Assembly (NCBI GenBank): GCA_030867685.1
Contig: JAQOWU010000003.1
Span: 930,001-994,000 of the forward strand
Reading direction: 5' to 3'
DNA: 64,000 nucleotides
Origin: Wickerhamiella versatilis
Taxonomy: Eukaryota
Made by a program: the position numbers and the translations under genes. Numbering within the stretch: position 1 is the stretch's first letter; every line of letters starts with the position of its first letter. Below, one piece after another: positions 1-64,000 of the stretch. Under the pieces are notes generated by a model. That model did not search any database, had not been told where the DNA came from, and saw nothing but the letters and a program-made list of their open reading frames with translations.

Positions 1-651
1 ATCCAGCGTTTGAAGATGGGGGCTGTGAGCAAGTCCTTCACGCATGATTTGATCAATTCCCTCCTGCCGAATACCATTCTGATACAGCTTCAGGGTCTTC
101 AAGGTACCATGCGATTTAATAAATGCGGCCCATGCCTCCATACTGCCATTTTCAAGACGATTTCTACCGCAAACAACAGTGGTCAGCGGCGGTCCGTTGT
201 GCTCCTTCTTGAGGACTGCCAATTTCTTTAGCGCCAGGCCAACACGATGACCCGCCTCTGGACCAAAACCATTATTCGCAAGATACAAATGCTCTAGTGG
301 TACATGATGGGCCAAAAAGCGTTCCAGAGGTGCAATGGTGGCTATTCCAAAAGCATTATCACTCAGATCCACAGTATGCAGGTGTGGCAGCTCAAGCAGA
401 GCATCGACTAAATATTCCATGCTTTCAGGTATTTCTGAGGCAAGTCGGCCAGTGAACATATCATCCAGTTTGGCCACCTCGAGTGTTTTGACCTCACGCA
501 ATTTTTCTGCGAGAAGTTTACAAGCTTCAACTCCCCAAGAGTTACCACCAACATTTACCTCCGTAACTCCATCTTTAAGACCTTTCAAGAAAGGCTCTAC
601 ATCCTCTGCACTGTCGAATTTATGATTTGCACCAACAGAAAAAGTGGACAT
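1..651 (-). CDS. RNA1: Ran GTPase-activating protein (LRR); 5' part only, runs off the window
   Basis: Not in the ORF track. Manual translation from ATG 651: MSTFSVGANHKFDSAEDV...GGNSWGVEAC...DDMFTGRL...DLSDNAFG...LYLANNGFGPEAG...VCGRNRLENGSM...LYQNGIRQEG, typical RanGAP LRR motifs. Confidence 0.93.
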   Translation of the reverse strand, partial: MSTFSVGANHKFDSAEDVEPFLKGLKDGVTEVNVGGNSWGVEACKLLAEKLREVKTLEVAKLDDMFTGRLASEIPESMEYLVDALLELPHLHTVDLSDNAFGIATIAPLERFLAHHVPLEHLYLANNGFGPEAGHRVGLALKKLAVLKKEHNGPPLTTVVCGRNRLENGSMEAWAAFIKSHGTLKTLKLYQNGIRQEGIDQIMREGLAHSPHLQTLD

Positions 652-797
652 GCTTATGTTATGTTATGCTATTCTGTGCAAGGTGTTATAACTTGTTCCT
701 ATGTTTAGGTCCTATGAATAGCTTTCGTTCTAGGTGCATCATAATGTCTGTAAGCCAAATCGTATGGTATAAATTCTCACTGATGTTGTGAATACAT

Positions 798-1274
798 TTA
801 TTTCTTCTTGGGTCCACCCAGAGGAGAGCCGATGTCCTTTCCGCGGAGCTTAACTCCGATTTTCCGCTCAATTTTTCCAAGAACCTGCTGATTAGGCACA
901 GCACGACCTGCTTCGTAGTCGTTGATAACACTTGGCTTCTCGTTAACGGCGGTGGCGAGCTCCTTCTGAGTTAAGCTCTTGGCCTGACGACCCTGCTGCA
1001 TGGCTCGGCCAACATCTGGTGAAATCTTGGGAGGAGGAGCCACATTGTCATCTCTATCGATCTTGGCAAGTCTCTGGCCTTCAGGATTGGCCCGATGGTT
1101 TGCGCCTCCCCATTTCTTCTCTGTTGCTAGAACGTTGCCCATACGGCGAGCAGCATTAATCTCCCCGGAGGAACGAGCGATCCTCTCCCTAGGTCCACTA
1201 CCACCAACTCGTACCCGTGAGCCTACAACTGTGTGACTATCCCAATCTGTATTGCTTTGAGGAACTCTTGACAT
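798..1274 (-). CDS. MBF1: Multiprotein bridging factor 1
   Basis: DWDSHTVVG N-terminus; HTH QKELATAVNEKPSVINDYEAGRAVPNQQVLGKIE; GVKLRGK. First ATG at 1274. Confidence 0.95.
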   Translation of the reverse strand: MSRVPQSNTDWDSHTVVGSRVRVGGSGPRERIARSSGEINAARRMGNVLATEKKWGGANHRANPEGQRLAKIDRDDNVAPPPKISPDVGRAMQQGRQAKSLTQKELATAVNEKPSVINDYEAGRAVPNQQVLGKIERKIGVKLRGKDIGSPLGGPKKK

Positions 1275-1647
1275 TCTCAATGTAGATGAGTCAGTGGCAA
1301 TTGTGGTCCCATTTGTAGTCTCAGGCTGAATAAGTCGAAATGCTGAGAAGGTTCGATAGACGTGGTCACCCGTTAATTGTAGTTAAGTAGGCGTGCTGCA
1401 CTCAGGAATATCCTCAATGACTAGGACGGTTCAGAAACGACTGCAGTGTTTCCATAGATATTATTTTCGTATCTAGGTTTCCTGCTTGAGCAACTATTTC
1501 TCCATTTCTGGGCTTGAGCTTGATCGGTAGCATGCTTTAGACTATTTTACGACTAGTTACTAAAAGAAATCCAAGATTATTTAGTAGACTACCAAGAATA
1601 ATGCTATTAGCGTTGACCAACGACACTTGTTGTCCTGCGTAATCAAC

Positions 1648-2991
1648 ATGGGTCCTCGGCGACCAGAAATGCGAGAGGTCCCCAGCGATTATGTGTTTGA
1701 CGGACATGGTGGCCGTGGTGCACCGGCCAGTTCATTTTTCCGAAGAATATCCCGCACGCACAATTCTAAGCACGTGTCGGAAGATGCCTCAGAGGACTTT
1801 GAACAGAAACCTTTGGGGGCTGGGTTCAGCCATACTGCCCATGTTAATCTTCAGAAGCCTTCTCATACAAAATCTGGAAAGACCCATCGAAAGCACTCCA
1901 CAAAATCGTATTTTGATTTAGATGACGATTGGGATGCGAACGTTGAGACACTGTCACCGAAAGTGCACCGGGAACCCTCCCCAAAACATACACACGCAGA
2001 AGAGCGTGAGGCTCTTGCCGAGCGTGATGAGCTTAATGCACGAATATCTCGTATACGTCGGTTCAAGCAATTATTGCATGCGGAAGTTGTTGACCTGGAA
2101 CAACTACGACGATTGGCATGGAGCGGTGTTCCAGTGGACCTCAGACCACGCACATGGATGCAGCTATTAGGATACATACCAGCTGTTCGTGAAAGACAGG
2201 ACTATACGCTTCAAAGGCGAAGACAGGAATACGCAGAAGGCGTAGAACAAGCCGCCCAAAGCCCAAGAGACCAAGCAATGTGGCATCAAATTTCCATCGA
2301 TGTCCCTCGCACTAATCCCTACTTGAAATTGTATAGTTTCGAGACCACGAAGCGGTCAATGGAGCGCATACTGTATCTTTGGGCCCTCAGACACCCAGCG
2401 TCAGGCTATGTCCAGGGAATCAACGATCTTGTCACCCCTTTCTTCCAGACGTTCATGTCGCAATATGTTGGCACACGCCGCGTTGAAGACCTTGATCCGG
2501 GCATTCTGCCAACAGACCAGCTGGACTGCGTGGAGGCGGATTCCTACTGGTGTCTTACCCGGCTACTGGATGGTATTCAGGACAATTACATTCATGCTCA
2601 GCCGGGGATACACCGTCAGGTGGATCAGCTGAGAAGATTAGTTGAGCGGATTGATTCGCAGCTAGTTAGCCATTTAGACGCCGAGGGGGTTGGCTTCATG
2701 CAGTTCAGTTTCCGCTGGATGAATTGTTTACTTATGCGTGAACTCCCGTTAAACTGTGTTGTACGCCTCTGGGACGCGTATCTTTCTGAAGGTCCCATTC
2801 GATTAGCTTCATTCCACGTATATGTGTGTGCAGCTTTTTTGACATACTGGTCCAAGGACCTCCTGGTCAAAGATTTCCAAGACCTCATGATATTCCTTCA
2901 AGCATTGCCCACACAATCTTGGTCAGAGAAAGATGTAGAAATTTTATTGGGTCAAGCGTTCATGTATCAATCGCTCTTCCCCACTTTATGA
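1648..2991 (+). CDS. GYP1: Rab GAP with TBC domain
   Basis: LRRLAWSGVP, QISIDVPRT, HPASGYVQGINDLVTPF, QFSFRWMNCLLMRE. Confidence 0.92.
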   Translation: MGPRRPEMREVPSDYVFDGHGGRGAPASSFFRRISRTHNSKHVSEDASEDFEQKPLGAGFSHTAHVNLQKPSHTKSGKTHRKHSTKSYFDLDDDWDANVETLSPKVHREPSPKHTHAEEREALAERDELNARISRIRRFKQLLHAEVVDLEQLRRLAWSGVPVDLRPRTWMQLLGYIPAVRERQDYTLQRRRQEYAEGVEQAAQSPRDQAMWHQISIDVPRTNPYLKLYSFETTKRSMERILYLWALRHPASGYVQGINDLVTPFFQTFMSQYVGTRRVEDLDPGILPTDQLDCVEADSYWCLTRLLDGIQDNYIHAQPGIHRQVDQLRRLVERIDSQLVSHLDAEGVGFMQFSFRWMNCLLMRELPLNCVVRLWDAYLSEGPIRLASFHVYVCAAFLTYWSKDLLVKDFQDLMIFLQALPTQSWSEKDVEILLGQAFMYQSLFPTL

Positions 2992-3031
2992 TTTTGCTCT
3001 AAAAAACTAGTAGTTTAGCTAGCCACGTCTA

Positions 3032-3379
3032 TTATGCCTTCACCCATGTTACTACCACAACAAGTTTATCTGATAGGGAAATAACAAGGGATCCGTCTTG
3101 TTGTTCGTTCCAGTGAGCGCCAGCCACAGTTCTCAAGGGCGCGGCAGCTCCAATTTCTGTGGCTGTTACCACCCATTTGTATCCTTGGGCCTCGGGACGC
3201 GAGGTAACTTCTCCAAGAAATGCCTTGATACCGTGCTCTGGGGACACGTTGTCAAACACTTTTGCAATCTCTTTCAGTGAATTTTCATCAATGGGCTGGG
3301 TTAGATATCATGATTCAATTAAAATTATGCCAGAAAGACTTACACTTGATGCGGCCAGTTCATTCGTTACAGTCAGCAT
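3032..3379 (-). CDS. TDA2: Tctex-1-like dynein light chain Tda2; two exons (3379-3344, 3295-3032), 99 aa
   Basis: 48-nt intron 3343-3296 (GTAAGT...CTAACCCAG) joins MLTVTNELAASS to PIDENSLKEI...GYKWVV...GAHWNEQQDG...VVTWV, a Tda2/Tctex-1 pattern. Confidence 0.75.
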
Positions 3380-3522
3380 GACGGATGGTGGACTCGCACC
3401 ACGCCTCAAGAGCATTCTTGTCTGCCCAGTCAGTTGTAGCACAGCACGTATATTATTGGCTAAAGAAAAGAAATAATCTATAATTTACCTTTGATTTAGT
3501 TATCTCCACTGAGATTTTTTTT

Positions 3523-4797
3523 TCACACAACCGTGACTTCAAGTAATTCTCCAATTTCATAAATATCGCCAGTGAGCATATCCACCAACGTTGAACCATC
3601 GACGGTGTGTGTTCCTGGGCGCAATGCCAAGAGGGATATCGTGCCCTCAAAGCATGCATTGGGACTAAGCGCACTGAGCTTGACTTCGCTTGTCAAGGGA
3701 ATAATACCACGGTCGGAACCTAACGCCATCCGGTAGGCATTGATCCTATTTCGGAGCGCATCTGCCGTTGCAACTAGCCTGCGTTCTCGAACAGGCGGTG
3801 GACCTAACTTTTCACGAGGATAAAGACCAAGAATAACTTTACGAGTTCGCGGTGAGTTATTTACTATCCTGAACTTCCAGTCAAATGTCTCACCTTCTTT
3901 AACAATGGTTGGTCCATCAAAGAGTAAACTTAGGCCATTTAGGCCTCTTGAAGGAGCCACTTTAGGTACAGGAGAGCGCAAGTTACCGATAAGCGGCGTT
4001 TTTGGAAGGAGGCCTTGCGAGGTCTCGAAGTTTAACACTGGTTTCCATTCAGTAGTCACATGAGCATCCCCGACTTTGTACTGTAGTTTGACAACCATTT
4101 GCCTCACTGGATTTGATGTGCTGGAAATGGTTTGCAGGCTGTAGCCAAGCGAACATTTCTCCCCCTCCTCGAGATTGAGCGGTAAATCCGGTGATGGCAT
4201 AGCCAAAGCTGTACCTTCTTCGAGAGTTGCCTCACATTCCATTAAACAGAGATCAGAAACGCGGGATCCGATGCTAATTTCTGCCAGTAGTCGGTCTCTC
4301 TCTAAATACGGTGCTTTGGAACGCAGATTCAAATGCAACGCCTGTGAAATTCTCCTCCTGAATTTCGCAATGGACGACAGGTCTGGTTCTTCCTGTGTTT
4401 TCTGAACATCCTTAGTGTGATGTTCCAAAGGGGATACTCCTTGCGGCAATGGAATTTCAAGTTCGTCCTGAGTCTCCGGCATGTATGGCTCTGCCTCAGT
4501 TAGTGAAGGCGTACGTCGGTTTGGCAGCATAGCCGTGGCAACTATTTCGAGCTCGGAAAAATCAATTTGAGATCGTGGATGCTTCACAGGCAATTCCAGA
4601 CTCCACTGCTTTCCTGACGCCAAAAGTTCTTCGAATATCCTTGCCGACTGTCCATTACCCTCTATTTGCACGCTCATCTGGACTTCACAAACATCTGGTG
4701 TCTCTACGAGAACCTCAAGTACTTCATCAAAGTAAATGGTTTCATTTTCACCTAGCTCTGATGCTCTTAACCGTTTTACTTGTAGGACGGGTCGCAT
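3523..4797 (-). CDS. TRS65: Probable TRAPP II subunit Trs65-like protein
   Basis: 424-aa ORF; W-x-F-x-IVNNS and C-terminal GIIPLTSEVKLSALSPNACFEGTISLLALRPGTHTVDGSTLVD resemble Trs65. Confidence 0.6.
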   Translation of the reverse strand: MRPVLQVKRLRASELGENETIYFDEVLEVLVETPDVCEVQMSVQIEGNGQSARIFEELLASGKQWSLELPVKHPRSQIDFSELEIVATAMLPNRRTPSLTEAEPYMPETQDELEIPLPQGVSPLEHHTKDVQKTQEEPDLSSIAKFRRRISQALHLNLRSKAPYLERDRLLAEISIGSRVSDLCLMECEATLEEGTALAMPSPDLPLNLEEGEKCSLGYSLQTISSTSNPVRQMVVKLQYKVGDAHVTTEWKPVLNFETSQGLLPKTPLIGNLRSPVPKVAPSRGLNGLSLLFDGPTIVKEGETFDWKFRIVNNSPRTRKVILGLYPREKLGPPPVRERRLVATADALRNRINAYRMALGSDRGIIPLTSEVKLSALSPNACFEGTISLLALRPGTHTVDGSTLVDMLTGDIYEIGELLEVTVV

Positions 4798-4816
4798 CGA
4801 GAGCTAGCGGTTAGTC

Positions 4817-5986
4817 ATGAGATCCATCGTGGAGCTCGCCTCCGAGGCTAATGACTATGAATTCAGCAAGGCTGTGCCATTCAGATTTTGGATTCGCTCC
4901 TGTAATACGCTGATTCGCCAGGCACGTGTATACGCCACTGAGAAAAATAATGAAGAGGCGTACAAGCTCTATCTCCGCATGGGTGATTTATATTTGAACA
5001 AACTGCCATCACATCCTGAATATTCTTCGAATCGGCATCTGTACAACTCATTAAAAAAAACGTTATTTAACTCTATGGAGCAAGCAGAACGGCTTAAAAA
5101 AATACTGGGTGCGAGGCCTCCGGCCATTGAGGAAGATATCGAACCAGATCATGGTGGAATCTTAGAAACTACAGAACAATCACCATTGTCAGAAAGTACT
5201 GATATCTCATCGCAAATTGTGGACTCACCAGTGTTGAATATAGAAGATCCCGAGCTAGCGAATGCTGTAGCTGCACTCCAGCCAAAGAAATCACAAAGTA
5301 AAGGGATCTCAGAAACGAATGACACACACATACCAACCAATTCTGCAAGAACTAGCCATATGGATGAAAATAATGTGAGGAAGCCACCTGTAAAACCAGC
5401 ATCTAACGTTCAGTTCACGGCCAGATACAAGCTAGAAAATGGAACGCCCCTGAGATCTGTATTTATTCCAAAACAGCTGAGAAGTATCTTCTTAGAGAAA
5501 GCAAATAAAAACACGCTTTCAAACCTTGAAACATGCGGAATTCTTTGCGGTAAGCTAAACCGTAACGCGTTTTTCATTTCGCATTTGGTGATACCACATC
5601 AAGAATCCACTCCAGATTCATGCCAGACTCTTCGTGAAGAGGAATTACTCGATTACGTTGATTCTCGAGATTTATTTATTTTAGGATGGATCCATACACA
5701 TCCTACTCAAACTTGCTTCATGTCATCTATCGATCTCCACACGCAGGCGGGGTATCAGTTAATGCTACCGGAGGCCATAGCTATTGTTTGTGCACCCCGA
5801 AGTTCTCCTAACTGGGGGGCGTTCAGACTTACTGATCCGCCTGGAGTAAATTTCATTCGAAAGTGCCGGTTGCCAGGCTTTCATCCTCATAGCGAGAATC
5901 ACTTATACACGACTGCCACAAGCCCTGGCCATGTGCTAGAGATTGCCTTTAATTTAGAGGTCAAAGACTTGCGTCAGAATACTTGA
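4817..5986 (+). CDS. AMSH/STAMBP-like JAMM deubiquitinase
   Basis: N-terminal USP8-dimerisation/MIT-like region; ETCGILCG, GWIHTHPTQTCFMSSIDLHTQ, GFHPH. Confidence 0.92.
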   Translation: MRSIVELASEANDYEFSKAVPFRFWIRSCNTLIRQARVYATEKNNEEAYKLYLRMGDLYLNKLPSHPEYSSNRHLYNSLKKTLFNSMEQAERLKKILGARPPAIEEDIEPDHGGILETTEQSPLSESTDISSQIVDSPVLNIEDPELANAVAALQPKKSQSKGISETNDTHIPTNSARTSHMDENNVRKPPVKPASNVQFTARYKLENGTPLRSVFIPKQLRSIFLEKANKNTLSNLETCGILCGKLNRNAFFISHLVIPHQESTPDSCQTLREEELLDYVDSRDLFILGWIHTHPTQTCFMSSIDLHTQAGYQLMLPEAIAIVCAPRSSPNWGAFRLTDPPGVNFIRKCRLPGFHPHSENHLYTTATSPGHVLEIAFNLEVKDLRQNT

Positions 5987-6064
5987 GAGTGCTGGTGGAA
6001 CTTGGGTAAGGGCGTATATATTGTCAGGGCGGCGCCTCACCAGCGCTAGCACTGTCATCTAAGA

Positions 6065-6610
6065 ATGTTCGGCCGCGACGAATTATGTGCGAGGGCTTTA
6101 AGGGGTGAATTGCAGCGAGTTGAGTCCGAGGCGGCACATCTCCGGGCAATGCTACAGGAATTGGAGAAGGTGGGTGGGTCGATTTGGCAAGGTGATATTT
6201 CTAGTCAAAAGAGAATGCGCCTGGATACTCCAAGTGGCTTACTAGGTTCCGAGAGCTTCCATAGAGTGGTACCTCAGCCTGTTAAACCAACAAATATGCC
6301 CATAAATTATTCACAGTCCAACTTATCTATTCCTCTGAGCGTGGTTCCTAATTCACAATCGAAACTCAATAAACCGAGCCCGACATGCGATAAGTGCGCT
6401 AAGACTTTCACCACTCAGAAAGATTTACGCCGGCATAATGCCACTCGACATGAGGGCATACGCTACCCTTGTGAGCACTGTGGAAGGAGTTTTGCAAGAC
6501 CCTACCAGCTGCGGCATCATGTTGAAGAAAAGCATGCTGGGAAAGAAAATATAGCCCCTGGAGCTGGATCAGAACATATTGCATCGACTGATGAACGTGA
6601 AGTTGTTTAG
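6065..6610 (+). CDS. Small C2H2 zinc-finger protein (N-terminal coiled coil, two fingers)
   Basis: CDKC...HNATRH and CEHC...HVEEKH; heptads LQRVESEAAHLRAMLQEL. Confidence 0.8.
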   Translation: MFGRDELCARALRGELQRVESEAAHLRAMLQELEKVGGSIWQGDISSQKRMRLDTPSGLLGSESFHRVVPQPVKPTNMPINYSQSNLSIPLSVVPNSQSKLNKPSPTCDKCAKTFTTQKDLRRHNATRHEGIRYPCEHCGRSFARPYQLRHHVEEKHAGKENIAPGAGSEHIASTDEREVV

Positions 6611-6723
6611 CATCTTTTTTATAGCTACATAATAAATTCAGATCGTAACCTTGATGATCATTTCGACAGGTAAAAAGGATAGAGATTCAGGAAAGTAGTC
6701 AGTTAGCTTATCCGAATCCAGAT

Positions 6724-7875
6724 CTAAGCTTCAGATGACAAAATGCGTTGCATGTCAGAGACTAAACGCTCCTTGTCGGCGGGGCTAAGGCTGTAGGCTG
6801 CTGTAAGTACACCACGATAATCTGCAGTTGCGGGTGAAGCGATAAACGTGGCATAGTAAAGATAGGAGAACATACCCATGACGAACTGACAGTCGAATCT
6901 GTCTACAATTCCACCATGTCCTGGTATCGTATCCCCAAAATCCTTGACCTTGAATGCGCGTTTGAACCCTGATGCAAAAAACCCACCAAATGGAGCAATC
7001 AGAGACGCAAACGTCGAAAGAACTGCAACGTGAAAATATATAGATGGGAAAGTGGCCGAATAACCAAAGAAGTACCAGGTCTGCTGTTCAAATACTTGGT
7101 TTGGCTTGCAGGTATGTTGAGAGAACGCATTCACTCCAATCTCGTCCATTGGGCAGATCATATAGTCTGAGGAACTCGATAGGTAGGTGATGAAGACACC
7201 AAAGACAACCGTACACACCCAAGCACCGACAAACCCTTCCTTGGTTTTTTTGGGGGAAATTTCTATCAACGGATGCCGGCCCATAGTTATCCCGCACACA
7301 TACGCTCCAATATCATTGACAATCACAAGAGATACCGGAACAAGGAACCAAAAGAGACCATGCAAAATATTAAACTCGATAAAATGGCCTTGAATCACCA
7401 CCAGGAGCAATGCTAGGTGCGTGGCACAGAAGTGGGCATACTGCTCGCGGCACGTGGATTGCTTCAAAGTTCCTACAAATACAAGAAAACCGACCATGTA
7501 TAGGCAATAGCTCAGGAACGCATGATAGTGCATTACTGGCCACAAGACGCGTTCCCAGATGCCAACATTGTGGAAAAACCCAAAAAGAGATTGGGCCTTC
7601 AAATAGAACATGACGACGACCAGAAAGTACCAGCTAAGTGTGCGACCCCAAGGAATATGTTTCAAGGGACCAGCTGTAATGTTGATCACCTCACGAAAGC
7701 TCAAAACTTGAAGTACAGCAATCAGAGTCGCCAGGTAGACATGGCCTGATAGGACGATAGCAACAAAAAAACCTATCATTACGAATGTCCATATCGCACG
7801 TACAATAAACTTCTGCTTTTTTTTCTCAAATTCCCCATTTTTTGGAGGCGGCTGGATTTGCGCAGAAGCTCCCAT
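6724..7875 (-). CDS. CDS1: Phosphatidate cytidylyltransferase (CDP-DAG synthase)
   Basis: ISPKKTKEGF; FASGFKRAFKVKDFGDTIPGHGGIVDRFDCQ. Confidence 0.95.
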   Translation of the reverse strand: MGASAQIQPPPKNGEFEKKKQKFIVRAIWTFVMIGFFVAIVLSGHVYLATLIAVLQVLSFREVINITAGPLKHIPWGRTLSWYFLVVVMFYLKAQSLFGFFHNVGIWERVLWPVMHYHAFLSYCLYMVGFLVFVGTLKQSTCREQYAHFCATHLALLLVVIQGHFIEFNILHGLFWFLVPVSLVIVNDIGAYVCGITMGRHPLIEISPKKTKEGFVGAWVCTVVFGVFITYLSSSSDYMICPMDEIGVNAFSQHTCKPNQVFEQQTWYFFGYSATFPSIYFHVAVLSTFASLIAPFGGFFASGFKRAFKVKDFGDTIPGHGGIVDRFDCQFVMGMFSYLYYATFIASPATADYRGVLTAAYSLSPADKERLVSDMQRILSSEA

Positions 7876-8098
7876 GTCCTATCGCAGCTCGACCTTTTTT
7901 TGTGACTAAGAAAAACCTGCGCCAACAGTTGCCAAAACCCAGCAGGTGTATTGCTGGATTTTATCGTCCACTATTTATTTATTATTTTTTTTTCTGCAAA
8001 ATTATTGTTGGAAGATGATATTTACAGATACATTGGAATACATTACTGTGTGAGAACCTATCTACCCTTAAAAGCAATTATGTGAATATATAACTTAT

Positions 8099-10666
8099 TC
8101 ATGAAAGCGCAGCATGAATGGAATCAATCAGCCTAAGAATATCGTGTTGGGAAGCTATCTTATCAGCTGCATCTTCGATGGTGCGTATATCTTCAATTCC
8201 ACCATCCACTGGCCATGTCTCCGCGGCTTCTGCAACCGGTGTTTGTTCTGTAAGGCAAACGCGAAGTTCTGCACGCTTTGCCGTGCTCAATGGAAATACG
8301 ACCTTATACCAAAGTGTGCAATCCAAAGGAACGGTCCAGTCGGTAATACAAGCAAGCTTCTGAGCCAAGACCCGTATTCTCGGTCGATCATCCATACTCA
8401 CAAGCCGGGCAGCAAATATCAAATTAGTCTCCGAGCCTGGGACTGAAATTGGCATGAATATTAAGGAGTCAATAAGACTAGAGGCTTGTAAAGCCCAAGA
8501 AATCATAGGACCTGGTGCATTGAGGAGCTGGGCTTGATGCTCCACAGCTTCCTCAGCAGACACTCGGATCAACTCAACTGATGTATCATCTCCAGCCAAG
8601 CGAGCAAGGCTTAAGAACAACTTACTCTCGTTCTTGCTCTTAGCTTCCGATACGGCCATCTTTAGAGTGTCCACAGAAAAATCCAGGACCCATGCGACAC
8701 GAGCAAGATTCCGAGATTTGAGAAACTCGACCGTATCGAGACGTTTACCAAACTGAGAAACAAGTTCATGTAGCTTTCCTGTACTCACAAGGTGATCATA
8801 TAAATAAGCAGAAAAGCCAGGTTTAGAATCGAGCCACTCGGCGGGAATAGGGATTGACCGCACGAGCCATCTGTCGCAAGAAATTACTGCCAAGCTTTGC
8901 ACTGCATTGAATTTTTCAGCGAGGTTCACAGCTTCTTGATCATCCAATGGTGCAAGTCGTGCCAGTAAGAAGTCTATAGGTACTTGGCACGATCCTAAGA
9001 TACGAATGAGGGTTGCCAACGTGGCACTGTCCTGTTCTTCAGCCGCTGCCACTGCTAATGATGTAATTTCATTGCTGAGACCTGCAATCCAGGATCCAGG
9101 CCCAGGATCTGCGGCTTCGAGTGCCTTTACCACTATACTTCGATGTGAACTATCTCGGGCATATTGGCCTAAAATGGAGGGAACATTATCAATATCTTCC
9201 GTCTGCAACACTTGTGCGCAAGAAACCTTTTCTAAAAGTCTTTCAACCTCATCCTTATTCGGAATAGGCGCGTGTGTCAATCTAGCAAGAAGACGTGCTC
9301 GGAGCGAAAGACTTGCAGGACGCGGCATAAGTTGCGATCTTCCATGCGCAATTTCAGATGCCACTTCCCGCGCAGTCTCTGCGGGAACAGGCCAGTCGAA
9401 TCTAAGTAATCCTTTTGGCCTTCCATAGAAAACAAACTGCTCTAAATGGCATTTATCACTGGCTGGACCCTCGACAAGAAATTCCAGCAGAGCACTTGGC
9501 GCTGAAACCGCTAGCCACAAGGCACTGCCGCATGCTTCCATACCTAGGACTCGAGCCTGTTCGTTGATACTGAATATTTCCTCCTCTCGTGGCGGTTTGG
9601 GGTTGAGAGCTACAACAGCACTAGGAAATACAGCGAAAAGTTGCTGTTCAGTAGCAATAATGCGGCCAGACCGATCTAAAGATGTGTAGGTCTGCAGACG
9701 ATGGACCCAAATGCACTGCTCGCCATCAAAGCAAGCCAGCACGTAGTAAATTTGACTCGAATCCTTGTCCGGGAAGAAACTAGCCAAAACTATGGTCTGA
9801 CCTTCTTTTGTGATTTGTACATCATGGAACACTAATGAGAAAGTTGAGTTGGGGTATAGGAGACCGATATGGGCCACCACCAGGGAATGAAGCCATAGCT
9901 GGGATACAAGGACAGCCTGACCATCAGGACCGATACGCCAACGAGCAAAGTCACCTGAGTGTGAGACAACAGCCACATCACGCTCGACGCCTTTTTCAAA
10001 GGGGTCGGCCCTGATAGCGGCAATATCGCGGCGCCAGCCCTGCTGACCGGACAAAAATATTGACGTTATAAAGTTGTGATGTCCCATTTGCCGAGATATC
10101 AGTGCAAGGTGTCCTCGACCATCCCTCATAGTGATGATCCAAAACTTCCCACTGGAGCTTGCGACAACAAAACCTATATCGGGAACCACTTCCAACGCGA
10201 CCACATGCTCATTCGTAACTAAATTTAATTCCGTACTTGCTTTCGTGGCATGATTCAAAACATCACCAGCGACAGCACTGCCTAGTGCCTCCCAGTATGC
10301 CAAAAACCCTGTTTCACGATCGCAGACTACCAAGCCAGGCTCTGACGCTCCGTCTGCCGGGTCAGTAAAAGCAGCTAAGCAGTTTGGCACATCAAATTGG
10401 ATGGCACCAGGCCATACCACACAGCCCTCCTCATACTGAGCAAGATAATAGCCCGTGGAGGGGTTGATGTGGACAAGCTCAGCTGTCGCTAGCGCAGGCG
10501 CCGCAGATAGCTGCCTCACTCTAAACGTAGGTCCTCTAGCAGCATCCCTTCCAGAGTCGGTATCCTTGGTAGCTGCCTGATCGGGTATGACTGGCGTGAC
10601 CTGCTTTGATGAAGACCTATGACGAGGTTTCTCGAACGAGGCCAGCTTCACCGACTGAAAGCTCAT
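8099..10666 (-). CDS. NUP133: Nucleoporin Nup133-like
   Basis: Beta-propeller segment EPGLVVCDRETGFLAYWE followed by a helical C-terminus (LARVAWV, KLFLSLARLA). First ATG 10666; the track starts at a GTG. Confidence 0.65.
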   Translation of the reverse strand: MSFQSVKLASFEKPRHRSSSKQVTPVIPDQAATKDTDSGRDAARGPTFRVRQLSAAPALATAELVHINPSTGYYLAQYEEGCVVWPGAIQFDVPNCLAAFTDPADGASEPGLVVCDRETGFLAYWEALGSAVAGDVLNHATKASTELNLVTNEHVVALEVVPDIGFVVASSSGKFWIITMRDGRGHLALISRQMGHHNFITSIFLSGQQGWRRDIAAIRADPFEKGVERDVAVVSHSGDFARWRIGPDGQAVLVSQLWLHSLVVAHIGLLYPNSTFSLVFHDVQITKEGQTIVLASFFPDKDSSQIYYVLACFDGEQCIWVHRLQTYTSLDRSGRIIATEQQLFAVFPSAVVALNPKPPREEEIFSINEQARVLGMEACGSALWLAVSAPSALLEFLVEGPASDKCHLEQFVFYGRPKGLLRFDWPVPAETAREVASEIAHGRSQLMPRPASLSLRARLLARLTHAPIPNKDEVERLLEKVSCAQVLQTEDIDNVPSILGQYARDSSHRSIVVKALEAADPGPGSWIAGLSNEITSLAVAAAEEQDSATLATLIRILGSCQVPIDFLLARLAPLDDQEAVNLAEKFNAVQSLAVISCDRWLVRSIPIPAEWLDSKPGFSAYLYDHLVSTGKLHELVSQFGKRLDTVEFLKSRNLARVAWVLDFSVDTLKMAVSEAKSKNESKLFLSLARLAGDDTSVELIRVSAEEAVEHQAQLLNAPGPMISWALQASSLIDSLIFMPISVPGSETNLIFAARLVSMDDRPRIRVLAQKLACITDWTVPLDCTLWYKVVFPLSTAKRAELRVCLTEQTPVAEAAETWPVDGGIEDIRTIEDAADKIASQHDILRLIDSIHAALS

Positions 10667-11002
10667 ACTGATCAGTAAGCAGCGTCGCGAGACCAAGGAA
10701 CGCACATGCTGCGTTTATGAACGGGGTTCTGGAAAAGTTTCTTGGCACTATAGATACTTTCATATTTTAACTCTTATTATGTCTTTCTTATCCATAAGTG
10801 CAACATTACGAAGTGTCAAGACATTCGTAATCCGAAACCATTGAGAAATGCTATGAATACTTCTGGTTAACTAGTTAATTGTGTTGAAACGGTTCCAGGA
10901 CTTGAATTCTTATATCAATGTCAGTATTATTCACATCTTTTTTCTAACATTCGGTCTGCAAAAAATATTACATCAGCATATTTTTTTCGCTGCTCAACTG
11001 AG

Positions 11003-11950
11003 ATGATCAGGACTGTAAAGCCCCGCACTGCCCGCTCCAAGCGAGCCTTAAAGGAAAGGGAGCCAAAGCATGTGGAGAATAGCAAGAAAGCGCTTTTTGT
11101 TCCGGGCAACACATGCAATAAGCTGGTGCACGATGCCATGGTAGACCTTCACGGTCTAAAGAAACCTGACGGACAAAGATTCACACGGAAGAACGAAATA
11201 CGACCTTTTGAAGATCTCTCCAGTCTTGAGTTCTTCAGTGTGAAGAATGATTGTTCTCTGCTTGTACTCGGGACCCATTCTAAGAAGAGACCAAACACTT
11301 TGACGTTTGTCCGCACATTCAATTATCAGATATATGACATGATTGAGCTTTCGATTGTGAATAAGAAACTGATGAGCGATTTCCGCAAACAGACATTTTC
11401 TGTAGGATTGAAGCCGATGTTTGTCTTTACTGGCCCAATATTTGACGAACACCCTGTCTTCCGACATATTAAATCGCTCTTCTTAGATTTTTTCCGCGGC
11501 GAAACCACTGATCTACTTGATCCCCAAGGTTTGCAGCATGTCATCGCAGTGACGGCTAAAGATGCAAAGGAAGGTGAAGCATTACCGCATGTTGATTTTC
11601 GAGTTTATCTTCTTAAGACATTCAAAAGTTCCACCCCTAAGGTTCCAAGGATTGAGCTAGATGAAATTGGACCTCGCTTCGAGTTCCGTATTGGGCGTGA
11701 GCAGCCCCCGAATCCCGATGTTGAGAAGCAAGCTCTCCGGAAATCTCGCAAACACGAGGAACGTGTCAAAAAGAATGTTGAAACGGATATCATGGGTGAT
11801 AAGGTTGGCCGTATTCATATGGCAAGACAGGATCTTAACCAAATGGCAACCCGTAAAATGAAAGGCTTGAAGCGCCGGTACGACGAAGCACTGGACGAAG
11901 AAGAGGACGAGGAACCTGCGGTCTCCGAGTCAGAGCCGGAATCTGAGTAG
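11003..11950 (+). CDS. RPF2: Brix-domain ribosome biogenesis factor
   Basis: MIRTVKPRTARSKRAL, HSKKRPN, LDFFRGE, ELDEIGPR, GDKVGRIHM, TRKMKGLK. Confidence 0.95.
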   Translation: MIRTVKPRTARSKRALKEREPKHVENSKKALFVPGNTCNKLVHDAMVDLHGLKKPDGQRFTRKNEIRPFEDLSSLEFFSVKNDCSLLVLGTHSKKRPNTLTFVRTFNYQIYDMIELSIVNKKLMSDFRKQTFSVGLKPMFVFTGPIFDEHPVFRHIKSLFLDFFRGETTDLLDPQGLQHVIAVTAKDAKEGEALPHVDFRVYLLKTFKSSTPKVPRIELDEIGPRFEFRIGREQPPNPDVEKQALRKSRKHEERVKKNVETDIMGDKVGRIHMARQDLNQMATRKMKGLKRRYDEALDEEEDEEPAVSESEPESE

Positions 11951-12042
11951 TACTATATTTATATGCGGCCTCGCGCTTTACCTTAGTATCTCTGAGTTTT
12001 CAATAAATTAGGAAGCAGAAAAAAGTTATTACTTGTACTAGA

Positions 12043-12975
12043 CTAGGAACTACTGACTGCGCGATGATTAGCATTGTTGCAAAGCCGAAGCAAGTTTCTG
12101 AGTAGCATAATGATTGTGACCTTTCCTGTGGATGGCACATAGAATGATGCCCGCTGCTTTACTTCAGGGGAAAAGTTTTTCTCTGAAGAAAAATTTATGC
12201 AAACAGCTCCATCTTTAAGATATTCCACAGGAAACTTGTAATTAGGAGATGGAACTCCGGTGATCACTACATCACACTGTTTAGCAGCTTCTTCCAGAGA
12301 AACAGAAGCTTCAGAGACTGTATGCTTAACGTATCTTAAGCCCTCACCTCTCGTATATTTTTGGATACCATTGATATCAGCAGAATAGACGACCGCCCCA
12401 TCATTGGCCAAAAGTGCAGCAAGGGGTCTTCCCACAATTTCACTGCGGTTCACAACCAGTACCGTTCTGCCATAAAGCCTGTTACCATATGTTAGCATGG
12501 TGTTGTAAATCCCCAATACTTCCAACACCTTAACAACCGCTAACGGTGTGCAGGGCAAAATTGACTTTTGGACATTCTCCTTATCCAAAAATCTAACATT
12601 TTGATACATATTTCGGACGTACATATGGCTAAGCCCCTCGACATCTTTGTTGGGACTCACACATTGCTGCAGATATTGATCTTGCGTTCCACCAAACACA
12701 GGGAAGTATACTAGGATTCCATCCACAGTATCATCATCGTTCGCAGCATATATAGCTTCTTCCAATTCCTCTTTTCCTACCTCACGAAGCTCATAATTGA
12801 AGCCAAATTCCTCGCATGTTTTCGCGGTAAACTGCGCGTAAGTCCTGGCAGCGGGATCTTGATTAGCTAGAATGCCTACAAGACGTGGTGTGCGTCCAAG
12901 GTTATTTAGACCCTCTTGAAGCTCAGTTGCAAAGCGCTTGGCAATAGTACCTGCTAGTAAAGTCCTGCAGGACAT
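12043..12975 (-). CDS. MTD1: NAD-dependent methylenetetrahydrofolate dehydrogenase
   Basis: QDQYLQQ, KSILPCTPLA, YGNRLYG, NRSEIVGRPLAALLANDGA. Confidence 0.95.
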   Translation of the reverse strand: MSCRTLLAGTIAKRFATELQEGLNNLGRTPRLVGILANQDPAARTYAQFTAKTCEEFGFNYELREVGKEELEEAIYAANDDDTVDGILVYFPVFGGTQDQYLQQCVSPNKDVEGLSHMYVRNMYQNVRFLDKENVQKSILPCTPLAVVKVLEVLGIYNTMLTYGNRLYGRTVLVVNRSEIVGRPLAALLANDGAVVYSADINGIQKYTRGEGLRYVKHTVSEASVSLEEAAKQCDVVITGVPSPNYKFPVEYLKDGAVCINFSSEKNFSPEVKQRASFYVPSTGKVTIIMLLRNLLRLCNNANHRAVSSS

Positions 12976-13092
12976 CTCTTACAAGATATACCCAGAAACT
13001 TGTAAAAAATTTTAGTCATCGAACAACTTATATGCGACAATCGTTTACTATGGGCTATGTCCCATGATCATCAGAATGGCTATCTAACCTGT

Positions 13093-15045
13093 CTAACTTG
13101 AAGCTTCCTGGCCTTCAAATAACTTGAGATGTTTAGTTCCTTCATCCCAAGAGGCACCACCCACCATGCTTTGTATAGCCTTAATAACGTCTTCAATAGA
13201 GCCACGCTTTTGAACAGTAGAGTCTCGTTCACGAATTGTAACCGTGTGATCCTCCACAGATTGGAAGTCTACCGTTATGCCAAATGGCGTACCAACCTCA
13301 TCATTTCTCGCGTAGCGCCTTCCAATACTAGCACTAGAGTCATCCACCTTAACAGCAATTGAACTGCGACGGAGAGCCCTGGTAAGCTCGTTAATCAATG
13401 GTTCAAACACTGCATTGGAGGAGAGCGGACAGACAAGTACCTTAGTAGGAGCTACTGCAGGCTTGAAAGACATTACTCCTCGAGTGGAGTCTTCGGGACG
13501 CATCCAATAAGAGTGCTCAAGAAGAGAGTAGAGAACTCGTCCAATGCCAAATGATGGCTCAATGACATTTGGAGTATATTCGCGGATATTTTCCTTGACA
13601 GTTCGCTTCTCTATTGTGATAAGTTCAGGAGTTAGCTTAGCCTCACTCACTGGCACTGATATTTCACCGGTTGATGCGAGCTGCTCACTGAGAGTCTCCA
13701 ATTCACATTCAGTCTGACTTTGAAGCCATTTTTCTACTTGGCCAGCGTCTTTTCTGAAGACAGGTCCAAACTTTTTGCGATTAATAGAATATTCCCATCT
13801 GTCAAATACACGTGGCTTTTCGAGTGCTTCGCGCACCGTGAGCCTTGTGTTAGTACGCGCCTGATGAACCGTAAGGTCGTAAGCCGATCGATCAGCACAC
13901 CCGACGCATTCAACCCAGCCGTAACTTGATTGAAGCTCGCAGTCCCAGCAGTCTGCAGCATAATGAGCCATTTCATTCTGAAGGTGTTGACGGAAACGCA
14001 TACGTTTTGGGTCTACACCTATCTTCTGCATGAAGAGTGCAATTCTGCCGATAAAATACCCAAGTGTCTCATTATCAATCATTTTATCAGAAACAGCCTT
14101 GCCTAGAGTGATTTTAGTGGATTCAGTCTTCCCTGCAAGTTGTGTAGACGATGGCAAAGCTTCTATCTCCAGATCTGCTACTTCTGAAAACCGGGGATGT
14201 TTCTTATTTTCTGGATCGACGAAGTGCTCGATTTCAGCCATCAAGAACTCTCTGACACGAAGAAGTCCAGCGCGAGGACTGATCTCGTTACGGAATGATT
14301 TACCCACAGAAGCCGACGCGAAAGGCATCTTATTGTTATTCGCATCAAGGAGCTTTGAAAAGTTCAGAAATTGACCTTGCGCAGTCTCAGGGCGGAAGTA
14401 ACCCTTCAAGTTACCACTGGGTCCGATTTGTGTTTCAAACATGAGATTAAATTCAACTGGTGGTGCAAGTTCCTCACCATTAGCAGGATTGCGTATGTCA
14501 AATTTCTTTATCAGTTCACCAAGAGCTTCACCATCGTAATTGTCTATCTGAGCAAGAACGTTTTCGTACTCTTGGCGCACTGAGTCCTCAAGCTTTACAG
14601 CTGTAATCTCCTTGACCTTCTTCTTGCGCTTCTTCTTATCATCTGACTCCTCAGCAGGTTTTTGGGCGACACCTCGAGCCTCAGCATCACCCTTGATGCG
14701 TGCCTCGAGCACTTCCTCAACAAGGTGGTCTGCCCTGAAAATTTCACCCGTTTTCAAGTCACGAGTCATCCAGTCAGTAAATTTATCAACATGACCACTT
14801 GTTTTCAAAACCTCAGCTGGCGTGAGTGCCGTGCAGTCTACTTCAAGCATATCCTCTTCCAAGATGAAGTGCTTCTTCCACAGGTCGATGATATTCGACT
14901 GAAGAGCGCAGCCTGACGGCCCGTAATCATACAGACCACTAACACCACCATATATCTCGAAACTAGGCGCGTAAAAAAAGCGCTGGCGCATTACGCTCTC
15001 AAATTGTTCACGGTTGAACAACTGCTGTGCTGGGCGCGTTGCCAT
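13093..15045 (-). CDS. GRS1: Glycyl-tRNA synthetase
   Basis: IYGGVSGLYDYGP, RPETAQGQF, FRNEISPR, NVIEPSFGIGR, IGRRYARNDE. Confidence 0.97.
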   Translation of the reverse strand: MATRPAQQLFNREQFESVMRQRFFYAPSFEIYGGVSGLYDYGPSGCALQSNIIDLWKKHFILEEDMLEVDCTALTPAEVLKTSGHVDKFTDWMTRDLKTGEIFRADHLVEEVLEARIKGDAEARGVAQKPAEESDDKKKRKKKVKEITAVKLEDSVRQEYENVLAQIDNYDGEALGELIKKFDIRNPANGEELAPPVEFNLMFETQIGPSGNLKGYFRPETAQGQFLNFSKLLDANNNKMPFASASVGKSFRNEISPRAGLLRVREFLMAEIEHFVDPENKKHPRFSEVADLEIEALPSSTQLAGKTESTKITLGKAVSDKMIDNETLGYFIGRIALFMQKIGVDPKRMRFRQHLQNEMAHYAADCWDCELQSSYGWVECVGCADRSAYDLTVHQARTNTRLTVREALEKPRVFDRWEYSINRKKFGPVFRKDAGQVEKWLQSQTECELETLSEQLASTGEISVPVSEAKLTPELITIEKRTVKENIREYTPNVIEPSFGIGRVLYSLLEHSYWMRPEDSTRGVMSFKPAVAPTKVLVCPLSSNAVFEPLINELTRALRRSSIAVKVDDSSASIGRRYARNDEVGTPFGITVDFQSVEDHTVTIRERDSTVQKRGSIEDVIKAIQSMVGGASWDEGTKHLKLFEGQEASS

Positions 15046-15556
15046 CTTGTGAAGCTGTCGACGAAAAAGACGAATGATTATGTCAATCGCTTTAGTCAGT
15101 CTGAGATGGAGTTAATGAGGCTATCAATTTCTTCTTGAAAGGAAAGGATTGGGCGAGGTATCTCATATTTAGCAATGATTGTAATATTGCTTTGAATTAT
15201 TGATTCATTCGCAATTGCAAAAGTTACCATTCCAACAAAAATGAGATCATATCCAAAAGATGCGGGCAGATGAATGTGGAGAAGCACACAGCGTGGAGTG
15301 GTAATTTAACAGTATCCAAGTTGTTTTTCTTTTATATGTTTTTGATATGCATGAAAATGTTTTCAATTCGATTAACTCGTAAATCTATATATCAAACAAC
15401 TCAATCAATGACAAAGCCAAACTTTCCTGAAGCAAGTAGGCACATTATGAAATATCAGGATACTGGTATAGCCAATATCAATTTCCATTCATAGTCTCTT
15501 TTGGAGTGAAGTTTCACGACGCGACTGTTCTGCTGCTGACTCACTTTCGCCTTGGG

Positions 15557-18500
15557 ATGGCGTCCGTTGAACAATTACAAGTTCAGGGAGTTCGAGCATT
15601 TGATCCATATCGGTTTGAAAAATTGCGCTTTGGCCATCCACTAACATTAATAGTAGGTGCTAATGGTGTTGGAAAAACCACTATAATCGAATGCCTTCTT
15701 TATGCAATGGCAGGTGAGCTGCCTGGTGGAAAAACCGGTGGAAGTGCATTTGTGCAGGATCCCCGAATTTCGAAGTCCAGTCAGGTAATGGCACAAGTAA
15801 AGCTTGAATTTGTCGATGTGAAGGGTAGTAAAGGAACAATTTCCCGGAGTATGAGTGCAACTCTACGATCGGGATCCCAGGCGCCTACATTTAAAACGGT
15901 CGATAGCCAAATGGTGGTTGGAGGACACCACGTTGGTGGCCGCGAAACTGCTACTGCTCGAGTTGCTGATGCAAACGAACAAATAGTCAAACGTTTAGGT
16001 CTTCCTTTGGCAATACAAAAATATATTGTCTGCTGTCATCAAGAGGAATCCTTATGGCCTCTCTCTGATCCCCGACATCTTAAGGATCGTTTTGATGAAC
16101 TCTTTGAAAGTTCTAAATACACAAAGTTTTTGGAAAGAATTCGAGTTCAGCGCAATGAGCTCAAAAGTCGCTTGAGGCTTCTTGAGAAAGATGTTGTATC
16201 ATTGGAACGCGATATCAAAATTGTCCATGGTAAACGTGATGAGCGGACTGATCTTGAAGGACGTATTCGTGAATATACTGTGGAATGCAACTCTTTGCAA
16301 CGTCAAATAGACCAGGACACCCGAGAGCTTAAACGTCTCTTTGAGATGAACCAACAATTCCAAAGAGTCGTAGAAGAAGTGAAACAAAATCAAAGTGCAA
16401 TTCTCCGACTCCAGGAAAATATAGAGTTGATAGAAGATGGATTGGAAGAGCTTTCAGAGCCAGACCATGATTTGTTACATGCCTTAGAGAGCGACTCAGA
16501 GCATTCCGAACTACAGCGCGAGCGAACTTGTCTAGAGGAGAAATCAAATGAATTAAATGCCAGGCTAAAAGATGCACAGCAGGAACTGGCACAGTTGGCA
16601 AACCAGATGGGGCGAGTGGAATCTCTGAAAGAGGCATATGATGATGCACTTAATGCCCTTAATGATCTTTGCAAGAATGAAGACCCAGTAAAGTATGAAA
16701 AGGAACTTGATACGAATCTTAGACAGGTCCAGGATGCATTTGAGAGGATAACGCTAGCCAATCGACAAAGAGAGGATGAGAGGCAAAAAGTTATATCTAG
16801 TTCTGAAGCACAGTCAATCCAAATTCAACAATCAGTAAGAGCTGGACTGGATAAGATCCACGAGCTAGAATCCAAAGTTGATGAGTTGTCTGTTGCAACA
16901 AGTGGCTCGTCCCGTACGGATTACTACCATGAGCAAGCTGAGGATGCTCTTAAAGCACTAGAGAAGGCCAGAAAAGTAATACAGGAGTTTCAAGATAGCG
17001 GTGAATTGGCACAAGCCATAGAAGCCGTCAGAAAAACTCAGAAGGATGTTGATGTTGCCCAAAGGGATTTAGCATCTGCCACTGACAGGAGCTCAGAAGA
17101 AAATAGGGAAAAAATTCTTAGAAATGAGATAAGTCGTCGTGAAAGGGATTTGAGGAATATCCGTGACCAATATCCCGATACTTCCTGCAGTACTGAGAGT
17201 CTCAATGAGGCTAAGGAGCGTTATGACAATACAAGACTGTCACTTCAAAAGGCTAAAGAGCAAATGACCGAAATTCAAGATCTTAATCGACAACTGGGGA
17301 GCTATCAGAAGGGCACGCTTGCAGAAGCTGAGACAGAGTTTGAAATTGCAACTCAAAGCGCAGAGCAGACCGACTTTATCTCAAGATTCTATACTGCTGC
17401 TTTGAATAAAGCCCATAGTCAATCACAATGTCTGCTATGTGAGCATACTAAGACATCAAAAGAGCAAAAGGATCTAGAGAACCTTTTAGAGTCCAAATTG
17501 AAAAGTATTCCAATACACCCTGAAGATGCCGCAAGACAAGTTGACGAAGCCAGAAAAAAGGTTGAACATGCTCGACGTCTTGAACCTCTCGCTTTGAGGA
17601 GATCTGAACTCCCTGAAAAGCTGGACTTTACCGATTTAGAGATTGAGGTTGATAGTAGCTTGCATGAACTTCACAGGCTAGAGGCAATTCAGCAGGCTGG
17701 TGCTGATGTCGGTCGTCTAGAAGCTGAGATAGCGGATCTCAAATCGCAAATAATTCCAACTTCTCAATCCATGGAATCTCTTGAGAGTGTAAGAAATAGA
17801 CTCAGAAAGGCACAAGTGGACAGAGCAGCCTCAGAATCAAGAATGGAAGAATTGAGAGATCGAGAAGCCACCTTTCAGAAAAAGTTGTCGCGCTTGGCTG
17901 AGGAATATTCTGATGCAAGATTCCAGTTGTCCAAAGCAGAGATGCAGGAACAAGAACGAAGCCACCAACTACAGCGATTGCACGAAATCAATCGCACGTT
18001 AGATGAAGAGAGAATTAAGGTCAAAAATGCTCGATCTATGCTCCCAGAGAATGAAAAAGTGGCTGATGAGGCGAGAGAAGAACTCAGAGCATTAAAGGTT
18101 GATAATGGACGCCGTGAACGCAGTTTAGTAGACGAAAGGACTAAATTCTTGGATGCGAAGCATTCTTTTGATGCTGCACGATCGAATGTAGTAGAACTGG
18201 AGCATAAGCTGAGTAGCAACTCAGCAGAAAAGCTTCAAGGTGAGATGAATGCAGGTGATGAGTTAATAAAACAGCTTCAAGCCGAACAGACTTCCACCAA
18301 CCATGCATTGAGGCAAATTGATGTCCATGAGGCGGATAAAACTCGTCGTAGGCGCCAGATTTTGGATACACTGCATGTTCGGAAGCAGCGTCATCAGCTG
18401 ATGATACTTCAAAATCGCATACGCGACCTAGAAGCCCAAAATGCGGAAGCATCGAGGAGGAATTATGAAATAGAGACCTCTCATATTCAGGAACGTGTTT

Positions 18501-19225
18501 CTGATGCCACTGCATACAGAGCATCACGTCAAGGAGAAGTTCGTCAAATAGAACGCCAATTGACGAGCATTGCAACAGAATTGGGCGGTCGATATTTGAC
18601 TACAGAATCGGACCTTCTAGATGCTCGAACACGTTTTGAAACGACTGAAGCTGTCTCGAGTGACCTGGATACTTACAGTCGTGCCGTCAGCTCCGCAATC
18701 ACCGAATTTCACTCGCGTAAGATGCGTGAAATTAATAGAGAACTCGATTTACTGTGGAGGACTACCTATACAGGCTCTGATATCGATACAATATGCATCC
18801 GCAGCGAATCTGAACAACTTGCCCGTGGGACATCGTACCGATACCGAGTCGTTATGCGGAAAGGGATGACCGAATTAGACATGCGTGGACGATGTTCAGC
18901 CGGACAAAAAGTATTGGCCGCCATTATAATACGTCTTGCTTTGGCAGAGTGTTTTGGTGTTGACTGTGGCCTTATTGTATTAGATGAACCAACCACAAAT
19001 CTTGACCGGGATAATTCTGATGCATTAGCGCAATCTTTATCGAAAATTATTGAGAGCAGGAGTAGCCAACGCAACTTTCAACTCATTGTTATTACGCATG
19101 ATGAGCATTTTCTTGTAGCAATGAACCCGTCGCAATATACCTCGCATTTTTATCGTGTCGATAGAGACCAACGACAATATACATCAATAAAAAGAATGCC
19201 TATTAACCAACTAGTCGAACCATAG
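15557..19225 (+). CDS. RAD50: Rad50, MRX complex ATPase
   Basis: Walker A GANGVGKTTIIE; CHQEESLWPL; zinc hook CLLC; MRGRCSAGQKV; LDEPTTNLD. First ATG 15557. Confidence 0.96.
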   Translation: MASVEQLQVQGVRAFDPYRFEKLRFGHPLTLIVGANGVGKTTIIECLLYAMAGELPGGKTGGSAFVQDPRISKSSQVMAQVKLEFVDVKGSKGTISRSMSATLRSGSQAPTFKTVDSQMVVGGHHVGGRETATARVADANEQIVKRLGLPLAIQKYIVCCHQEESLWPLSDPRHLKDRFDELFESSKYTKFLERIRVQRNELKSRLRLLEKDVVSLERDIKIVHGKRDERTDLEGRIREYTVECNSLQRQIDQDTRELKRLFEMNQQFQRVVEEVKQNQSAILRLQENIELIEDGLEELSEPDHDLLHALESDSEHSELQRERTCLEEKSNELNARLKDAQQELAQLANQMGRVESLKEAYDDALNALNDLCKNEDPVKYEKELDTNLRQVQDAFERITLANRQREDERQKVISSSEAQSIQIQQSVRAGLDKIHELESKVDELSVATSGSSRTDYYHEQAEDALKALEKARKVIQEFQDSGELAQAIEAVRKTQKDVDVAQRDLASATDRSSEENREKILRNEISRRERDLRNIRDQYPDTSCSTESLNEAKERYDNTRLSLQKAKEQMTEIQDLNRQLGSYQKGTLAEAETEFEIATQSAEQTDFISRFYTAALNKAHSQSQCLLCEHTKTSKEQKDLENLLESKLKSIPIHPEDAARQVDEARKKVEHARRLEPLALRRSELPEKLDFTDLEIEVDSSLHELHRLEAIQQAGADVGRLEAEIADLKSQIIPTSQSMESLESVRNRLRKAQVDRAASESRMEELRDREATFQKKLSRLAEEYSDARFQLSKAEMQEQERSHQLQRLHEINRTLDEERIKVKNARSMLPENEKVADEAREELRALKVDNGRRERSLVDERTKFLDAKHSFDAARSNVVELEHKLSSNSAEKLQGEMNAGDELIKQLQAEQTSTNHALRQIDVHEADKTRRRRQILDTLHVRKQRHQLMILQNRIRDLEAQNAEASRRNYEIETSHIQERVSDATAYRASRQGEVRQIERQLTSIATELGGRYLTTESDLLDARTRFETTEAVSSDLDTYSRAVSSAITEFHSRKMREINRELDLLWRTTYTGSDIDTICIRSESEQLARGTSYRYRVVMRKGMTELDMRGRCSAGQKVLAAIIIRLALAECFGVDCGLIVLDEPTTNLDRDNSDALAQSLSKIIESRSSQRNFQLIVITHDEHFLVAMNPSQYTSHFYRVDRDQRQYTSIKRMPINQLVEP

Positions 19226-19437
19226 AATAAGCATAAAGCATTTTTATTTCTTTTTCCTTTCAAACGGATCTGATAGCTCTATATCTACTTTCACAATTCA
19301 TAGTTTCATCATTATTACTTAAGAGTCTCATCCGAATTCAACTTTATGCAGTCACATTGAGGTTCATAAAAATTGGCTCGATTGGTTATACCAAAAAAGC
19401 CTACCAAATTGGAGATAATTCAGAACTTAAAGAGAAT

Positions 19438-21114
19438 CTAATTACCTAGAGCTTCTGCAATTTGCTTTCTGTAAGATTGCTGCGTCTCAATTTGGTCCAA
19501 GAAGATTTTATATTTAGCCTCCAGTAAGGCCCTAAGCTGTACATCCTGTGACGGGAATACAACAGTTCCTGGGCGGCTCAATTGCTCCATCACATCAAAA
19601 AGAGGATGGTTTGTGGCTGCTCTGGCAGCAAGCATAGCTGTGCCAAGAACAACTGCAGAGTCAATATAATAAGGAATTATCACGGGCATGTCGGTACATG
19701 TTGCCAGCAAGCTAGTAAGAATTTCATTACGGCATTGTCCACCGCTGAGATATAAGTACTCAACACTGTGACCAGCTGCATTCATCGCTTGGACGATTTG
19801 CTTTGTTTGCTGGCAAATGAACTCGAGACACGCAAGGTATTGTACAGCAAGATCGTTCAGAGATGAATCCATGCTCAAACCTGTTATAGAGCCCCGCATA
19901 TTGGGATCTGCAATTGGTGAACGATTTCCGTACATGTCCCCATACCAGAACATATTCTTTGCCAGGAGAGAGATATGCTGAAGATCTTCAGCTGAGGCCA
20001 GATCATGAAGCCTCCTATTCAGTAACTCAAACTTATTTTTCCCAGTTTTCACAGAAAGTTCATTCAACTCAGCTGACGCCGGGTGCGTTGATGTCAACCA
20101 AGCTAATAATTGACCAGTGGTTGACTGACCACCCTCTCCACACCACTTACCTCTCACAAGCGCATCACGGTAAGGTCCCCATACACCTGGTACAAATACA
20201 GCTTCATCTGACATGACGATATGGCAGGTTGAGGTCCCGGCAACCAGTGCAAGCCTCGATGTGATAGGATGTGTGGGTAATTGCGGGGTTTTCGAGGCAA
20301 TAGTTCCAATCCATCCACTATATGCGTCAATAACCCCGCTTCCGACGACTACATCAGTGTGTAAACCAAGTTCTTTTGCAGATTTTTCGGTAAGACGGCC
20401 TACTGGGTCACCAGCAGAAAAATAAGCCCCGTTCTTACCTTCAACACCACCCATACGACTGAAATCATTGAAACAGAGATCCTCGAGACCTAGGGATACC
20501 AGAAATTCTTTGTTCCAGCCCGTAGTTGAGCCATCAACCCCTATAGGCACGTATCCAAGCTTGCAGGTTACTGAGCAAAATGAGCGTGAGTTGATTCCGG
20601 TTGACTTGTCCGTCAAAAAGTCACTCAGATCATAAAACTGAGTATCCTGCCACATATGCTGCGGCATATTTTCTTTTAGCCACATTATTTTCGGAATCTC
20701 CATCTCAATCGACATCTGGCCACCAACATAGCGCAGTAGCGGATGTCCTGTCGATTTGATGCGAGCAGTCTGAGATGGTGCACGGTGATCCATCCAAAGA
20801 ATAGTGTCTTGATTAGCATTGCTGAAATCAGGACCAACTGGTACACTTTCACCTCGGCCATTCAGCACAACGAGAGAACATGTTGCATCGTAGGCTATTC
20901 CTTTGACTTTTAGAATATCAATATCTTTTGTTACTGCCTGAACACAGTGGCAAATGCACTTCCAAATATTTTCTGAAGATTGGTTGATATGGTGAAGCTT
21001 CGGTTCCCACCTTTGGATCTCTAAAGCATCTTGGGCAATTATTTCTCCTGTTTCATCTATCAAACATGCCCGAGCACTTCCTGTACCGACGTCGACACCA
21101 ATATAATACGACAT
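19438..21114 (-). CDS. FGGY-family carbohydrate kinase (YDR109C-like ribulokinase)
   Basis: YYIGVDVGTGSARA, ILWMDHRA, GTSTCH, GVWGPY, GNRSPIADP, SGGQ. Confidence 0.92.
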   Translation of the reverse strand: MSYYIGVDVGTGSARACLIDETGEIIAQDALEIQRWEPKLHHINQSSENIWKCICHCVQAVTKDIDILKVKGIAYDATCSLVVLNGRGESVPVGPDFSNANQDTILWMDHRAPSQTARIKSTGHPLLRYVGGQMSIEMEIPKIMWLKENMPQHMWQDTQFYDLSDFLTDKSTGINSRSFCSVTCKLGYVPIGVDGSTTGWNKEFLVSLGLEDLCFNDFSRMGGVEGKNGAYFSAGDPVGRLTEKSAKELGLHTDVVVGSGVIDAYSGWIGTIASKTPQLPTHPITSRLALVAGTSTCHIVMSDEAVFVPGVWGPYRDALVRGKWCGEGGQSTTGQLLAWLTSTHPASAELNELSVKTGKNKFELLNRRLHDLASAEDLQHISLLAKNMFWYGDMYGNRSPIADPNMRGSITGLSMDSSLNDLAVQYLACLEFICQQTKQIVQAMNAAGHSVEYLYLSGGQCRNEILTSLLATCTDMPVIIPYYIDSAVVLGTAMLAARAATNHPLFDVMEQLSRPGTVVFPSQDVQLRALLEAKYKIFLDQIETQQSYRKQIAEALGN

Positions 21115-21160
21115 GTGTAAGTCACTGCTGCTTACTTGAGGTAAACGTCATAGATATACG

Positions 21161-21173
21161 AAAAATTGCGGGG
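21161..21173. promoter_or_regulatory. Mig1/CreA-type glucose-repression site
   Basis: AAAAATTGCGGGG (AT-rich flank plus SYGGGG) about 50 bp upstream of the sugar kinase ATG. Confidence 0.5.
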
Positions 21174-21597
21174 TCCGGTGATGGAAATCATACTCTGGAA
21201 CTAAAAAATAGAAACACAACAGATATTTTGGACACCTCTACTGGCGAACTGATCATATTAAGGTTTATTACATGTATTATCACAACGATTGCCTAAAGCA
21301 GTTAGGGTTTGTTATCATAATTGGATAGGACCCCCGGACACTATAGCTTAAACCTAGAAGTTCTTGCTGCGAATACACCTGTGTATTTATTTAAAGTCAA
21401 GAGACAGCATTACTGTTCATATGCGTACCCTTATTACTTTATTTCATTATCATGAATACGAATATCTTTGAAATGTTAATTAGTATATATAATTATAAAT
21501 AATATTTATAATTCAAAACAAGAGTTCATAAGTATTCATTAAGCACTTAGAGCGATACGCCTGGGTGGGCAATGCTGAACAGACTTTACATCAGCCG

Positions 21598-22038
21598 ATG
21601 CCTTACGCGACCGTTGGTCAGTACGTAGTCAAACTGGACCCTAGTAATGGAGAAATACAGGCTCTTCATTACGACGGAAGCATATTTGTGGGCCGTGGAG
21701 GCCATTTAGATCTGGGGTCAAAGGCACATATTCGCATTGGGCGTGATCCGGAAAAACAATCTCAATTAACGATGGTGGTAAGCCAAAAAGAGAGCAACAT
21801 GCTTCTTCATCCTGTTTCAGTAACATTAAAGCCATCAATTCAAACAAATGCTAATGCATTTGGCTGGTTACAAGATGTTGCTAATGAGCTTTCAGCAAAG
21901 TCGAAGGAGAATGAAGAGTTACAGAACCTTTCCGCAAGACAAAAGTCATTCATAGAGGATATCACCAACAATGCAGTAGCGGAACGCGAAGATATTCTAC
22001 GTAGGGTTGCAAAGGTAATTAAAGAGCGGGGAGAATGA
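21598..22038 (+). CDS. Hypothetical 146-aa protein, possible XRCC4/Lif1-like NHEJ factor
   Basis: Beta-rich N-terminal half, then F-x-W and a coiled coil ending EREDILRRVAKVIKER. Confidence 0.5.
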   Translation: MPYATVGQYVVKLDPSNGEIQALHYDGSIFVGRGGHLDLGSKAHIRIGRDPEKQSQLTMVVSQKESNMLLHPVSVTLKPSIQTNANAFGWLQDVANELSAKSKENEELQNLSARQKSFIEDITNNAVAEREDILRRVAKVIKERGE

Positions 22039-22259
22039 AATTTGTTTCATATCAATTAATTACTCAGGGTGCAGTCAATGCGCGTTCAAAATAAATTGAA
22101 ACTCAAGAGTGGGTCTCGAACTCGGCTAAAAAATAGGGTTTGATTAGCCACTGAGCATAGCAGGCCTAGTGTATATTACCAGTGATATCTACTATGCTTT
22201 CATACTCTGCCTCCCACACTCGTTTTTTCTCTCTCTCCTCGGTAGATTTCTCAAACACT

Positions 22260-23732
22260 ATGTCACAGCAGCAGTTAGCGCCTGATCTTAAGAGTATATT
22301 TCAAGGGCCTGAGATGGCTGATTCTGAATCCTGTAATCTTTGGAGGTCTATTTTTGTTGAGGACATACCGGAGCAAGCGAAAGCCAAGGACGTTTTGAAC
22401 ATTGTCACAGCCGGAGTGGTAGAGCATGTGCGCTATTTGCCCCATAAAGGTTGTGCCTTTATATCCTTTTTAGATCACTTGAGTGCAACTCACTTCTATG
22501 CAGACTTTATTATGGATCCCAAACCAATTCTGGGCCGCACCGTACGACTTGGGTGGGCCCAGGCACCTGTGTTGCCTAAGAGAATTCTTGATGCTGTGTT
22601 GTATGATAATGCTTGTCGCAATGTGTATTTAGGGATGTTACCCCCTGATATCACAGATCAGAAACTATGTGAGCAGATGGGACAATTTGGTGAGATAGAA
22701 AATGTGCGTATACTACCGGAAAACTCTATAGCTTTTGTCCATTTTATGAGTATTAGGTCTGCCTTGAAAGCTGTGCATACTCTTCGCAGGGATCCCGAAT
22801 GGTCAGAACGTAAGGTTGCTTTCGGCAAGGACCGTTGTTTCAACATCTCAAGATTAAAAAAACAGGGGGCCTTATTATATTTGGGGTTAGCACCAAACAA
22901 TGCCCAATTACTTACAGAGTACTCTCCGCAGGTGATTGCCACAGCACTGACCCACCAAGCCACTGCCACTGTTAGCGTTGCCTCCTTGAGCGGTGGAGGC
23001 CCTGCAAATGTGGGAAATCGCTGCATATATCTTGGAGGATTGCACAAAGATACTCAAATCGATGAAATCTGCAACGCTACCAGGGGTGGTATGCTGGAAA
23101 GCATCAGGTACTTATCTGAACGACACATATGTTTTGTGCGTTTTGCAGATCCCACCGCAGCAGCATATTTTTTTGCCATGTGGAATATCCACAGACTTTA
23201 TATCCACTCGAAATTTGTAAAGGTTAGTTGGGGTAAGAACTGTGGTCCGCTCTCGTCGGAAATCTCTGAGGCCATTGCACGCGGCGCCACGAGAAATGTC
23301 TTCTTGGGTGGGGTGAGTCCATACACAACTCATGAACAAATTTATGCCGAATTTTCTCGATTTGGAATTATAGAGCAAATCAATGTTTTACCGGAAAGAA
23401 ATTGTGCTTTCGTTAACTTCACAGACGTGGGTGTAGCTATTCAGACAGTAGAATGGGCAAGATCTCATCCTACGTATAGTAAACTTCGGGTGAGATACGG
23501 AAAGGATAGATGTGCAAACCAACCATGGATATTGCAGCAAATTCAGGGACAATTCCATATACCTATTCTTCTGCAGTATCTTCAAGCACACTCTCATAAT
23601 GGAATGTTTATGTACCCCCCACTCTCTACATTGCGTCTTCAGGCTACAGTTCCTGGCCAGGCAAGGGCTTCCTCTGCCAGTCCAGAAGAGTATAGCGAAC
23701 AAACTCCCGAAGATCCAAGCGATGATGAGTAG
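22260..23732 (+). CDS. MRN1: Four-RRM RNA-binding protein (Mrn1/Nrd1-Msa2 type)
   Basis: ACRNVYLG, FGKDRC, GNRCIYLG, GATRNVFLG, YGKDRC. Start uncertain (22194 or 22260). Confidence 0.85.
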   Translation: MSQQQLAPDLKSIFQGPEMADSESCNLWRSIFVEDIPEQAKAKDVLNIVTAGVVEHVRYLPHKGCAFISFLDHLSATHFYADFIMDPKPILGRTVRLGWAQAPVLPKRILDAVLYDNACRNVYLGMLPPDITDQKLCEQMGQFGEIENVRILPENSIAFVHFMSIRSALKAVHTLRRDPEWSERKVAFGKDRCFNISRLKKQGALLYLGLAPNNAQLLTEYSPQVIATALTHQATATVSVASLSGGGPANVGNRCIYLGGLHKDTQIDEICNATRGGMLESIRYLSERHICFVRFADPTAAAYFFAMWNIHRLYIHSKFVKVSWGKNCGPLSSEISEAIARGATRNVFLGGVSPYTTHEQIYAEFSRFGIIEQINVLPERNCAFVNFTDVGVAIQTVEWARSHPTYSKLRVRYGKDRCANQPWILQQIQGQFHIPILLQYLQAHSHNGMFMYPPLSTLRLQATVPGQARASSASPEEYSEQTPEDPSDDE

Positions 23733-23952
23733 GTCTAGCAACCGGAATATACCGATAACATACATACATAAATATTTATATCAGTTGCTATTCAACTGAT
23801 AAATGAGAATTGATGACAGTAGCATAACTAGTGGTTATCTAATTCTATTTTCCTCAACACAATTTCTTATATAGAGAGGGGCAGGTCCTCCAATGGTTGT
23901 CAGTGAACTCAAAAATCACTTTGTCAATTAGTAATACTCTGCGGGGTCAGGA

Positions 23953-24804
23953 ATGGAAGAAACCGAAATCCGGACAGGAAATGTTATTGGAACATTGTGC
24001 AATCCTTCGACATCCAAAGAAAGAAGGCTGGTATTGATAATGCATGGCGTTGGTGGGCATAGAGACTACTGTTACCAACGAGCCTTAGGACAAGCATTAC
24101 CGCAGAACTTAGGCCTTTGTACATTTCGGTTCGATTTTCGCAATTGTGGTGAGAGCAATCCCGTTCCAGACCCAAAAGGCACAGGTAGAAGTATTAATGG
24201 GACAGATTATGAGGATATTTGCGAGGTGGTGCAATATTTTGAAAGTCGGGGCTTCGAGCTTTTTACAATCATAGGACACAGTCGGGCTACGTTGGCGATG
24301 TTCTATTACCTTCTCAAAACGAATAGAAAGTTACCGTGTGTTGTGAATATTTCCGGACGTTTCAAGACCTATCAGTATTTGACAGATACATTGGCGATTG
24401 AAGGATCTTCAGTATTAAAACGTGGGGGCCACAGCCTGGTCGCCAGACGCTATGGTAAATATTTACCACAGTGGATTCCTTTGGCCGAAATAGTGGACTT
24501 TGGCTCCTATGACAGCAATGATTTTGCAGAGCTGTATCCAGGAACTAAGGTTTTGACAATATTCGGGTCCTGTGATGTTACTGTGCCGGTCAGGGATGCC
24601 TTATACTGGGCAGAACTATTTGAGAGAAGGCATACGCTTGAAATTGTGAAGGGGGCAGACCATAACTTTTACGGGCCAGTGTTAGAAACAAAGAATAAGA
24701 TGGACGAACCACCTAGACGTTCCAAGCACAGTTATGCGCCGGAAGTCATAAAAATTGTAACGAAGTATCTTCAACAATTTGTGACGGATAAACCACACCT
24801 TTGA
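23953..24804 (+). CDS. Alpha/beta hydrolase (YDL057W-like)
   Basis: LIMHGVGGHRDYCYQ, FRFDFRNCGES, nucleophile elbow GHSRA, D-VTVP, GADHNF. Confidence 0.8.
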   Translation: MEETEIRTGNVIGTLCNPSTSKERRLVLIMHGVGGHRDYCYQRALGQALPQNLGLCTFRFDFRNCGESNPVPDPKGTGRSINGTDYEDICEVVQYFESRGFELFTIIGHSRATLAMFYYLLKTNRKLPCVVNISGRFKTYQYLTDTLAIEGSSVLKRGGHSLVARRYGKYLPQWIPLAEIVDFGSYDSNDFAELYPGTKVLTIFGSCDVTVPVRDALYWAELFERRHTLEIVKGADHNFYGPVLETKNKMDEPPRRSKHSYAPEVIKIVTKYLQQFVTDKPHL

Positions 24805-25156
24805 CGTGATTGATTTTCTCTAGCCTTCAGGCTTCCTAAAGGTGTTTGAGAAAAGCTCGCATACACTACTCGGAGGTCATGAGGCTGCGAGCTATGGCAT
24901 GTATACGAGGCTCTCTTGTCTTCGAGGAAAAAAACAAGTTTACAAGGCTTAGCACCTATAAAGAATAAATAGCAATCAAACAATTAGGTATTGGTCTTAT
25001 TCCTCCTCCTCATGTGGACAAATGGGTTTGTTGGAGTGGAGGCGGTCTGGATTGGCGTGGAGCATGCATATTGTCAGCAATTCTCTGCAGCCCTAGCCCT
25101 ACCAAGCTGTACCCAGCTTCCTCTACAGTCAGCAATGAGCAAACGTCCTAGTAACA

Positions 25157-26599
25157 ATGCCGACGACTGGTCAAATAAAGATACTCTACGACGATGGAGC
25201 AGCCCACGATAGTGTGCATGTTGCTGGCGAGTTTACAAGCTGGGAGCCCGTGGATTTAGGGCTTGAGAATGGTACCTTGTACGCGGCTATATTCGATGGG
25301 GCTGAACCTGGTGAAAGCTATCAGTATAAATTTATTGTTGATGGCACCTGGAAACTTCTACCGGGGTATGAGCAAGCCACTGATGCCATTGGTAACATAA
25401 ATCACGTCATCAAGGCCACAGCTGTACCAATTGCGTCAGACCCAACCTATGGGACCACGAGTTCTGAACCTGTGGGGAGTACTACAGACGCTGACATCGG
25501 CACTGACTCCGGTGCAGCGGGGACCAGCAATGCAAAGGATGTGAAGGACGAGGAAGGCCAGTTTTCAAAAGATGAAGGTTTTGTACAACCTAGGGAGACT
25601 ACAGATTCAAACATTGATGACTCTACCTCCACTATTCCGGTAACGGTGGTTGATATTCAAAGGTTGCAGAGGGTAGGTGGAGATGGCCCATGGCAAGTAA
25701 TTGATCAGCAACAGGATGTTGTTGTGGGTGATCGCTCACCTGAGATTATCGAACCGGTAGAGCAATCTTCCGAACCTGCAGAGGCACTCAAGTTCCCTTC
25801 TTCAGCTGAGTCTGGTGAACCCATACGCACAGAGGAGGCCAATGCCCCCATTGATGCCAGTGTGGATCCTTATGCAGCAGATGGTCTAGGGGCCACTGAT
25901 GCTTATACTGATGCGTATGATACTTTTCAGAAGTCCACTGATACCTCAACGTATGACAGTGCTTTAGAGGACGAAACTCCTGTAGGTACTACGTTGCGAG
26001 AGGGAACTGAGGCGCCTATTTTCACGGAAACAGAGACTGGCGGCTTCGATTATTCTAATGCGCCTACATCATTCCCTCTATCTGAGAACACTAGCAAGGC
26101 CGGAGTTCCAGCAAGCTATTCAGATAGGACCCTCACATCGCAAAGGGAGATATCTAAAGAAACTGGAGCCCCTCGTAACCAAATCGATGAATCCACCGGC
26201 TTCCCCCCTGAGGCGGGGGCTCCCACAGCATACTCGCCACAAGGAACAGTGAGGGCAAGTGGTAGTCATCAGTCTAATTTAGCTGCGGCAGCTGCGACGG
26301 CGGCAACGTCATCATCACCCGGCCGTACGTCTGCTGTTAATGCTGCAGCGAGTCGTGCATCCGCGTATGCAAAGTCGGACGCCTTGGAGTCTCCAACTTC
26401 AACCCCCGCAACTGGGACCACTCCAGCAGCTGCCACGGCCTCGAGTTCTAAGAGAAATTCTGCCAAGAATTTTGGTGATGCTAAGGGGGAGGGTATTCTG
26501 AGCCAAGCAGAAAGGGAATTGCACGCTACTCCCCCAACATCAGAGAGTAAGGGCAAATTTCGAAAGCTCTTTCGAAAAATCCCTGGAGGCAAGCATTAG
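25157..26599 (+). CDS. CBM48/AMPK-beta glycogen-binding domain protein with long acidic, S/T/A-rich tail (Crp1/Mdg1-like)
   Basis: VHVAGEFTSWE...YQYKFIVDGTW...DAIGNINHVI; C-terminal KGKFRKLFRK. Confidence 0.75.
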   Translation: MPTTGQIKILYDDGAAHDSVHVAGEFTSWEPVDLGLENGTLYAAIFDGAEPGESYQYKFIVDGTWKLLPGYEQATDAIGNINHVIKATAVPIASDPTYGTTSSEPVGSTTDADIGTDSGAAGTSNAKDVKDEEGQFSKDEGFVQPRETTDSNIDDSTSTIPVTVVDIQRLQRVGGDGPWQVIDQQQDVVVGDRSPEIIEPVEQSSEPAEALKFPSSAESGEPIRTEEANAPIDASVDPYAADGLGATDAYTDAYDTFQKSTDTSTYDSALEDETPVGTTLREGTEAPIFTETETGGFDYSNAPTSFPLSENTSKAGVPASYSDRTLTSQREISKETGAPRNQIDESTGFPPEAGAPTAYSPQGTVRASGSHQSNLAAAAATAATSSSPGRTSAVNAAASRASAYAKSDALESPTSTPATGTTPAAATASSSKRNSAKNFGDAKGEGILSQAERELHATPPTSESKGKFRKLFRKIPGGKH

Positions 26600-27300
26600 A
26601 TGATGATGCTTTAGCGAACCTAATAGTTTGTATCTTAAGACAAGTAATATAATCTGATACTAGACGCAGTGAAAACAAATAAATAAACAAACAAGCAAAC
26701 CCTAACAAATGTCTTAGAAGCTGACGACTAGAGATCTACACGTATTATTTTACTTGGATGACGTCCCCAAGGAATTGGATGTAGCTGGTAGGATATATTC
26801 CAGGTATTATCGCAACAACAATACGAGAAATCCGAGAAATCTACTAAATCTAGAGCTTTCCGAATAAGTCCTTCTTCACTACTTACATATGAATTCCATC
26901 TGCTTTCAAGCCTGGATTAGTATAAGATTTTTAGTTTACGAGAAATTCGCTGTAATACTCAGAAGACCGGAATGTTTTAGGTGGGCACGTTAGATTGCAA
27001 CCCTCGCAGAACCAATGTTTTGCCAGTATTAGTCATCCGATATTACTCAAACAAGTTTTGCAAGGAAAAAAAATTCAGCTATTATTCGAAAAAATGCGCA
27101 CAAACATAAGCCTAGACTAGGGTATGTTAATTTGTAAAGTACAGTAAAGTAAATGATGTAGCACAGGTACGGACGCTGGGAATTAATTCCATTATCAAAA
27201 CACCAAAATTAAATAAGACGGATGTCTTTCCACGACCGGTGCGACAAAAAGGTGTTTCGCGAGCAGAGCAACCCAGTGGATATAGAGCGAGTCTTCCTGC

Positions 27301-27804
27301 TTAGATCTGAGACATGGTTGGGACACCAGTGCGGGGCACCGACTTGCGAGCTGGGACACCGAAGTTGCCACTGTTGATCATACCGAGAACGGAGTAGACG
27401 AACAGGACGACAGCAGCGAACCAAGAGAAGTAAAGGAAGGCGCATCCAGCCTGGGCCATACGGCAAGCACCAGACGAAGGGTCATCACCGAAGTGGTTCT
27501 TGAGGTTGGACTCGTTGGAGCAAGAGCCAGCGCCGTTCTTGGCGGCAATAGCGGTGGCACCGGCGAAAAGGAACACCCAGTTGAGGAAATCGATGATAAC
27601 CATGGCAATAGGGAAGGCAAGAACATCGATGAACTCAGCTGCAAAGCCGTAGAAGCAGCCGAACAGAATACTGAATGCGGCTGAGAAGACGGCAAAGCGG
27701 ACCCGGGAGCTGTCGGTGTCAACGACCCAGGCGGCGGTGAGACCCAGCGCTATGACTGAGAAAACAAACAATACAACACGAATAATAGCTGTGGCAAGTG
27801 CCAT
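27301..27804 (-). CDS. NCE102: MARVEL-domain eisosome protein
   Basis: SRVRFAVF, DFLNWVFLFAGATAIA, CRMAQA, VPTMSQI C-terminus; strong codon bias. Confidence 0.9.
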   Translation of the reverse strand: MALATAIIRVVLFVFSVIALGLTAAWVVDTDSSRVRFAVFSAAFSILFGCFYGFAAEFIDVLAFPIAMVIIDFLNWVFLFAGATAIAAKNGAGSCSNESNLKNHFGDDPSSGACRMAQAGCAFLYFSWFAAVVLFVYSVLGMINSGNFGVPARKSVPRTGVPTMSQI

Positions 27805-28675
27805 TCTGAAGTTAAATTGCTGACATACGTTGGGCGACTTTGAACGTATTTATCCCTCGACAGAGCATGTGGTTAGGGAAAAACAAACCCGCATATGCTT
27901 TGCAGACCTCATGCGGGGAGTCCCGGGAAAGTATAGCAAGGATGATAGTTTCTGCGGCAATTTATATTCCGAATTAAAGAAAAATTAAACATTATATTGC
28001 GACACGGCCACATCGCAACGTCTCTGCGTTGCGTGACCATGATCTGAACGGCGGAGCGCCTGGTATGTACGCAGCTTTTGCCGGAATTGCTGAGTCATAT
28101 ACAGTGAAATCTGTAGCAATCATGGTAGTTATAAGTCTAGGACATGTTTCCTGCCTCCGCTGTATTTACTGTAACCTATACTTCTGCATCCTTGTCCACA
28201 GAAAAAATTAATTCGTTGAAACAGCAAGAACTTCGTGATGCAATACCGATGCGGCCCACGCCCAACCTTCCTCTTTGGGATAAGTGTAGCTGATCAGTAA
28301 TATGTTTGCCATACGCAACATCTTACTAGGTAATGTTGATACAATAGATTGAATAATAATATTACAGGCACCGATTGTTGGGCTGTTTATTTTTATGCTG
28401 ACAGAGGCTCAATACGTCTCGCAGGATGAACACATTGCCACTCGGAAGATAATACGGCTGCAAATATTTGGGTCGGGAAGGTAAAGCCCAGGTTAGTAGA
28501 ATGCATGTGCCGGTGCCGAAGCCGATGGGCCCTAGAAGGTGGAGGATAGAACCGACGATAATTTATTATGAATATTCTAGATTGAATTAGATGTATTGAA
28601 TATTATTTCAGGGATGCTGTATACCCACCGGCCTTAAGCGAGAAGATGCTTGATAAAATTTCATATGCGTAATCG

Positions 28676-29164
28676 TTATGTCAGATAGCCTATGACGCAC
28701 TGAGTCTCCAGTGCTTTTTCCTCCAATGCTTGGGTTCTACGCTCTCGCGCGGCTTTTGCAGCAGACAATTGGTCAATTGTCTGTTTTATTATATTAATGC
28801 GGTGTTTCAGGATATCCAAATTCTCCTGACTGCTGAAGCTATTCTGTCGCGGTAGGGTGGATGTGTGGACGACGTTACGCAGCTTATTGCGGCGGTCTGC
28901 AAGCTCTTTTGCGAGATCATTCACCTCATTCCTCAATTCTTCGTTGTCTATAGATTCGTGTGAGCCCACCGCATCCATAACCCGGCTGATGTTGCGGTCC
29001 TTAGCCTCAATTTTTTCAGATATTTCTACATCCGGGGGTAGGATTTTTTCTTTTGGCAAACCTTGCAATTCCTGGAACACATCACGGTAAAATTTTGTTT
29101 CTGCGCGCAGCATAGCATAAGCTGCAAGTGTATCCTCGAATTCCTGTCGTGGAGTCACCGGCAT
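28676..29164 (-). CDS. Hypothetical coiled-coil protein, 162 aa
   Basis: ATG-started ORF with heptad, charged composition; family not recognised. Confidence 0.6.
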   Translation of the reverse strand: MPVTPRQEFEDTLAAYAMLRAETKFYRDVFQELQGLPKEKILPPDVEISEKIEAKDRNISRVMDAVGSHESIDNEELRNEVNDLAKELADRRNKLRNVVHTSTLPRQNSFSSQENLDILKHRINIIKQTIDQLSAAKAARERRTQALEEKALETQCVIGYLT

Positions 29165-29181
29165 AAACAGATATATGCACC

Positions 29182-30903
29182 TTAGTCACTGGGGGTCTTT
29201 CTTTTTATTTTCGATGCCAAACGCCTTGCATTCTCAGATAAATTGAGTGGATTGCATCTTAAAATTTTTGCCAGGGCCCTAGTCAATGTGGCTGCTGAGA
29301 CCATATCACCACCTGATTTCCGATCATTAAGCCCAGGTTGGCCAAATCGAGTAGTTCTATTCTGAACCTTGCACTGTACGAATTGCAGAAAGGACGAGGC
29401 CACAATTCTGTCGATAGGGCCGAGGGAATGACACACAGCCAGGGCACCAACGAAATCACCATGCGCGGCAAACCCCTGAAGGACAGCTTCTAGGACACCA
29501 AGCCATTCGAGATCGGTGGGGGACATGGTCTTCACCAGATCCATCGGAATTTCTTTCGATTGTCCAGTGCGGACGAGATGCCATATAAGCCGCCAACAAT
29601 AAGGGCTAAGTGCTAGGGACTCCACAGGTATTTTTCCTGGGTTCCCTTGTAATAGCAGCTGCCTAGCCACAGGCTCGGAAAGTGGCAAATTGGTGGCATC
29701 GCCTGTGACCTTCAAATATGTACCTTGGGCTGTCGGGGTCGTTAAGGGTCCCTTAAGAACAAGCTGCTTTGTAAATTCGGCATCCTTCGCTGAGAGTTCC
29801 CGGACAATAGTTGACGCGAAAGGAATGGGTTCCCCTGAGAAAGCCTCAATTTCATCTAAACATTCCTTAAGCTCTTGCAATTGATGACGACGTGCTAAAT
29901 TGGCCAGGAGTGCACTGTGGAATAGTGGGTTCAAAGCGCGCTCAGGATCAATGCCACTCAATTTCTCCAAAACGGGTGTGATACTTTCCTCTTGCTGCCG
30001 AGGCAGCTTTGAAAGCTTAGCTTGCCGATTCTGGAGCAGTGACATTTTCAACCCTTCCTCCCAGCCCTCACCAGAATCGATAATTGAGGCAGCGGTAGTC
30101 CAGAGCCGCCGCGCCATCAAATGATTAGCGAAATTGTCTCTTATACTTTCCGTAATGCCTTGCTTCTCCATCAAGTCCTCGTCCATCTGAGTGGTCAAGG
30201 GAGTTTCTTGGAACACTTTTATCCAGTGGCCCGCAGCTTGCTGATCGCCAATACGCAAGTGCTCTAAGGCAAGACCCATTGATACTCGCGGAGGTATGTA
30301 GCCCTGAAACTTTTGCGAGATCATTCTAGTAATGGCCTCGGCACCAACGATAAGGTGTGCCTGGATATGATAAAGTGCTCCCACTTCTAGCCAATATGGA
30401 CCAGACGAAGTATCCTCCCGACCAAGACGTGATCTCCAGAGAGAGAGGGCTGCACCAGTACGTCCGTAGGCCATTAAGGCGTCCAAGTAGAAGACCTCAT
30501 TGACAGGATCGAGCCGTACAGTCCTGTGCGAATATAGATACCTCCCAACCCAGTAAACTGCCCTCATGTCTCCTTTAGCTAGCTCAAAGAGCTGGGCAAA
30601 AAGTGGAATGTATTGCGGTCCAGGGCGGCGGGTGACGAAACACCGTATAGCATTCCAAAACGCACTATCAGTCTCAACAGATATTTCTAGAGATCTTTGT
30701 ATAAGCATAGCTGTATAATCCATGTCAGAAACATCAGGAGATGCATATTTACCCCGATCCTTTGCAAATTGTTTGTGCACGTCGTTTAATTCATCACGAG
30801 ACAAGTTCAAATTTCCTATCTGCTGTTCCAACACCTGAACACCTTTGCTTTTGCCAATATTTCTAGAGCTTGTTCGCAGTGAGCGCGATAGCCATAGGCT
30901 CAT
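29182..30903 (-). CDS. Probable mitochondrial helical-repeat (PPR-like) protein, possibly a translational activator
   Basis: R/S/L-rich presequence MSLWLSRSLRTSSR; helical repeats such as YLDALMAYGRTGAALSLW and HSALLANLARRHQLQEL. Confidence 0.55.
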   Translation of the reverse strand: MSLWLSRSLRTSSRNIGKSKGVQVLEQQIGNLNLSRDELNDVHKQFAKDRGKYASPDVSDMDYTAMLIQRSLEISVETDSAFWNAIRCFVTRRPGPQYIPLFAQLFELAKGDMRAVYWVGRYLYSHRTVRLDPVNEVFYLDALMAYGRTGAALSLWRSRLGREDTSSGPYWLEVGALYHIQAHLIVGAEAITRMISQKFQGYIPPRVSMGLALEHLRIGDQQAAGHWIKVFQETPLTTQMDEDLMEKQGITESIRDNFANHLMARRLWTTAASIIDSGEGWEEGLKMSLLQNRQAKLSKLPRQQEESITPVLEKLSGIDPERALNPLFHSALLANLARRHQLQELKECLDEIEAFSGEPIPFASTIVRELSAKDAEFTKQLVLKGPLTTPTAQGTYLKVTGDATNLPLSEPVARQLLLQGNPGKIPVESLALSPYCWRLIWHLVRTGQSKEIPMDLVKTMSPTDLEWLGVLEAVLQGFAAHGDFVGALAVCHSLGPIDRIVASSFLQFVQCKVQNRTTRFGQPGLNDRKSGGDMVSAATLTRALAKILRCNPLNLSENARRLASKIKRKTPSD

Positions 30904-31120
30904 GCCTGGAGTAATTGAACTATCAACTTGATGAAATTTAGGTAGATCAAAAATTACATAAACTTCGAATCCCTTAAGGTCAATGCGAACTTCCTAGTGA
31001 GACGCAGTGCATTTATCTTCAAGCATCTTTTATCGCTACAGGAAAACGAACTCTCCTTGTATAAAAAAATAAATATGAATCAGGAAGCCCAGATTCGTTT
31101 TAAAAACAAAAAAATATTTA

Positions 31121-31192
31121 CTCCGTTGCGGGGAATTGAACCCCGGTCTTCGCGGTGAAAGCGCGACGTCCTAGCCACTAGACTACAACGGA
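31121..31192 (-). tRNA. tRNA-Glu, anticodon TTC, no intron
   Basis: TCCGTTG acceptor stem, anticodon arm TCGCG-CT-TTC-AC-CGCGA, T arm GGTTCAATTCC, 72 nt, T-run terminator downstream. Confidence 0.97.
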
Positions 31193-31365
31193 TTTTCCTA
31201 ACCCGAACTGCCTAGTGGTGCTTCTCCCACTAGGTCAACCCTGCTTGTTGTTGTAGCTAAAATGTCGGTGTAGTATATGTACACCCTCGTCACCCTCGCC
31301 CAAATAATATTTCGAATATACATTTGGTATTGTAGTCTAGTGTCTGAAAAATGCTAAAATGAGAG

Positions 31366-33294
31366 CTAGGGCTCGGCATATTCGATGTCAGCATTTTCCT
31401 GGCACCAATCTACCCATTTTTTTAGAAAACCGTTGCTGCCAATAACTTCACTATTGCCAACAATACACAACTGCCTTTTTGGCCGAGTGATGGCGACATT
31501 TATCCTTCTTTCTTCTGCAACGAAGCCAACATTGGCATCATCGTTTGACCTAACCAATGAAAGAATAATGACTTCCTTTTCACGTCCTTGAAATCCATCT
31601 ACTGTTGATACTTCGATTTCAGGAGCCACTAAGTGACGAATCAGAGAAACTTGTGCTGCATAGGGAGAGATTATTCCTATGTCCTTCGCAAGAACGCCAG
31701 ATTCGAGGAGCTTTTGCGTAAACTTAGAGACCAGCTGAGCCTCCCCATCATTCCAAATCGAGAAGCCGTCCTCTTCCCTGGTCTCAGGACAATTATCCAG
31801 AGTGTCAATCCAAACAACTTTCGATTCCGTTGTGGAATTATTTTGGACACCCGGCAAGTCTAATAATGACTGTGTCGACACAGATTCATCGGCCACTAAT
31901 TTCCCGCCATACATCGCTTCAGATGGGAAAGACATTATTTCCTCAGACATCCGATATTGTATAGAGATCAAATGCTGAATCCCAGTGCCGAAAGAGTCAA
32001 TCAGGACGTCAAATAATGTTTTTTGAAGTAAACCTTGAACCTTTGAATCCTTTGACGTTACCGTAGGTGGTAACTGCTTATTATCTCCAGCAATGATAAG
32101 ACGCTTGATACCAAGGTGGGCGACCAGCGGTATCCAGACCTGCGGAAGCAGTGATTGCGAAATTTCATCGATGACAAGTGTGTCAAACATGTCTGGATAA
32201 GTCTTTATAGCATTGCCAATCTCTTTTGAACCAGCCGTATGAAGGGTGCAGGCTACCACGCGTGAGCCGAGAAGAAGATTGGTTAGTAGTGACCCCTCGC
32301 GGCTTCTGTAGTCTCGTCTTAAATCTTTCAGCAGCGACCAGGCCTCCTTCCTTTCCCCAAATCTCCCACGTTGGGCTTTGCCCAGTGTTTGCATTATTTC
32401 ACCTTGCAGTTCTCTTAAGACCAATCCATCATTAGACTGTTTGGATATAATGTCGATTGACCTATTCAATACAGCATCACCAACTCTTGCGGGGTGGCCT
32501 AGCCTGACAACGTCAGTACGACGAGGATAGTGGTGACTGAGGCGCTCAACCAGATTGTCCACTGCAACATTTGAAGGGGCACACACAAGAACTCGCGATC
32601 CCTGGCTGACGAGCTGACGCACGGTTTCAACAACTGTTGCTGTCTTTCCCGTCCCTGGTGGTCCAAATATGATAGAAAGATCACTCCCCAGGGCATATTT
32701 CACAGCATCGATTTGCGGAGGGTTCAGTTGATGGTTAAGGGGTTCGAAGTGCTCTATTTGGCCTATGTGGGGTTCACCCTGCCCGAGGGCAAATCTTACC
32801 GCTGGGCAACTCTCAATCCCTTTTTCTTTTATCTTCGCACAAGCCCACAGCATACGCTTAAACACAGCCTCGTTCACTAGCTTGACCAGCCATAGTCTCC
32901 CTTCAGGAATTAAATTAATATCTTCTTCCGCAGCCACAAGGATAAAGTCCCGACCAATGCGAGTAACCACAGCGCTGAAGCCACTAGACTCCTTTTCCTT
33001 CTGTTTCTTTTCACGGGACGAAGGTTGCTTGTCCACACTTACAATATCCCCGATCTTGAAGCATACATTCCATTCTCCCCTTATCGAAGGATCACGTTCC
33101 AATTCAAGTATGGTTCGACCACCAAAACCAGTAGACGTCTCTCGAACCACCAGATTCAGCATTGCCAGGTCTCGCTTTGCAAGTGATTGCATCGAGAGTG
33201 TAGCCACCAGCCTTGCTGTCTCAGAAAGAGAAGCATTCTGCTCAGCGGTAACCGCCGCTGCTACATCATCTGACGAGATGCCTCGATTAGTCAT
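31366..33294 (-). CDS. HCS1: SF1 helicase Hcs1 (IGHMBP2-like)
   Basis: GPPGTGKT, APSNVAVDN, IDEISQ, AGDNKQLPP, QYRM, TVDGFQGREK, RRINVAITR. Alternative start 33306. Confidence 0.92.
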   Translation of the reverse strand: MTNRGISSDDVAAAVTAEQNASLSETARLVATLSMQSLAKRDLAMLNLVVRETSTGFGGRTILELERDPSIRGEWNVCFKIGDIVSVDKQPSSREKKQKEKESSGFSAVVTRIGRDFILVAAEEDINLIPEGRLWLVKLVNEAVFKRMLWACAKIKEKGIESCPAVRFALGQGEPHIGQIEHFEPLNHQLNPPQIDAVKYALGSDLSIIFGPPGTGKTATVVETVRQLVSQGSRVLVCAPSNVAVDNLVERLSHHYPRRTDVVRLGHPARVGDAVLNRSIDIISKQSNDGLVLRELQGEIMQTLGKAQRGRFGERKEAWSLLKDLRRDYRSREGSLLTNLLLGSRVVACTLHTAGSKEIGNAIKTYPDMFDTLVIDEISQSLLPQVWIPLVAHLGIKRLIIAGDNKQLPPTVTSKDSKVQGLLQKTLFDVLIDSFGTGIQHLISIQYRMSEEIMSFPSEAMYGGKLVADESVSTQSLLDLPGVQNNSTTESKVVWIDTLDNCPETREEDGFSIWNDGEAQLVSKFTQKLLESGVLAKDIGIISPYAAQVSLIRHLVAPEIEVSTVDGFQGREKEVIILSLVRSNDDANVGFVAEERRINVAITRPKRQLCIVGNSEVIGSNGFLKKWVDWCQENADIEYAEP

Positions 33295-33304
33295 TACGAG
33301 TGTC

Positions 33305-33676
33305 ATGAGTGATGGCAGTAATGAGCTGAAAGAACTGCTGGATCAGTTAAGGACAGCTCGAGCTGAACTTCCTGCTCTCTTATCCAAAATATCTGGTTAT
33401 ACTGAGAAAGATAGCAATGTCAATGCATTTTACGAAATTGTGCGCAGTTTGGGAAAATGGCGCTCTGAGGTTAGCAAGCTTGCCGAGCGCTATGAAAGCC
33501 AAAAAACCGCAATAGAAGGAGCATCAAGACAGGTTCAACCGAATATCAATGCCCAAATGCCAGCTGTACCTGGTGAGATAGATCTCACGGCTGACCCGGT
33601 ACCTCCATCCATGGCGGACTATGGTGGGGACTTTGATGTCGGTGCGGAGTTCCTTGATTTAACAGGCGAAAATTGA
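33305..33676 (+). CDS. 123-aa helical protein with acidic tail, possibly a Mediator tail subunit (Med3/Med27-like)
   Basis: Non-overlapping 3' part of track ORF 32765-33676: MSDGSNELKELLDQLRTARAELPALL...; family assignment weak. Confidence 0.5.
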   Translation: MSDGSNELKELLDQLRTARAELPALLSKISGYTEKDSNVNAFYEIVRSLGKWRSEVSKLAERYESQKTAIEGASRQVQPNINAQMPAVPGEIDLTADPVPPSMADYGGDFDVGAEFLDLTGEN

Positions 33677-34077
33677 AACTTGTACAGTCAAGAAGAATAT
33701 GTACGTCCTTCAGTCACGTTGCTTGCATATCATTTATCCCCGACCCTCTCCTGTTTTTTGGCGATACTAATGAAGGATAGCAGAAGATTGCGAGCTAGTC
33801 ATGTTTTTATTTTCCAGGGATAAAAAAGTATTGCATCCAAATAGATATACATGCACATCGATACATATCCCTACACATGATATCCATTTATCAAGAGATT
33901 TCAGCTAGTGACAGACCGATTTTTAAAGCCTTCTTCTACTGGAAGCTTTTGTCACAATTTCCATGCATCTAAGAGGAACAATATTTCCTTCAGTTTTATT
34001 AATAGTACATAAATTCAGTCATTACCGTCTAGTTAAAATATTGGATCATTGTGTGACTCATCTTACCATATCATATC

Positions 34078-36171
34078 ATGAGCGAACATCTCAGGGAGAC
34101 TTTCGCTGCTTGCAAGAAGCAGGGACGCCCAGCATTCGTGACGTTCCTGACTGCTGGATATCCCTCAGTTGAAGAGACAATACCGTTGATGCTTGCGCTC
34201 CAACGAGGTGGCGTGGATATCATCGAGCTTGGCATGCCTTTCAGCGACCCAATTGCTGATGGTCCAGTGATTCAAAAGGCAAACCAAGTATCTCTTGAGA
34301 ATGGTGTTACCATGAATACGGTATTAGATATAGTAAAAAAGGCCCGTGCAGCCGGTGTACGTGTTCCAATACTGCTGATGGGCTACTACAACCCTGTATA
34401 CGCATATGGGGAGACAGAGTTTGTGAGAGATGTTAAAAATGCCGGGGCCAACGGCTTCTTGCTTTGTGACCTGCCACCAGAGGAAGCTGTTCGATTCCGT
34501 GGAATATGCAGCGAGTATGGACTATCCTATGTGCCTCTGGTAGCTCCAGCAACCACAGACGAGAGATTGGAGGAGCTTGCACCAATCGCTGATAGTTTCA
34601 TATATGTTGTGAGCAGAATGGGAACAACCGGTTCCACGGGAAAACTCAGTGATCACATTGAGGACCTGCTGACTCGTGTGAGGTCGAAGGCCAAAAATAC
34701 ACCATTAGCTGTCGGGTTCGGAATATCAACACGTGAGCACTTTTTGACTGTGAGTAAAGTTGCTGATGCTATTGTAATTGGTTCGCATCTTATTTCACTT
34801 ATTGGAAACGCTTCTCCAGCAACAAGATTACAGGATGTTGAGAAGTATGTGTCTGAGGTGGTTGGCGGTAGAGCAGTTGATGAGAGCTCTATTCCTGTAC
34901 TTGCAAATGCCGACAGGGTTATTGAGGCGGGTGAAGTTCATTCGAATGCATCCAAGTTCCTTAGTATTGGCCGATTTGGGGAATTTGGCGGGCAGTATGT
35001 ACCTGAGGCACTTCATAAGTGTCTTCGCGAGGTAGAGGATGCTTTTGATTCCGCAAAGGATGACCCAAAATTCTGGGAAGAATTCCGTTCATATTATCCT
35101 TACATGGGAAGACCATCCTCTTTGCATTTAGCAGACCGTCTCACCGAAAAAATGGGAGGGGCACGTATTTGGCTCAAAAGAGAAGACCTGAATCACACAG
35201 GCTCTCATAAGATCAATAATGCTTTGGGCCAGGCCTTGCTTGCCAAGCGTATGGGTAAAACAAGAGTGATTGCAGAAACAGGTGCTGGTCAGCATGGTGT
35301 CGCCACTGCTACTGTTTGTGCAAAGTTTGGTCTTCAGTGCACAATTTTTATGGGAGCTGAGGACTGTCGTCGCCAGGCGCTTAATGTATTTCGCATACGC
35401 TTGCTCGGTGCCGAGGTTGTGCCGGTGCGTAGTGGAACACAGACGTTGCGGGATGCGTGTACCGAAGCTCTTCGTGTTTGGATAACACGACTCGAAGATA
35501 CTCACTACATCCTTGGCAGTGCCACTGGGCCGCACCCGTTTCCAACCATGGTTCGTACTTTCCAGTCCGTAATTGGACGTGAAACCCACGAGCAGTTTTC
35601 TAAGCTTAGTGGTGGCAAGGATCTGCCAGACCTAGTGTCGGCATGCGTTGGTGGAGGCTCTAATTGCAGTGGTATGTTTAGCGAATTTATTCCGCACAAG
35701 TCTGTCAAACTTTTGGGTGTCGAGGCTGGTGGCAGCGGCATTGAGAGTGGTCATCATGCGGCCACGTTATCTGCTGGTAAGCCAGGCGTTCTTCATGGTG
35801 CTAAGACATATGTATTGCAGACAGGTGATGGCCAAGTTGTCGACACCGAGTCAATTTCAGCAGGTCTTGACTACCCAGGAGTTGGCCCTGAGCTCGCTTC
35901 CTGGAAAGAGAGCAATCGTGTTGAATTCATTGCTTGTACAGACATTGACGCATTGAGGGGTTTCCGCCTTTTAAGTGAAGTGGAGGGTATCATACCAGCC
36001 ATTGAAAGTGCTCATGCTGTCATCAAAGCAGCGGAAGTCGCAGCCACTTTGCCAAAGGACAAAGATGTAATTATAAATATCAGTGGCCGTGGAGATAAAG
36101 ACGTTGAACATGTTGCAGAACTGTTACCCGTATATGGACCTAAGATGGGATGGGACTTGCGGTTCGAATAA
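34078..36171 (+). CDS. TRP5: Tryptophan synthase, fused alpha-beta
   Basis: [65 protein letters not shown]. Confidence 0.98.
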
Positions 36172-36383
36172 AAAGTGAATAGAGTGGTCAAATACTTAGT
36201 TTTTTGTTGTTAGGTGCTATATAGTCATGCGAAGTAATTCTTCAAACCCTATCATTGCCTGATAATAAACACGCTAACAATGCAAGGCCCGTTCGTGATT
36301 AACGGTCGGTCAACTTTACCCTTGCCCTAAAGTTGCTCAACTTATAAGAGTAGAAGCTATTGAGAGAGAAACGTATATTAGTT

Positions 36384-37442
36384 ATGTCTCGACAACTTTA
36401 CTTTATTGAGGACAAGAAGCTTGTTGCAAAGGAGGTGTCCATACCTGAATTAGGACCACACGACGTATACGTTAAGCCAAAAGCTTGGGGTTTCAACCCA
36501 ACAGATTGGAAGCATCAATATGGCGGCTTTGCAGAGGGAACTGGCCTCGGATGTGACGCTGCAGGTGAAATCATAAAGGTTGGGGATAGCGTATCAGATT
36601 TTAAGGTCGGTGATTCTGTTGCAGCCATGATGGCGGGAGGAAACAATGAAGCAAAGGAGGATGGGACTTTTTCCACACTCCTCAAGGTACCTGAGCAAGC
36701 CTTGTGGAAGTTTCCGAGCCTAAAAACCTCCAGTACCGATGAAATCGCTGCCGGTCCTGTCACGACGTTTGAGCAGGCGGCTAGTATTCCGGTCGGACTC
36801 GCCACAGCAGCCTTGGCCTTTGTTGTCTATAACGATGTGCCACTTAAGAAAGCTAGCCAGTCCGGCTGGTTCCTTGTTTATGGTGCAGGTGGCTCTCTTG
36901 GTTTCCATGTCACTCAGTTGGCAGCCTGGCTTGGCTATGATGTCATTGCCGTGGCGTCGAAGAAACATACACAATGCCTCACAGAGATCGGAGCAAAACA
37001 TGTTTTCGACTACCATGAAGAGGACTGGCCAGAGAAGGTACGTGGGGTAACCGGTGACGATCTAACTTCGGCCTACGATACCATTTCTGAACCTGAGACC
37101 GTTAAAACTGTCGCGAGAGCACTTTCTACCACGAAGAAAGCAAAGATAAACATGAGTCTTTGGCCCATTGTAGATATTCCTCAAAACATAAGGATGGATG
37201 CACCTTTAGCATACTTCCTTTTCCAAAGATATAAGATATTCGGCCCTACAGTGTTGCGTCCTCCTACGGGACTGCCCCAGCGGGGCCCCGAAGTGATTAA
37301 GCAAGCTCAAGCAGTGATCGATGATCCTGACTTTAAGACAATGAAGGTTGATGTTATAGACAATGGATTTGACAATATCCCTAAGGGAACCGATAAGGTC
37401 AAAGAAGGCGTTTCAGGAACAAAGGTTGTCATTCGAGCTTAA
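36384..37442 (+). CDS. MDR-family enoyl-reductase-like oxidoreductase (YNL134C/YLR460C type)
   Basis: NPTDWKH, GCDAAG, FEQAASIPVGLATA, LVYGAGGSLG, VSGTKVV. Confidence 0.85.
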   Translation: MSRQLYFIEDKKLVAKEVSIPELGPHDVYVKPKAWGFNPTDWKHQYGGFAEGTGLGCDAAGEIIKVGDSVSDFKVGDSVAAMMAGGNNEAKEDGTFSTLLKVPEQALWKFPSLKTSSTDEIAAGPVTTFEQAASIPVGLATAALAFVVYNDVPLKKASQSGWFLVYGAGGSLGFHVTQLAAWLGYDVIAVASKKHTQCLTEIGAKHVFDYHEEDWPEKVRGVTGDDLTSAYDTISEPETVKTVARALSTTKKAKINMSLWPIVDIPQNIRMDAPLAYFLFQRYKIFGPTVLRPPTGLPQRGPEVIKQAQAVIDDPDFKTMKVDVIDNGFDNIPKGTDKVKEGVSGTKVVIRA

Positions 37443-37646
37443 GTTTAACAACTTGTGAAAAAAGTTTCGATGAATTTTGATACATAGTTACGTAGGTGTT
37501 AAAAAAACATACGGTCGTCTTTACCGCGTGAACCAAATAAGTGTACTGCAACTTTGATCAATTTTACAAAACTTTCTTGAACTTTACTTATAAACGATAA
37601 GCCTTTCACAGCGACCTTTATGATTTAGGGGTTTGTCGGATGACAT

Positions 37647-39455
37647 ATGTGGCCGGGGACAGGGCATGCCCGGCTGGCTGGCTCAAGCCCGGGTGGTTTG
37701 GTGTGGTCTTCTGGGAAGCTCTCCCCAATAGTGGCACGAGAGCAAGAAGGTAGTCCACGCCTTTATCCCGCGGACACACGGCAAATTTACTCCCCGTTGC
37801 TAACAACCACAGGTCATCCTCCGACTCAGACATCTGAATGGTGGGAAGATGCACGAAGTCATTTCAACCTACCATTTGCTGAATTAGATGATTTTCTGTC
37901 GCTAGTGGAGGAAGCATGCAGTGTTGACAGTCCCGCAGCAATCGATCCATGCAGAGGCAAATGTGTGCTAATTAACAACGAAGATATAGTGTTTACCGAC
38001 CAGGATCTAGTTGCAGCACTAGGCCCGAGTCATGAACCTGAGAAGTATTGGATAGGTAGTCCAGTTCTTCAGCTGTTGCCTGACCATATTGTTCGTACTC
38101 GCAGAGGTGTGCGCCGATATCTAGAGACGGACGAGGATGTGTTTATCTATGAAGGTGAAAGCGTTGATGCACACAAATTGGGGAATAATATAATAATCTT
38201 AACGTTGGGGGGTCAGATCAGAATTCGTGCCATACAATCTGGCGACGATATTGCAGTGCTCAGTGTCGACCGAGGAAGCGTTAGTGGTTGGGGCCGAGTA
38301 CGTCTATTGAATTCAGGGATTCTCTGGTGTAATCGTATAAAACTTGCGTTCCTGGAAAAGGGAGATAATGAAGACTATAACTATATGTGGCGAAATATCA
38401 TAGAATTTCCCGACCATGAGGAGGAGATCAGGGGCCTCTGGACAGATGAAAGAGATGCGTTTGTCTTAACGACATCGGGACTTATTTGGATTGATATGTA
38501 TATGGAGGAAAAACGTCCCATTTTGACAGTGGAGCATGCAATTAATGAGGAGGATCGGACGCTCGACTTACAGGCTACCAGACTATGGAATTTATGGGTA
38601 ATTACAGTAAGTTCGGCTTTGCGGCCATTAACAATGGTTTTCACACTAGGAAGAACATGGGAGAGTCTACCATACTCAGCAAGGGATCCTTATTTTGTAC
38701 CTACTTGGCCCACCATTATGCCACAAAGTCATACGACAAAGGTTCGGAGCAATAATGAGCTAGAAGTTTACTTTGTTCCATTTGAGGGTGGTCTCTATAG
38801 GCAGATATGGACCCAAGATATATCTGGTAAGGATATGACCTGCCCGCAGCCTGATGTAGTTGTAAATGAACCACAGCAGACTGTGCGTGAAGACTGGGTT
38901 AAGAAGCAAGCAGATCCAGAGCTAGAACCTTGGAATTTGGCCAATTTGCATCACTATATTTACAACCTTGGCCTACCATCATTCTGTCATCAAATTGAAG
39001 AAGTCGAAGGGGCTGCAATACTACCTTATATGGGCTTTAAATCGAGAGATGATCTTTCGACAGAGTTAGCCCGTTTCTGGATGGATCCAGCCATGGACAA
39101 AAAAGACAGCATTATGCATCTTCGTAGACGTGCACTGGAGTGTATTGTTGAGGATTTAGATGCATTGAAACTAGATCTCAATCCATCTAAAGGAGAGCAT
39201 GAGCTATCTAGTGAAACCAAGGAGCTCTTAAATGATTGGGAAGATGTAAGCGGACCCATACATCAGGAGGAATACGTCGCATCTAGTCCAATCGACGATG
39301 TGAATTTCTTGACTCAATTGCCATCTTCGAGCCAGTTGTCACAAACAGAAGGGCAGATATCTTCATCCCAGCCATTGCCAGTAATTAGAGATGCTTCTAA
39401 TAGAAAGAAAAGGAAAAAACACAAGCGCTCTAGGCGGGGAGAAGGGTTTGTATAG
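37647..39455 (+). CDS. RRN6: Probable RNA polymerase I core factor subunit Rrn6
   Basis: MWP...G N-terminus, beta-propeller-like middle, SSQ-rich stretch and basic KKRKK...GF terminus. Confidence 0.6.
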   Translation: MWPGTGHARLAGSSPGGLVWSSGKLSPIVAREQEGSPRLYPADTRQIYSPLLTTTGHPPTQTSEWWEDARSHFNLPFAELDDFLSLVEEACSVDSPAAIDPCRGKCVLINNEDIVFTDQDLVAALGPSHEPEKYWIGSPVLQLLPDHIVRTRRGVRRYLETDEDVFIYEGESVDAHKLGNNIIILTLGGQIRIRAIQSGDDIAVLSVDRGSVSGWGRVRLLNSGILWCNRIKLAFLEKGDNEDYNYMWRNIIEFPDHEEEIRGLWTDERDAFVLTTSGLIWIDMYMEEKRPILTVEHAINEEDRTLDLQATRLWNLWVITVSSALRPLTMVFTLGRTWESLPYSARDPYFVPTWPTIMPQSHTTKVRSNNELEVYFVPFEGGLYRQIWTQDISGKDMTCPQPDVVVNEPQQTVREDWVKKQADPELEPWNLANLHHYIYNLGLPSFCHQIEEVEGAAILPYMGFKSRDDLSTELARFWMDPAMDKKDSIMHLRRRALECIVEDLDALKLDLNPSKGEHELSSETKELLNDWEDVSGPIHQEEYVASSPIDDVNFLTQLPSSSQLSQTEGQISSSQPLPVIRDASNRKKRKKHKRSRRGEGFV

Positions 39456-39463
39456 GCATATAT

Positions 39464-39598
39464 TCATCGTCCTAAAGCACTCGCTATTTCACGTGGAGGT
39501 ACTCCAGCATCCAATGCTTCTTTTATCAACCGAATATCCTCTTTGCTCAGTCCTGTTTGGAGAATTGCAGCGACTTCCTCAATAGGGTTGGCTGGCAT
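39464..39598 (-). CDS. MZT1: MOZART1/Mzt1 gamma-tubulin complex microprotein, 44 aa
   Basis: Below the ORF-track cutoff: MPANPIEEVAAILQTGLSKEDIRLIKEALDAGVPPREIASALGR, matching the L-x-TGL...GV-x-P-x-x-LA pattern. Confidence 0.75.
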   Translation of the reverse strand: MPANPIEEVAAILQTGLSKEDIRLIKEALDAGVPPREIASALGR

Positions 39599-39712
39599 AA
39601 CTAAGCAATGAATGGCTTATGATGTACAAATATAAGTTACAGTGTCTTAGCAGTAATGTTATATATAGACAATAATTTCGAATCAATATGAAATAGGAAA
39701 TAATAGCAATTT

Positions 39713-40020
39713 GGATGTAATTTCCGTGCTTTGCGGCTTGAGGCTATATCTCTGTTCGAAAAGTTTCCCCTGAGCTTATGCCCTTCTTAAAGTCTATTTC
39801 TGGCCAGATTCCCAACTCTAGTTGAAGGGACCACGATGAAATCACCTGCATCGCAAGGCTCCGGGGTAGCTGTTTCATTTCCCACTTCTCACTAGTACTC
39901 TCTGGAATAAACAGTGGAGATGCAAGACCTTTCTTGGACTGCAATTCGGCTTCACGAGAATAAATGATATTCTCGCATGTGAAAGTCATTTGAGAGAGAT
40001 GACCTCAGATCGACTTTTTT
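39713..40020 (+). ncRNA. Candidate ~300-nt structured non-coding RNA, family unassigned
   Basis: By-eye end-to-end helix plus internal hairpins; G-U pairs favour the + strand; ends in T6. Confidence 0.4.
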
Positions 40021-40141
40021 GTACTTTCTGCATTCTGCGTGGAGGACATGTAATATGTTATCATAGGCCACTCGTAATTCAACAAGCTTATATCTAAAAT
40101 AATCATCCCATTTTTTAATCTATCTTAATTTATAAAAATCA

Positions 40142-42316
40142 CTATAGATCCTCGTGTTGTATCGAATCTTCTAAAGACTCAGGTAATGCCATAATGTTAG
40201 CAACTAGAGCAGTCCAGCCCGTGAACCCTCTAGCTCCCTTAGCACCCAGGGTCATTCCATCATATTGCTCCCATACATAACTCGTTTTCTTCCATTGATT
40301 GTAGACATTGGAAACAACTGCAACTCGAAGCTTCGAATATGCATCCTTTGCACTAGCACGAATGCTGGAATCAGACGCTCTTTGGGCATAATATTGTAAG
40401 GCATCCAGGGTAAGCCAATTCATTTGAACCCAGATAGGGCCTCTCCAATAGTTTTCATCTGTGCCAAAGAAGGGATCATCCTTTGAAAGACTGCGAATAC
40501 CACCATCCGACCATAGCCGTGAAGGATTTGTGAGATCTGCAAGAAGGGCAGAAAGTTTACTTGTGTCCTTAGGATCGACAAGTTTGAGCATGAAAGGGAG
40601 ATGTGAAACGTACCCGATGTGACAAACATGTACATCTTCTTCATATTCATCGACCGTAACATCGCAATATGTTTTTGTTTCGTCACTCCAATGCAAGGCC
40701 ACTAAGTTGGTGACAACCTCTTCCCTGATATTTTTGTATTTCTCTGCTTCATCCTCCATATCCAGAGCTGACGCAACATCGGCCAGTGATTCTGCCATGG
40801 CACCAATCCAAGATAACAGATCTACATGAAGTTCTCCATCATTCGGATCGGAGGCTCTAGGGTAATCATCCATACCACTAGTTAAAACATGAGTTGGTGT
40901 CCTACCGCGCCATCGATAAGCTTCATCATACGGCGGGTGTCTATCATATTCAGCAAGTAGGCCCCGCTGGGTACGACGGAACCAGTCAAAGTGAGTTTGG
41001 AGCTTAGGCCAAAGGCTACTAAGATACTCACGATGGTCTGGTGCATGGGAAAGGTGAGCAAGTAGCATCACTGGTGTCGGTGGATTGGCATACAATGGGT
41101 TTTGAACCTGGAACTCATCTGGGACACGGGAACGACCCTCATTGCCGAGGATTTGCTCTCGTGCTATCCAGCCTTCCTCATCCATTGTATCAAACCAGGA
41201 GGTCAATATCTCAAGAATAAGGTCGGGATCATACTTGATGAGAGCTAAAAGATGGAAGCCTTCATCCCAGTAAAAACCTCGGGGGAAAAACGCGCGAGAG
41301 GGCGTTAGTGTGAACAATTCATGAGGGGGGGCAGTTCCTTCACCTACGAGCGAGTCGCCATAGAAATAACCAAGACCACCAAGTAGGTTACCTATGACCT
41401 CTGACGCAAATTCCTGATGTTCAACATCGTGAAAAGGTGCTTCCAATTTGAAAGCCTTCGAAAACTTCTCTGAGTTACTCTTCAATACACTAGCAGGCTT
41501 CTTCTTGGTACCGCCACCGTATCTTATCTTGAATTCAAAATCACCCTGGAATGTCTTTTGGAGAATGTGGAAATTACTGTCTTCATGCAAAACTACATTT
41601 GGAAGACCAAAAGCTGTCCAGGGAGGGATTTCTCTGTCGGTCATAAATCGTTGTTTGATTTCTTCAAAACGGCCCTGGATGAGAGCGATATATATGTCTT
41701 GACCTTGCCATGAATGTTCCTCGGGAATTTTAAGTCCTGTGTAACGAGTGAAACTTGATGGAAACGTGTCAGCCAGTTCATGATCGGATTTTGGATGTAG
41801 ACCAGTTCCCTCTGTAACATCTATTTTGAAGCTTCCAAGCTCTTTACTTTTTCCTCTAAGCGTCAAGTCACTCTTGACACCCTCCGGAGACAGCCCACCT
41901 TCTAGCTCGAGCGATCCTTCGCTCTGCAAAGAAAAATACAAAGGTAACGTTAAGACTCCCCCTGGTGGTTGTGCCCCTGATACCGTGAGATCCCAGCTAG
42001 ATCCATCTGTAGATTTGACAAAATCGAGAGTTAGGTTGACGTGGTTCTTATCATCAATAATTACCTGACGCCCACCTACGCGTGGATCGAAACTCGTCCA
42101 GCTAAATTTTTTGACCTCATCGTTGTTGGTAACGTCGTGTCGTATACTTTGAATTCCGAGTAGATCGTCACTCCGATACCACATCAGCCCACTTATAAGG
42201 GATTTAGGCAGACGTGGTCTGATTCCCATATAGACATTTGGTCGATAGGGTCCCCATAGCAAATTATCTGCTGTAACACAAACAGCAAACAGTAGCCAGG
42301 CCTCAAGCCACATCAT
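40142..42316 (-). CDS. CWH41: ER processing alpha-glucosidase I (GH63)
   Basis: LLWGPYRPNVYMG, PSRAFFPRGFYWDEGFH, SGMDDYPR, YWRGPIW, FTGWT; signal peptide; C-terminal HEDL. Confidence 0.95.
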   Translation of the reverse strand: MMWLEAWLLFAVCVTADNLLWGPYRPNVYMGIRPRLPKSLISGLMWYRSDDLLGIQSIRHDVTNNDEVKKFSWTSFDPRVGGRQVIIDDKNHVNLTLDFVKSTDGSSWDLTVSGAQPPGGVLTLPLYFSLQSEGSLELEGGLSPEGVKSDLTLRGKSKELGSFKIDVTEGTGLHPKSDHELADTFPSSFTRYTGLKIPEEHSWQGQDIYIALIQGRFEEIKQRFMTDREIPPWTAFGLPNVVLHEDSNFHILQKTFQGDFEFKIRYGGGTKKKPASVLKSNSEKFSKAFKLEAPFHDVEHQEFASEVIGNLLGGLGYFYGDSLVGEGTAPPHELFTLTPSRAFFPRGFYWDEGFHLLALIKYDPDLILEILTSWFDTMDEEGWIAREQILGNEGRSRVPDEFQVQNPLYANPPTPVMLLAHLSHAPDHREYLSSLWPKLQTHFDWFRRTQRGLLAEYDRHPPYDEAYRWRGRTPTHVLTSGMDDYPRASDPNDGELHVDLLSWIGAMAESLADVASALDMEDEAEKYKNIREEVVTNLVALHWSDETKTYCDVTVDEYEEDVHVCHIGYVSHLPFMLKLVDPKDTSKLSALLADLTNPSRLWSDGGIRSLSKDDPFFGTDENYWRGPIWVQMNWLTLDALQYYAQRASDSSIRASAKDAYSKLRVAVVSNVYNQWKKTSYVWEQYDGMTLGAKGARGFTGWTALVANIMALPESLEDSIQHEDL

Positions 42317-42638
42317 GCGTCAGCTTACACAGCTAGCGATGTCGAATGTCCTATATGGCTTGCTTTGACTTACACGTGTCCGGCAATAAGCTTTTATATG
42401 TATGAATATATTTAGCTATATGGTCCTTTGATCGTACAAGCCATGGACAGAACTAAACTATTCTAGATTGTTACTCCAAACATCATACTCTCCTAAGCCA
42501 AAGATTATAATGCTTCTGGAAGATGCTGCTGGATAGCACAAAGAAGTCTAAGATGTGGGAACTATCAAGAAGTATAAGAAACAGCAGCCCATCTACAGCC
42601 TGCGTTAATCTTGTCGAACAGTCCACAAGTGACTCAGC

Positions 42639-44324
42639 ATGACGCAGTACTTTTCGCGGGCAGCCAAAAGCTTGGCTATTCGCCAAGGACCGCCGGTGTA
42701 TGAGACACTTGAGAACTTTTCAGCACCTTCGGAACCGTGCAAGTTTGCAGGATATAGTCCGGATGGGTCTGTGTTTGCATACAGCACGGCTGAGAAAACT
42801 TTAGTTGTAGACCCAGAAACTGGCACTGTGAGATGTGAGTTGCCTATTTCTGCGGCAGACTTCTACTTCTCGCCACTTGGTACGAATATAGTGACCTGGG
42901 TGCGTCCCACCAAGGATGCGGCCTCAGGTAACTGGAATCCAAACCTCGTTGTTTGGTCCACCAAGTCGGGTGAAAAGTTGGGTGAGTTTGTCCAGAAATC
43001 ACAAGGCTCGTTCAAAGGAGGCTGGCATGTCCAGTATACTGCTGATGAAAAGTTCGTGGTGCGTCAGGCAAACCCAAAGGAGTTGGTAGTATCTGATACA
43101 CCTGGTGGGCCCGCCAAGGCCAAACTGCACATCCCTGATGGGATTGCAGAGTTCAGTGTTTCACATGGCCAGAACCCCAGTGTTGCAGTGTTTATTTTGG
43201 GAGTAAAGGGCAAGCCGGGTTCGGTACGCATCTATCGCCTGCCAACGTTGAATCATCCTGTAGCTCAGAGAACGCTGTTCAAGGCTGAGAGTGTTCAACT
43301 GCTCTGGAATGTGCTAGGTACATCTCTTCTAGTTGTTGCATCTACTGATGTTGATCAAACAGGCAAGTCTTACTATGGAGAATCGACTTTGTACCTTCTC
43401 ACGTCAAATTCTGGCAGTGATCAAAGAATAATGCTCGACCGGGAAGGTCCCGTTTTGGATGTAACCTGGAGCCCTGAGGGTGATGAGTTTGGCGTTGTAT
43501 ATGGACACATGCCATCGAAAACGACTTTTTTCAATGGTCGTGGGGCGGTAGTTCATGAGCTAGGTCTCGAACCACGTAACACCCTCAAGTACTCACCGCA
43601 CGGAAGATTTGTGGCTGTGGCTGGCTTTGGAAACCTAAGAGGTCTCATGGATATATATGACCGGCAAACGGGATGGTCCAAACTTGCGACCATCCAAGCT
43701 TCCAATACCACAACATATGACTGGAGTCCTGATGGCCGTGTAATGCTTACCGCGACCACCTCACCACGTTTACGTGTTGATAACGGAATTAAGTTGTGGC
43801 ATGTCTCTGGAAAACTTCTGTATACCCACGATGATACGGAACTCTACACAGTAGCCTGGAGACCGCAAAGTATTCCATACAAGGCAGAGCCTTGCCCAAC
43901 TCCCCATTCGTCTGCTGCCGACAAAGCTGTTGAAGTAGCGGCCAAACCAAAGGGTGCTTATCGGCCCCCGCATGCCCGGAGTTCAGGTACATCTGCGCAG
44001 CAGCAGTCCTTGTACCAGCGGTCTCTGGCAAATGCTGGTACGACTTCGCAGGATATCTCGAAGTCAGCTCTGAAAAACAAGAAGCGTGCCGCTGGTGCCG
44101 GCACTGGCACAAATACAGGGCAGGGCCCCTCTCAGCCCCAGGCTTTGTCTAATGCCACTTCAGAGGAAAAGCAAATCAGGTCTTTGGTGAAGAAGCTGCG
44201 TGCTATACAGGAGCTTAAGGATCGAAAATCCGGCGGTGATAAGCTGGAAGTAACGCAGCTCCAGAAAATTGAGACCGAAAAGGATGTGCTTAAGAAACTA
44301 GAAGCTCTCGGATGGCAGGGCTGA
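42639..44324 (+). CDS. Translation initiation factor eIF2A
   Basis: DVDQTGKSYYGE, AGFGNL, ATTSPRLRVDNGIKLW, GAYRPPHAR. Confidence 0.93.
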   Translation: MTQYFSRAAKSLAIRQGPPVYETLENFSAPSEPCKFAGYSPDGSVFAYSTAEKTLVVDPETGTVRCELPISAADFYFSPLGTNIVTWVRPTKDAASGNWNPNLVVWSTKSGEKLGEFVQKSQGSFKGGWHVQYTADEKFVVRQANPKELVVSDTPGGPAKAKLHIPDGIAEFSVSHGQNPSVAVFILGVKGKPGSVRIYRLPTLNHPVAQRTLFKAESVQLLWNVLGTSLLVVASTDVDQTGKSYYGESTLYLLTSNSGSDQRIMLDREGPVLDVTWSPEGDEFGVVYGHMPSKTTFFNGRGAVVHELGLEPRNTLKYSPHGRFVAVAGFGNLRGLMDIYDRQTGWSKLATIQASNTTTYDWSPDGRVMLTATTSPRLRVDNGIKLWHVSGKLLYTHDDTELYTVAWRPQSIPYKAEPCPTPHSSAADKAVEVAAKPKGAYRPPHARSSGTSAQQQSLYQRSLANAGTTSQDISKSALKNKKRAAGAGTGTNTGQGPSQPQALSNATSEEKQIRSLVKKLRAIQELKDRKSGGDKLEVTQLQKIETEKDVLKKLEALGWQG

Positions 44325-44476
44325 ATTGGGCGCTGGCTGTGCTGGTGTTCATATGTAGCATAGAGACTTTAAACTTTTTTTACTTAAGAAGAGCCTTCAG
44401 GTATAACTTATCATAGCTACTCGTCACGCGACATTAAGATTCTCTCCGCGAGTCACACGCTGTTTAATTGAATGTC

Positions 44477-44490
44477 GCGAAAAACGCGTC
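44477..44490. promoter_or_regulatory. Adjacent SCB-like (CGCGAAA) and MCB (ACGCGT) G1/S elements
   Basis: cgcgaaaaacgcgt in the long intergenic region upstream of the GPI protein gene. Confidence 0.45.
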
Positions 44491-45055
44491 TGAAATTATT
44501 TATTAGCTAACGGTCCCCGCAATATTTATAGCGTTCTCAGATGAGCTGGCCAGATGGGTAAAAATTCTTGAAAAAAAGAGTATTTAAATGCTAATTTTTT
44601 TTATTTTGTTCTATTTGAGACTCACATATACTGGATACGTAGGATGCAGGCAGCTGGATTCCTACCGAACCGCGATCTCTCCGGATGATTAATGATGTTC
44701 GTCTTCATCGACGATTCATCACACTGGAATTCCTATTTGTCATATTTTTTCTCATCGATAGCCAAGAGATAACGGTATTTCTGGGTTTTTTCTAGTTACC
44801 AGGTTGTAATAACTTGGCATCTATGCTTTCTGGAAAAAACTTTTGCTGGACTTTTTATCAAAGAAATATACCACCTACTCATTTCTCATAGCCATCATTG
44901 CCCGGGCGTATCTTCACACCTTACCCTAGTGATCAGAGCTTCGTGCATTCCGGTATGCGGCTTGACGGAATGTGAATGTGATTTGTCAAGGGTACTATTA
45001 GCTATATAAACATTGATAGATTCACCACCTCTACCTACACACGCTCTCTTTGCAA

Positions 45056-45313
45056 ATGTTCTTCCCAGTCGTTGTCCTGTCCGCTCTTTCTGCTGCCCTT
45101 GCTGGCAACGCCACCACTGTCACTGGCACCATCATCTCCTCTATTGAGGACTGCTCTTGCACTGAGACCCCAACTGCCGCTCCCGTTGCTGGCAACAGCT
45201 CTGTGCCTGTCGGTGTCCCATCGACCTCCGCCCCTGCTCTTGCCAACGGTGCCGCCGTCAAGGGCGCTGCCGCTGTCGCCGGTGTTGCCGCTGTCGGTGC
45301 TTACTTGCTCTAA
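45056..45313 (+). CDS. Small GPI-anchored cell wall protein (Ccw12/Pga59-like architecture)
   Basis: Signal peptide, S/T/P-rich core, NGA omega site, hydrophobic tail; strong codon bias; TATAAA near 45006. Confidence 0.85.
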   Translation: MFFPVVVLSALSAALAGNATTVTGTIISSIEDCSCTETPTAAPVAGNSSVPVGVPSTSAPALANGAAVKGAAAVAGVAAVGAYLL

Positions 45314-45505
45314 TCAGTTTAAACAAAATCGGCAATTTAGCGCTAGTTCAGTAATATTGATATAGGGACTCCTGGTTTATTTTAACTTTTATATTTTAAA
45401 TCTTAATTTGTGGCTTTTGATCGGTATTCACGAGCGGCTTTGGGTTAAACTCGCTGCTGACTTAGGTAGTGGTCACCCTTTGCCTTAGGGGACAGAAGAA
45501 TAGGA

Positions 45506-47125
45506 ATGCTGTCATTCGAGAAGCGGCGCCCCAAGCCCGCTGAGGTTGCTGTGATGTTTGGAGTATTTGTGGTCTTGCTCCTCGTAGTAGTGGCCTTCGG
45601 GCCTTCAGCTCCAAGTGACGTTATCACAAATTATTGTCCTCAGGTGGCAGCCTTGTCGCCGCCTAAGGGTTTTGCAAACTCCAGCATGTTTTTCGATGAG
45701 ACGTACGTACAGAAATCCCTTCGCAGACTCCAGGGTGCGGTGCAAATCCCAACTCAGTCATACGACGACCTGGATGATGATCCCACCAAGGATCCTCGGT
45801 TTGAAATCTTTAAGAATATGACCCAGTATCTTTTTACCACATTTCCACTAACGGCGAAATATGTAGAGACCGTCAATACGTATGGTCTCCTCTATACAGT
45901 CCCGGGCTCCGATTCCAGTTTGAAGCCAGCTGTGCTTATGGCCCACACGGACGTAGTGCCAGTCAATGAAGAGACCATTGATGATTGGGATTATCCACCC
46001 TTCTCAGCTGCGTTTGATGGCGAATGGGTTTATGGTCGTGGTGCGGCCGACACAAAGAACTCCCTGATCGCTGAATTGGAGGCGGTGGAGGAACTCTTGT
46101 CTCAGGGCTGGTCACCAAGACGAACGCTTATCCTGTCATTTGGCTTTGATGAGGAGGTTAGTGGGAAAAGAGGAGCAAAAGAGCTTGTCAAGACTCTCCT
46201 CGGGCGATATGGCCCCGACTCTCTCGAGGTGATCATAGATGAAGGTTTTGGAATGCCCGAAATGTATGGAGGACGAGTTGCGATTCCGTTGGTTGGTGAG
46301 AAAGGTGCTGCGCACATCGGCATCACTATTAAGACACAAGGAGGTCATTCCTCAATGCCACCACCCCATACTGCAATCGGTATCATGTCGCGTCTTATTC
46401 GCAAACTTGAGGCTGAACCATTCCCACCCACCCTGTTAGAGTCGAACCCGGTCGTGGGATTGTATCGGTGTTTGGCTGAGCATGCGCCTCGCATGCAACA
46501 AGAATTCAGAAGAGACGTTCTGAATCTAAATGATAAAGATCACCGTGACAATTTCATTTCCACACTTGATGCAGATCGAGAGCAGCGCTATATGATTCGT
46601 ACATCACAAGCAGTGGACATCATCGAGGGCGGTGTGAAAGTTAATGCACTTCCTGAGGTGGTATCGGCTGTTGTCGATCATCGCATAGTGGTCGACTCCT
46701 CACCAGAGGCGGTACTCGAACGTGCAGAGGAGTATGTAATTGACATAGCGCGCCTCTTCGACTTTGGTGTGGTGTCTGATGGTGAGGAATTGCTCGCAGA
46801 AACGCGGAATGGTCTTTTCAATGTCACAATGACACAGTTTTTTGAGCCACCGCCTTTGAGCCCACACTCAGGTGACGTATGGGATACTATTGCAGGAACC
46901 GTTCGCAACATTTTTGGCAATGATACGATTGTTGCTCCTGGTGTATTTCCGGCAAATACAGATGCCAGGCATTATTGGCCATTGACGAGACATGCCTACC
47001 GGTTTGTTCCCTCGTTCAAGGAAGACATGGAAAATCAGCACACCGTCAATGAGCGTTTACGGTTCAGGTCTCATTTGTTTGCTCTGCAGTGGTTTTATGA
47101 ATATATTTTGAACGTCACCTTTTAA
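45506..47125 (+). CDS. CPS1: Vacuolar carboxypeptidase S (M20)
   Basis: N-terminal TM segment; LMAHTDVVP, YGRGAADTK, GFDEE, GGHSS, GGVKVNALPE, HTVNE. Confidence 0.9.
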   Translation: MLSFEKRRPKPAEVAVMFGVFVVLLLVVVAFGPSAPSDVITNYCPQVAALSPPKGFANSSMFFDETYVQKSLRRLQGAVQIPTQSYDDLDDDPTKDPRFEIFKNMTQYLFTTFPLTAKYVETVNTYGLLYTVPGSDSSLKPAVLMAHTDVVPVNEETIDDWDYPPFSAAFDGEWVYGRGAADTKNSLIAELEAVEELLSQGWSPRRTLILSFGFDEEVSGKRGAKELVKTLLGRYGPDSLEVIIDEGFGMPEMYGGRVAIPLVGEKGAAHIGITIKTQGGHSSMPPPHTAIGIMSRLIRKLEAEPFPPTLLESNPVVGLYRCLAEHAPRMQQEFRRDVLNLNDKDHRDNFISTLDADREQRYMIRTSQAVDIIEGGVKVNALPEVVSAVVDHRIVVDSSPEAVLERAEEYVIDIARLFDFGVVSDGEELLAETRNGLFNVTMTQFFEPPPLSPHSGDVWDTIAGTVRNIFGNDTIVAPGVFPANTDARHYWPLTRHAYRFVPSFKEDMENQHTVNERLRFRSHLFALQWFYEYILNVTF

Positions 47126-47269
47126 ATGTGCTGAATGTCCTAGTGTTCACTAGTCTAGCGGGTATTCCCGTAAGTAATATAATTAAAGAAACAACGTAAC
47201 ATAATAAGACTCCAGCTAACTGCAACCTTGCATTTTTACAGAGGTGCAATTTCCATTATTGACGCTTAC

Positions 47270-48001
47270 ATGGACAATGCTTACATGGACAGAACGGCCT
47301 GGCTCTGTGGCAACGTGCTAAAAAACGCTTCATTAATAGTCCTCAATCAACCAATCAAGAACGGACTAATATTTGCCAGAGCCTGGGATTCTTGTTCATA
47401 CCACGTAGTAACAGATGGTGCTGCAAACAGACTCCGTGATATACCTCAGTCAGAAAAATACGTCCCAGATCTGGCTGTAGGAGACTTTGATTCTATAAAC
47501 CCGGAAACCAGAGCATATTATAAGGGAATGAATGTCGAATTTACCACTGATAAGAGCGTAGATGCTACAGACTTTATGAAAGCCATGAAAGCCATTACAG
47601 TGCGCTGTCCAAAAAATGAAATCTATTTAGCATTTGGTGCAATTGGTGGACGTGTAGACCATTCGTGGCACTCGTATTTGTGTCTTGGTCGTGCTGCGAA
47701 AGATGGAAAGAGTCTCATCCTGGTAAGCGATGAAAATATAACTTTTCTGATTCCTCCAGGAGCTCATACGGTAATGACACCAATGGATGTTGTAGGAGAT
47801 ACATGCGGGTATGCACCGTTTAGTGGGGCTGCCCATGTAACCACTAAAGGCTTCATGTATGATGTGACCGATTGGGAGTGTTCTTTCGATACGCAGTTAA
47901 GCACATCTAATCTACTTGTTGGAGATTCGGTATGGATTAAGACAGATCGTCCATTGATATTCACAATGGAGTTGCGATCACAGTTTAAAGGAAGCAATTA
48001 A
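47270..48001 (+). CDS. THI80: Thiamine pyrophosphokinase
   Basis: LNQPI, DGAANRL, GDFDSI, TDFMKA, GGRVDH, LSTSN. Start 47270 or 47285. Confidence 0.9.
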   Translation: MDNAYMDRTAWLCGNVLKNASLIVLNQPIKNGLIFARAWDSCSYHVVTDGAANRLRDIPQSEKYVPDLAVGDFDSINPETRAYYKGMNVEFTTDKSVDATDFMKAMKAITVRCPKNEIYLAFGAIGGRVDHSWHSYLCLGRAAKDGKSLILVSDENITFLIPPGAHTVMTPMDVVGDTCGYAPFSGAAHVTTKGFMYDVTDWECSFDTQLSTSNLLVGDSVWIKTDRPLIFTMELRSQFKGSN

Positions 48002-48061
48002 ATGCTAAGATTTTGCTGACAAGATTACTAAGATTGTTTGTTACCAGCACACGACCGTGGA

Positions 48062-48661
48062 ATGCACATTTACTACATTGGTGTCGTGAAGACTGGTGGG
48101 GATGGAACTGAACTGGCGCGCGCAAAGGATATGAGCAGCTTTAGTTTCTTTGAGCGTAGCTCTGTCGACCAGTTTATGAGTTTTTTTGCTAACACAGTGG
48201 CGACACGCACTAAGGCTGGCGAGCGGCAATCAATAGAGGAGGGTAATTACATTGGCCATGTATATGCAAGGACTGAAGGAGTCGCGGGTGTCATCATTGC
48301 AGATAAGGAGTACCCCACCCGCGTTGCATTCTCTGTATTAAACAAGGTACTGGACGAATACCTTGCAGCGCATCCAAAGTCAGACTGGATTAATGCCACA
48401 CAGCCCACAGCTGCTACTAGCTTTACGCCACTCGACGAATACCTTAAGCGCTATCAGGACCCTCATGCTGCTGATCCTCTTCTCAAAGTCCAGCGGGAGC
48501 TTGATGACACCAAGATTGTCCTACACAAGACAATAGAGAGTGTACTCCAGCGGGGTGAAAAGCTTGATACTCTTGTTGACAAGAGCGAAGCATTGAGCTC
48601 TTCATCGCGTATGTTTTACAAGCAGGCCAAGCGTACAAACTCCTGCTGCATTATCTGCTAA
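48062..48661 (+). CDS. YKT6: Prenylated longin R-SNARE
   Basis: [27 protein letters not shown]-terminal CCIIC. Confidence 0.96.
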
Positions 48662-48882
48662 TTTTTTTGTATAGGCCTGGCCGTGTTTTGAGTTCCACCA
48701 CCCTCTATGAACTGGCTTAGCATATTATTTTTTTTGCAGCTTCATCTACTTTTCTAATTCCTCACTGAGGGCAGAGTTATATTTAGCTAGAATTATTTGT
48801 TGCAACGGAAGTCTCGTCATGGTTTTCGCGTTGTATATTTCTATAATTAAAGAATATACTAGAGGAATGAGCGAGGAAGTGA

Positions 48883-51800
48883 CTACTTAAGAGAAAGGGC
48901 TTGCTTTTGGCGCGTCATGAATTCATAGAAAGCAAATTGGTTTGCTTTTATGCCGTGCTCATAGACGTATCTTCCACTTAGATATGATGCGAATACTGCC
49001 CGCAAGTAGGCTTCAGGCACTTGTTTCGTAATTTTGTGGATTCCCAGCTCAGTAACAAGTACGTGGGGTAATGCACGGCAAAGTATGCCATTCCTAAAAG
49101 CTTCATCATCCCAGAGGTTGGAATTCACGATTTCGTCACCCAGTCGGTTAATTGAAATGCTAAGTGTGTCAGATAGGATAGAACGTGGCTCACCAGTGAG
49201 ATTGGTGTCACGCCAGATCGCCTCAAATTCCAGCCTCGCATTTTCACAAATGCGCTCTTTTACTTCGTTCACATATGTACGATAGAATTCAGGGGGTTCA
49301 TTACCATGCACGCACATGTTTTCAAAGAAACCTTGATCATCAAAGGCCAATGATGCCAATACTTCCAGTGAGCTAGAGGTCACACCACCTTTGTTAGCTG
49401 ATGCATCCTTAAAAACAATACATCCAGCTTTTTCCAATGACAACTTAGCAGTCTGGGTTATGAAAAGATTGGCACCTTCAACGATGAATGATATAAGGCT
49501 TTTACCACCGTCGATAAGCTCTCCAACATTTGAAATATCAATTGCAGCAGGACGACCACCACACGGGACAAACAAATCAATACTGTGGAGTTTGGCTGCG
49601 CTCAGATGATATGTGTTGCGGAATGTCACCCCCGAATCAACATGCAACCCATTGGGCAACGTACGGTTCTGCTCATCGACTAGGACACGATAGCCCTCAT
49701 CTGATAGCTTGGAAGTATCATAATGGGATATCATTACACGCTCTTTTGCTAAACGACGCAGCTCAGACTTGTCGAGTCCCTTAGGATCAGCGATCACACC
49801 GCTACCATCGACTATAGCAATATATATTTCATTTTCGGTGCTCAAAAGAATCTCGTTAGACCCAAGATCACCATCTGGACCACCTGTCTGCAGTTTGCGT
49901 ACTGTTCCGGTCTTCAATTTTCGGTATATTCCTAGAACATACTCGCGTACAGATAGTGAAGTCATACCATAGACATCATGCGGGATACCACCAACCTTAG
50001 GCGATTTACCAGTGAAGAATGATTTCCACCAAGGAGCACCACGAGATTTAGCGTGCCATGTCGCCCAGTCGACTAACCCTGCAGTATTTTCATCAGGTCC
50101 CATGAAGAGTATTTCTTCTTTCCCGTACAGATCAACAATTGCCTCCTTAATTCCAGGGGTTTGTCCAGGAATCAATATATCGATTATGGCGTCAATATAT
50201 TTCTCGAATGCTTGAGTTGCAAGATGCTGCGAATCTTCATTGAGTAGAATTACTCCTTTAGAACCACCTTCAGGTATGTCCTTGTTTTTGCGTTGCTGGG
50301 TATTTGCGAGGTTATAATTCTCGTCAAACAACGAACGCGCATTTGCAGACCAAACCTCATGATTTCGAGATTTCACAATTCTAATTCCACCACGCGCCAC
50401 ATCTCGGAACCGCAGGTGAAAGCCTCTAAACTCTTGTCCCACTACAAGGAACATGCCGTAAAGAGGATCCGGGTACTCTGTTGTGGGAAGGAATTTTGGT
50501 TCGAGTCTGAAACTTAGGGCGGTCTTCGTGGGAGTGAAGAAGTTTGTCTTCATAATGTTCTCATTGAAAACCAGAAGTGCGTCAAGCACCACTTTTTCGT
50601 GTTCATCTTGGGCTTTCTGCTTGATCAACGAAAAGAGATCGCCTGGGTTATAAGCCCGGCTGTACCAAGACTGGTCTGCTGCATCACGGTTCCCTTGCAC
50701 ATAATGGATTTGAACAAAGTGCTTGTAAAGTTCATGAAGTACGTCGACACGTGAGGTCATTAATTCAAAGATAAATTCGCGGGTAAATGTTTCACCACGA
50801 AGTCTCTGCTTTAAGCGGTTCATGAGCTCAAAGTTGGACGACTTGGACATGTCCAATGCATCCCTCAAGGCTTCATACTCAGGCCCAAGTCTGTTGAGAA
50901 AATGGCTGACGAAAATTAATCCACAATGCGCATATATAGCTTCTTGCAGAGAAAGTTCACCTCGTCGAAGATGTTCCGAAAACTCTGATTGTGGGACGCT
51001 ATACAACAGTGAAATTTCATTGTAGACCTGATAGATCGCTTGTTTAAACGATGACGAATGTTTTCGAAATGGGGCGGGTTTCAGATACACACCTATTACT
51101 GTAAAACCATTAGCAAACTGTTCAACGTACTTTCGCGAACTTGTCAAGCCATAATAATGATAAAGATGGGACAGGGCAGAAAAGAATTTGGGACTGCTCT
51201 GCTGACGGTATGCAATGACAAGCCTAGCTTCATCCTCGCCTTCAACTTCATAAAGTTCCGAAATTGGTCCCATGCGGTTAGCAGCTTTATGAATGAGGTT
51301 TTGATAGAGTTGTTTCGTGTGGGATGAGGCCCGGTGCCAGAAAGCTCTGTTAGAAATCTTTTCAAGATTAACTTCATCTGCAGAAACTTTTTGTGGGAAA
51401 TCGCATTGCCAGACGAAATAGCATCGGAGTTGTCGGTGATCGTTAGGACGGTCCATGACATCTTGACAACGGAAAGTCTCCAGACGGTAGGCTTTGTCCA
51501 GATTCGAAGAACTCAAGTATTTCGAATCAATGAGATCTTCGAAGTGATTGCGGCCAGTAGTATTCGACTCTCCAGGTATGCTGAGGTCTAAGAAAACAGC
51601 GTGATCGCTCAAGATTCTTTGAAAGCGAAGGTCCCACTCATTTTCTGGCAGAGAGTCTGCATTTACCTTTGCACTGTAAAGTGATAGGATGTAAGATGCA
51701 ATATTCTCAACGCTATCATAAGCGAAATAAGATTCATCAATTCCTAGAGAATTATAGAACCATTCAACTTCATGCGCAATTCGATCAATTGGGATCAGAT

Positions 51801-51969
51801 TCTTGCTTGCCAGTGCATTTATCACCTCTTTCATTTGTGCAGGCTTGCCTTCGAACACAGTGCTTGTGTATCCTCTGGCATCCTCTGGATTGATCAGGCG
51901 AGGTTTCATATGACTTGGTATCCCAAGTATAGAGCTCGTGCTTCTCCTAATTTCTGGTCGAGAAGACAT
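48883..51969 (-). CDS. GDH2: NAD-specific glutamate dehydrogenase
   Basis: FRDVARGGIRIV, KNKDIPEGGSKG, GPDENTA, QTGGPDGDLGSNE, ANKGGVTSSS. Confidence 0.96.
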   Translation of the reverse strand: MSSRPEIRRSTSSILGIPSHMKPRLINPEDARGYTSTVFEGKPAQMKEVINALASKNLIPIDRIAHEVEWFYNSLGIDESYFAYDSVENIASYILSLYSAKVNADSLPENEWDLRFQRILSDHAVFLDLSIPGESNTTGRNHFEDLIDSKYLSSSNLDKAYRLETFRCQDVMDRPNDHRQLRCYFVWQCDFPQKVSADEVNLEKISNRAFWHRASSHTKQLYQNLIHKAANRMGPISELYEVEGEDEARLVIAYRQQSSPKFFSALSHLYHYYGLTSSRKYVEQFANGFTVIGVYLKPAPFRKHSSSFKQAIYQVYNEISLLYSVPQSEFSEHLRRGELSLQEAIYAHCGLIFVSHFLNRLGPEYEALRDALDMSKSSNFELMNRLKQRLRGETFTREFIFELMTSRVDVLHELYKHFVQIHYVQGNRDAADQSWYSRAYNPGDLFSLIKQKAQDEHEKVVLDALLVFNENIMKTNFFTPTKTALSFRLEPKFLPTTEYPDPLYGMFLVVGQEFRGFHLRFRDVARGGIRIVKSRNHEVWSANARSLFDENYNLANTQQRKNKDIPEGGSKGVILLNEDSQHLATQAFEKYIDAIIDILIPGQTPGIKEAIVDLYGKEEILFMGPDENTAGLVDWATWHAKSRGAPWWKSFFTGKSPKVGGIPHDVYGMTSLSVREYVLGIYRKLKTGTVRKLQTGGPDGDLGSNEILLSTENEIYIAIVDGSGVIADPKGLDKSELRRLAKERVMISHYDTSKLSDEGYRVLVDEQNRTLPNGLHVDSGVTFRNTYHLSAAKLHSIDLFVPCGGRPAAIDISNVGELIDGGKSLISFIVEGANLFITQTAKLSLEKAGCIVFKDASANKGGVTSSSLEVLASLAFDDQGFFENMCVHGNEPPEFYRTYVNEVKERICENARLEFEAIWRDTNLTGEPRSILSDTLSISINRLGDEIVNSNLWDDEAFRNGILCRALPHVLVTELGIHKITKQVPEAYLRAVFASYLSGRYVYEHGIKANQFAFYEFMTRQKQALSLK

Positions 51970-52542
51970 GGGCAGATTAGGGTGATCGTGTGCGGCTCGG
52001 CAAGTATAAATGTTACCTGTTTCCGGGATATTTTAGGGTACGGGTATATATGCCTAAAACACTTAGAGGCTAATAAAAAAGGATGTCCGACTCTGTTCAG
52101 GTAGATAATAATTATTTGATGGTCCATTAGGTGATATTTCTTATAGTTTATATATTAATTTTTCAATTGTATGTATTGAGCTAGGATAAAGCTTATGATA
52201 GGGTTAGGTCAAGTAATCGCGTAAATCCACTATGCGCTTTCGAGCCGCAGCTAAAGTACGAACACATTAAAAAGAATTAAGGTGAATATTTTTTGAAAAA
52301 ATAAGTATTTTGAACCCCCTAATAATTCTATTAAAGCTATTTTTTAATCTTTTATTTAACCTCGATGCCAGGAAGTTATCGAGTATGTTAAGAGGCATGA
52401 TCAAAATTAGTTGGAACAGTACAATTTTTCGACTAATTGAATTTAATCCATGATCATCCTATTTCGTAAATCAGGCCCTTTTCTCACCAAATGCTGGAAG
52501 TATTCATTGGCATACACCGGTGGCTGAGTCACCACTAGTGTC

Positions 52543-52932
52543 ATGAAAGGTTTCGTGCGAATCCGATTGGCACGCATGGGCAGAAAGCACCAGCCAGTTT
52601 ACAATATAGTTGTGTCCCAGGCAAATAAGGCACCAAAAAAACTCCCTATAGAGGTTCTTGGCATGTATCACCCAGTCCCGTCACCGTTAAGCCCCCAGGA
52701 AAAAAGCGCGGGAACTTTTCCAACGAAAGACGTACGTCTCGATTTTCTTCGCGCCCAATATTGGCTTGGAGTAGGTGCTCAGCCTACACCCACTGTTGCA
52801 CGAATTTTCAAGAGAGCTGGAATCCTCCCTCCAAGTTGGCCAGGGCCAAACAAAGCATTACCACTAACAGAGCGTAAAGTGGTTCAAGATATACGGGAAG
52901 CACCAGAAAAAGCTGCTCCGCCTGTCCATTAA
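52543..52932 (+). CDS. MRPS16: Mitochondrial ribosomal protein S16
   Basis: VRIRLARMGRKHQPVYNIVV, PIEVLG, YWLGVGAQPT. Confidence 0.93.
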   Translation: MKGFVRIRLARMGRKHQPVYNIVVSQANKAPKKLPIEVLGMYHPVPSPLSPQEKSAGTFPTKDVRLDFLRAQYWLGVGAQPTPTVARIFKRAGILPPSWPGPNKALPLTERKVVQDIREAPEKAAPPVH

Positions 52933-53011
52933 TGTATATATCCGTACTGGCACTAAGCTTCTATTAAATCTTCGTCTTTATTATATCTGGATCAGAAAAT
53001 ACCGATCACAA

Positions 53012-54973
53012 TCAACACCTCTCGAATACTCTATATAGCCCTGGTAAATTAGCTATCTCCACAACGCATGGCAAAAGGGAGCGCGGGGCTATAAGGTAAA
53101 GTTTCGAAAGCTCAAATATGTTTTCAACTTCTTTGGATGACGCTTGCGAGAAAGGAACATATAAGGCTGCCAAAGCCTTCATAACCCCTCTTAGACACTC
53201 CTTTTCGTTTGACCAGTCACATGCGATCAAGTCGGCCACGAAAGCCGGTAATCGTGCAAAACAGGGATGTACACCTGGAAGAATATGCGGAAGCTGAACA
53301 AGGGTTGGATCCTCATGTTCTTGAAAACGTATAGAAATCTCAAAGTACTCCTGTAGCATATCAGACATACTACAAATTCCATCAAATGTTCCTGCAGAAA
53401 CATCTATCTGGGCTAAATTGAGGAGACTTGTCAAGGACAGCCCATCACCGAGTGAGATGGTTCCAAAGTTCCCGAACTCTGACAGACAGCGCTGATAAAC
53501 TAGTGCTGCAGTGAGTTCATGATAATCTAAAAGATACAAACGAACATCGTACTGGACAGCGGCAAGTCCCCGGCCGGCATCAACAATACCTACAAAGGTG
53601 TGCTCAGCTAGAAGTCTCGTTAGCCTCGGCTCCGCCTCTTGGCGTATTTCAGCCCTCAATTCATCTAAAGAGCTTAGCTCTATCTTTCTCGGCTCCCGAT
53701 TGGATGAGGGTATATGGGGTAGATCTTCATTACTCTGTGTCCTCATCTCTTCCGACCCACTTAGAACAGCAGGAGTCTCATCAATTTGTGGTGTTTCTCG
53801 AGAGAAGGCACTAATTTTCGGCTGCTTAGGGTCTGTCCTGACAACTCTGTACTCTTGTCTAGGGGTAGTGGATGCTGTTGTTGTCGCATAATTGCTAGAC
53901 GAAGATGTCGGGACCGACTCACTGGGTAATGAGGTGGAGGTGATGAATGATTGTACAGAAAAGTCACGTCCAGAATTCTCCATCCTTAACCGCTCTGATA
54001 TCTTATCGCAGATGATCTCAACAATTTCTGCCTCATACAAAAACTGAACCTCCCGTTTTGTCGGATGTACATTGACATCCAGATTCTGCGGAGTGACTTG
54101 GAGACTAAGATACACGAAAGAACGCTCTCCCTTGGGAAGGAAACTAGCATACAGCTTTCTTATGCTGCGAGAGAGTGTCTCGCTTGATACGAGTCTGTTA
54201 TTGACAAATAAAATAAACCCAAAGGCCTTTTTAGAGTAATAATTGAGTCCGGTAACAAGACCTTTGGCACTCTCCAACCCAAGGGCCGGATGTGATTGTA
54301 TATTTACTTCAAGGATGTTTTTGGCCAGTGATGAATCCCATACACGGCGTATCCGATCTATGTGGGTAGCACCACTTATCACGACTGGCGTCGTGTCAGA
54401 GTCACGCTGGCAGGTAAAGTCTGTCCCAGTATAGTGAATCGCATAACGTGTTACAACGTCAAGTATTTTCTGGTATTCATCCCCAGCCCTTAAAGCTTTT
54501 TTGCGTTGAGGAACGTTGTAGAAAAGGTCCTCAACAGTGATCTGAGTTCCATTCAAACCAGCACAAGGCTTCGGTTGATGAAGCATATTTCCCGATGCAA
54601 ATGCGGTTTGAACTGCCATTTTCGAGTCTTTCCTCATCGTTCTAACAGAAAGGTGTGCAATGTGAGAAATAGATGCAAGAGCTTCCCCACGAAAGCCCAG
54701 GGTCGCGATAGTGGCAAGATCAGAAAAGTTAGTTATTTTAGAAGTGGAAAATCTTTCGCAAAGTAAGGGAAGATCTTCCTCTGCTATACCAGAGCCATTA
54801 TCGATAACTTGAAGCAGCTTAAATCCACCTTCCTTTACCACCACACCTATATTCGAAGCCCCACTATCAATGCTGTTTTCCAGTAACTCTTTAAGAGCAT
54901 TTGCTGGACTAATAATTATCTCTCCTGCCGCTATTTTATGAACCACATCGGCATTCAGTCGTTGAATATGCAT
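53012..54973 (-). CDS. MLH1: Mismatch repair protein MutL homologue
   Basis: KIAAGEII, GFRGEAL, DVNVHPTKREV, C-terminal LYRVFERC. Confidence 0.96.
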   Translation of the reverse strand: MHIQRLNADVVHKIAAGEIIISPANALKELLENSIDSGASNIGVVVKEGGFKLLQVIDNGSGIAEEDLPLLCERFSTSKITNFSDLATIATLGFRGEALASISHIAHLSVRTMRKDSKMAVQTAFASGNMLHQPKPCAGLNGTQITVEDLFYNVPQRKKALRAGDEYQKILDVVTRYAIHYTGTDFTCQRDSDTTPVVISGATHIDRIRRVWDSSLAKNILEVNIQSHPALGLESAKGLVTGLNYYSKKAFGFILFVNNRLVSSETLSRSIRKLYASFLPKGERSFVYLSLQVTPQNLDVNVHPTKREVQFLYEAEIVEIICDKISERLRMENSGRDFSVQSFITSTSLPSESVPTSSSSNYATTTASTTPRQEYRVVRTDPKQPKISAFSRETPQIDETPAVLSGSEEMRTQSNEDLPHIPSSNREPRKIELSSLDELRAEIRQEAEPRLTRLLAEHTFVGIVDAGRGLAAVQYDVRLYLLDYHELTAALVYQRCLSEFGNFGTISLGDGLSLTSLLNLAQIDVSAGTFDGICSMSDMLQEYFEISIRFQEHEDPTLVQLPHILPGVHPCFARLPAFVADLIACDWSNEKECLRGVMKALAALYVPFSQASSKEVENIFELSKLYLIAPRSLLPCVVEIANLPGLYRVFERC

Positions 54974-55001
54974 TCATACTTCGCTACTAGGATCAATAAC
55001 C

Positions 55002-55026
55002 TGAGTAACCTGAGTCAGCGACGCGT
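55002..55026. promoter_or_regulatory. Shared MLH1/NSE4 promoter: TGAGTAA, TGAGTCA and MCB ACGCGT
   Basis: All three motifs lie in the 58-bp gap between the divergent ATGs. Confidence 0.55.
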
Positions 55027-55031
55027 AAATT

Positions 55032-56033
55032 ATGGCAGAAGACGATGGGGAGAATAATTCCACTACTGAAGTGAAAAAAGAAGATGATTCTCGTAACCTC
55101 TCTCCCGGATCTCTTGCCAAGTCGCTGAGCCAATATGCTCTATTCAGTAAAGAGCTCCTGGAAGAGAGGGATGAATCGGCTGATTTAACTGCATCACCAG
55201 ATGGAGCCCATCGCGTGTTAGATCGTGCAGATTTACTCTATCAACGTAACGCTGCCACGATAGATGCTCCTGCATTACATGAAATGGATAGAATAGCTTT
55301 CAAGCAAGCTTCTAATGTAGCGATCCATCGTATTCACCAGGCACAAATGGCCAGAGGCAGCGTTTTGACTGGAAGCTCTTTTGTGCGTCGTGTACAGCAA
55401 TTTAGACATGCCTCTTCCCAAGCTTCTCTCACAAATGCCGATCTCCGCAGGCGTATTGGTGGCCGGCTACTACGTCACTCTGTTATCGGATTTGGCGTTG
55501 GTACTATCGCTGATATCGGGGAAGCTTCTAGGCGACAAGCGGCGCCGAGACAAACAATTGAACGAGAAATTGGTGAAGCTGAAGCCGCAACAGAGCTTAA
55601 CACTGCGCAGGTAGGAGAAATGGATCCTCTGAATCACGAAGTACAATTAATTTATGCAGTAATCAAGCAGTTGGCCGAAGAAAACGATGGAGAGCCAATT
55701 GGATTGCATCGTCTCACGCATAACCAGCAGAGTTTTTCGCAATCTGTAGAAAACATATTCTTCCTATCTTTTCTTGTAAAAGAGGGCCGGATCGCTCTGT
55801 TTGAGAAACAAAACGGTGCACTCGCAGTTGTGCCCGTTGAACTGGCAGATGGGCGTAATGGTGTCGCAACCGCAGAAAATCATGGACACACCCTTTCTCG
55901 CAAGCAGTTCGCGCTTAATTATAATGTCAAAAAGTGGCGTCAGCTATGTAAAGTTTTTCGGGATGACCCACAACCATTTATTCGATCTAGAAGACCAAGA
56001 GATTCTTTTGACTTGAGGGCTAGACCTGTATGA
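55032..56033 (+). CDS. NSE4: Smc5/6 kleisin subunit
   Basis: C-terminal SFSQSVENIFFLSFLVKEGRI and W-x-x-L-x-x-x-F motifs. Confidence 0.8.
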   Translation: MAEDDGENNSTTEVKKEDDSRNLSPGSLAKSLSQYALFSKELLEERDESADLTASPDGAHRVLDRADLLYQRNAATIDAPALHEMDRIAFKQASNVAIHRIHQAQMARGSVLTGSSFVRRVQQFRHASSQASLTNADLRRRIGGRLLRHSVIGFGVGTIADIGEASRRQAAPRQTIEREIGEAEAATELNTAQVGEMDPLNHEVQLIYAVIKQLAEENDGEPIGLHRLTHNQQSFSQSVENIFFLSFLVKEGRIALFEKQNGALAVVPVELADGRNGVATAENHGHTLSRKQFALNYNVKKWRQLCKVFRDDPQPFIRSRRPRDSFDLRARPV

Positions 56034-56158
56034 AAGTTTATGAGATAAATTTGAAATACGTGATTTTTTGTCTTTATAAACTACCTAATAAATACCTGAC
56101 TTATTTATTTATGCTAAATTACCTGCCCCGAAGTCCTGCTTCATTTGACACCTTTCTA

Positions 56159-58216
56159 TTAGGAATTGGATATCGCGACCTGTCTCCTATAGTACTCAAC
56201 GAGATCTGCAGATGTCGTAGCATCCTCCGCCGTTTTGTCTTCTCGTTCTCTGATATACCTTGGAAAACGTAATGATATCCCTTTTCCAAGTTCTGATAAT
56301 CCAGCGCGATACACAGGGCTCAATGATAGATCAGCCGTAAGAACTTCCCATACCACGCGCGGTTCAAACCATACATCTGGCTGTTGGTTGGCGGCGGTAT
56401 CATGAGAAACATATGACTTAGGCCTAGAATCAGCCAATGGCGACAATTCAGCATGGAATCTCTGTAAGTCTGCCTCGCTGAATCCTGTTCCGATCTTACA
56501 CACTGATTCGTACTCCTCTGTTTCAGTATTATAACTTCCAAGCAAGAAACCTCCATACCAATTTGTTCTCTTACCTCGCCCGTAGTAGGCCCCTAGCACA
56601 ACCAGATCAAGAGAATCACCAACACCATCAAGATAGTCTTTTTTCAGTTTCAGCCAGTTACGACTTCGCTTAGAGGGCTCATAAGCGGATTCGGAGCCTA
56701 AAAGCATCTTTACCATTAGGCCTTCACAGCTATGTGCTACAGACTCGTCCAAAAATGCTTGAATAGCGTCTATGGAATCAGTATCCATATGCGAAGCTGG
56801 TGAGAACTCGCCGTCAATGAAATTGAGATGTTTTTCTATGAGCTCACGACGCTCTTTCAATGAATGGTGCAACAAGGATTTACCATTTAGGTATAAACAA
56901 TCGAAAACAAACAGATATACCCGTACTTTAATTTCCCCTGATTCAACATCCTTACGCTTTCGAGTTGATAATACCTGGAAAGGTAGAATCTTTTTCTGTT
57001 CGCGATCCCAAGCAACGGCCTCACAGTCTACAATGAAATCTGTAGTGCCCTCTTTACGAATTCGAGGTACTACTTCAAGTATATCCGGATATCTTTGTGA
57101 CATGTCCTCCATATTTCGGCTGAATACATGCATCGAGCCTGACGAAGTGCAGTGTACTTGTGCCCTTTCCCCGTCATACTTGTACTCGCAAGTGAAAGTC
57201 TCATTCTGAAATCTATCAAGCACCTCAGTAATAGATTTCACGGGTTTGGCCAGCATTGGTTTCAGAGGAACTCCAGGAGTTAGCTTGACATGATCGCGTA
57301 AATCACGAAGGCCACCCTCTAGTATAGCCATAACCAGCATTTCATAGTTAGGAAGTTGGCAAAATACATCTTTTACTAGTTCCACAGCCTCCTCGGTAGA
57401 TGGTGGCTCACGATTATGCTGTCGATCATATACCACAAACGCTTCTGCTAAAGCTATTAGCACAGTTTTTTCAGCAAGACCAATGCGAAGTTTACCCTCC
57501 AGGCTTCGAACAATGAATTTAGTCTCGGAACCACGGCATGCAATTAATAGCTGTTTGATAATGTCAATCTTTCTAGACTGGCTCTGGCTTCCTTGAGACT
57601 TTGCTATATCGGTCAACTTCGCAAAAACATTGTCGACGGTGAGTGGCTTTGGCTGCAGAAAGGTCCGCTGTCCCCTTTTGGCACCCAGTGCTACTGTCCC
57701 CAGGTCACCAAGCTTTACATATGACTTTTTAATATCACCAATACTCCTGCCCGTTGACTCTGCAAGAGCCTTCACGATCAGACTTTCACCAAGGCCTAGT
57801 TCCAGCCCTTCATAATCAGGACCTAGGCGATTAATGCATAAATATGCTACTTTAGGCAGTAGTTTCGGCTCTTGTTGAAGGACCTGTTCAAAAAGTTTTG
57901 CACAATGACTGGTAATTTCAAGTCTTTTTGTCGTCTGCTCTATCTTTTCAAAAGTGTCGGCCAGCTGGAGATATTCCACTTGTGTCTTCGCGGGCATAGT
58001 AGGCTGGGATGGGACCGGCTTCGCTATCGATGCTTCAACCCGCGCCTCTAAGGGTGGTTCATTTGACGCTTTTTCTGTGTTCCCGTTCTCAGAAACGCGT
58101 TTTTGTTTTTTAGAATCCTTCCCTCCAGTTGAAGCTGGGCGTTTACCCCAAAATGCGTCGAGCGACGACTGCATGAACAATGAAGAGAGGCGACGCGGTA
58201 GCCGATGCATAAGCAT
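56159..58216 (-). CDS. CDC9: DNA ligase I
   Basis: CEYKYDGERAQ, CEGLMVK, WLKLKKDY, SLRFPR; presequence followed by a PIP-like QSSLDAFW. Confidence 0.97.
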   Translation of the reverse strand: MLMHRLPRRLSSLFMQSSLDAFWGKRPASTGGKDSKKQKRVSENGNTEKASNEPPLEARVEASIAKPVPSQPTMPAKTQVEYLQLADTFEKIEQTTKRLEITSHCAKLFEQVLQQEPKLLPKVAYLCINRLGPDYEGLELGLGESLIVKALAESTGRSIGDIKKSYVKLGDLGTVALGAKRGQRTFLQPKPLTVDNVFAKLTDIAKSQGSQSQSRKIDIIKQLLIACRGSETKFIVRSLEGKLRIGLAEKTVLIALAEAFVVYDRQHNREPPSTEEAVELVKDVFCQLPNYEMLVMAILEGGLRDLRDHVKLTPGVPLKPMLAKPVKSITEVLDRFQNETFTCEYKYDGERAQVHCTSSGSMHVFSRNMEDMSQRYPDILEVVPRIRKEGTTDFIVDCEAVAWDREQKKILPFQVLSTRKRKDVESGEIKVRVYLFVFDCLYLNGKSLLHHSLKERRELIEKHLNFIDGEFSPASHMDTDSIDAIQAFLDESVAHSCEGLMVKMLLGSESAYEPSKRSRNWLKLKKDYLDGVGDSLDLVVLGAYYGRGKRTNWYGGFLLGSYNTETEEYESVCKIGTGFSEADLQRFHAELSPLADSRPKSYVSHDTAANQQPDVWFEPRVVWEVLTADLSLSPVYRAGLSELGKGISLRFPRYIREREDKTAEDATTSADLVEYYRRQVAISNS

Positions 58217-58393
58217 GGCATGATATTGTTCAATATTAGTCCTCTAAAAAGTAGTTTTCAATATCAGCGTCTGCAGCTTTGGAAGAGCGTGTAAATAACT
58301 TTACTTCCAAGTATAGTCGATTAAGATGTTGTTGGAGGTGATAATAATATATAGATTTCCCCAATGTTTGGGCTAGGGTAAATCCTCACTATT

Positions 58394-58954
58394 ATGTCGC
58401 ACACATTGTTTGAGCCAATGGCACCTGGAATTGAAGAAAATCCGGATTATCAGGTTCTTCTTACGAGTTTCAATGCATTGAGAGCATCTTACGCGAAAAT
58501 ACATGTTGAAAATGTGCACCTTCGAAAGCAGCTGGCCATTCTTTCCAAAGACCAGCCTGCAGGCAGTATTTATCCCTTGGTAGCCCCGATATCTGTCAAA
58601 AAAGATTCTCAATTGAAACAGTCTTATGTTCCGCGATATTTAGAAACGGAACCAATTTCCTCCCATGTTGCATCACAAGGCGAGGAAAGAGGAGACCACG
58701 ATATAACCATTGTAGGACCCGATCCGCTTCCAATAATACAGCCTAAGTCCTCAAAGAAGTCATGCAGTCAGTGTGATAAATCATTCTCTCGAACGTCAGA
58801 CCTCAAACGGCACGTGCTTTCATACCACGAGGGTCGAAAATTTCCCTGTAGTCAGTGTGGACAGATCTATTCCAGGAAAGCCACTATGCTTGAGCATCTG
58901 CGCAGCGTTCATCGTGGTGCTGAGCATAACCCAGAGCAGCCCGTAGCCTCGTAA
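58394..58954 (+). CDS. Small C2H2 zinc-finger protein (N-terminal coiled coil, two fingers)
   Basis: CSQC...HVLSYH and CSQC...HLRSVH; heptads LRASYAKIHVENVHLRKQL. Confidence 0.8.
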   Translation: MSHTLFEPMAPGIEENPDYQVLLTSFNALRASYAKIHVENVHLRKQLAILSKDQPAGSIYPLVAPISVKKDSQLKQSYVPRYLETEPISSHVASQGEERGDHDITIVGPDPLPIIQPKSSKKSCSQCDKSFSRTSDLKRHVLSYHEGRKFPCSQCGQIYSRKATMLEHLRSVHRGAEHNPEQPVAS

Positions 58955-59200
58955 TTATTCATTCCATCTTAGCTTTTTCCTTTACTGTAATCATAGGAAC
59001 GTAGAATAGCCTTGCATAATGAAAATAGAATCAATCCTGCAAATTAGAAAAGGTGTTTTTCGAATGTTGATTCCAAATACTTGCTTACAAGCGAATAGCG
59101 AATAGTTGGATATAATCATAGGAATAACCAAAGTTATGTATATATGTAAATACGTGTATATGCTGCAATAAATTTGTTTCCCAAGCGCCCTGCGCATTGG

Positions 59201-62200
59201 TTAGTTAACATGTGCTTCCGACACGTCGATTGTCGTTGTGCTCCTACGTGGGCCACGCGAACGTCTCCTATACATTCTCTCAAGTAACAATGGGCCATCA
59301 AATAACTCGAATAGAAACCTCCGCGCCATTATTTTGTAATGTCCAACACTCAACAACCGTATGACCTCACCGAAAACTTCAGGCGAGGTAAAAAGCTGAG
59401 GGTGAGATGCACGTAAGGCAACCAGTTTATTTGACGCATCATGGGCCATGACAGAGTTAGAGAGCCTTGCGACCTCTCGCAGTAATTCCTGGGTTGACGG
59501 GTCCTGCCGGGGAGGAAACTCAACAGAATCTTCTCGTGTTTCCTTATTTTCTTTCTCCTCTGGGTGACCTTCATCCATGGAAAATTTAGAGCCCGGAAGC
59601 AAACAAGGTGGTAAGACAATTCCCAATGGGCGTCCATAAACATCCTCAGACACTCCCCATCCACTTTGACGAAGAAGCTCCGCACCCTCAAAAGATTGAG
59701 CGGTTAACCCTAATGCATAGAAAGCCGTCCCGCGAATGGTATATATCGGTGACCTCTCAAAACATAAGATCATTTCATGGACGACATTCATGTCCAAGAG
59801 CGCAGCACCCAATGATCTTGATGCAACATGTCCCAGTGCCCAGAGAGATCCTTTTAACTTCGTAACACTCTTTGGATCAGTAGTTTCAAGGTTTTCAGAA
59901 ACAAATTTGGCTAAAGCCGGTACGTCTCCCCGTTGCTGCAGAAGTTTCGCGCCTTGCTCGGTGAGAACCAGCTCACCAAGGAAATGTCGTGGAGGTTGTA
60001 AATTTTGATTATCATTCATGAGGTTTTCTTCCAGATACTCTTCTATCTGGGATACGTACGCATCATTGAACCCATGAAACCAATGATCCATTTCTCTGTC
60101 AACGTAGTCGGTACCCTGCATGAGCTCGAATCCTGCGGGCCGAGTTAAAAAGAGCACATTAAGCACTGCTCCAACATTACCCAAGTGAGCCAGAGTTGGA
60201 CGGAGAGCAATTATACGATCCAGATTAGTATCATCTCTACAAAATTTTTGCAACGCAAAAACTGCAGCTTGTGCCACACTCATTTCGGGATCATATAGTT
60301 GTCCAACAAGAATATCTACAGCCCAAAGTTGCGAATCTTTAGATGTGGAGTTCATCTTTTCCCAGATTAGCTCAGTTGCAAACCGGCGTGTCCTCTTTTC
60401 TGCAGCATGACCTGCCATGACACGCGTCAGTAGGATACGAGGATGCCCAGGTAAGTGATAATCGAAATTCCGCAAGCACGCCCGAACGACATCATCACGT
60501 CCAACATCGCAAATACGATAAAGCATGTTAAATATACGTAAATCCGCGAGAATTTGTTGGCCTACCTGCGATTCGGTGAACACACCGAGCATTTCGAAAT
60601 AAGCAGCTGACAGTGTCGTCCTCAACCTGCGAGATGAAAAAAGCGGCTCTGAAGAAGTAATCCCACTACTCGGATCAAGCTGAGCCAGGCATTCAGCAAC
60701 TTGTCGTAACATCTTGTTTCCTCCGAGATACTTTGCCCCTTCTGGAGTATCCAATAAGGTACGAATGAGCTCTTTAAATACCTCAATAAACCTTCGGTTC
60801 TCTCGTGAAATATGGAGATTTGCAAATCGGTACTTGAATGGTCGGTAAAACGATAGTAGACGTTTCATAAACTTAGAGGTTCGTATTGCCTCGTCCAGTC
60901 TTCGTGGATTCCGAAGTGGGCCCTGAATCAGCTCCACCACTGCATCCCAGTTCCACTGTCGATAAAGCTTAGTAGCTAGAACATGTGTTGACAAAACTAG
61001 CTGTTTGAACGACGCATCATCAATCTGCTGGCCCAGCCTAGCGGAGGTGGTGTTTTGAGTCGTGCCTGCTGTTTGTCTTGAGTAAGAGATAGGTCGTCTT
61101 AGTGTACTTTCTACAGCTAAGACAGGTATTCCAGCTGTTGGTAACGAATGAGGTGGACAGGAAGACATTTCATCGACAATTGGCTGCGGAAGGCGAATAG
61201 CATCAGGCACCAAACTTGGTGGCAAAAGTTGAGATGCAAGCATATATATTTGGCTTAAAAGATTTCGTACCAGAACACTCACAGAAGAGTTTAATTTCTC
61301 TAGCCCGAAAAGCACGTCGATCAACCCCAGTTTCAGTAGCTTAGCCAGAATAAGTACTCGGAAATGGCGTGAATAACAAGAATCGCTGCCCGATATTAAT
61401 TGGGTTATCAGTTTTAATACTGCTTCTTGAGCATTCCTATGAGGAACCAAGAGACTTGCTATCAAAAGCCGTAGATCGAATACCCATTGACCTGCCCAGT
61501 GACGAAGCATGGTGAGCATAATATTGACACCGCACTGTAATCTCTCAATCGACGATTCTTCTGTAAATACCGACAACAAGGATTGAAAATCTTGTCCATA
61601 GTGTAACATCTTCCTTGATTCTGGTCTATCGACTACCCTCGTGCATATCAAAGAAATAGCCTTTCCCACAGCTGGCGAGCTATTGACAGCTGCTAATAGC
61701 AACAATTTGTACGTACCATTGACAAAAATGCCTTCTGGATCAAGAATTGCCAACTCTGCGAATGTCTCGACACAAACCTGTTTGAGACTATCCTTGGGCT
61801 GCTCAGCAATAGCCGCAATAGCATTTGCAATCGATGGACCATTAAGCCCAATACGAGCGACCAGTAATGCCTGTAGTCTTTCAGTCTCATACTCTGGGAT
61901 ATCCTGACGGGCCAGGCTCTGTACACATACCCAATCAAGATGTCCTAGTCGGAGAGCAAGAAGGTTTTCCTTTTGATCTCCCGTTAGAAGTCTTACCAAC
62001 CTGTAGCCCGCTACAACCATTGGAGAGCTCGTAGAACATAATAAACCCTTCAATTTTTCGCCAGCCTGGTCCAAAGCAACTTCTTGACGTAGCATGGGGA
62101 AACTGACAAAAAGGTCAATTAAACGATCAACAACCCGATTAAGACTAGGAACTGACATCGAAGAATCGACAGAATCAAAAAGCCTCGAAAACTGCCGTGA

Positions 62201-62563
62201 TGCATTCTCTAGAGAAACCTCAAGAGGTTGGCCATTCTCCGAAGTTGCAACGTTGAGCGGGCTCTCATCTGCCTCGGTTGATACTGAGGCAAACATGGTT
62301 GAAGGGGAGCCATCAGCATACTCTTCAGGAGTCCAACCCATTGCCCTAAGCTGACGCCGGATTTCGCTTATCCTTACGCTTGCTGTATCAACTTGAGCCT
62401 GAACACGTCGTTTGTGGGTCATATCCTGACGACGCCTTGAATTTAGCTCGATATCCTGAAGCATATCTTCAGCTGCATTTCGAATTTGTTCTTCAAGCCT
62501 TAACTTGGCGTGGAGCTCCTCTGCCAGGTCCTTTGGAGGCTTTCCTGTGGCAGAAGAGTCCAT
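59201..62563 (-). CDS. TSC11: TORC2 subunit Avo3/Tsc11 (Rictor)
   Basis: N-terminal HR1-like coil; ERLQAL; WNWD; KFMKRLLSFYRP; QLYDP; LWALGHV; IRGTAFYALGL. Confidence 0.9.
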   Translation of the reverse strand: MDSSATGKPPKDLAEELHAKLRLEEQIRNAAEDMLQDIELNSRRRQDMTHKRRVQAQVDTASVRISEIRRQLRAMGWTPEEYADGSPSTMFASVSTEADESPLNVATSENGQPLEVSLENASRQFSRLFDSVDSSMSVPSLNRVVDRLIDLFVSFPMLRQEVALDQAGEKLKGLLCSTSSPMVVAGYRLVRLLTGDQKENLLALRLGHLDWVCVQSLARQDIPEYETERLQALLVARIGLNGPSIANAIAAIAEQPKDSLKQVCVETFAELAILDPEGIFVNGTYKLLLLAAVNSSPAVGKAISLICTRVVDRPESRKMLHYGQDFQSLLSVFTEESSIERLQCGVNIMLTMLRHWAGQWVFDLRLLIASLLVPHRNAQEAVLKLITQLISGSDSCYSRHFRVLILAKLLKLGLIDVLFGLEKLNSSVSVLVRNLLSQIYMLASQLLPPSLVPDAIRLPQPIVDEMSSCPPHSLPTAGIPVLAVESTLRRPISYSRQTAGTTQNTTSARLGQQIDDASFKQLVLSTHVLATKLYRQWNWDAVVELIQGPLRNPRRLDEAIRTSKFMKRLLSFYRPFKYRFANLHISRENRRFIEVFKELIRTLLDTPEGAKYLGGNKMLRQVAECLAQLDPSSGITSSEPLFSSRRLRTTLSAAYFEMLGVFTESQVGQQILADLRIFNMLYRICDVGRDDVVRACLRNFDYHLPGHPRILLTRVMAGHAAEKRTRRFATELIWEKMNSTSKDSQLWAVDILVGQLYDPEMSVAQAAVFALQKFCRDDTNLDRIIALRPTLAHLGNVGAVLNVLFLTRPAGFELMQGTDYVDREMDHWFHGFNDAYVSQIEEYLEENLMNDNQNLQPPRHFLGELVLTEQGAKLLQQRGDVPALAKFVSENLETTDPKSVTKLKGSLWALGHVASRSLGAALLDMNVVHEMILCFERSPIYTIRGTAFYALGLTAQSFEGAELLRQSGWGVSEDVYGRPLGIVLPPCLLPGSKFSMDEGHPEEKENKETREDSVEFPPRQDPSTQELLREVARLSNSVMAHDASNKLVALRASHPQLFTSPEVFGEVIRLLSVGHYKIMARRFLFELFDGPLLLERMYRRRSRGPRRSTTTIDVSEAHVN

Positions 62564-62783
62564 CTGTCATTTGTCACCAAGACAGCAGGAAGCTTCTGGT
62601 CTTTATGAAGCAGCCACCACGGTAAGCCAGAAAATAATATCAGGCTAGAAAGTTTAGCTATATCTATACTATCATCAAAATAACACAATGTTATGGACTG
62701 AACTTCTTATATGCCGTCTACCACCAAGATAGCCCCCCTGCCCTTTGCACCTTATATAATACGGCAGGAATAAGCACGGCTGA

Positions 62784-63185
62784 ATGGAAGACAAAGCTGA
62801 GCTACAGCAGCAATTTCATCAAGTCAGTGCTGTTCCACCGCTTGGGAATGTAAGCGGAATTCCCTCTCAACCTCCGTCTCTTCCAAAACGGGAGGAAACA
62901 GAAACAGATGGTACGCGCACAAGACAGAAATTATGGAAAAAGAAAGTGCAGAAGCTTGAAGCCAAACTCCAATCTCTTCGAACGACAGGTGTAGAGCTAC
63001 ATAATGAAAACTATCGTGCCGTAACGAAGCTTCAGCTAATATCTGTCGAGAATGAGCGGCTCCTTGACTTGTTAGCCGATGTCGGGGGCCTTTCCGAAGC
63101 GCAGCCTGCAGCAAAGCAACTTCTAACAGCCGAGCAAGCCGAATCGTTTGACATAATGCTTGCTGCTGCATTGGAATCAGTATAA
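62784..63185 (+). CDS. INO80 complex Iec3-like subunit
   Basis: WKKKVQKL...ENERLLDLL pattern typical of the IEC3 domain. Confidence 0.6.
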   Translation: MEDKAELQQQFHQVSAVPPLGNVSGIPSQPPSLPKREETETDGTRTRQKLWKKKVQKLEAKLQSLRTTGVELHNENYRAVTKLQLISVENERLLDLLADVGGLSEAQPAAKQLLTAEQAESFDIMLAAALESV

Positions 63186-63317
63186 TGGTTCCCAAGGTAG
63201 GAGGACGCCCTTGATGTGACCATACGTAGCGATATAGGTTATTGAATGCCCTTTAAAATGAACCAATATATGTCTTTAAATATCATGAAGGATTTGCTTT
63301 TTTAATATATTTATAGC

Positions 63318-64000
63318 TTATAGCTTATTACCAAGATTCACCTGAATGGATTTCGGATGCAAATATGCATCAAGACCGTAAGAACCAAGCTCTGATCCGA
63401 TACCAGACATCTTGAATCCGCCAAATGGCAAGTGATAATCTTGATCGTTTGAAGAGTTGATCCAAACATACCCAGTGTCTATGGCGTTTGCGGCAAGATG
63501 CGCTTTCGTGATATCTTGAGTGAAAACTGCACCACCCAAACCATACTCAGAGTCGTTTGCCAAGTCTATACCCTCGTCATATGTGTCAAACGGCGTCACT
63601 GTGACTACAGGGCCAAAAATTTCCTCTCGGAAAACGCGGTCCGTGGCCTTCACATCAGCTAACACTGTGGGTTCTACGAAGTAGCCCTTCTTACCCCATC
63701 GCTTACCACCGGCTATCACACGAGCTTTCTGGGATTTCCCTATGTCAATGTAACTAAGGATACGGTCAAACTGAGCCTTCGAAATCTGAGGACCATGCGT
63801 TACATCCGACTTCAGAGCATCACCAGCTATAGTATTCTTTTCACATACTCTGGCCAAAGCCTTGAGGAAATCCTCGTATATACCCTTTTGCACAATAAGA
63901 CGTGAAGTTGCGCAGCAAACCTGACCGGCGTTGAACATAATACCAAAATAAGCCCATTCTGCAGCTTGTTCGAGATCAGCATCATCGAAGACCACCATTG
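63318..64000 (-). CDS. Aldehyde dehydrogenase, 3' part (5' end outside the window)
   Basis: FNAGQVCCA catalytic Cys, EEIFGPV, YGLGGAVF, PFGGFKMSGIG. Confidence 0.95.
   Translation of the reverse strand, partial: MVVFDDADLEQAAEWAYFGIMFNAGQVCCATSRLIVQKGIYEDFLKALARVCEKNTIAGDALKSDVTHGPQISKAQFDRILSYIDIGKSQKARVIAGGKRWGKKGYFVEPTVLADVKATDRVFREEIFGPVVTVTPFDTYDEGIDLANDSEYGLGGAVFTQDITKAHLAANAIDTGYVWINSSNDQDYHLPFGGFKMSGIGSELGSYGLDAYLHPKSIQVNLGNKL

Follow-up and report, generated by a model that had tools for sequence, protein, structure and literature searches.

Start-proximal heptamers in the window

The window, a 64,000-nt stretch of the very compact 9.9-Mb genome of a yeast from the Wickerhamiella/Starmerella clade, carries short words resembling TGACTCA directly ahead of many start codons (Table 1; gene identities were assigned by Pfam). 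The original prediction had named 15 such positions as candidate core-promoter elements, and all 15 contain the words given for them. Each of the six perfect TGA(C/G)TCA sites among them lies 2-17 nt upstream of its named ATG, and the site at 55011 stands both 14 nt before the ATG of NSE4 and 37 nt before that of MLH1. Eight perfect sites are present in the window, two of which (28091 and 39310) are away from called starts. Of the 37 window genes, 7 have a perfect site in the 60 nt preceding the ATG, whereas 2000 dinucleotide shuffles yielded 0.34 on average and never more than 3.

The word between TRS65 and AMSH overlaps the AMSH ATG (4817), the start codons of the two genes (TRS65 as called) being 19 nt apart, and the site at 33287, which had been placed near the starts of both HCS1 and its partner, precedes the divergent partner but, with HCS1 as called, falls within the opening codons of that gene. 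The earlier list did not include the words before the alpha/beta-hydrolase gene and YKT6, nor the TGAGTAA at 55002. The upstream ORF 29182-30903 uses the TAA within the 29182 site as its stop codon.

Table 1. Positions of the sites in the window and their distances from start codons
Word	Positions	Gene	Gap to ATG	Remarks
TGACTCA	1287..1293	MBF1	12 nt	ATG 1274, minus strand
TTAGTCA	4811..4817	TRS65 and AMSH (divergent)	13 nt	between the two genes; gap to TRS65 ATG 4797 as called
TGACTAA	7903..7909	CDS1	27 nt	
TTAGTCA	13012..13018	MTD1	36 nt	
TTAGTCA	15092..15098	GRS1	46 nt	
TGACTCA	15537..15543	RAD50	13 nt	
TAAGTCA	21118..21124	FGGY kinase		variant unsupported outside the window
TTAGTAA	23928..23934	alpha/beta-hydrolase gene	18 nt	
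TTAGTCA	29182..29188	29164 gene	17 nt	
TTAGTCA	33287..33293	HCS1 and divergent ORF	11 nt	in first HCS1 codons (as called); gap to divergent ORF ATG at 33305
TGACTCA	34054..34060	TRP5	17 nt	
TGACTCA	42630..42636	eIF2A	2 nt	
TTACTAA	48025..48031	YKT6	30 nt	
TGAGTCA	52525..52531	MRPS16	11 nt	
TGAGTAA + TGAGTCA	55002..55017	MLH1 and NSE4 (divergent)		in the 58-nt gap

Enrichment before start codons and depletion from coding DNA

The positional enrichment that had been proposed as a check holds outside the window, in a 600-kb set of 321 genes. A word of the family TGACTAA, TTACTAA, TGACTCA, TTACTCA and TTACGTAA, which is the Yap-response-element set, lies no more than 60 nt ahead of the ATG in 79/321 genes, against 13.8 +/- 3.4 in 300 shuffles (maximum 26), the family having been partly defined on the same 600 kb used for counting. 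Before these 321 ATGs, TGACTAA is found 25 times (3.1 expected from shuffles), TTA[CG]TAA 24 times (4.0), T[GT]ACGT[AC]A 12 times (0.95) and TGA[CG]TCA 10 times (2.3), and T(T/G)ACAAA is likewise enriched. An unseeded search over all 7-mers returned TGACTAA and TTACTAA as the top two words, and in a ranking of the 32 word pairs of the form T-x-A-y-T-z-A, the first four places went to those matching T[GT]A[CG]T[AC]A. The flank is K-M ([GT][AC]), giving a consensus of about [GT][AC]T[GT]ACT[AC]A.

The AP-1/Gcn4 heptamer originally put forward as the element is, in its perfect form, a minor part of this family (10/321 genes), the wider Yap set being the main element; the window is itself richer in perfect sites than the DNA outside it (7/37 vs 10/321 genes, Fisher p=6.5e-4). 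Two details of the first description fell away. The TGACTTA/TAAGTCA variant precedes 5/321 genes outside the window, where 2.9 are expected (shuffle maximum 9), and occurs 35 times in coding DNA against 35.2 expected, so that the sites at 42366 (CWH41) and 45458 (CPS1) are as unsupported as that of the FGGY kinase. The proposed (T)GC flank appears as TGC in 1/69 unique sites and as GC in 9, and a MARE-like reading was rejected.

More than half of the TGACTAA sites are start-proximal (29/54, against 4/75 for the same-composition control TCACTAA). Family sites peak at -40 to -21 from the ATG with a broad spread of gaps (3-93 nt, median 30.5) and a further cluster around -55 to -70, and they are used in either orientation, as had been claimed (41:30, p=0.24). 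No excess of family words was found after stop codons, and a role as a terminator or roadblock downstream of genes was discarded on this ground. Exact-word and cross-validated matrix estimates place the prevalence at 25-35% of genes, with an excess of 0.24-0.35 for broader definitions, and about two thirds of genes have no detectable site. An unconstrained EM motif fit was rejected as a measure of prevalence, its mixing weight being 0.64 on the real data yet 0.38-0.39 on shuffles.

The same words are scarce within genes. When codons were shuffled synonymously in 291 ORFs, TGACTAA was found 3 times against 27.3 expected, TTACTAA 6 against 38.6, TACGTAA 7 against 27.2 and TGACTCA 13 against 43.5, which are ranks 1, 2, 4 and 8 of 8192 words ordered by ratio, whereas same-composition control words have ratios of 0.84-1.13. 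Under a frame-aware order-4 Markov null, family words hold depletion ranks 1-3.

Transcript starts, promoter layout and target genes

Two motif genes are represented among the transcript 5' ends listed, the libraries coming from a different strain. Transcripts of MBF1 begin at 1281 and 1283 on the minus strand, with a leader of 7-9 nt, and carry template-switch tails in runs X11 and X12 (78+133 and 55+91 reads), and that of MTD1 begins at 13001 on the minus strand, with a leader of 26 nt and 55+42 template-switch-tailed reads. The TGACTCA of MBF1 lies 3-5 nt and the TTAGTCA of MTD1 10 nt upstream of these ends, so that the location at the transcription start expected of a core-promoter element is found in 2/2 motif genes among the ends listed, both within about 40 nt. 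The RPF2/Brix transcript, which begins at 10972 on the plus strand with a 31-nt leader, has no family site nearby. The fixed orientation and spacing of a core element in the strict sense were not found, as there is no orientation bias and ATG gaps range from 3 to 93 nt.

Most leaders in this genome are shorter than 30 nt, and a promoter has only tens of bases to fit into. TATA words peak sharply at -40 to -49 from the ATG (20/47 hits), which fits the fixed 30-nt rule of Yarrowia (PMC7849388, in part) and makes fixed core elements plausible. Motif sites occur in 6/30 TATA promoters and in 94/291 others, a difference that does not amount to significant exclusion (p=0.21), and in 4/6 promoters with both, the site lies 23-37 nt upstream of the TATA. 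Other motifs also crowd near the ATG, CACGTG at -100 to -41 and GATGAG at -40 to -1; together with the mild depletion of CACGTG from coding DNA (20 vs 34.9), this indicates that part of the effect is plain compaction. No link of the motif to short intergenic gaps was found (median 379 vs 419 nt, p=0.31). Among divergent pairs less than 100 nt apart, 9/16 genes have a site. Out-of-frame upstream ATGs number 7/1083 between site and start and 25/1949 upstream of the site (p=0.14).

The genes that carry sites are functionally mixed. The sites of a catalase-peroxidase gene lie at -254 to -385. Recognisable amino-acid biosynthetic enzymes make up 4/80 motif genes, in agreement with the original view that sites are not confined to such genes, and even for the perfect form they account for only 3/10 genes outside the window and 1/7 inside. 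Exact TGACTCA precedes TRP5, TRP3, HOM3 (which has three sites in 90 nt) and a SER3-type gene. TRP5 is under Gcn4 control in budding yeast, the site at 34054 is probably a Gcn4 site, and the perfect class appears to overlap ordinary Gcn4 control. Other targets, named by Pfam and presumed from general knowledge, include Vps52, Vps53, a CCT subunit, an exosome subunit, Med16, Crm1, RPC40, Noc3, Nmd3, RAD50 and MLH1. The suggested housekeeping bias did not survive a rough manual classification: among 80 motif genes, and among 80 of the 221 that lack a site in the last 80 nt, core-machinery genes were about equally frequent (about 18/80 each).

Candidate proteins and competing readings

The genome holds nine bZIP matches, which belong to several types. 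Three of these genes contain NRAAQRAFR, which we take to be the Yap-type basic-region pattern; one has the Yap1 redox domain (PAP1 domain), and two belong to short open reading frames (163 and 166 aa). A further match is HapX-like, and bZIPs with NTEAARRSR are also present. The response elements of Yap1-7, Cap1 and Pap1 consist of the words found here, namely YRE-O TTACTAA/TGACTAA, T(T/G)ACAAA and the 8-bp YRE-A TTACGTAA (PMC6545440, in part). However, known Yap response elements are stress-responsive upstream elements of limited regulons, with examples at -414 and about -510 from the ATG (PMC6545440, in part), whereas the present sites lie at about -10 to -40, and the genes that have them are of all kinds and make up between a quarter and a third of the total. 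The Gcn4 site is an exact match but accounts for a minority of sites (10/69 unique sites), and, unlike the Gcn4 regulon, 7 of the 10 genes with a perfect site outside the window encode something other than amino-acid enzymes.

The reading we favour, with a probability of roughly 55%, is that a Yap-type bZIP protein is a promoter factor of general use that acts close to the start, and that Gcn4 sites are superimposed on its own. Yap-type dimers would bind sequences of about [GT][AC]T[GT]ACT[AC]A as well as the 8-bp TTACGTAA form, and at least one such protein would probably be bound without stress, acting like a general regulatory factor and keeping a short stretch free of nucleosomes. Polymerase II might then initiate near the site, in one direction or in both, and the choice of start site may be influenced. 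An intragenic site would open an unwanted promoter or block elongation, and such harm would account for the removal of the words from coding DNA. Bound 3-10 nt upstream of the start, a dimer would collide with the initiation complex, and bZIP binding would accordingly have to be transient. A narrower proposal, conceivable but doubtful, is that this lineage has recruited a small Yap-type bZIP, one that has no redox domain, as a core-promoter factor that does not depend on TATA and marks the polymerase II start a few bases away in either direction; if so, divergent genes 10-60 nt apart and near-leaderless mRNAs would become possible, and horizontally acquired bacterial genes could be quickly domesticated by gaining a 7-mer.

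Words that gather at starts and are scarce in coding DNA suggest a general promoter signal and not only a stress switch. What recruits or positions the initiation complex at TATA-less fungal promoters is an open question (PMC7849388, in part), and lineages near Yarrowia use general factors yet to be identified (PMC2897762, in part). A Yap-type site that lies 3-10 nt ahead of the start and recurs in between a quarter and a third of genes offers a concrete candidate with only three or four possible proteins. If the favoured reading is true, a family of stress regulators would have turned into general promoter hardware during genome compaction, and the sites would supply a rule for designing very short promoters in a yeast clade of industrial use.

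The strongest competitor, which we hold to be a serious though unlikely account, is that these are ordinary inducible regulons in miniature promoters, in which Yap1, Gcn4, HapX and other bZIPs control their usual targets from sites that lie near the ATG for want of room. TATA, CACGTG, ACGCGT and GATGAG are likewise found within 100 nt of the ATG, the genome has bZIPs of several types, amino-acid enzymes and the triple site of HOM3 are represented among the perfect-site genes, and the placement upstream of TATA in most promoters with both resembles that of a normal activator. However, 25-35% of genes is large for stress regulons, targets such as Vps52, Med16, Crm1 and MLH1 are diverse, and strong purging from coding DNA suggests a site that is active at any time. 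Moreover, a catalase gene has only TGACAAA, at -73, and a glutaredoxin gene has no site within 400 nt. Sites that were merely compressed stress regulons would reduce the result to a modest note on promoter compaction.

A basal core-promoter or initiator-like element whose reader is the general machinery, or else a non-bZIP protein with a site resembling that of Yap, is improbable. It would agree with the distance of 3-10 nt from two mapped starts and with a TATA peak that obeys the Yarrowia rule (PMC7849388, in part), but not with the lack of orientation bias and the broad spacing, and joint enrichment of the 7-bp and 8-bp palindromes is a bZIP half-site signature. The alternative already raised with the prediction, a telomere-type Myb factor (Tay1/Teb1-like), is very unlikely. 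TTAGTCA is part of the Yarrowia telomeric repeat, and GGGTTAG occurs within 100 nt upstream of 9/321 genes, though never in the last 60 nt. Trichomonascaceae have TAY1 homologues, and the Tay1 core is TT-AGGG (PMC12449055, in part). Against this, 0/69 sites continue as TGACTAACCC and none is followed by CCC; a tandem TTAGTCA pair was found once in the assembly, as was its control, in a search that may skip simple repeats and leaves out contig ends; and TTACTAA and TTACGTAA are left unexplained. A feature of the RNA or of translation, or an artefact of ORF calling that gathers TGA, TAA and TAG before the ATG, is suggested by the stop codon that each family word holds on one strand but is largely refuted by the absence of frame preference (TGACTAA 6/5/5), the lack of enrichment of same-shape stop-rich words (TAACTGA 1.5x, TGAATAA 1.4x), the use of both orientations, the position of the MBF1 and MTD1 sites outside the transcript and depletion on the antisense strand of coding DNA as well, and it is scarcely credible. 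An intron branch point (CTRAY-like) was also rejected, since the words are used in either orientation and two of the sites fall outside the transcript.

A Yap-type general factor would resemble Reb1, Abf1, Rap1 and Cbf1, each a single sequence-specific factor acting at many unrelated promoters, and the 79/321 mixed genes with sites in either orientation show this pattern. To our knowledge, none of these four is a bZIP. Repertoires of general regulatory factors are species-specific (PMC2897762, in part), and such factors control start-site fidelity whatever the orientation of their site (bioRxiv 10.1101/331793, in part). In scanning-model yeasts, however, their motifs are about as far from the start as a TATA element (PMC7849388, in part), not 3-10 nt before it. 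In Drosophila, the sequence-specific M1BP similarly reads a start-proximal site (Motif 1), typically within 50 nt of the start at >1500 mostly housekeeping promoters (PMC5737516, in part), but it is a zinc-finger protein that recruits TRF2, its site is unrelated in sequence, and its housekeeping bias was not found here. Kinship with the S. pombe Homol-D box CAGTCACA (Rrn7), as originally proposed, is not borne out. That box lies within 100 bp of the ATG, has the invariant core AGTCAC and is focused on ribosomal-protein and snoRNA genes (PMC4138321, in part). AGTCA and proximity to the start are common to both, but the base after TGACT is here A or C and not G (TGACTGA only 1.6x), TGTGACTG precedes 1/321 genes, and the sites do not conform to the core AGTCAC of CAGTCACA.

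A metagenome scan with GRS1 returned 23 loci, none of them close (27-61% identity in the best segments of long matches); at 13 of these loci, a site was present at 1/106 ORF starts, a weak control, since the loci include near-duplicates and intron-rich fungi whose starts are unreliable. No look-alike windows were found among relatives. A start-proximal Yap element in this clade was not found in the literature searched, most subscription journals lying outside its scope. The available portions of PMC12983215 and PMC13376923 contain no mention of promoter motifs that we found, and the text labels of the motifs in Fig. S14 of PMC7849388 (ABF1, TOD6, SFP1, CA-repeat, REB1, MBP1, GA-repeat, RPN4) include no bZIP. 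In the nucleosome table of Y. lipolytica (PMC2897762 Table S6, in part), TGACTAA has a value of -0.35 against -0.14 to -0.27 for six same-composition words, which, as a proxy, may be a weak hint of nucleosome depletion, modestly the lowest of the seven; TGACTCA is not depleted there (-0.02). For TACGTAA, the same table (PMC2897762 Table S6, in part) gives stronger depletion in K. waltii (-1.03) and S. castellii (-0.95), the Yarrowia value being -0.44.

Family words ahead of start codons

Within the window, each of the 15 coordinates listed in the original prediction carries its stated word, and six of the eight perfect TGA(C/G)TCA sites lie 2-17 nt upstream of an ATG, the one at NSE4 also serving MLH1. 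Seven of the 37 window genes, whose names are based on Pfam, have a perfect heptamer in the last 60 nt, against a mean of 0.34 and a maximum of 3 in 2000 dinucleotide shuffles; this clustering is beyond chance, though the window was chosen because of it.

For comparison outside the window (G000:C3:930001-994000 of an assembly of 9,876,786 bases in 8 contigs), 60 stretches of 10 kb were drawn from four contigs. Calling ORFs of at least 120 aa gave 357; a start could be defined for 324, and 321 offered 100 nt of upstream sequence. The first ATG was taken as the start, so that some starts are wrong and site positions are blurred. The heptamer is still enriched here, preceding 10 of 321 genes against 2.3 in shuffles, but it is much rarer than in the window (p=6.5e-4). 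An unseeded 7-mer search against distal non-coding DNA ranked TGACTAA first (9.7-fold) and TTACTAA second (5.7-fold), followed by ATTACGT, and among all T-x-A-y-T-z-A words the best four were TGACTAA, TTACTAA, TTACTCA and TGACTCA. TGACTTA, previously counted as a variant, is indistinguishable from noise (2.3-fold, 5 cases).

A word of this family lies entirely within the last 60 nt of 79 of the 321 genes, against 13.8 +/- 3.4 in shuffles, with six 100-kb blocks ranging from 10/66 to 16/51 genes; TGACTCA and TGACTAA had been named beforehand, and the remaining words were picked on the tested data themselves. With broader definitions, or with a matrix under two-fold cross-validation, the excess amounts to 0.24-0.35 of genes. 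Either orientation is used (41:30), as had been proposed. The flank is [GT][AC] and not the proposed TGC: of 69 unique sites, 53 have K at -2 (p=5e-6) and 47 have M at -1 (p=0.002). Sites are densest between -40 and -21 and form a shoulder from -55 to -70; past about -100 their density falls to background, and it does not increase after stop codons.

Other start-proximal words in the same stretches are TCTCGCT/AGCGAGA (-60 to -1; 11 vs 8 in an 8-fold larger background), GATGAG (-40 to -1), and AAGGACAA and GCTGAGCT (-60 to -1). The ATG context has A at -3 in just 32% of genes.

Depletion from coding DNA

The interiors of 291 ORFs (369 kb, both strands) were compared with a null of shuffled synonymous codons. 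TGACTAA occurs 3 times against 27.3 predicted, TTACTAA 6 against 38.6, TACGTAA 7 against 27.2 and TGACTCA 13 against 43.5, ranking 1, 2, 4 and 8 in depletion ratio among 8192 word pairs, while control words of the same composition give observed/expected ratios of 0.84-1.13. Frame-aware Markov models rank TGACTCA, TGACTAA and TTACTAA 1, 3 and 5 at order 3, 1, 2 and 3 at order 4, and 17, 13 and 1 at order 5. Depletion is mild for TTACTCA (23 vs 34.6 expected) and absent for TGACTTA in these ORF interiors. This purging is a line of evidence independent of the enrichment before ATGs. ACGTGGC is also under-represented in coding DNA (12 vs 26-35).

Transcript starts and leaders

Raw reads of four runs were aligned to window positions 1000-16000; the strain of runs X11 and X12 shows many fixed differences from the assembly. 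Both runs contain loose ends recognisable as the SMART template-switch oligo, a marker of cDNA 5' ends.

Transcript 5' ends and an additional gene in the window
Feature	Position	Strand	Leader or structure	Basis
MBF1 transcript 5' ends	1281, 1283		leader 7-9 nt	template-switch tails, among 24 loose-end rows listed
MTD1 transcript 5' end	13001		leader 26 nt	template-switch tail, among 24 loose-end rows listed
RPF2 transcript 5' end	10972		leader 31 nt	template-switch tail, among 24 loose-end rows listed
Small spliced gene	3047-3379	minus	intron 3296-3343, GT-AG; 99 aa	absent from ORF list

A family site ends 3-5 nt upstream of the MBF1 starts and 10 nt upstream of the MTD1 start, and no family site accompanies the starts of RPF2 and of the spliced gene. 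The latter has a weak Tctex-1 match (E=0.011, under the cut-off); its 5' end at 3379 falls on the A of its sole in-frame ATG (189 and 134 reads with template-switch tails), and its mRNA is apparently leaderless.

TATA matches peak 40-49 nt upstream of the ATG (20 of the 47 within 100 nt); by the 30-nt TATA-to-start rule given for Yarrowia in PMC7849388, leaders should then measure 10-20 nt. Out-of-frame ATGs are rare at -11 to -30 (17 and 19 vs about 35). Short mapped leaders, TATA position and scarce out-of-frame ATGs together indicate that near the ATG means near the start site. The site 2 nt before the eIF2A ATG and the one overlapping the AMSH ATG can only sit at the transcript 5' end or within it, unless there is almost no leader.

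Three family sites at window 27029-27049 and 28091 have no called gene start close by; they may belong to small genes that escaped annotation or to non-coding transcripts. ORF 29182-30903 has a stop codon (29182-29184) that forms part of the next gene's promoter site.

Genes served, candidate readers and competing explanations

Pfam scans of 80 genes whose site starts no more than 60 nt from the ATG recovered trafficking proteins (Vps52, Vps53, adaptor mu, sybindin), RNA and ribosome biogenesis factors (exosome, THO, DEAD box, Noc3, Nmd3), Mediator, exportin, chaperonin, V-ATPase and mitochondrial assembly components, as well as glycosyltransferases, transporters, dehydrogenases and zinc-cluster regulators. 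Amino-acid biosynthesis accounts for four (TRP3, HOM3, SER3-type, ILV1), and three of these are among the 10 genes with perfect TGACTCA; the amino-acid starvation regulon as sole target is refuted. Eighty genes drawn at random from the 221 without a site look equally mixed by Pfam, and a housekeeping bias is not apparent: by a rough hand count, core machinery makes up about 18/80 with and about 18/80 without a site.

This breadth, the free orientation, the start-proximal position and the strong counter-selection in coding DNA are consistent with a factor active at any time. We put at roughly 0.55 the probability that family sites are read by such a putative general promoter factor, which would open the promoter wherever it is bound. 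Budding-yeast general regulatory factors open promoters where bound (PMC2897762 and bioRxiv 10.1101/331793), and M1BP acts near fly start sites (PMC5737516), both like the factor proposed here.

The main rival, that several ordinary bZIP regulons have been squeezed into tiny promoters, is a serious if less probable explanation: other motifs crowd near the ATG too, and exclusion of sites from TATA promoters is not significant. A non-bZIP basal element is improbable, and the suggested kinship with Homol-D (PMC4138321) fails on sequence. A stop-codon artefact is, like a telomere factor, very improbable.

The enriched words are the same set as fungal Yap response elements (PMC6545440). As to a possible reader of the general kind, the genome has nine bZIP matches, seven above the Pfam cut-off. 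Three carry NRAAQRAFR: one is Yap1-like, with the sole PAP1 domain match in the genome, and the other two lie in short frames (163 and 166 aa) and are, we infer, first candidates for constitutive binders. Another match is HapX-like; NTEAARRSR occurs in two bZIPs and NMQAARRSR in one, a fourth pattern match falling outside all bZIP matches.

The words themselves are textbook; the feature is real, and its mechanism is one we infer. Nothing in the literature searched, which excludes most subscription journals, reports these words in use at start sites across a quarter to a third of genes. In Table S6 of PMC2897762 (18 words looked up and the first part of the table), nucleosome depletion in Yarrowia is slightly stronger at TGACTAA than at six matched words, and several other yeasts show strong depletion at TACGTAA; the trait may therefore predate this genome and extend beyond it. 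TRP5 has its closest named relatives in Starmerella bacillaris (68%) and Wickerhamiella sorbophila (69%), one fused basidiomycete match being set aside, which places the source yeast in the Wickerhamiella/Starmerella clade by protein similarity.

Several divergent pairs share a Yap-type site: TRS65/AMSH (window 4797-4817, start codons 19 nt apart), HCS1 and an unknown 123-aa ORF (33294-33306, about 10 nt apart or overlapping) and MLH1/NSE4 (54973-55032, 58 nt apart). Comparable gaps of 19 and 38 nt separate CCT subunit/Vps53 (stretch L004) and Vps52/TRP3 (stretch L003).

An enterobactin-type siderophore operon is known from this yeast clade. In stretch L011, positions 156-5496 (G000:C1:800156-805496) hold five co-oriented genes resembling the bacterial operon, including a chorismate-binding enzyme, an AMP-binding enzyme and a short-chain dehydrogenase, with TGACTAA before two genes, at -22 and -45. 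A frame at L020:6940-7554, TetR-like by its N-terminus (no Pfam match at 1e-12), has TGACTAA at -38. Two explanations may apply: gain of the site by acquired genes, or iron control through a HapX-like factor. The thiamine pyrophosphokinase ORF opens, at window 47270-47310, with the short repeat ATGGACAATGCTTAC ATGGACAG, with GACGCTTAC ahead, giving two alternative ATGs.
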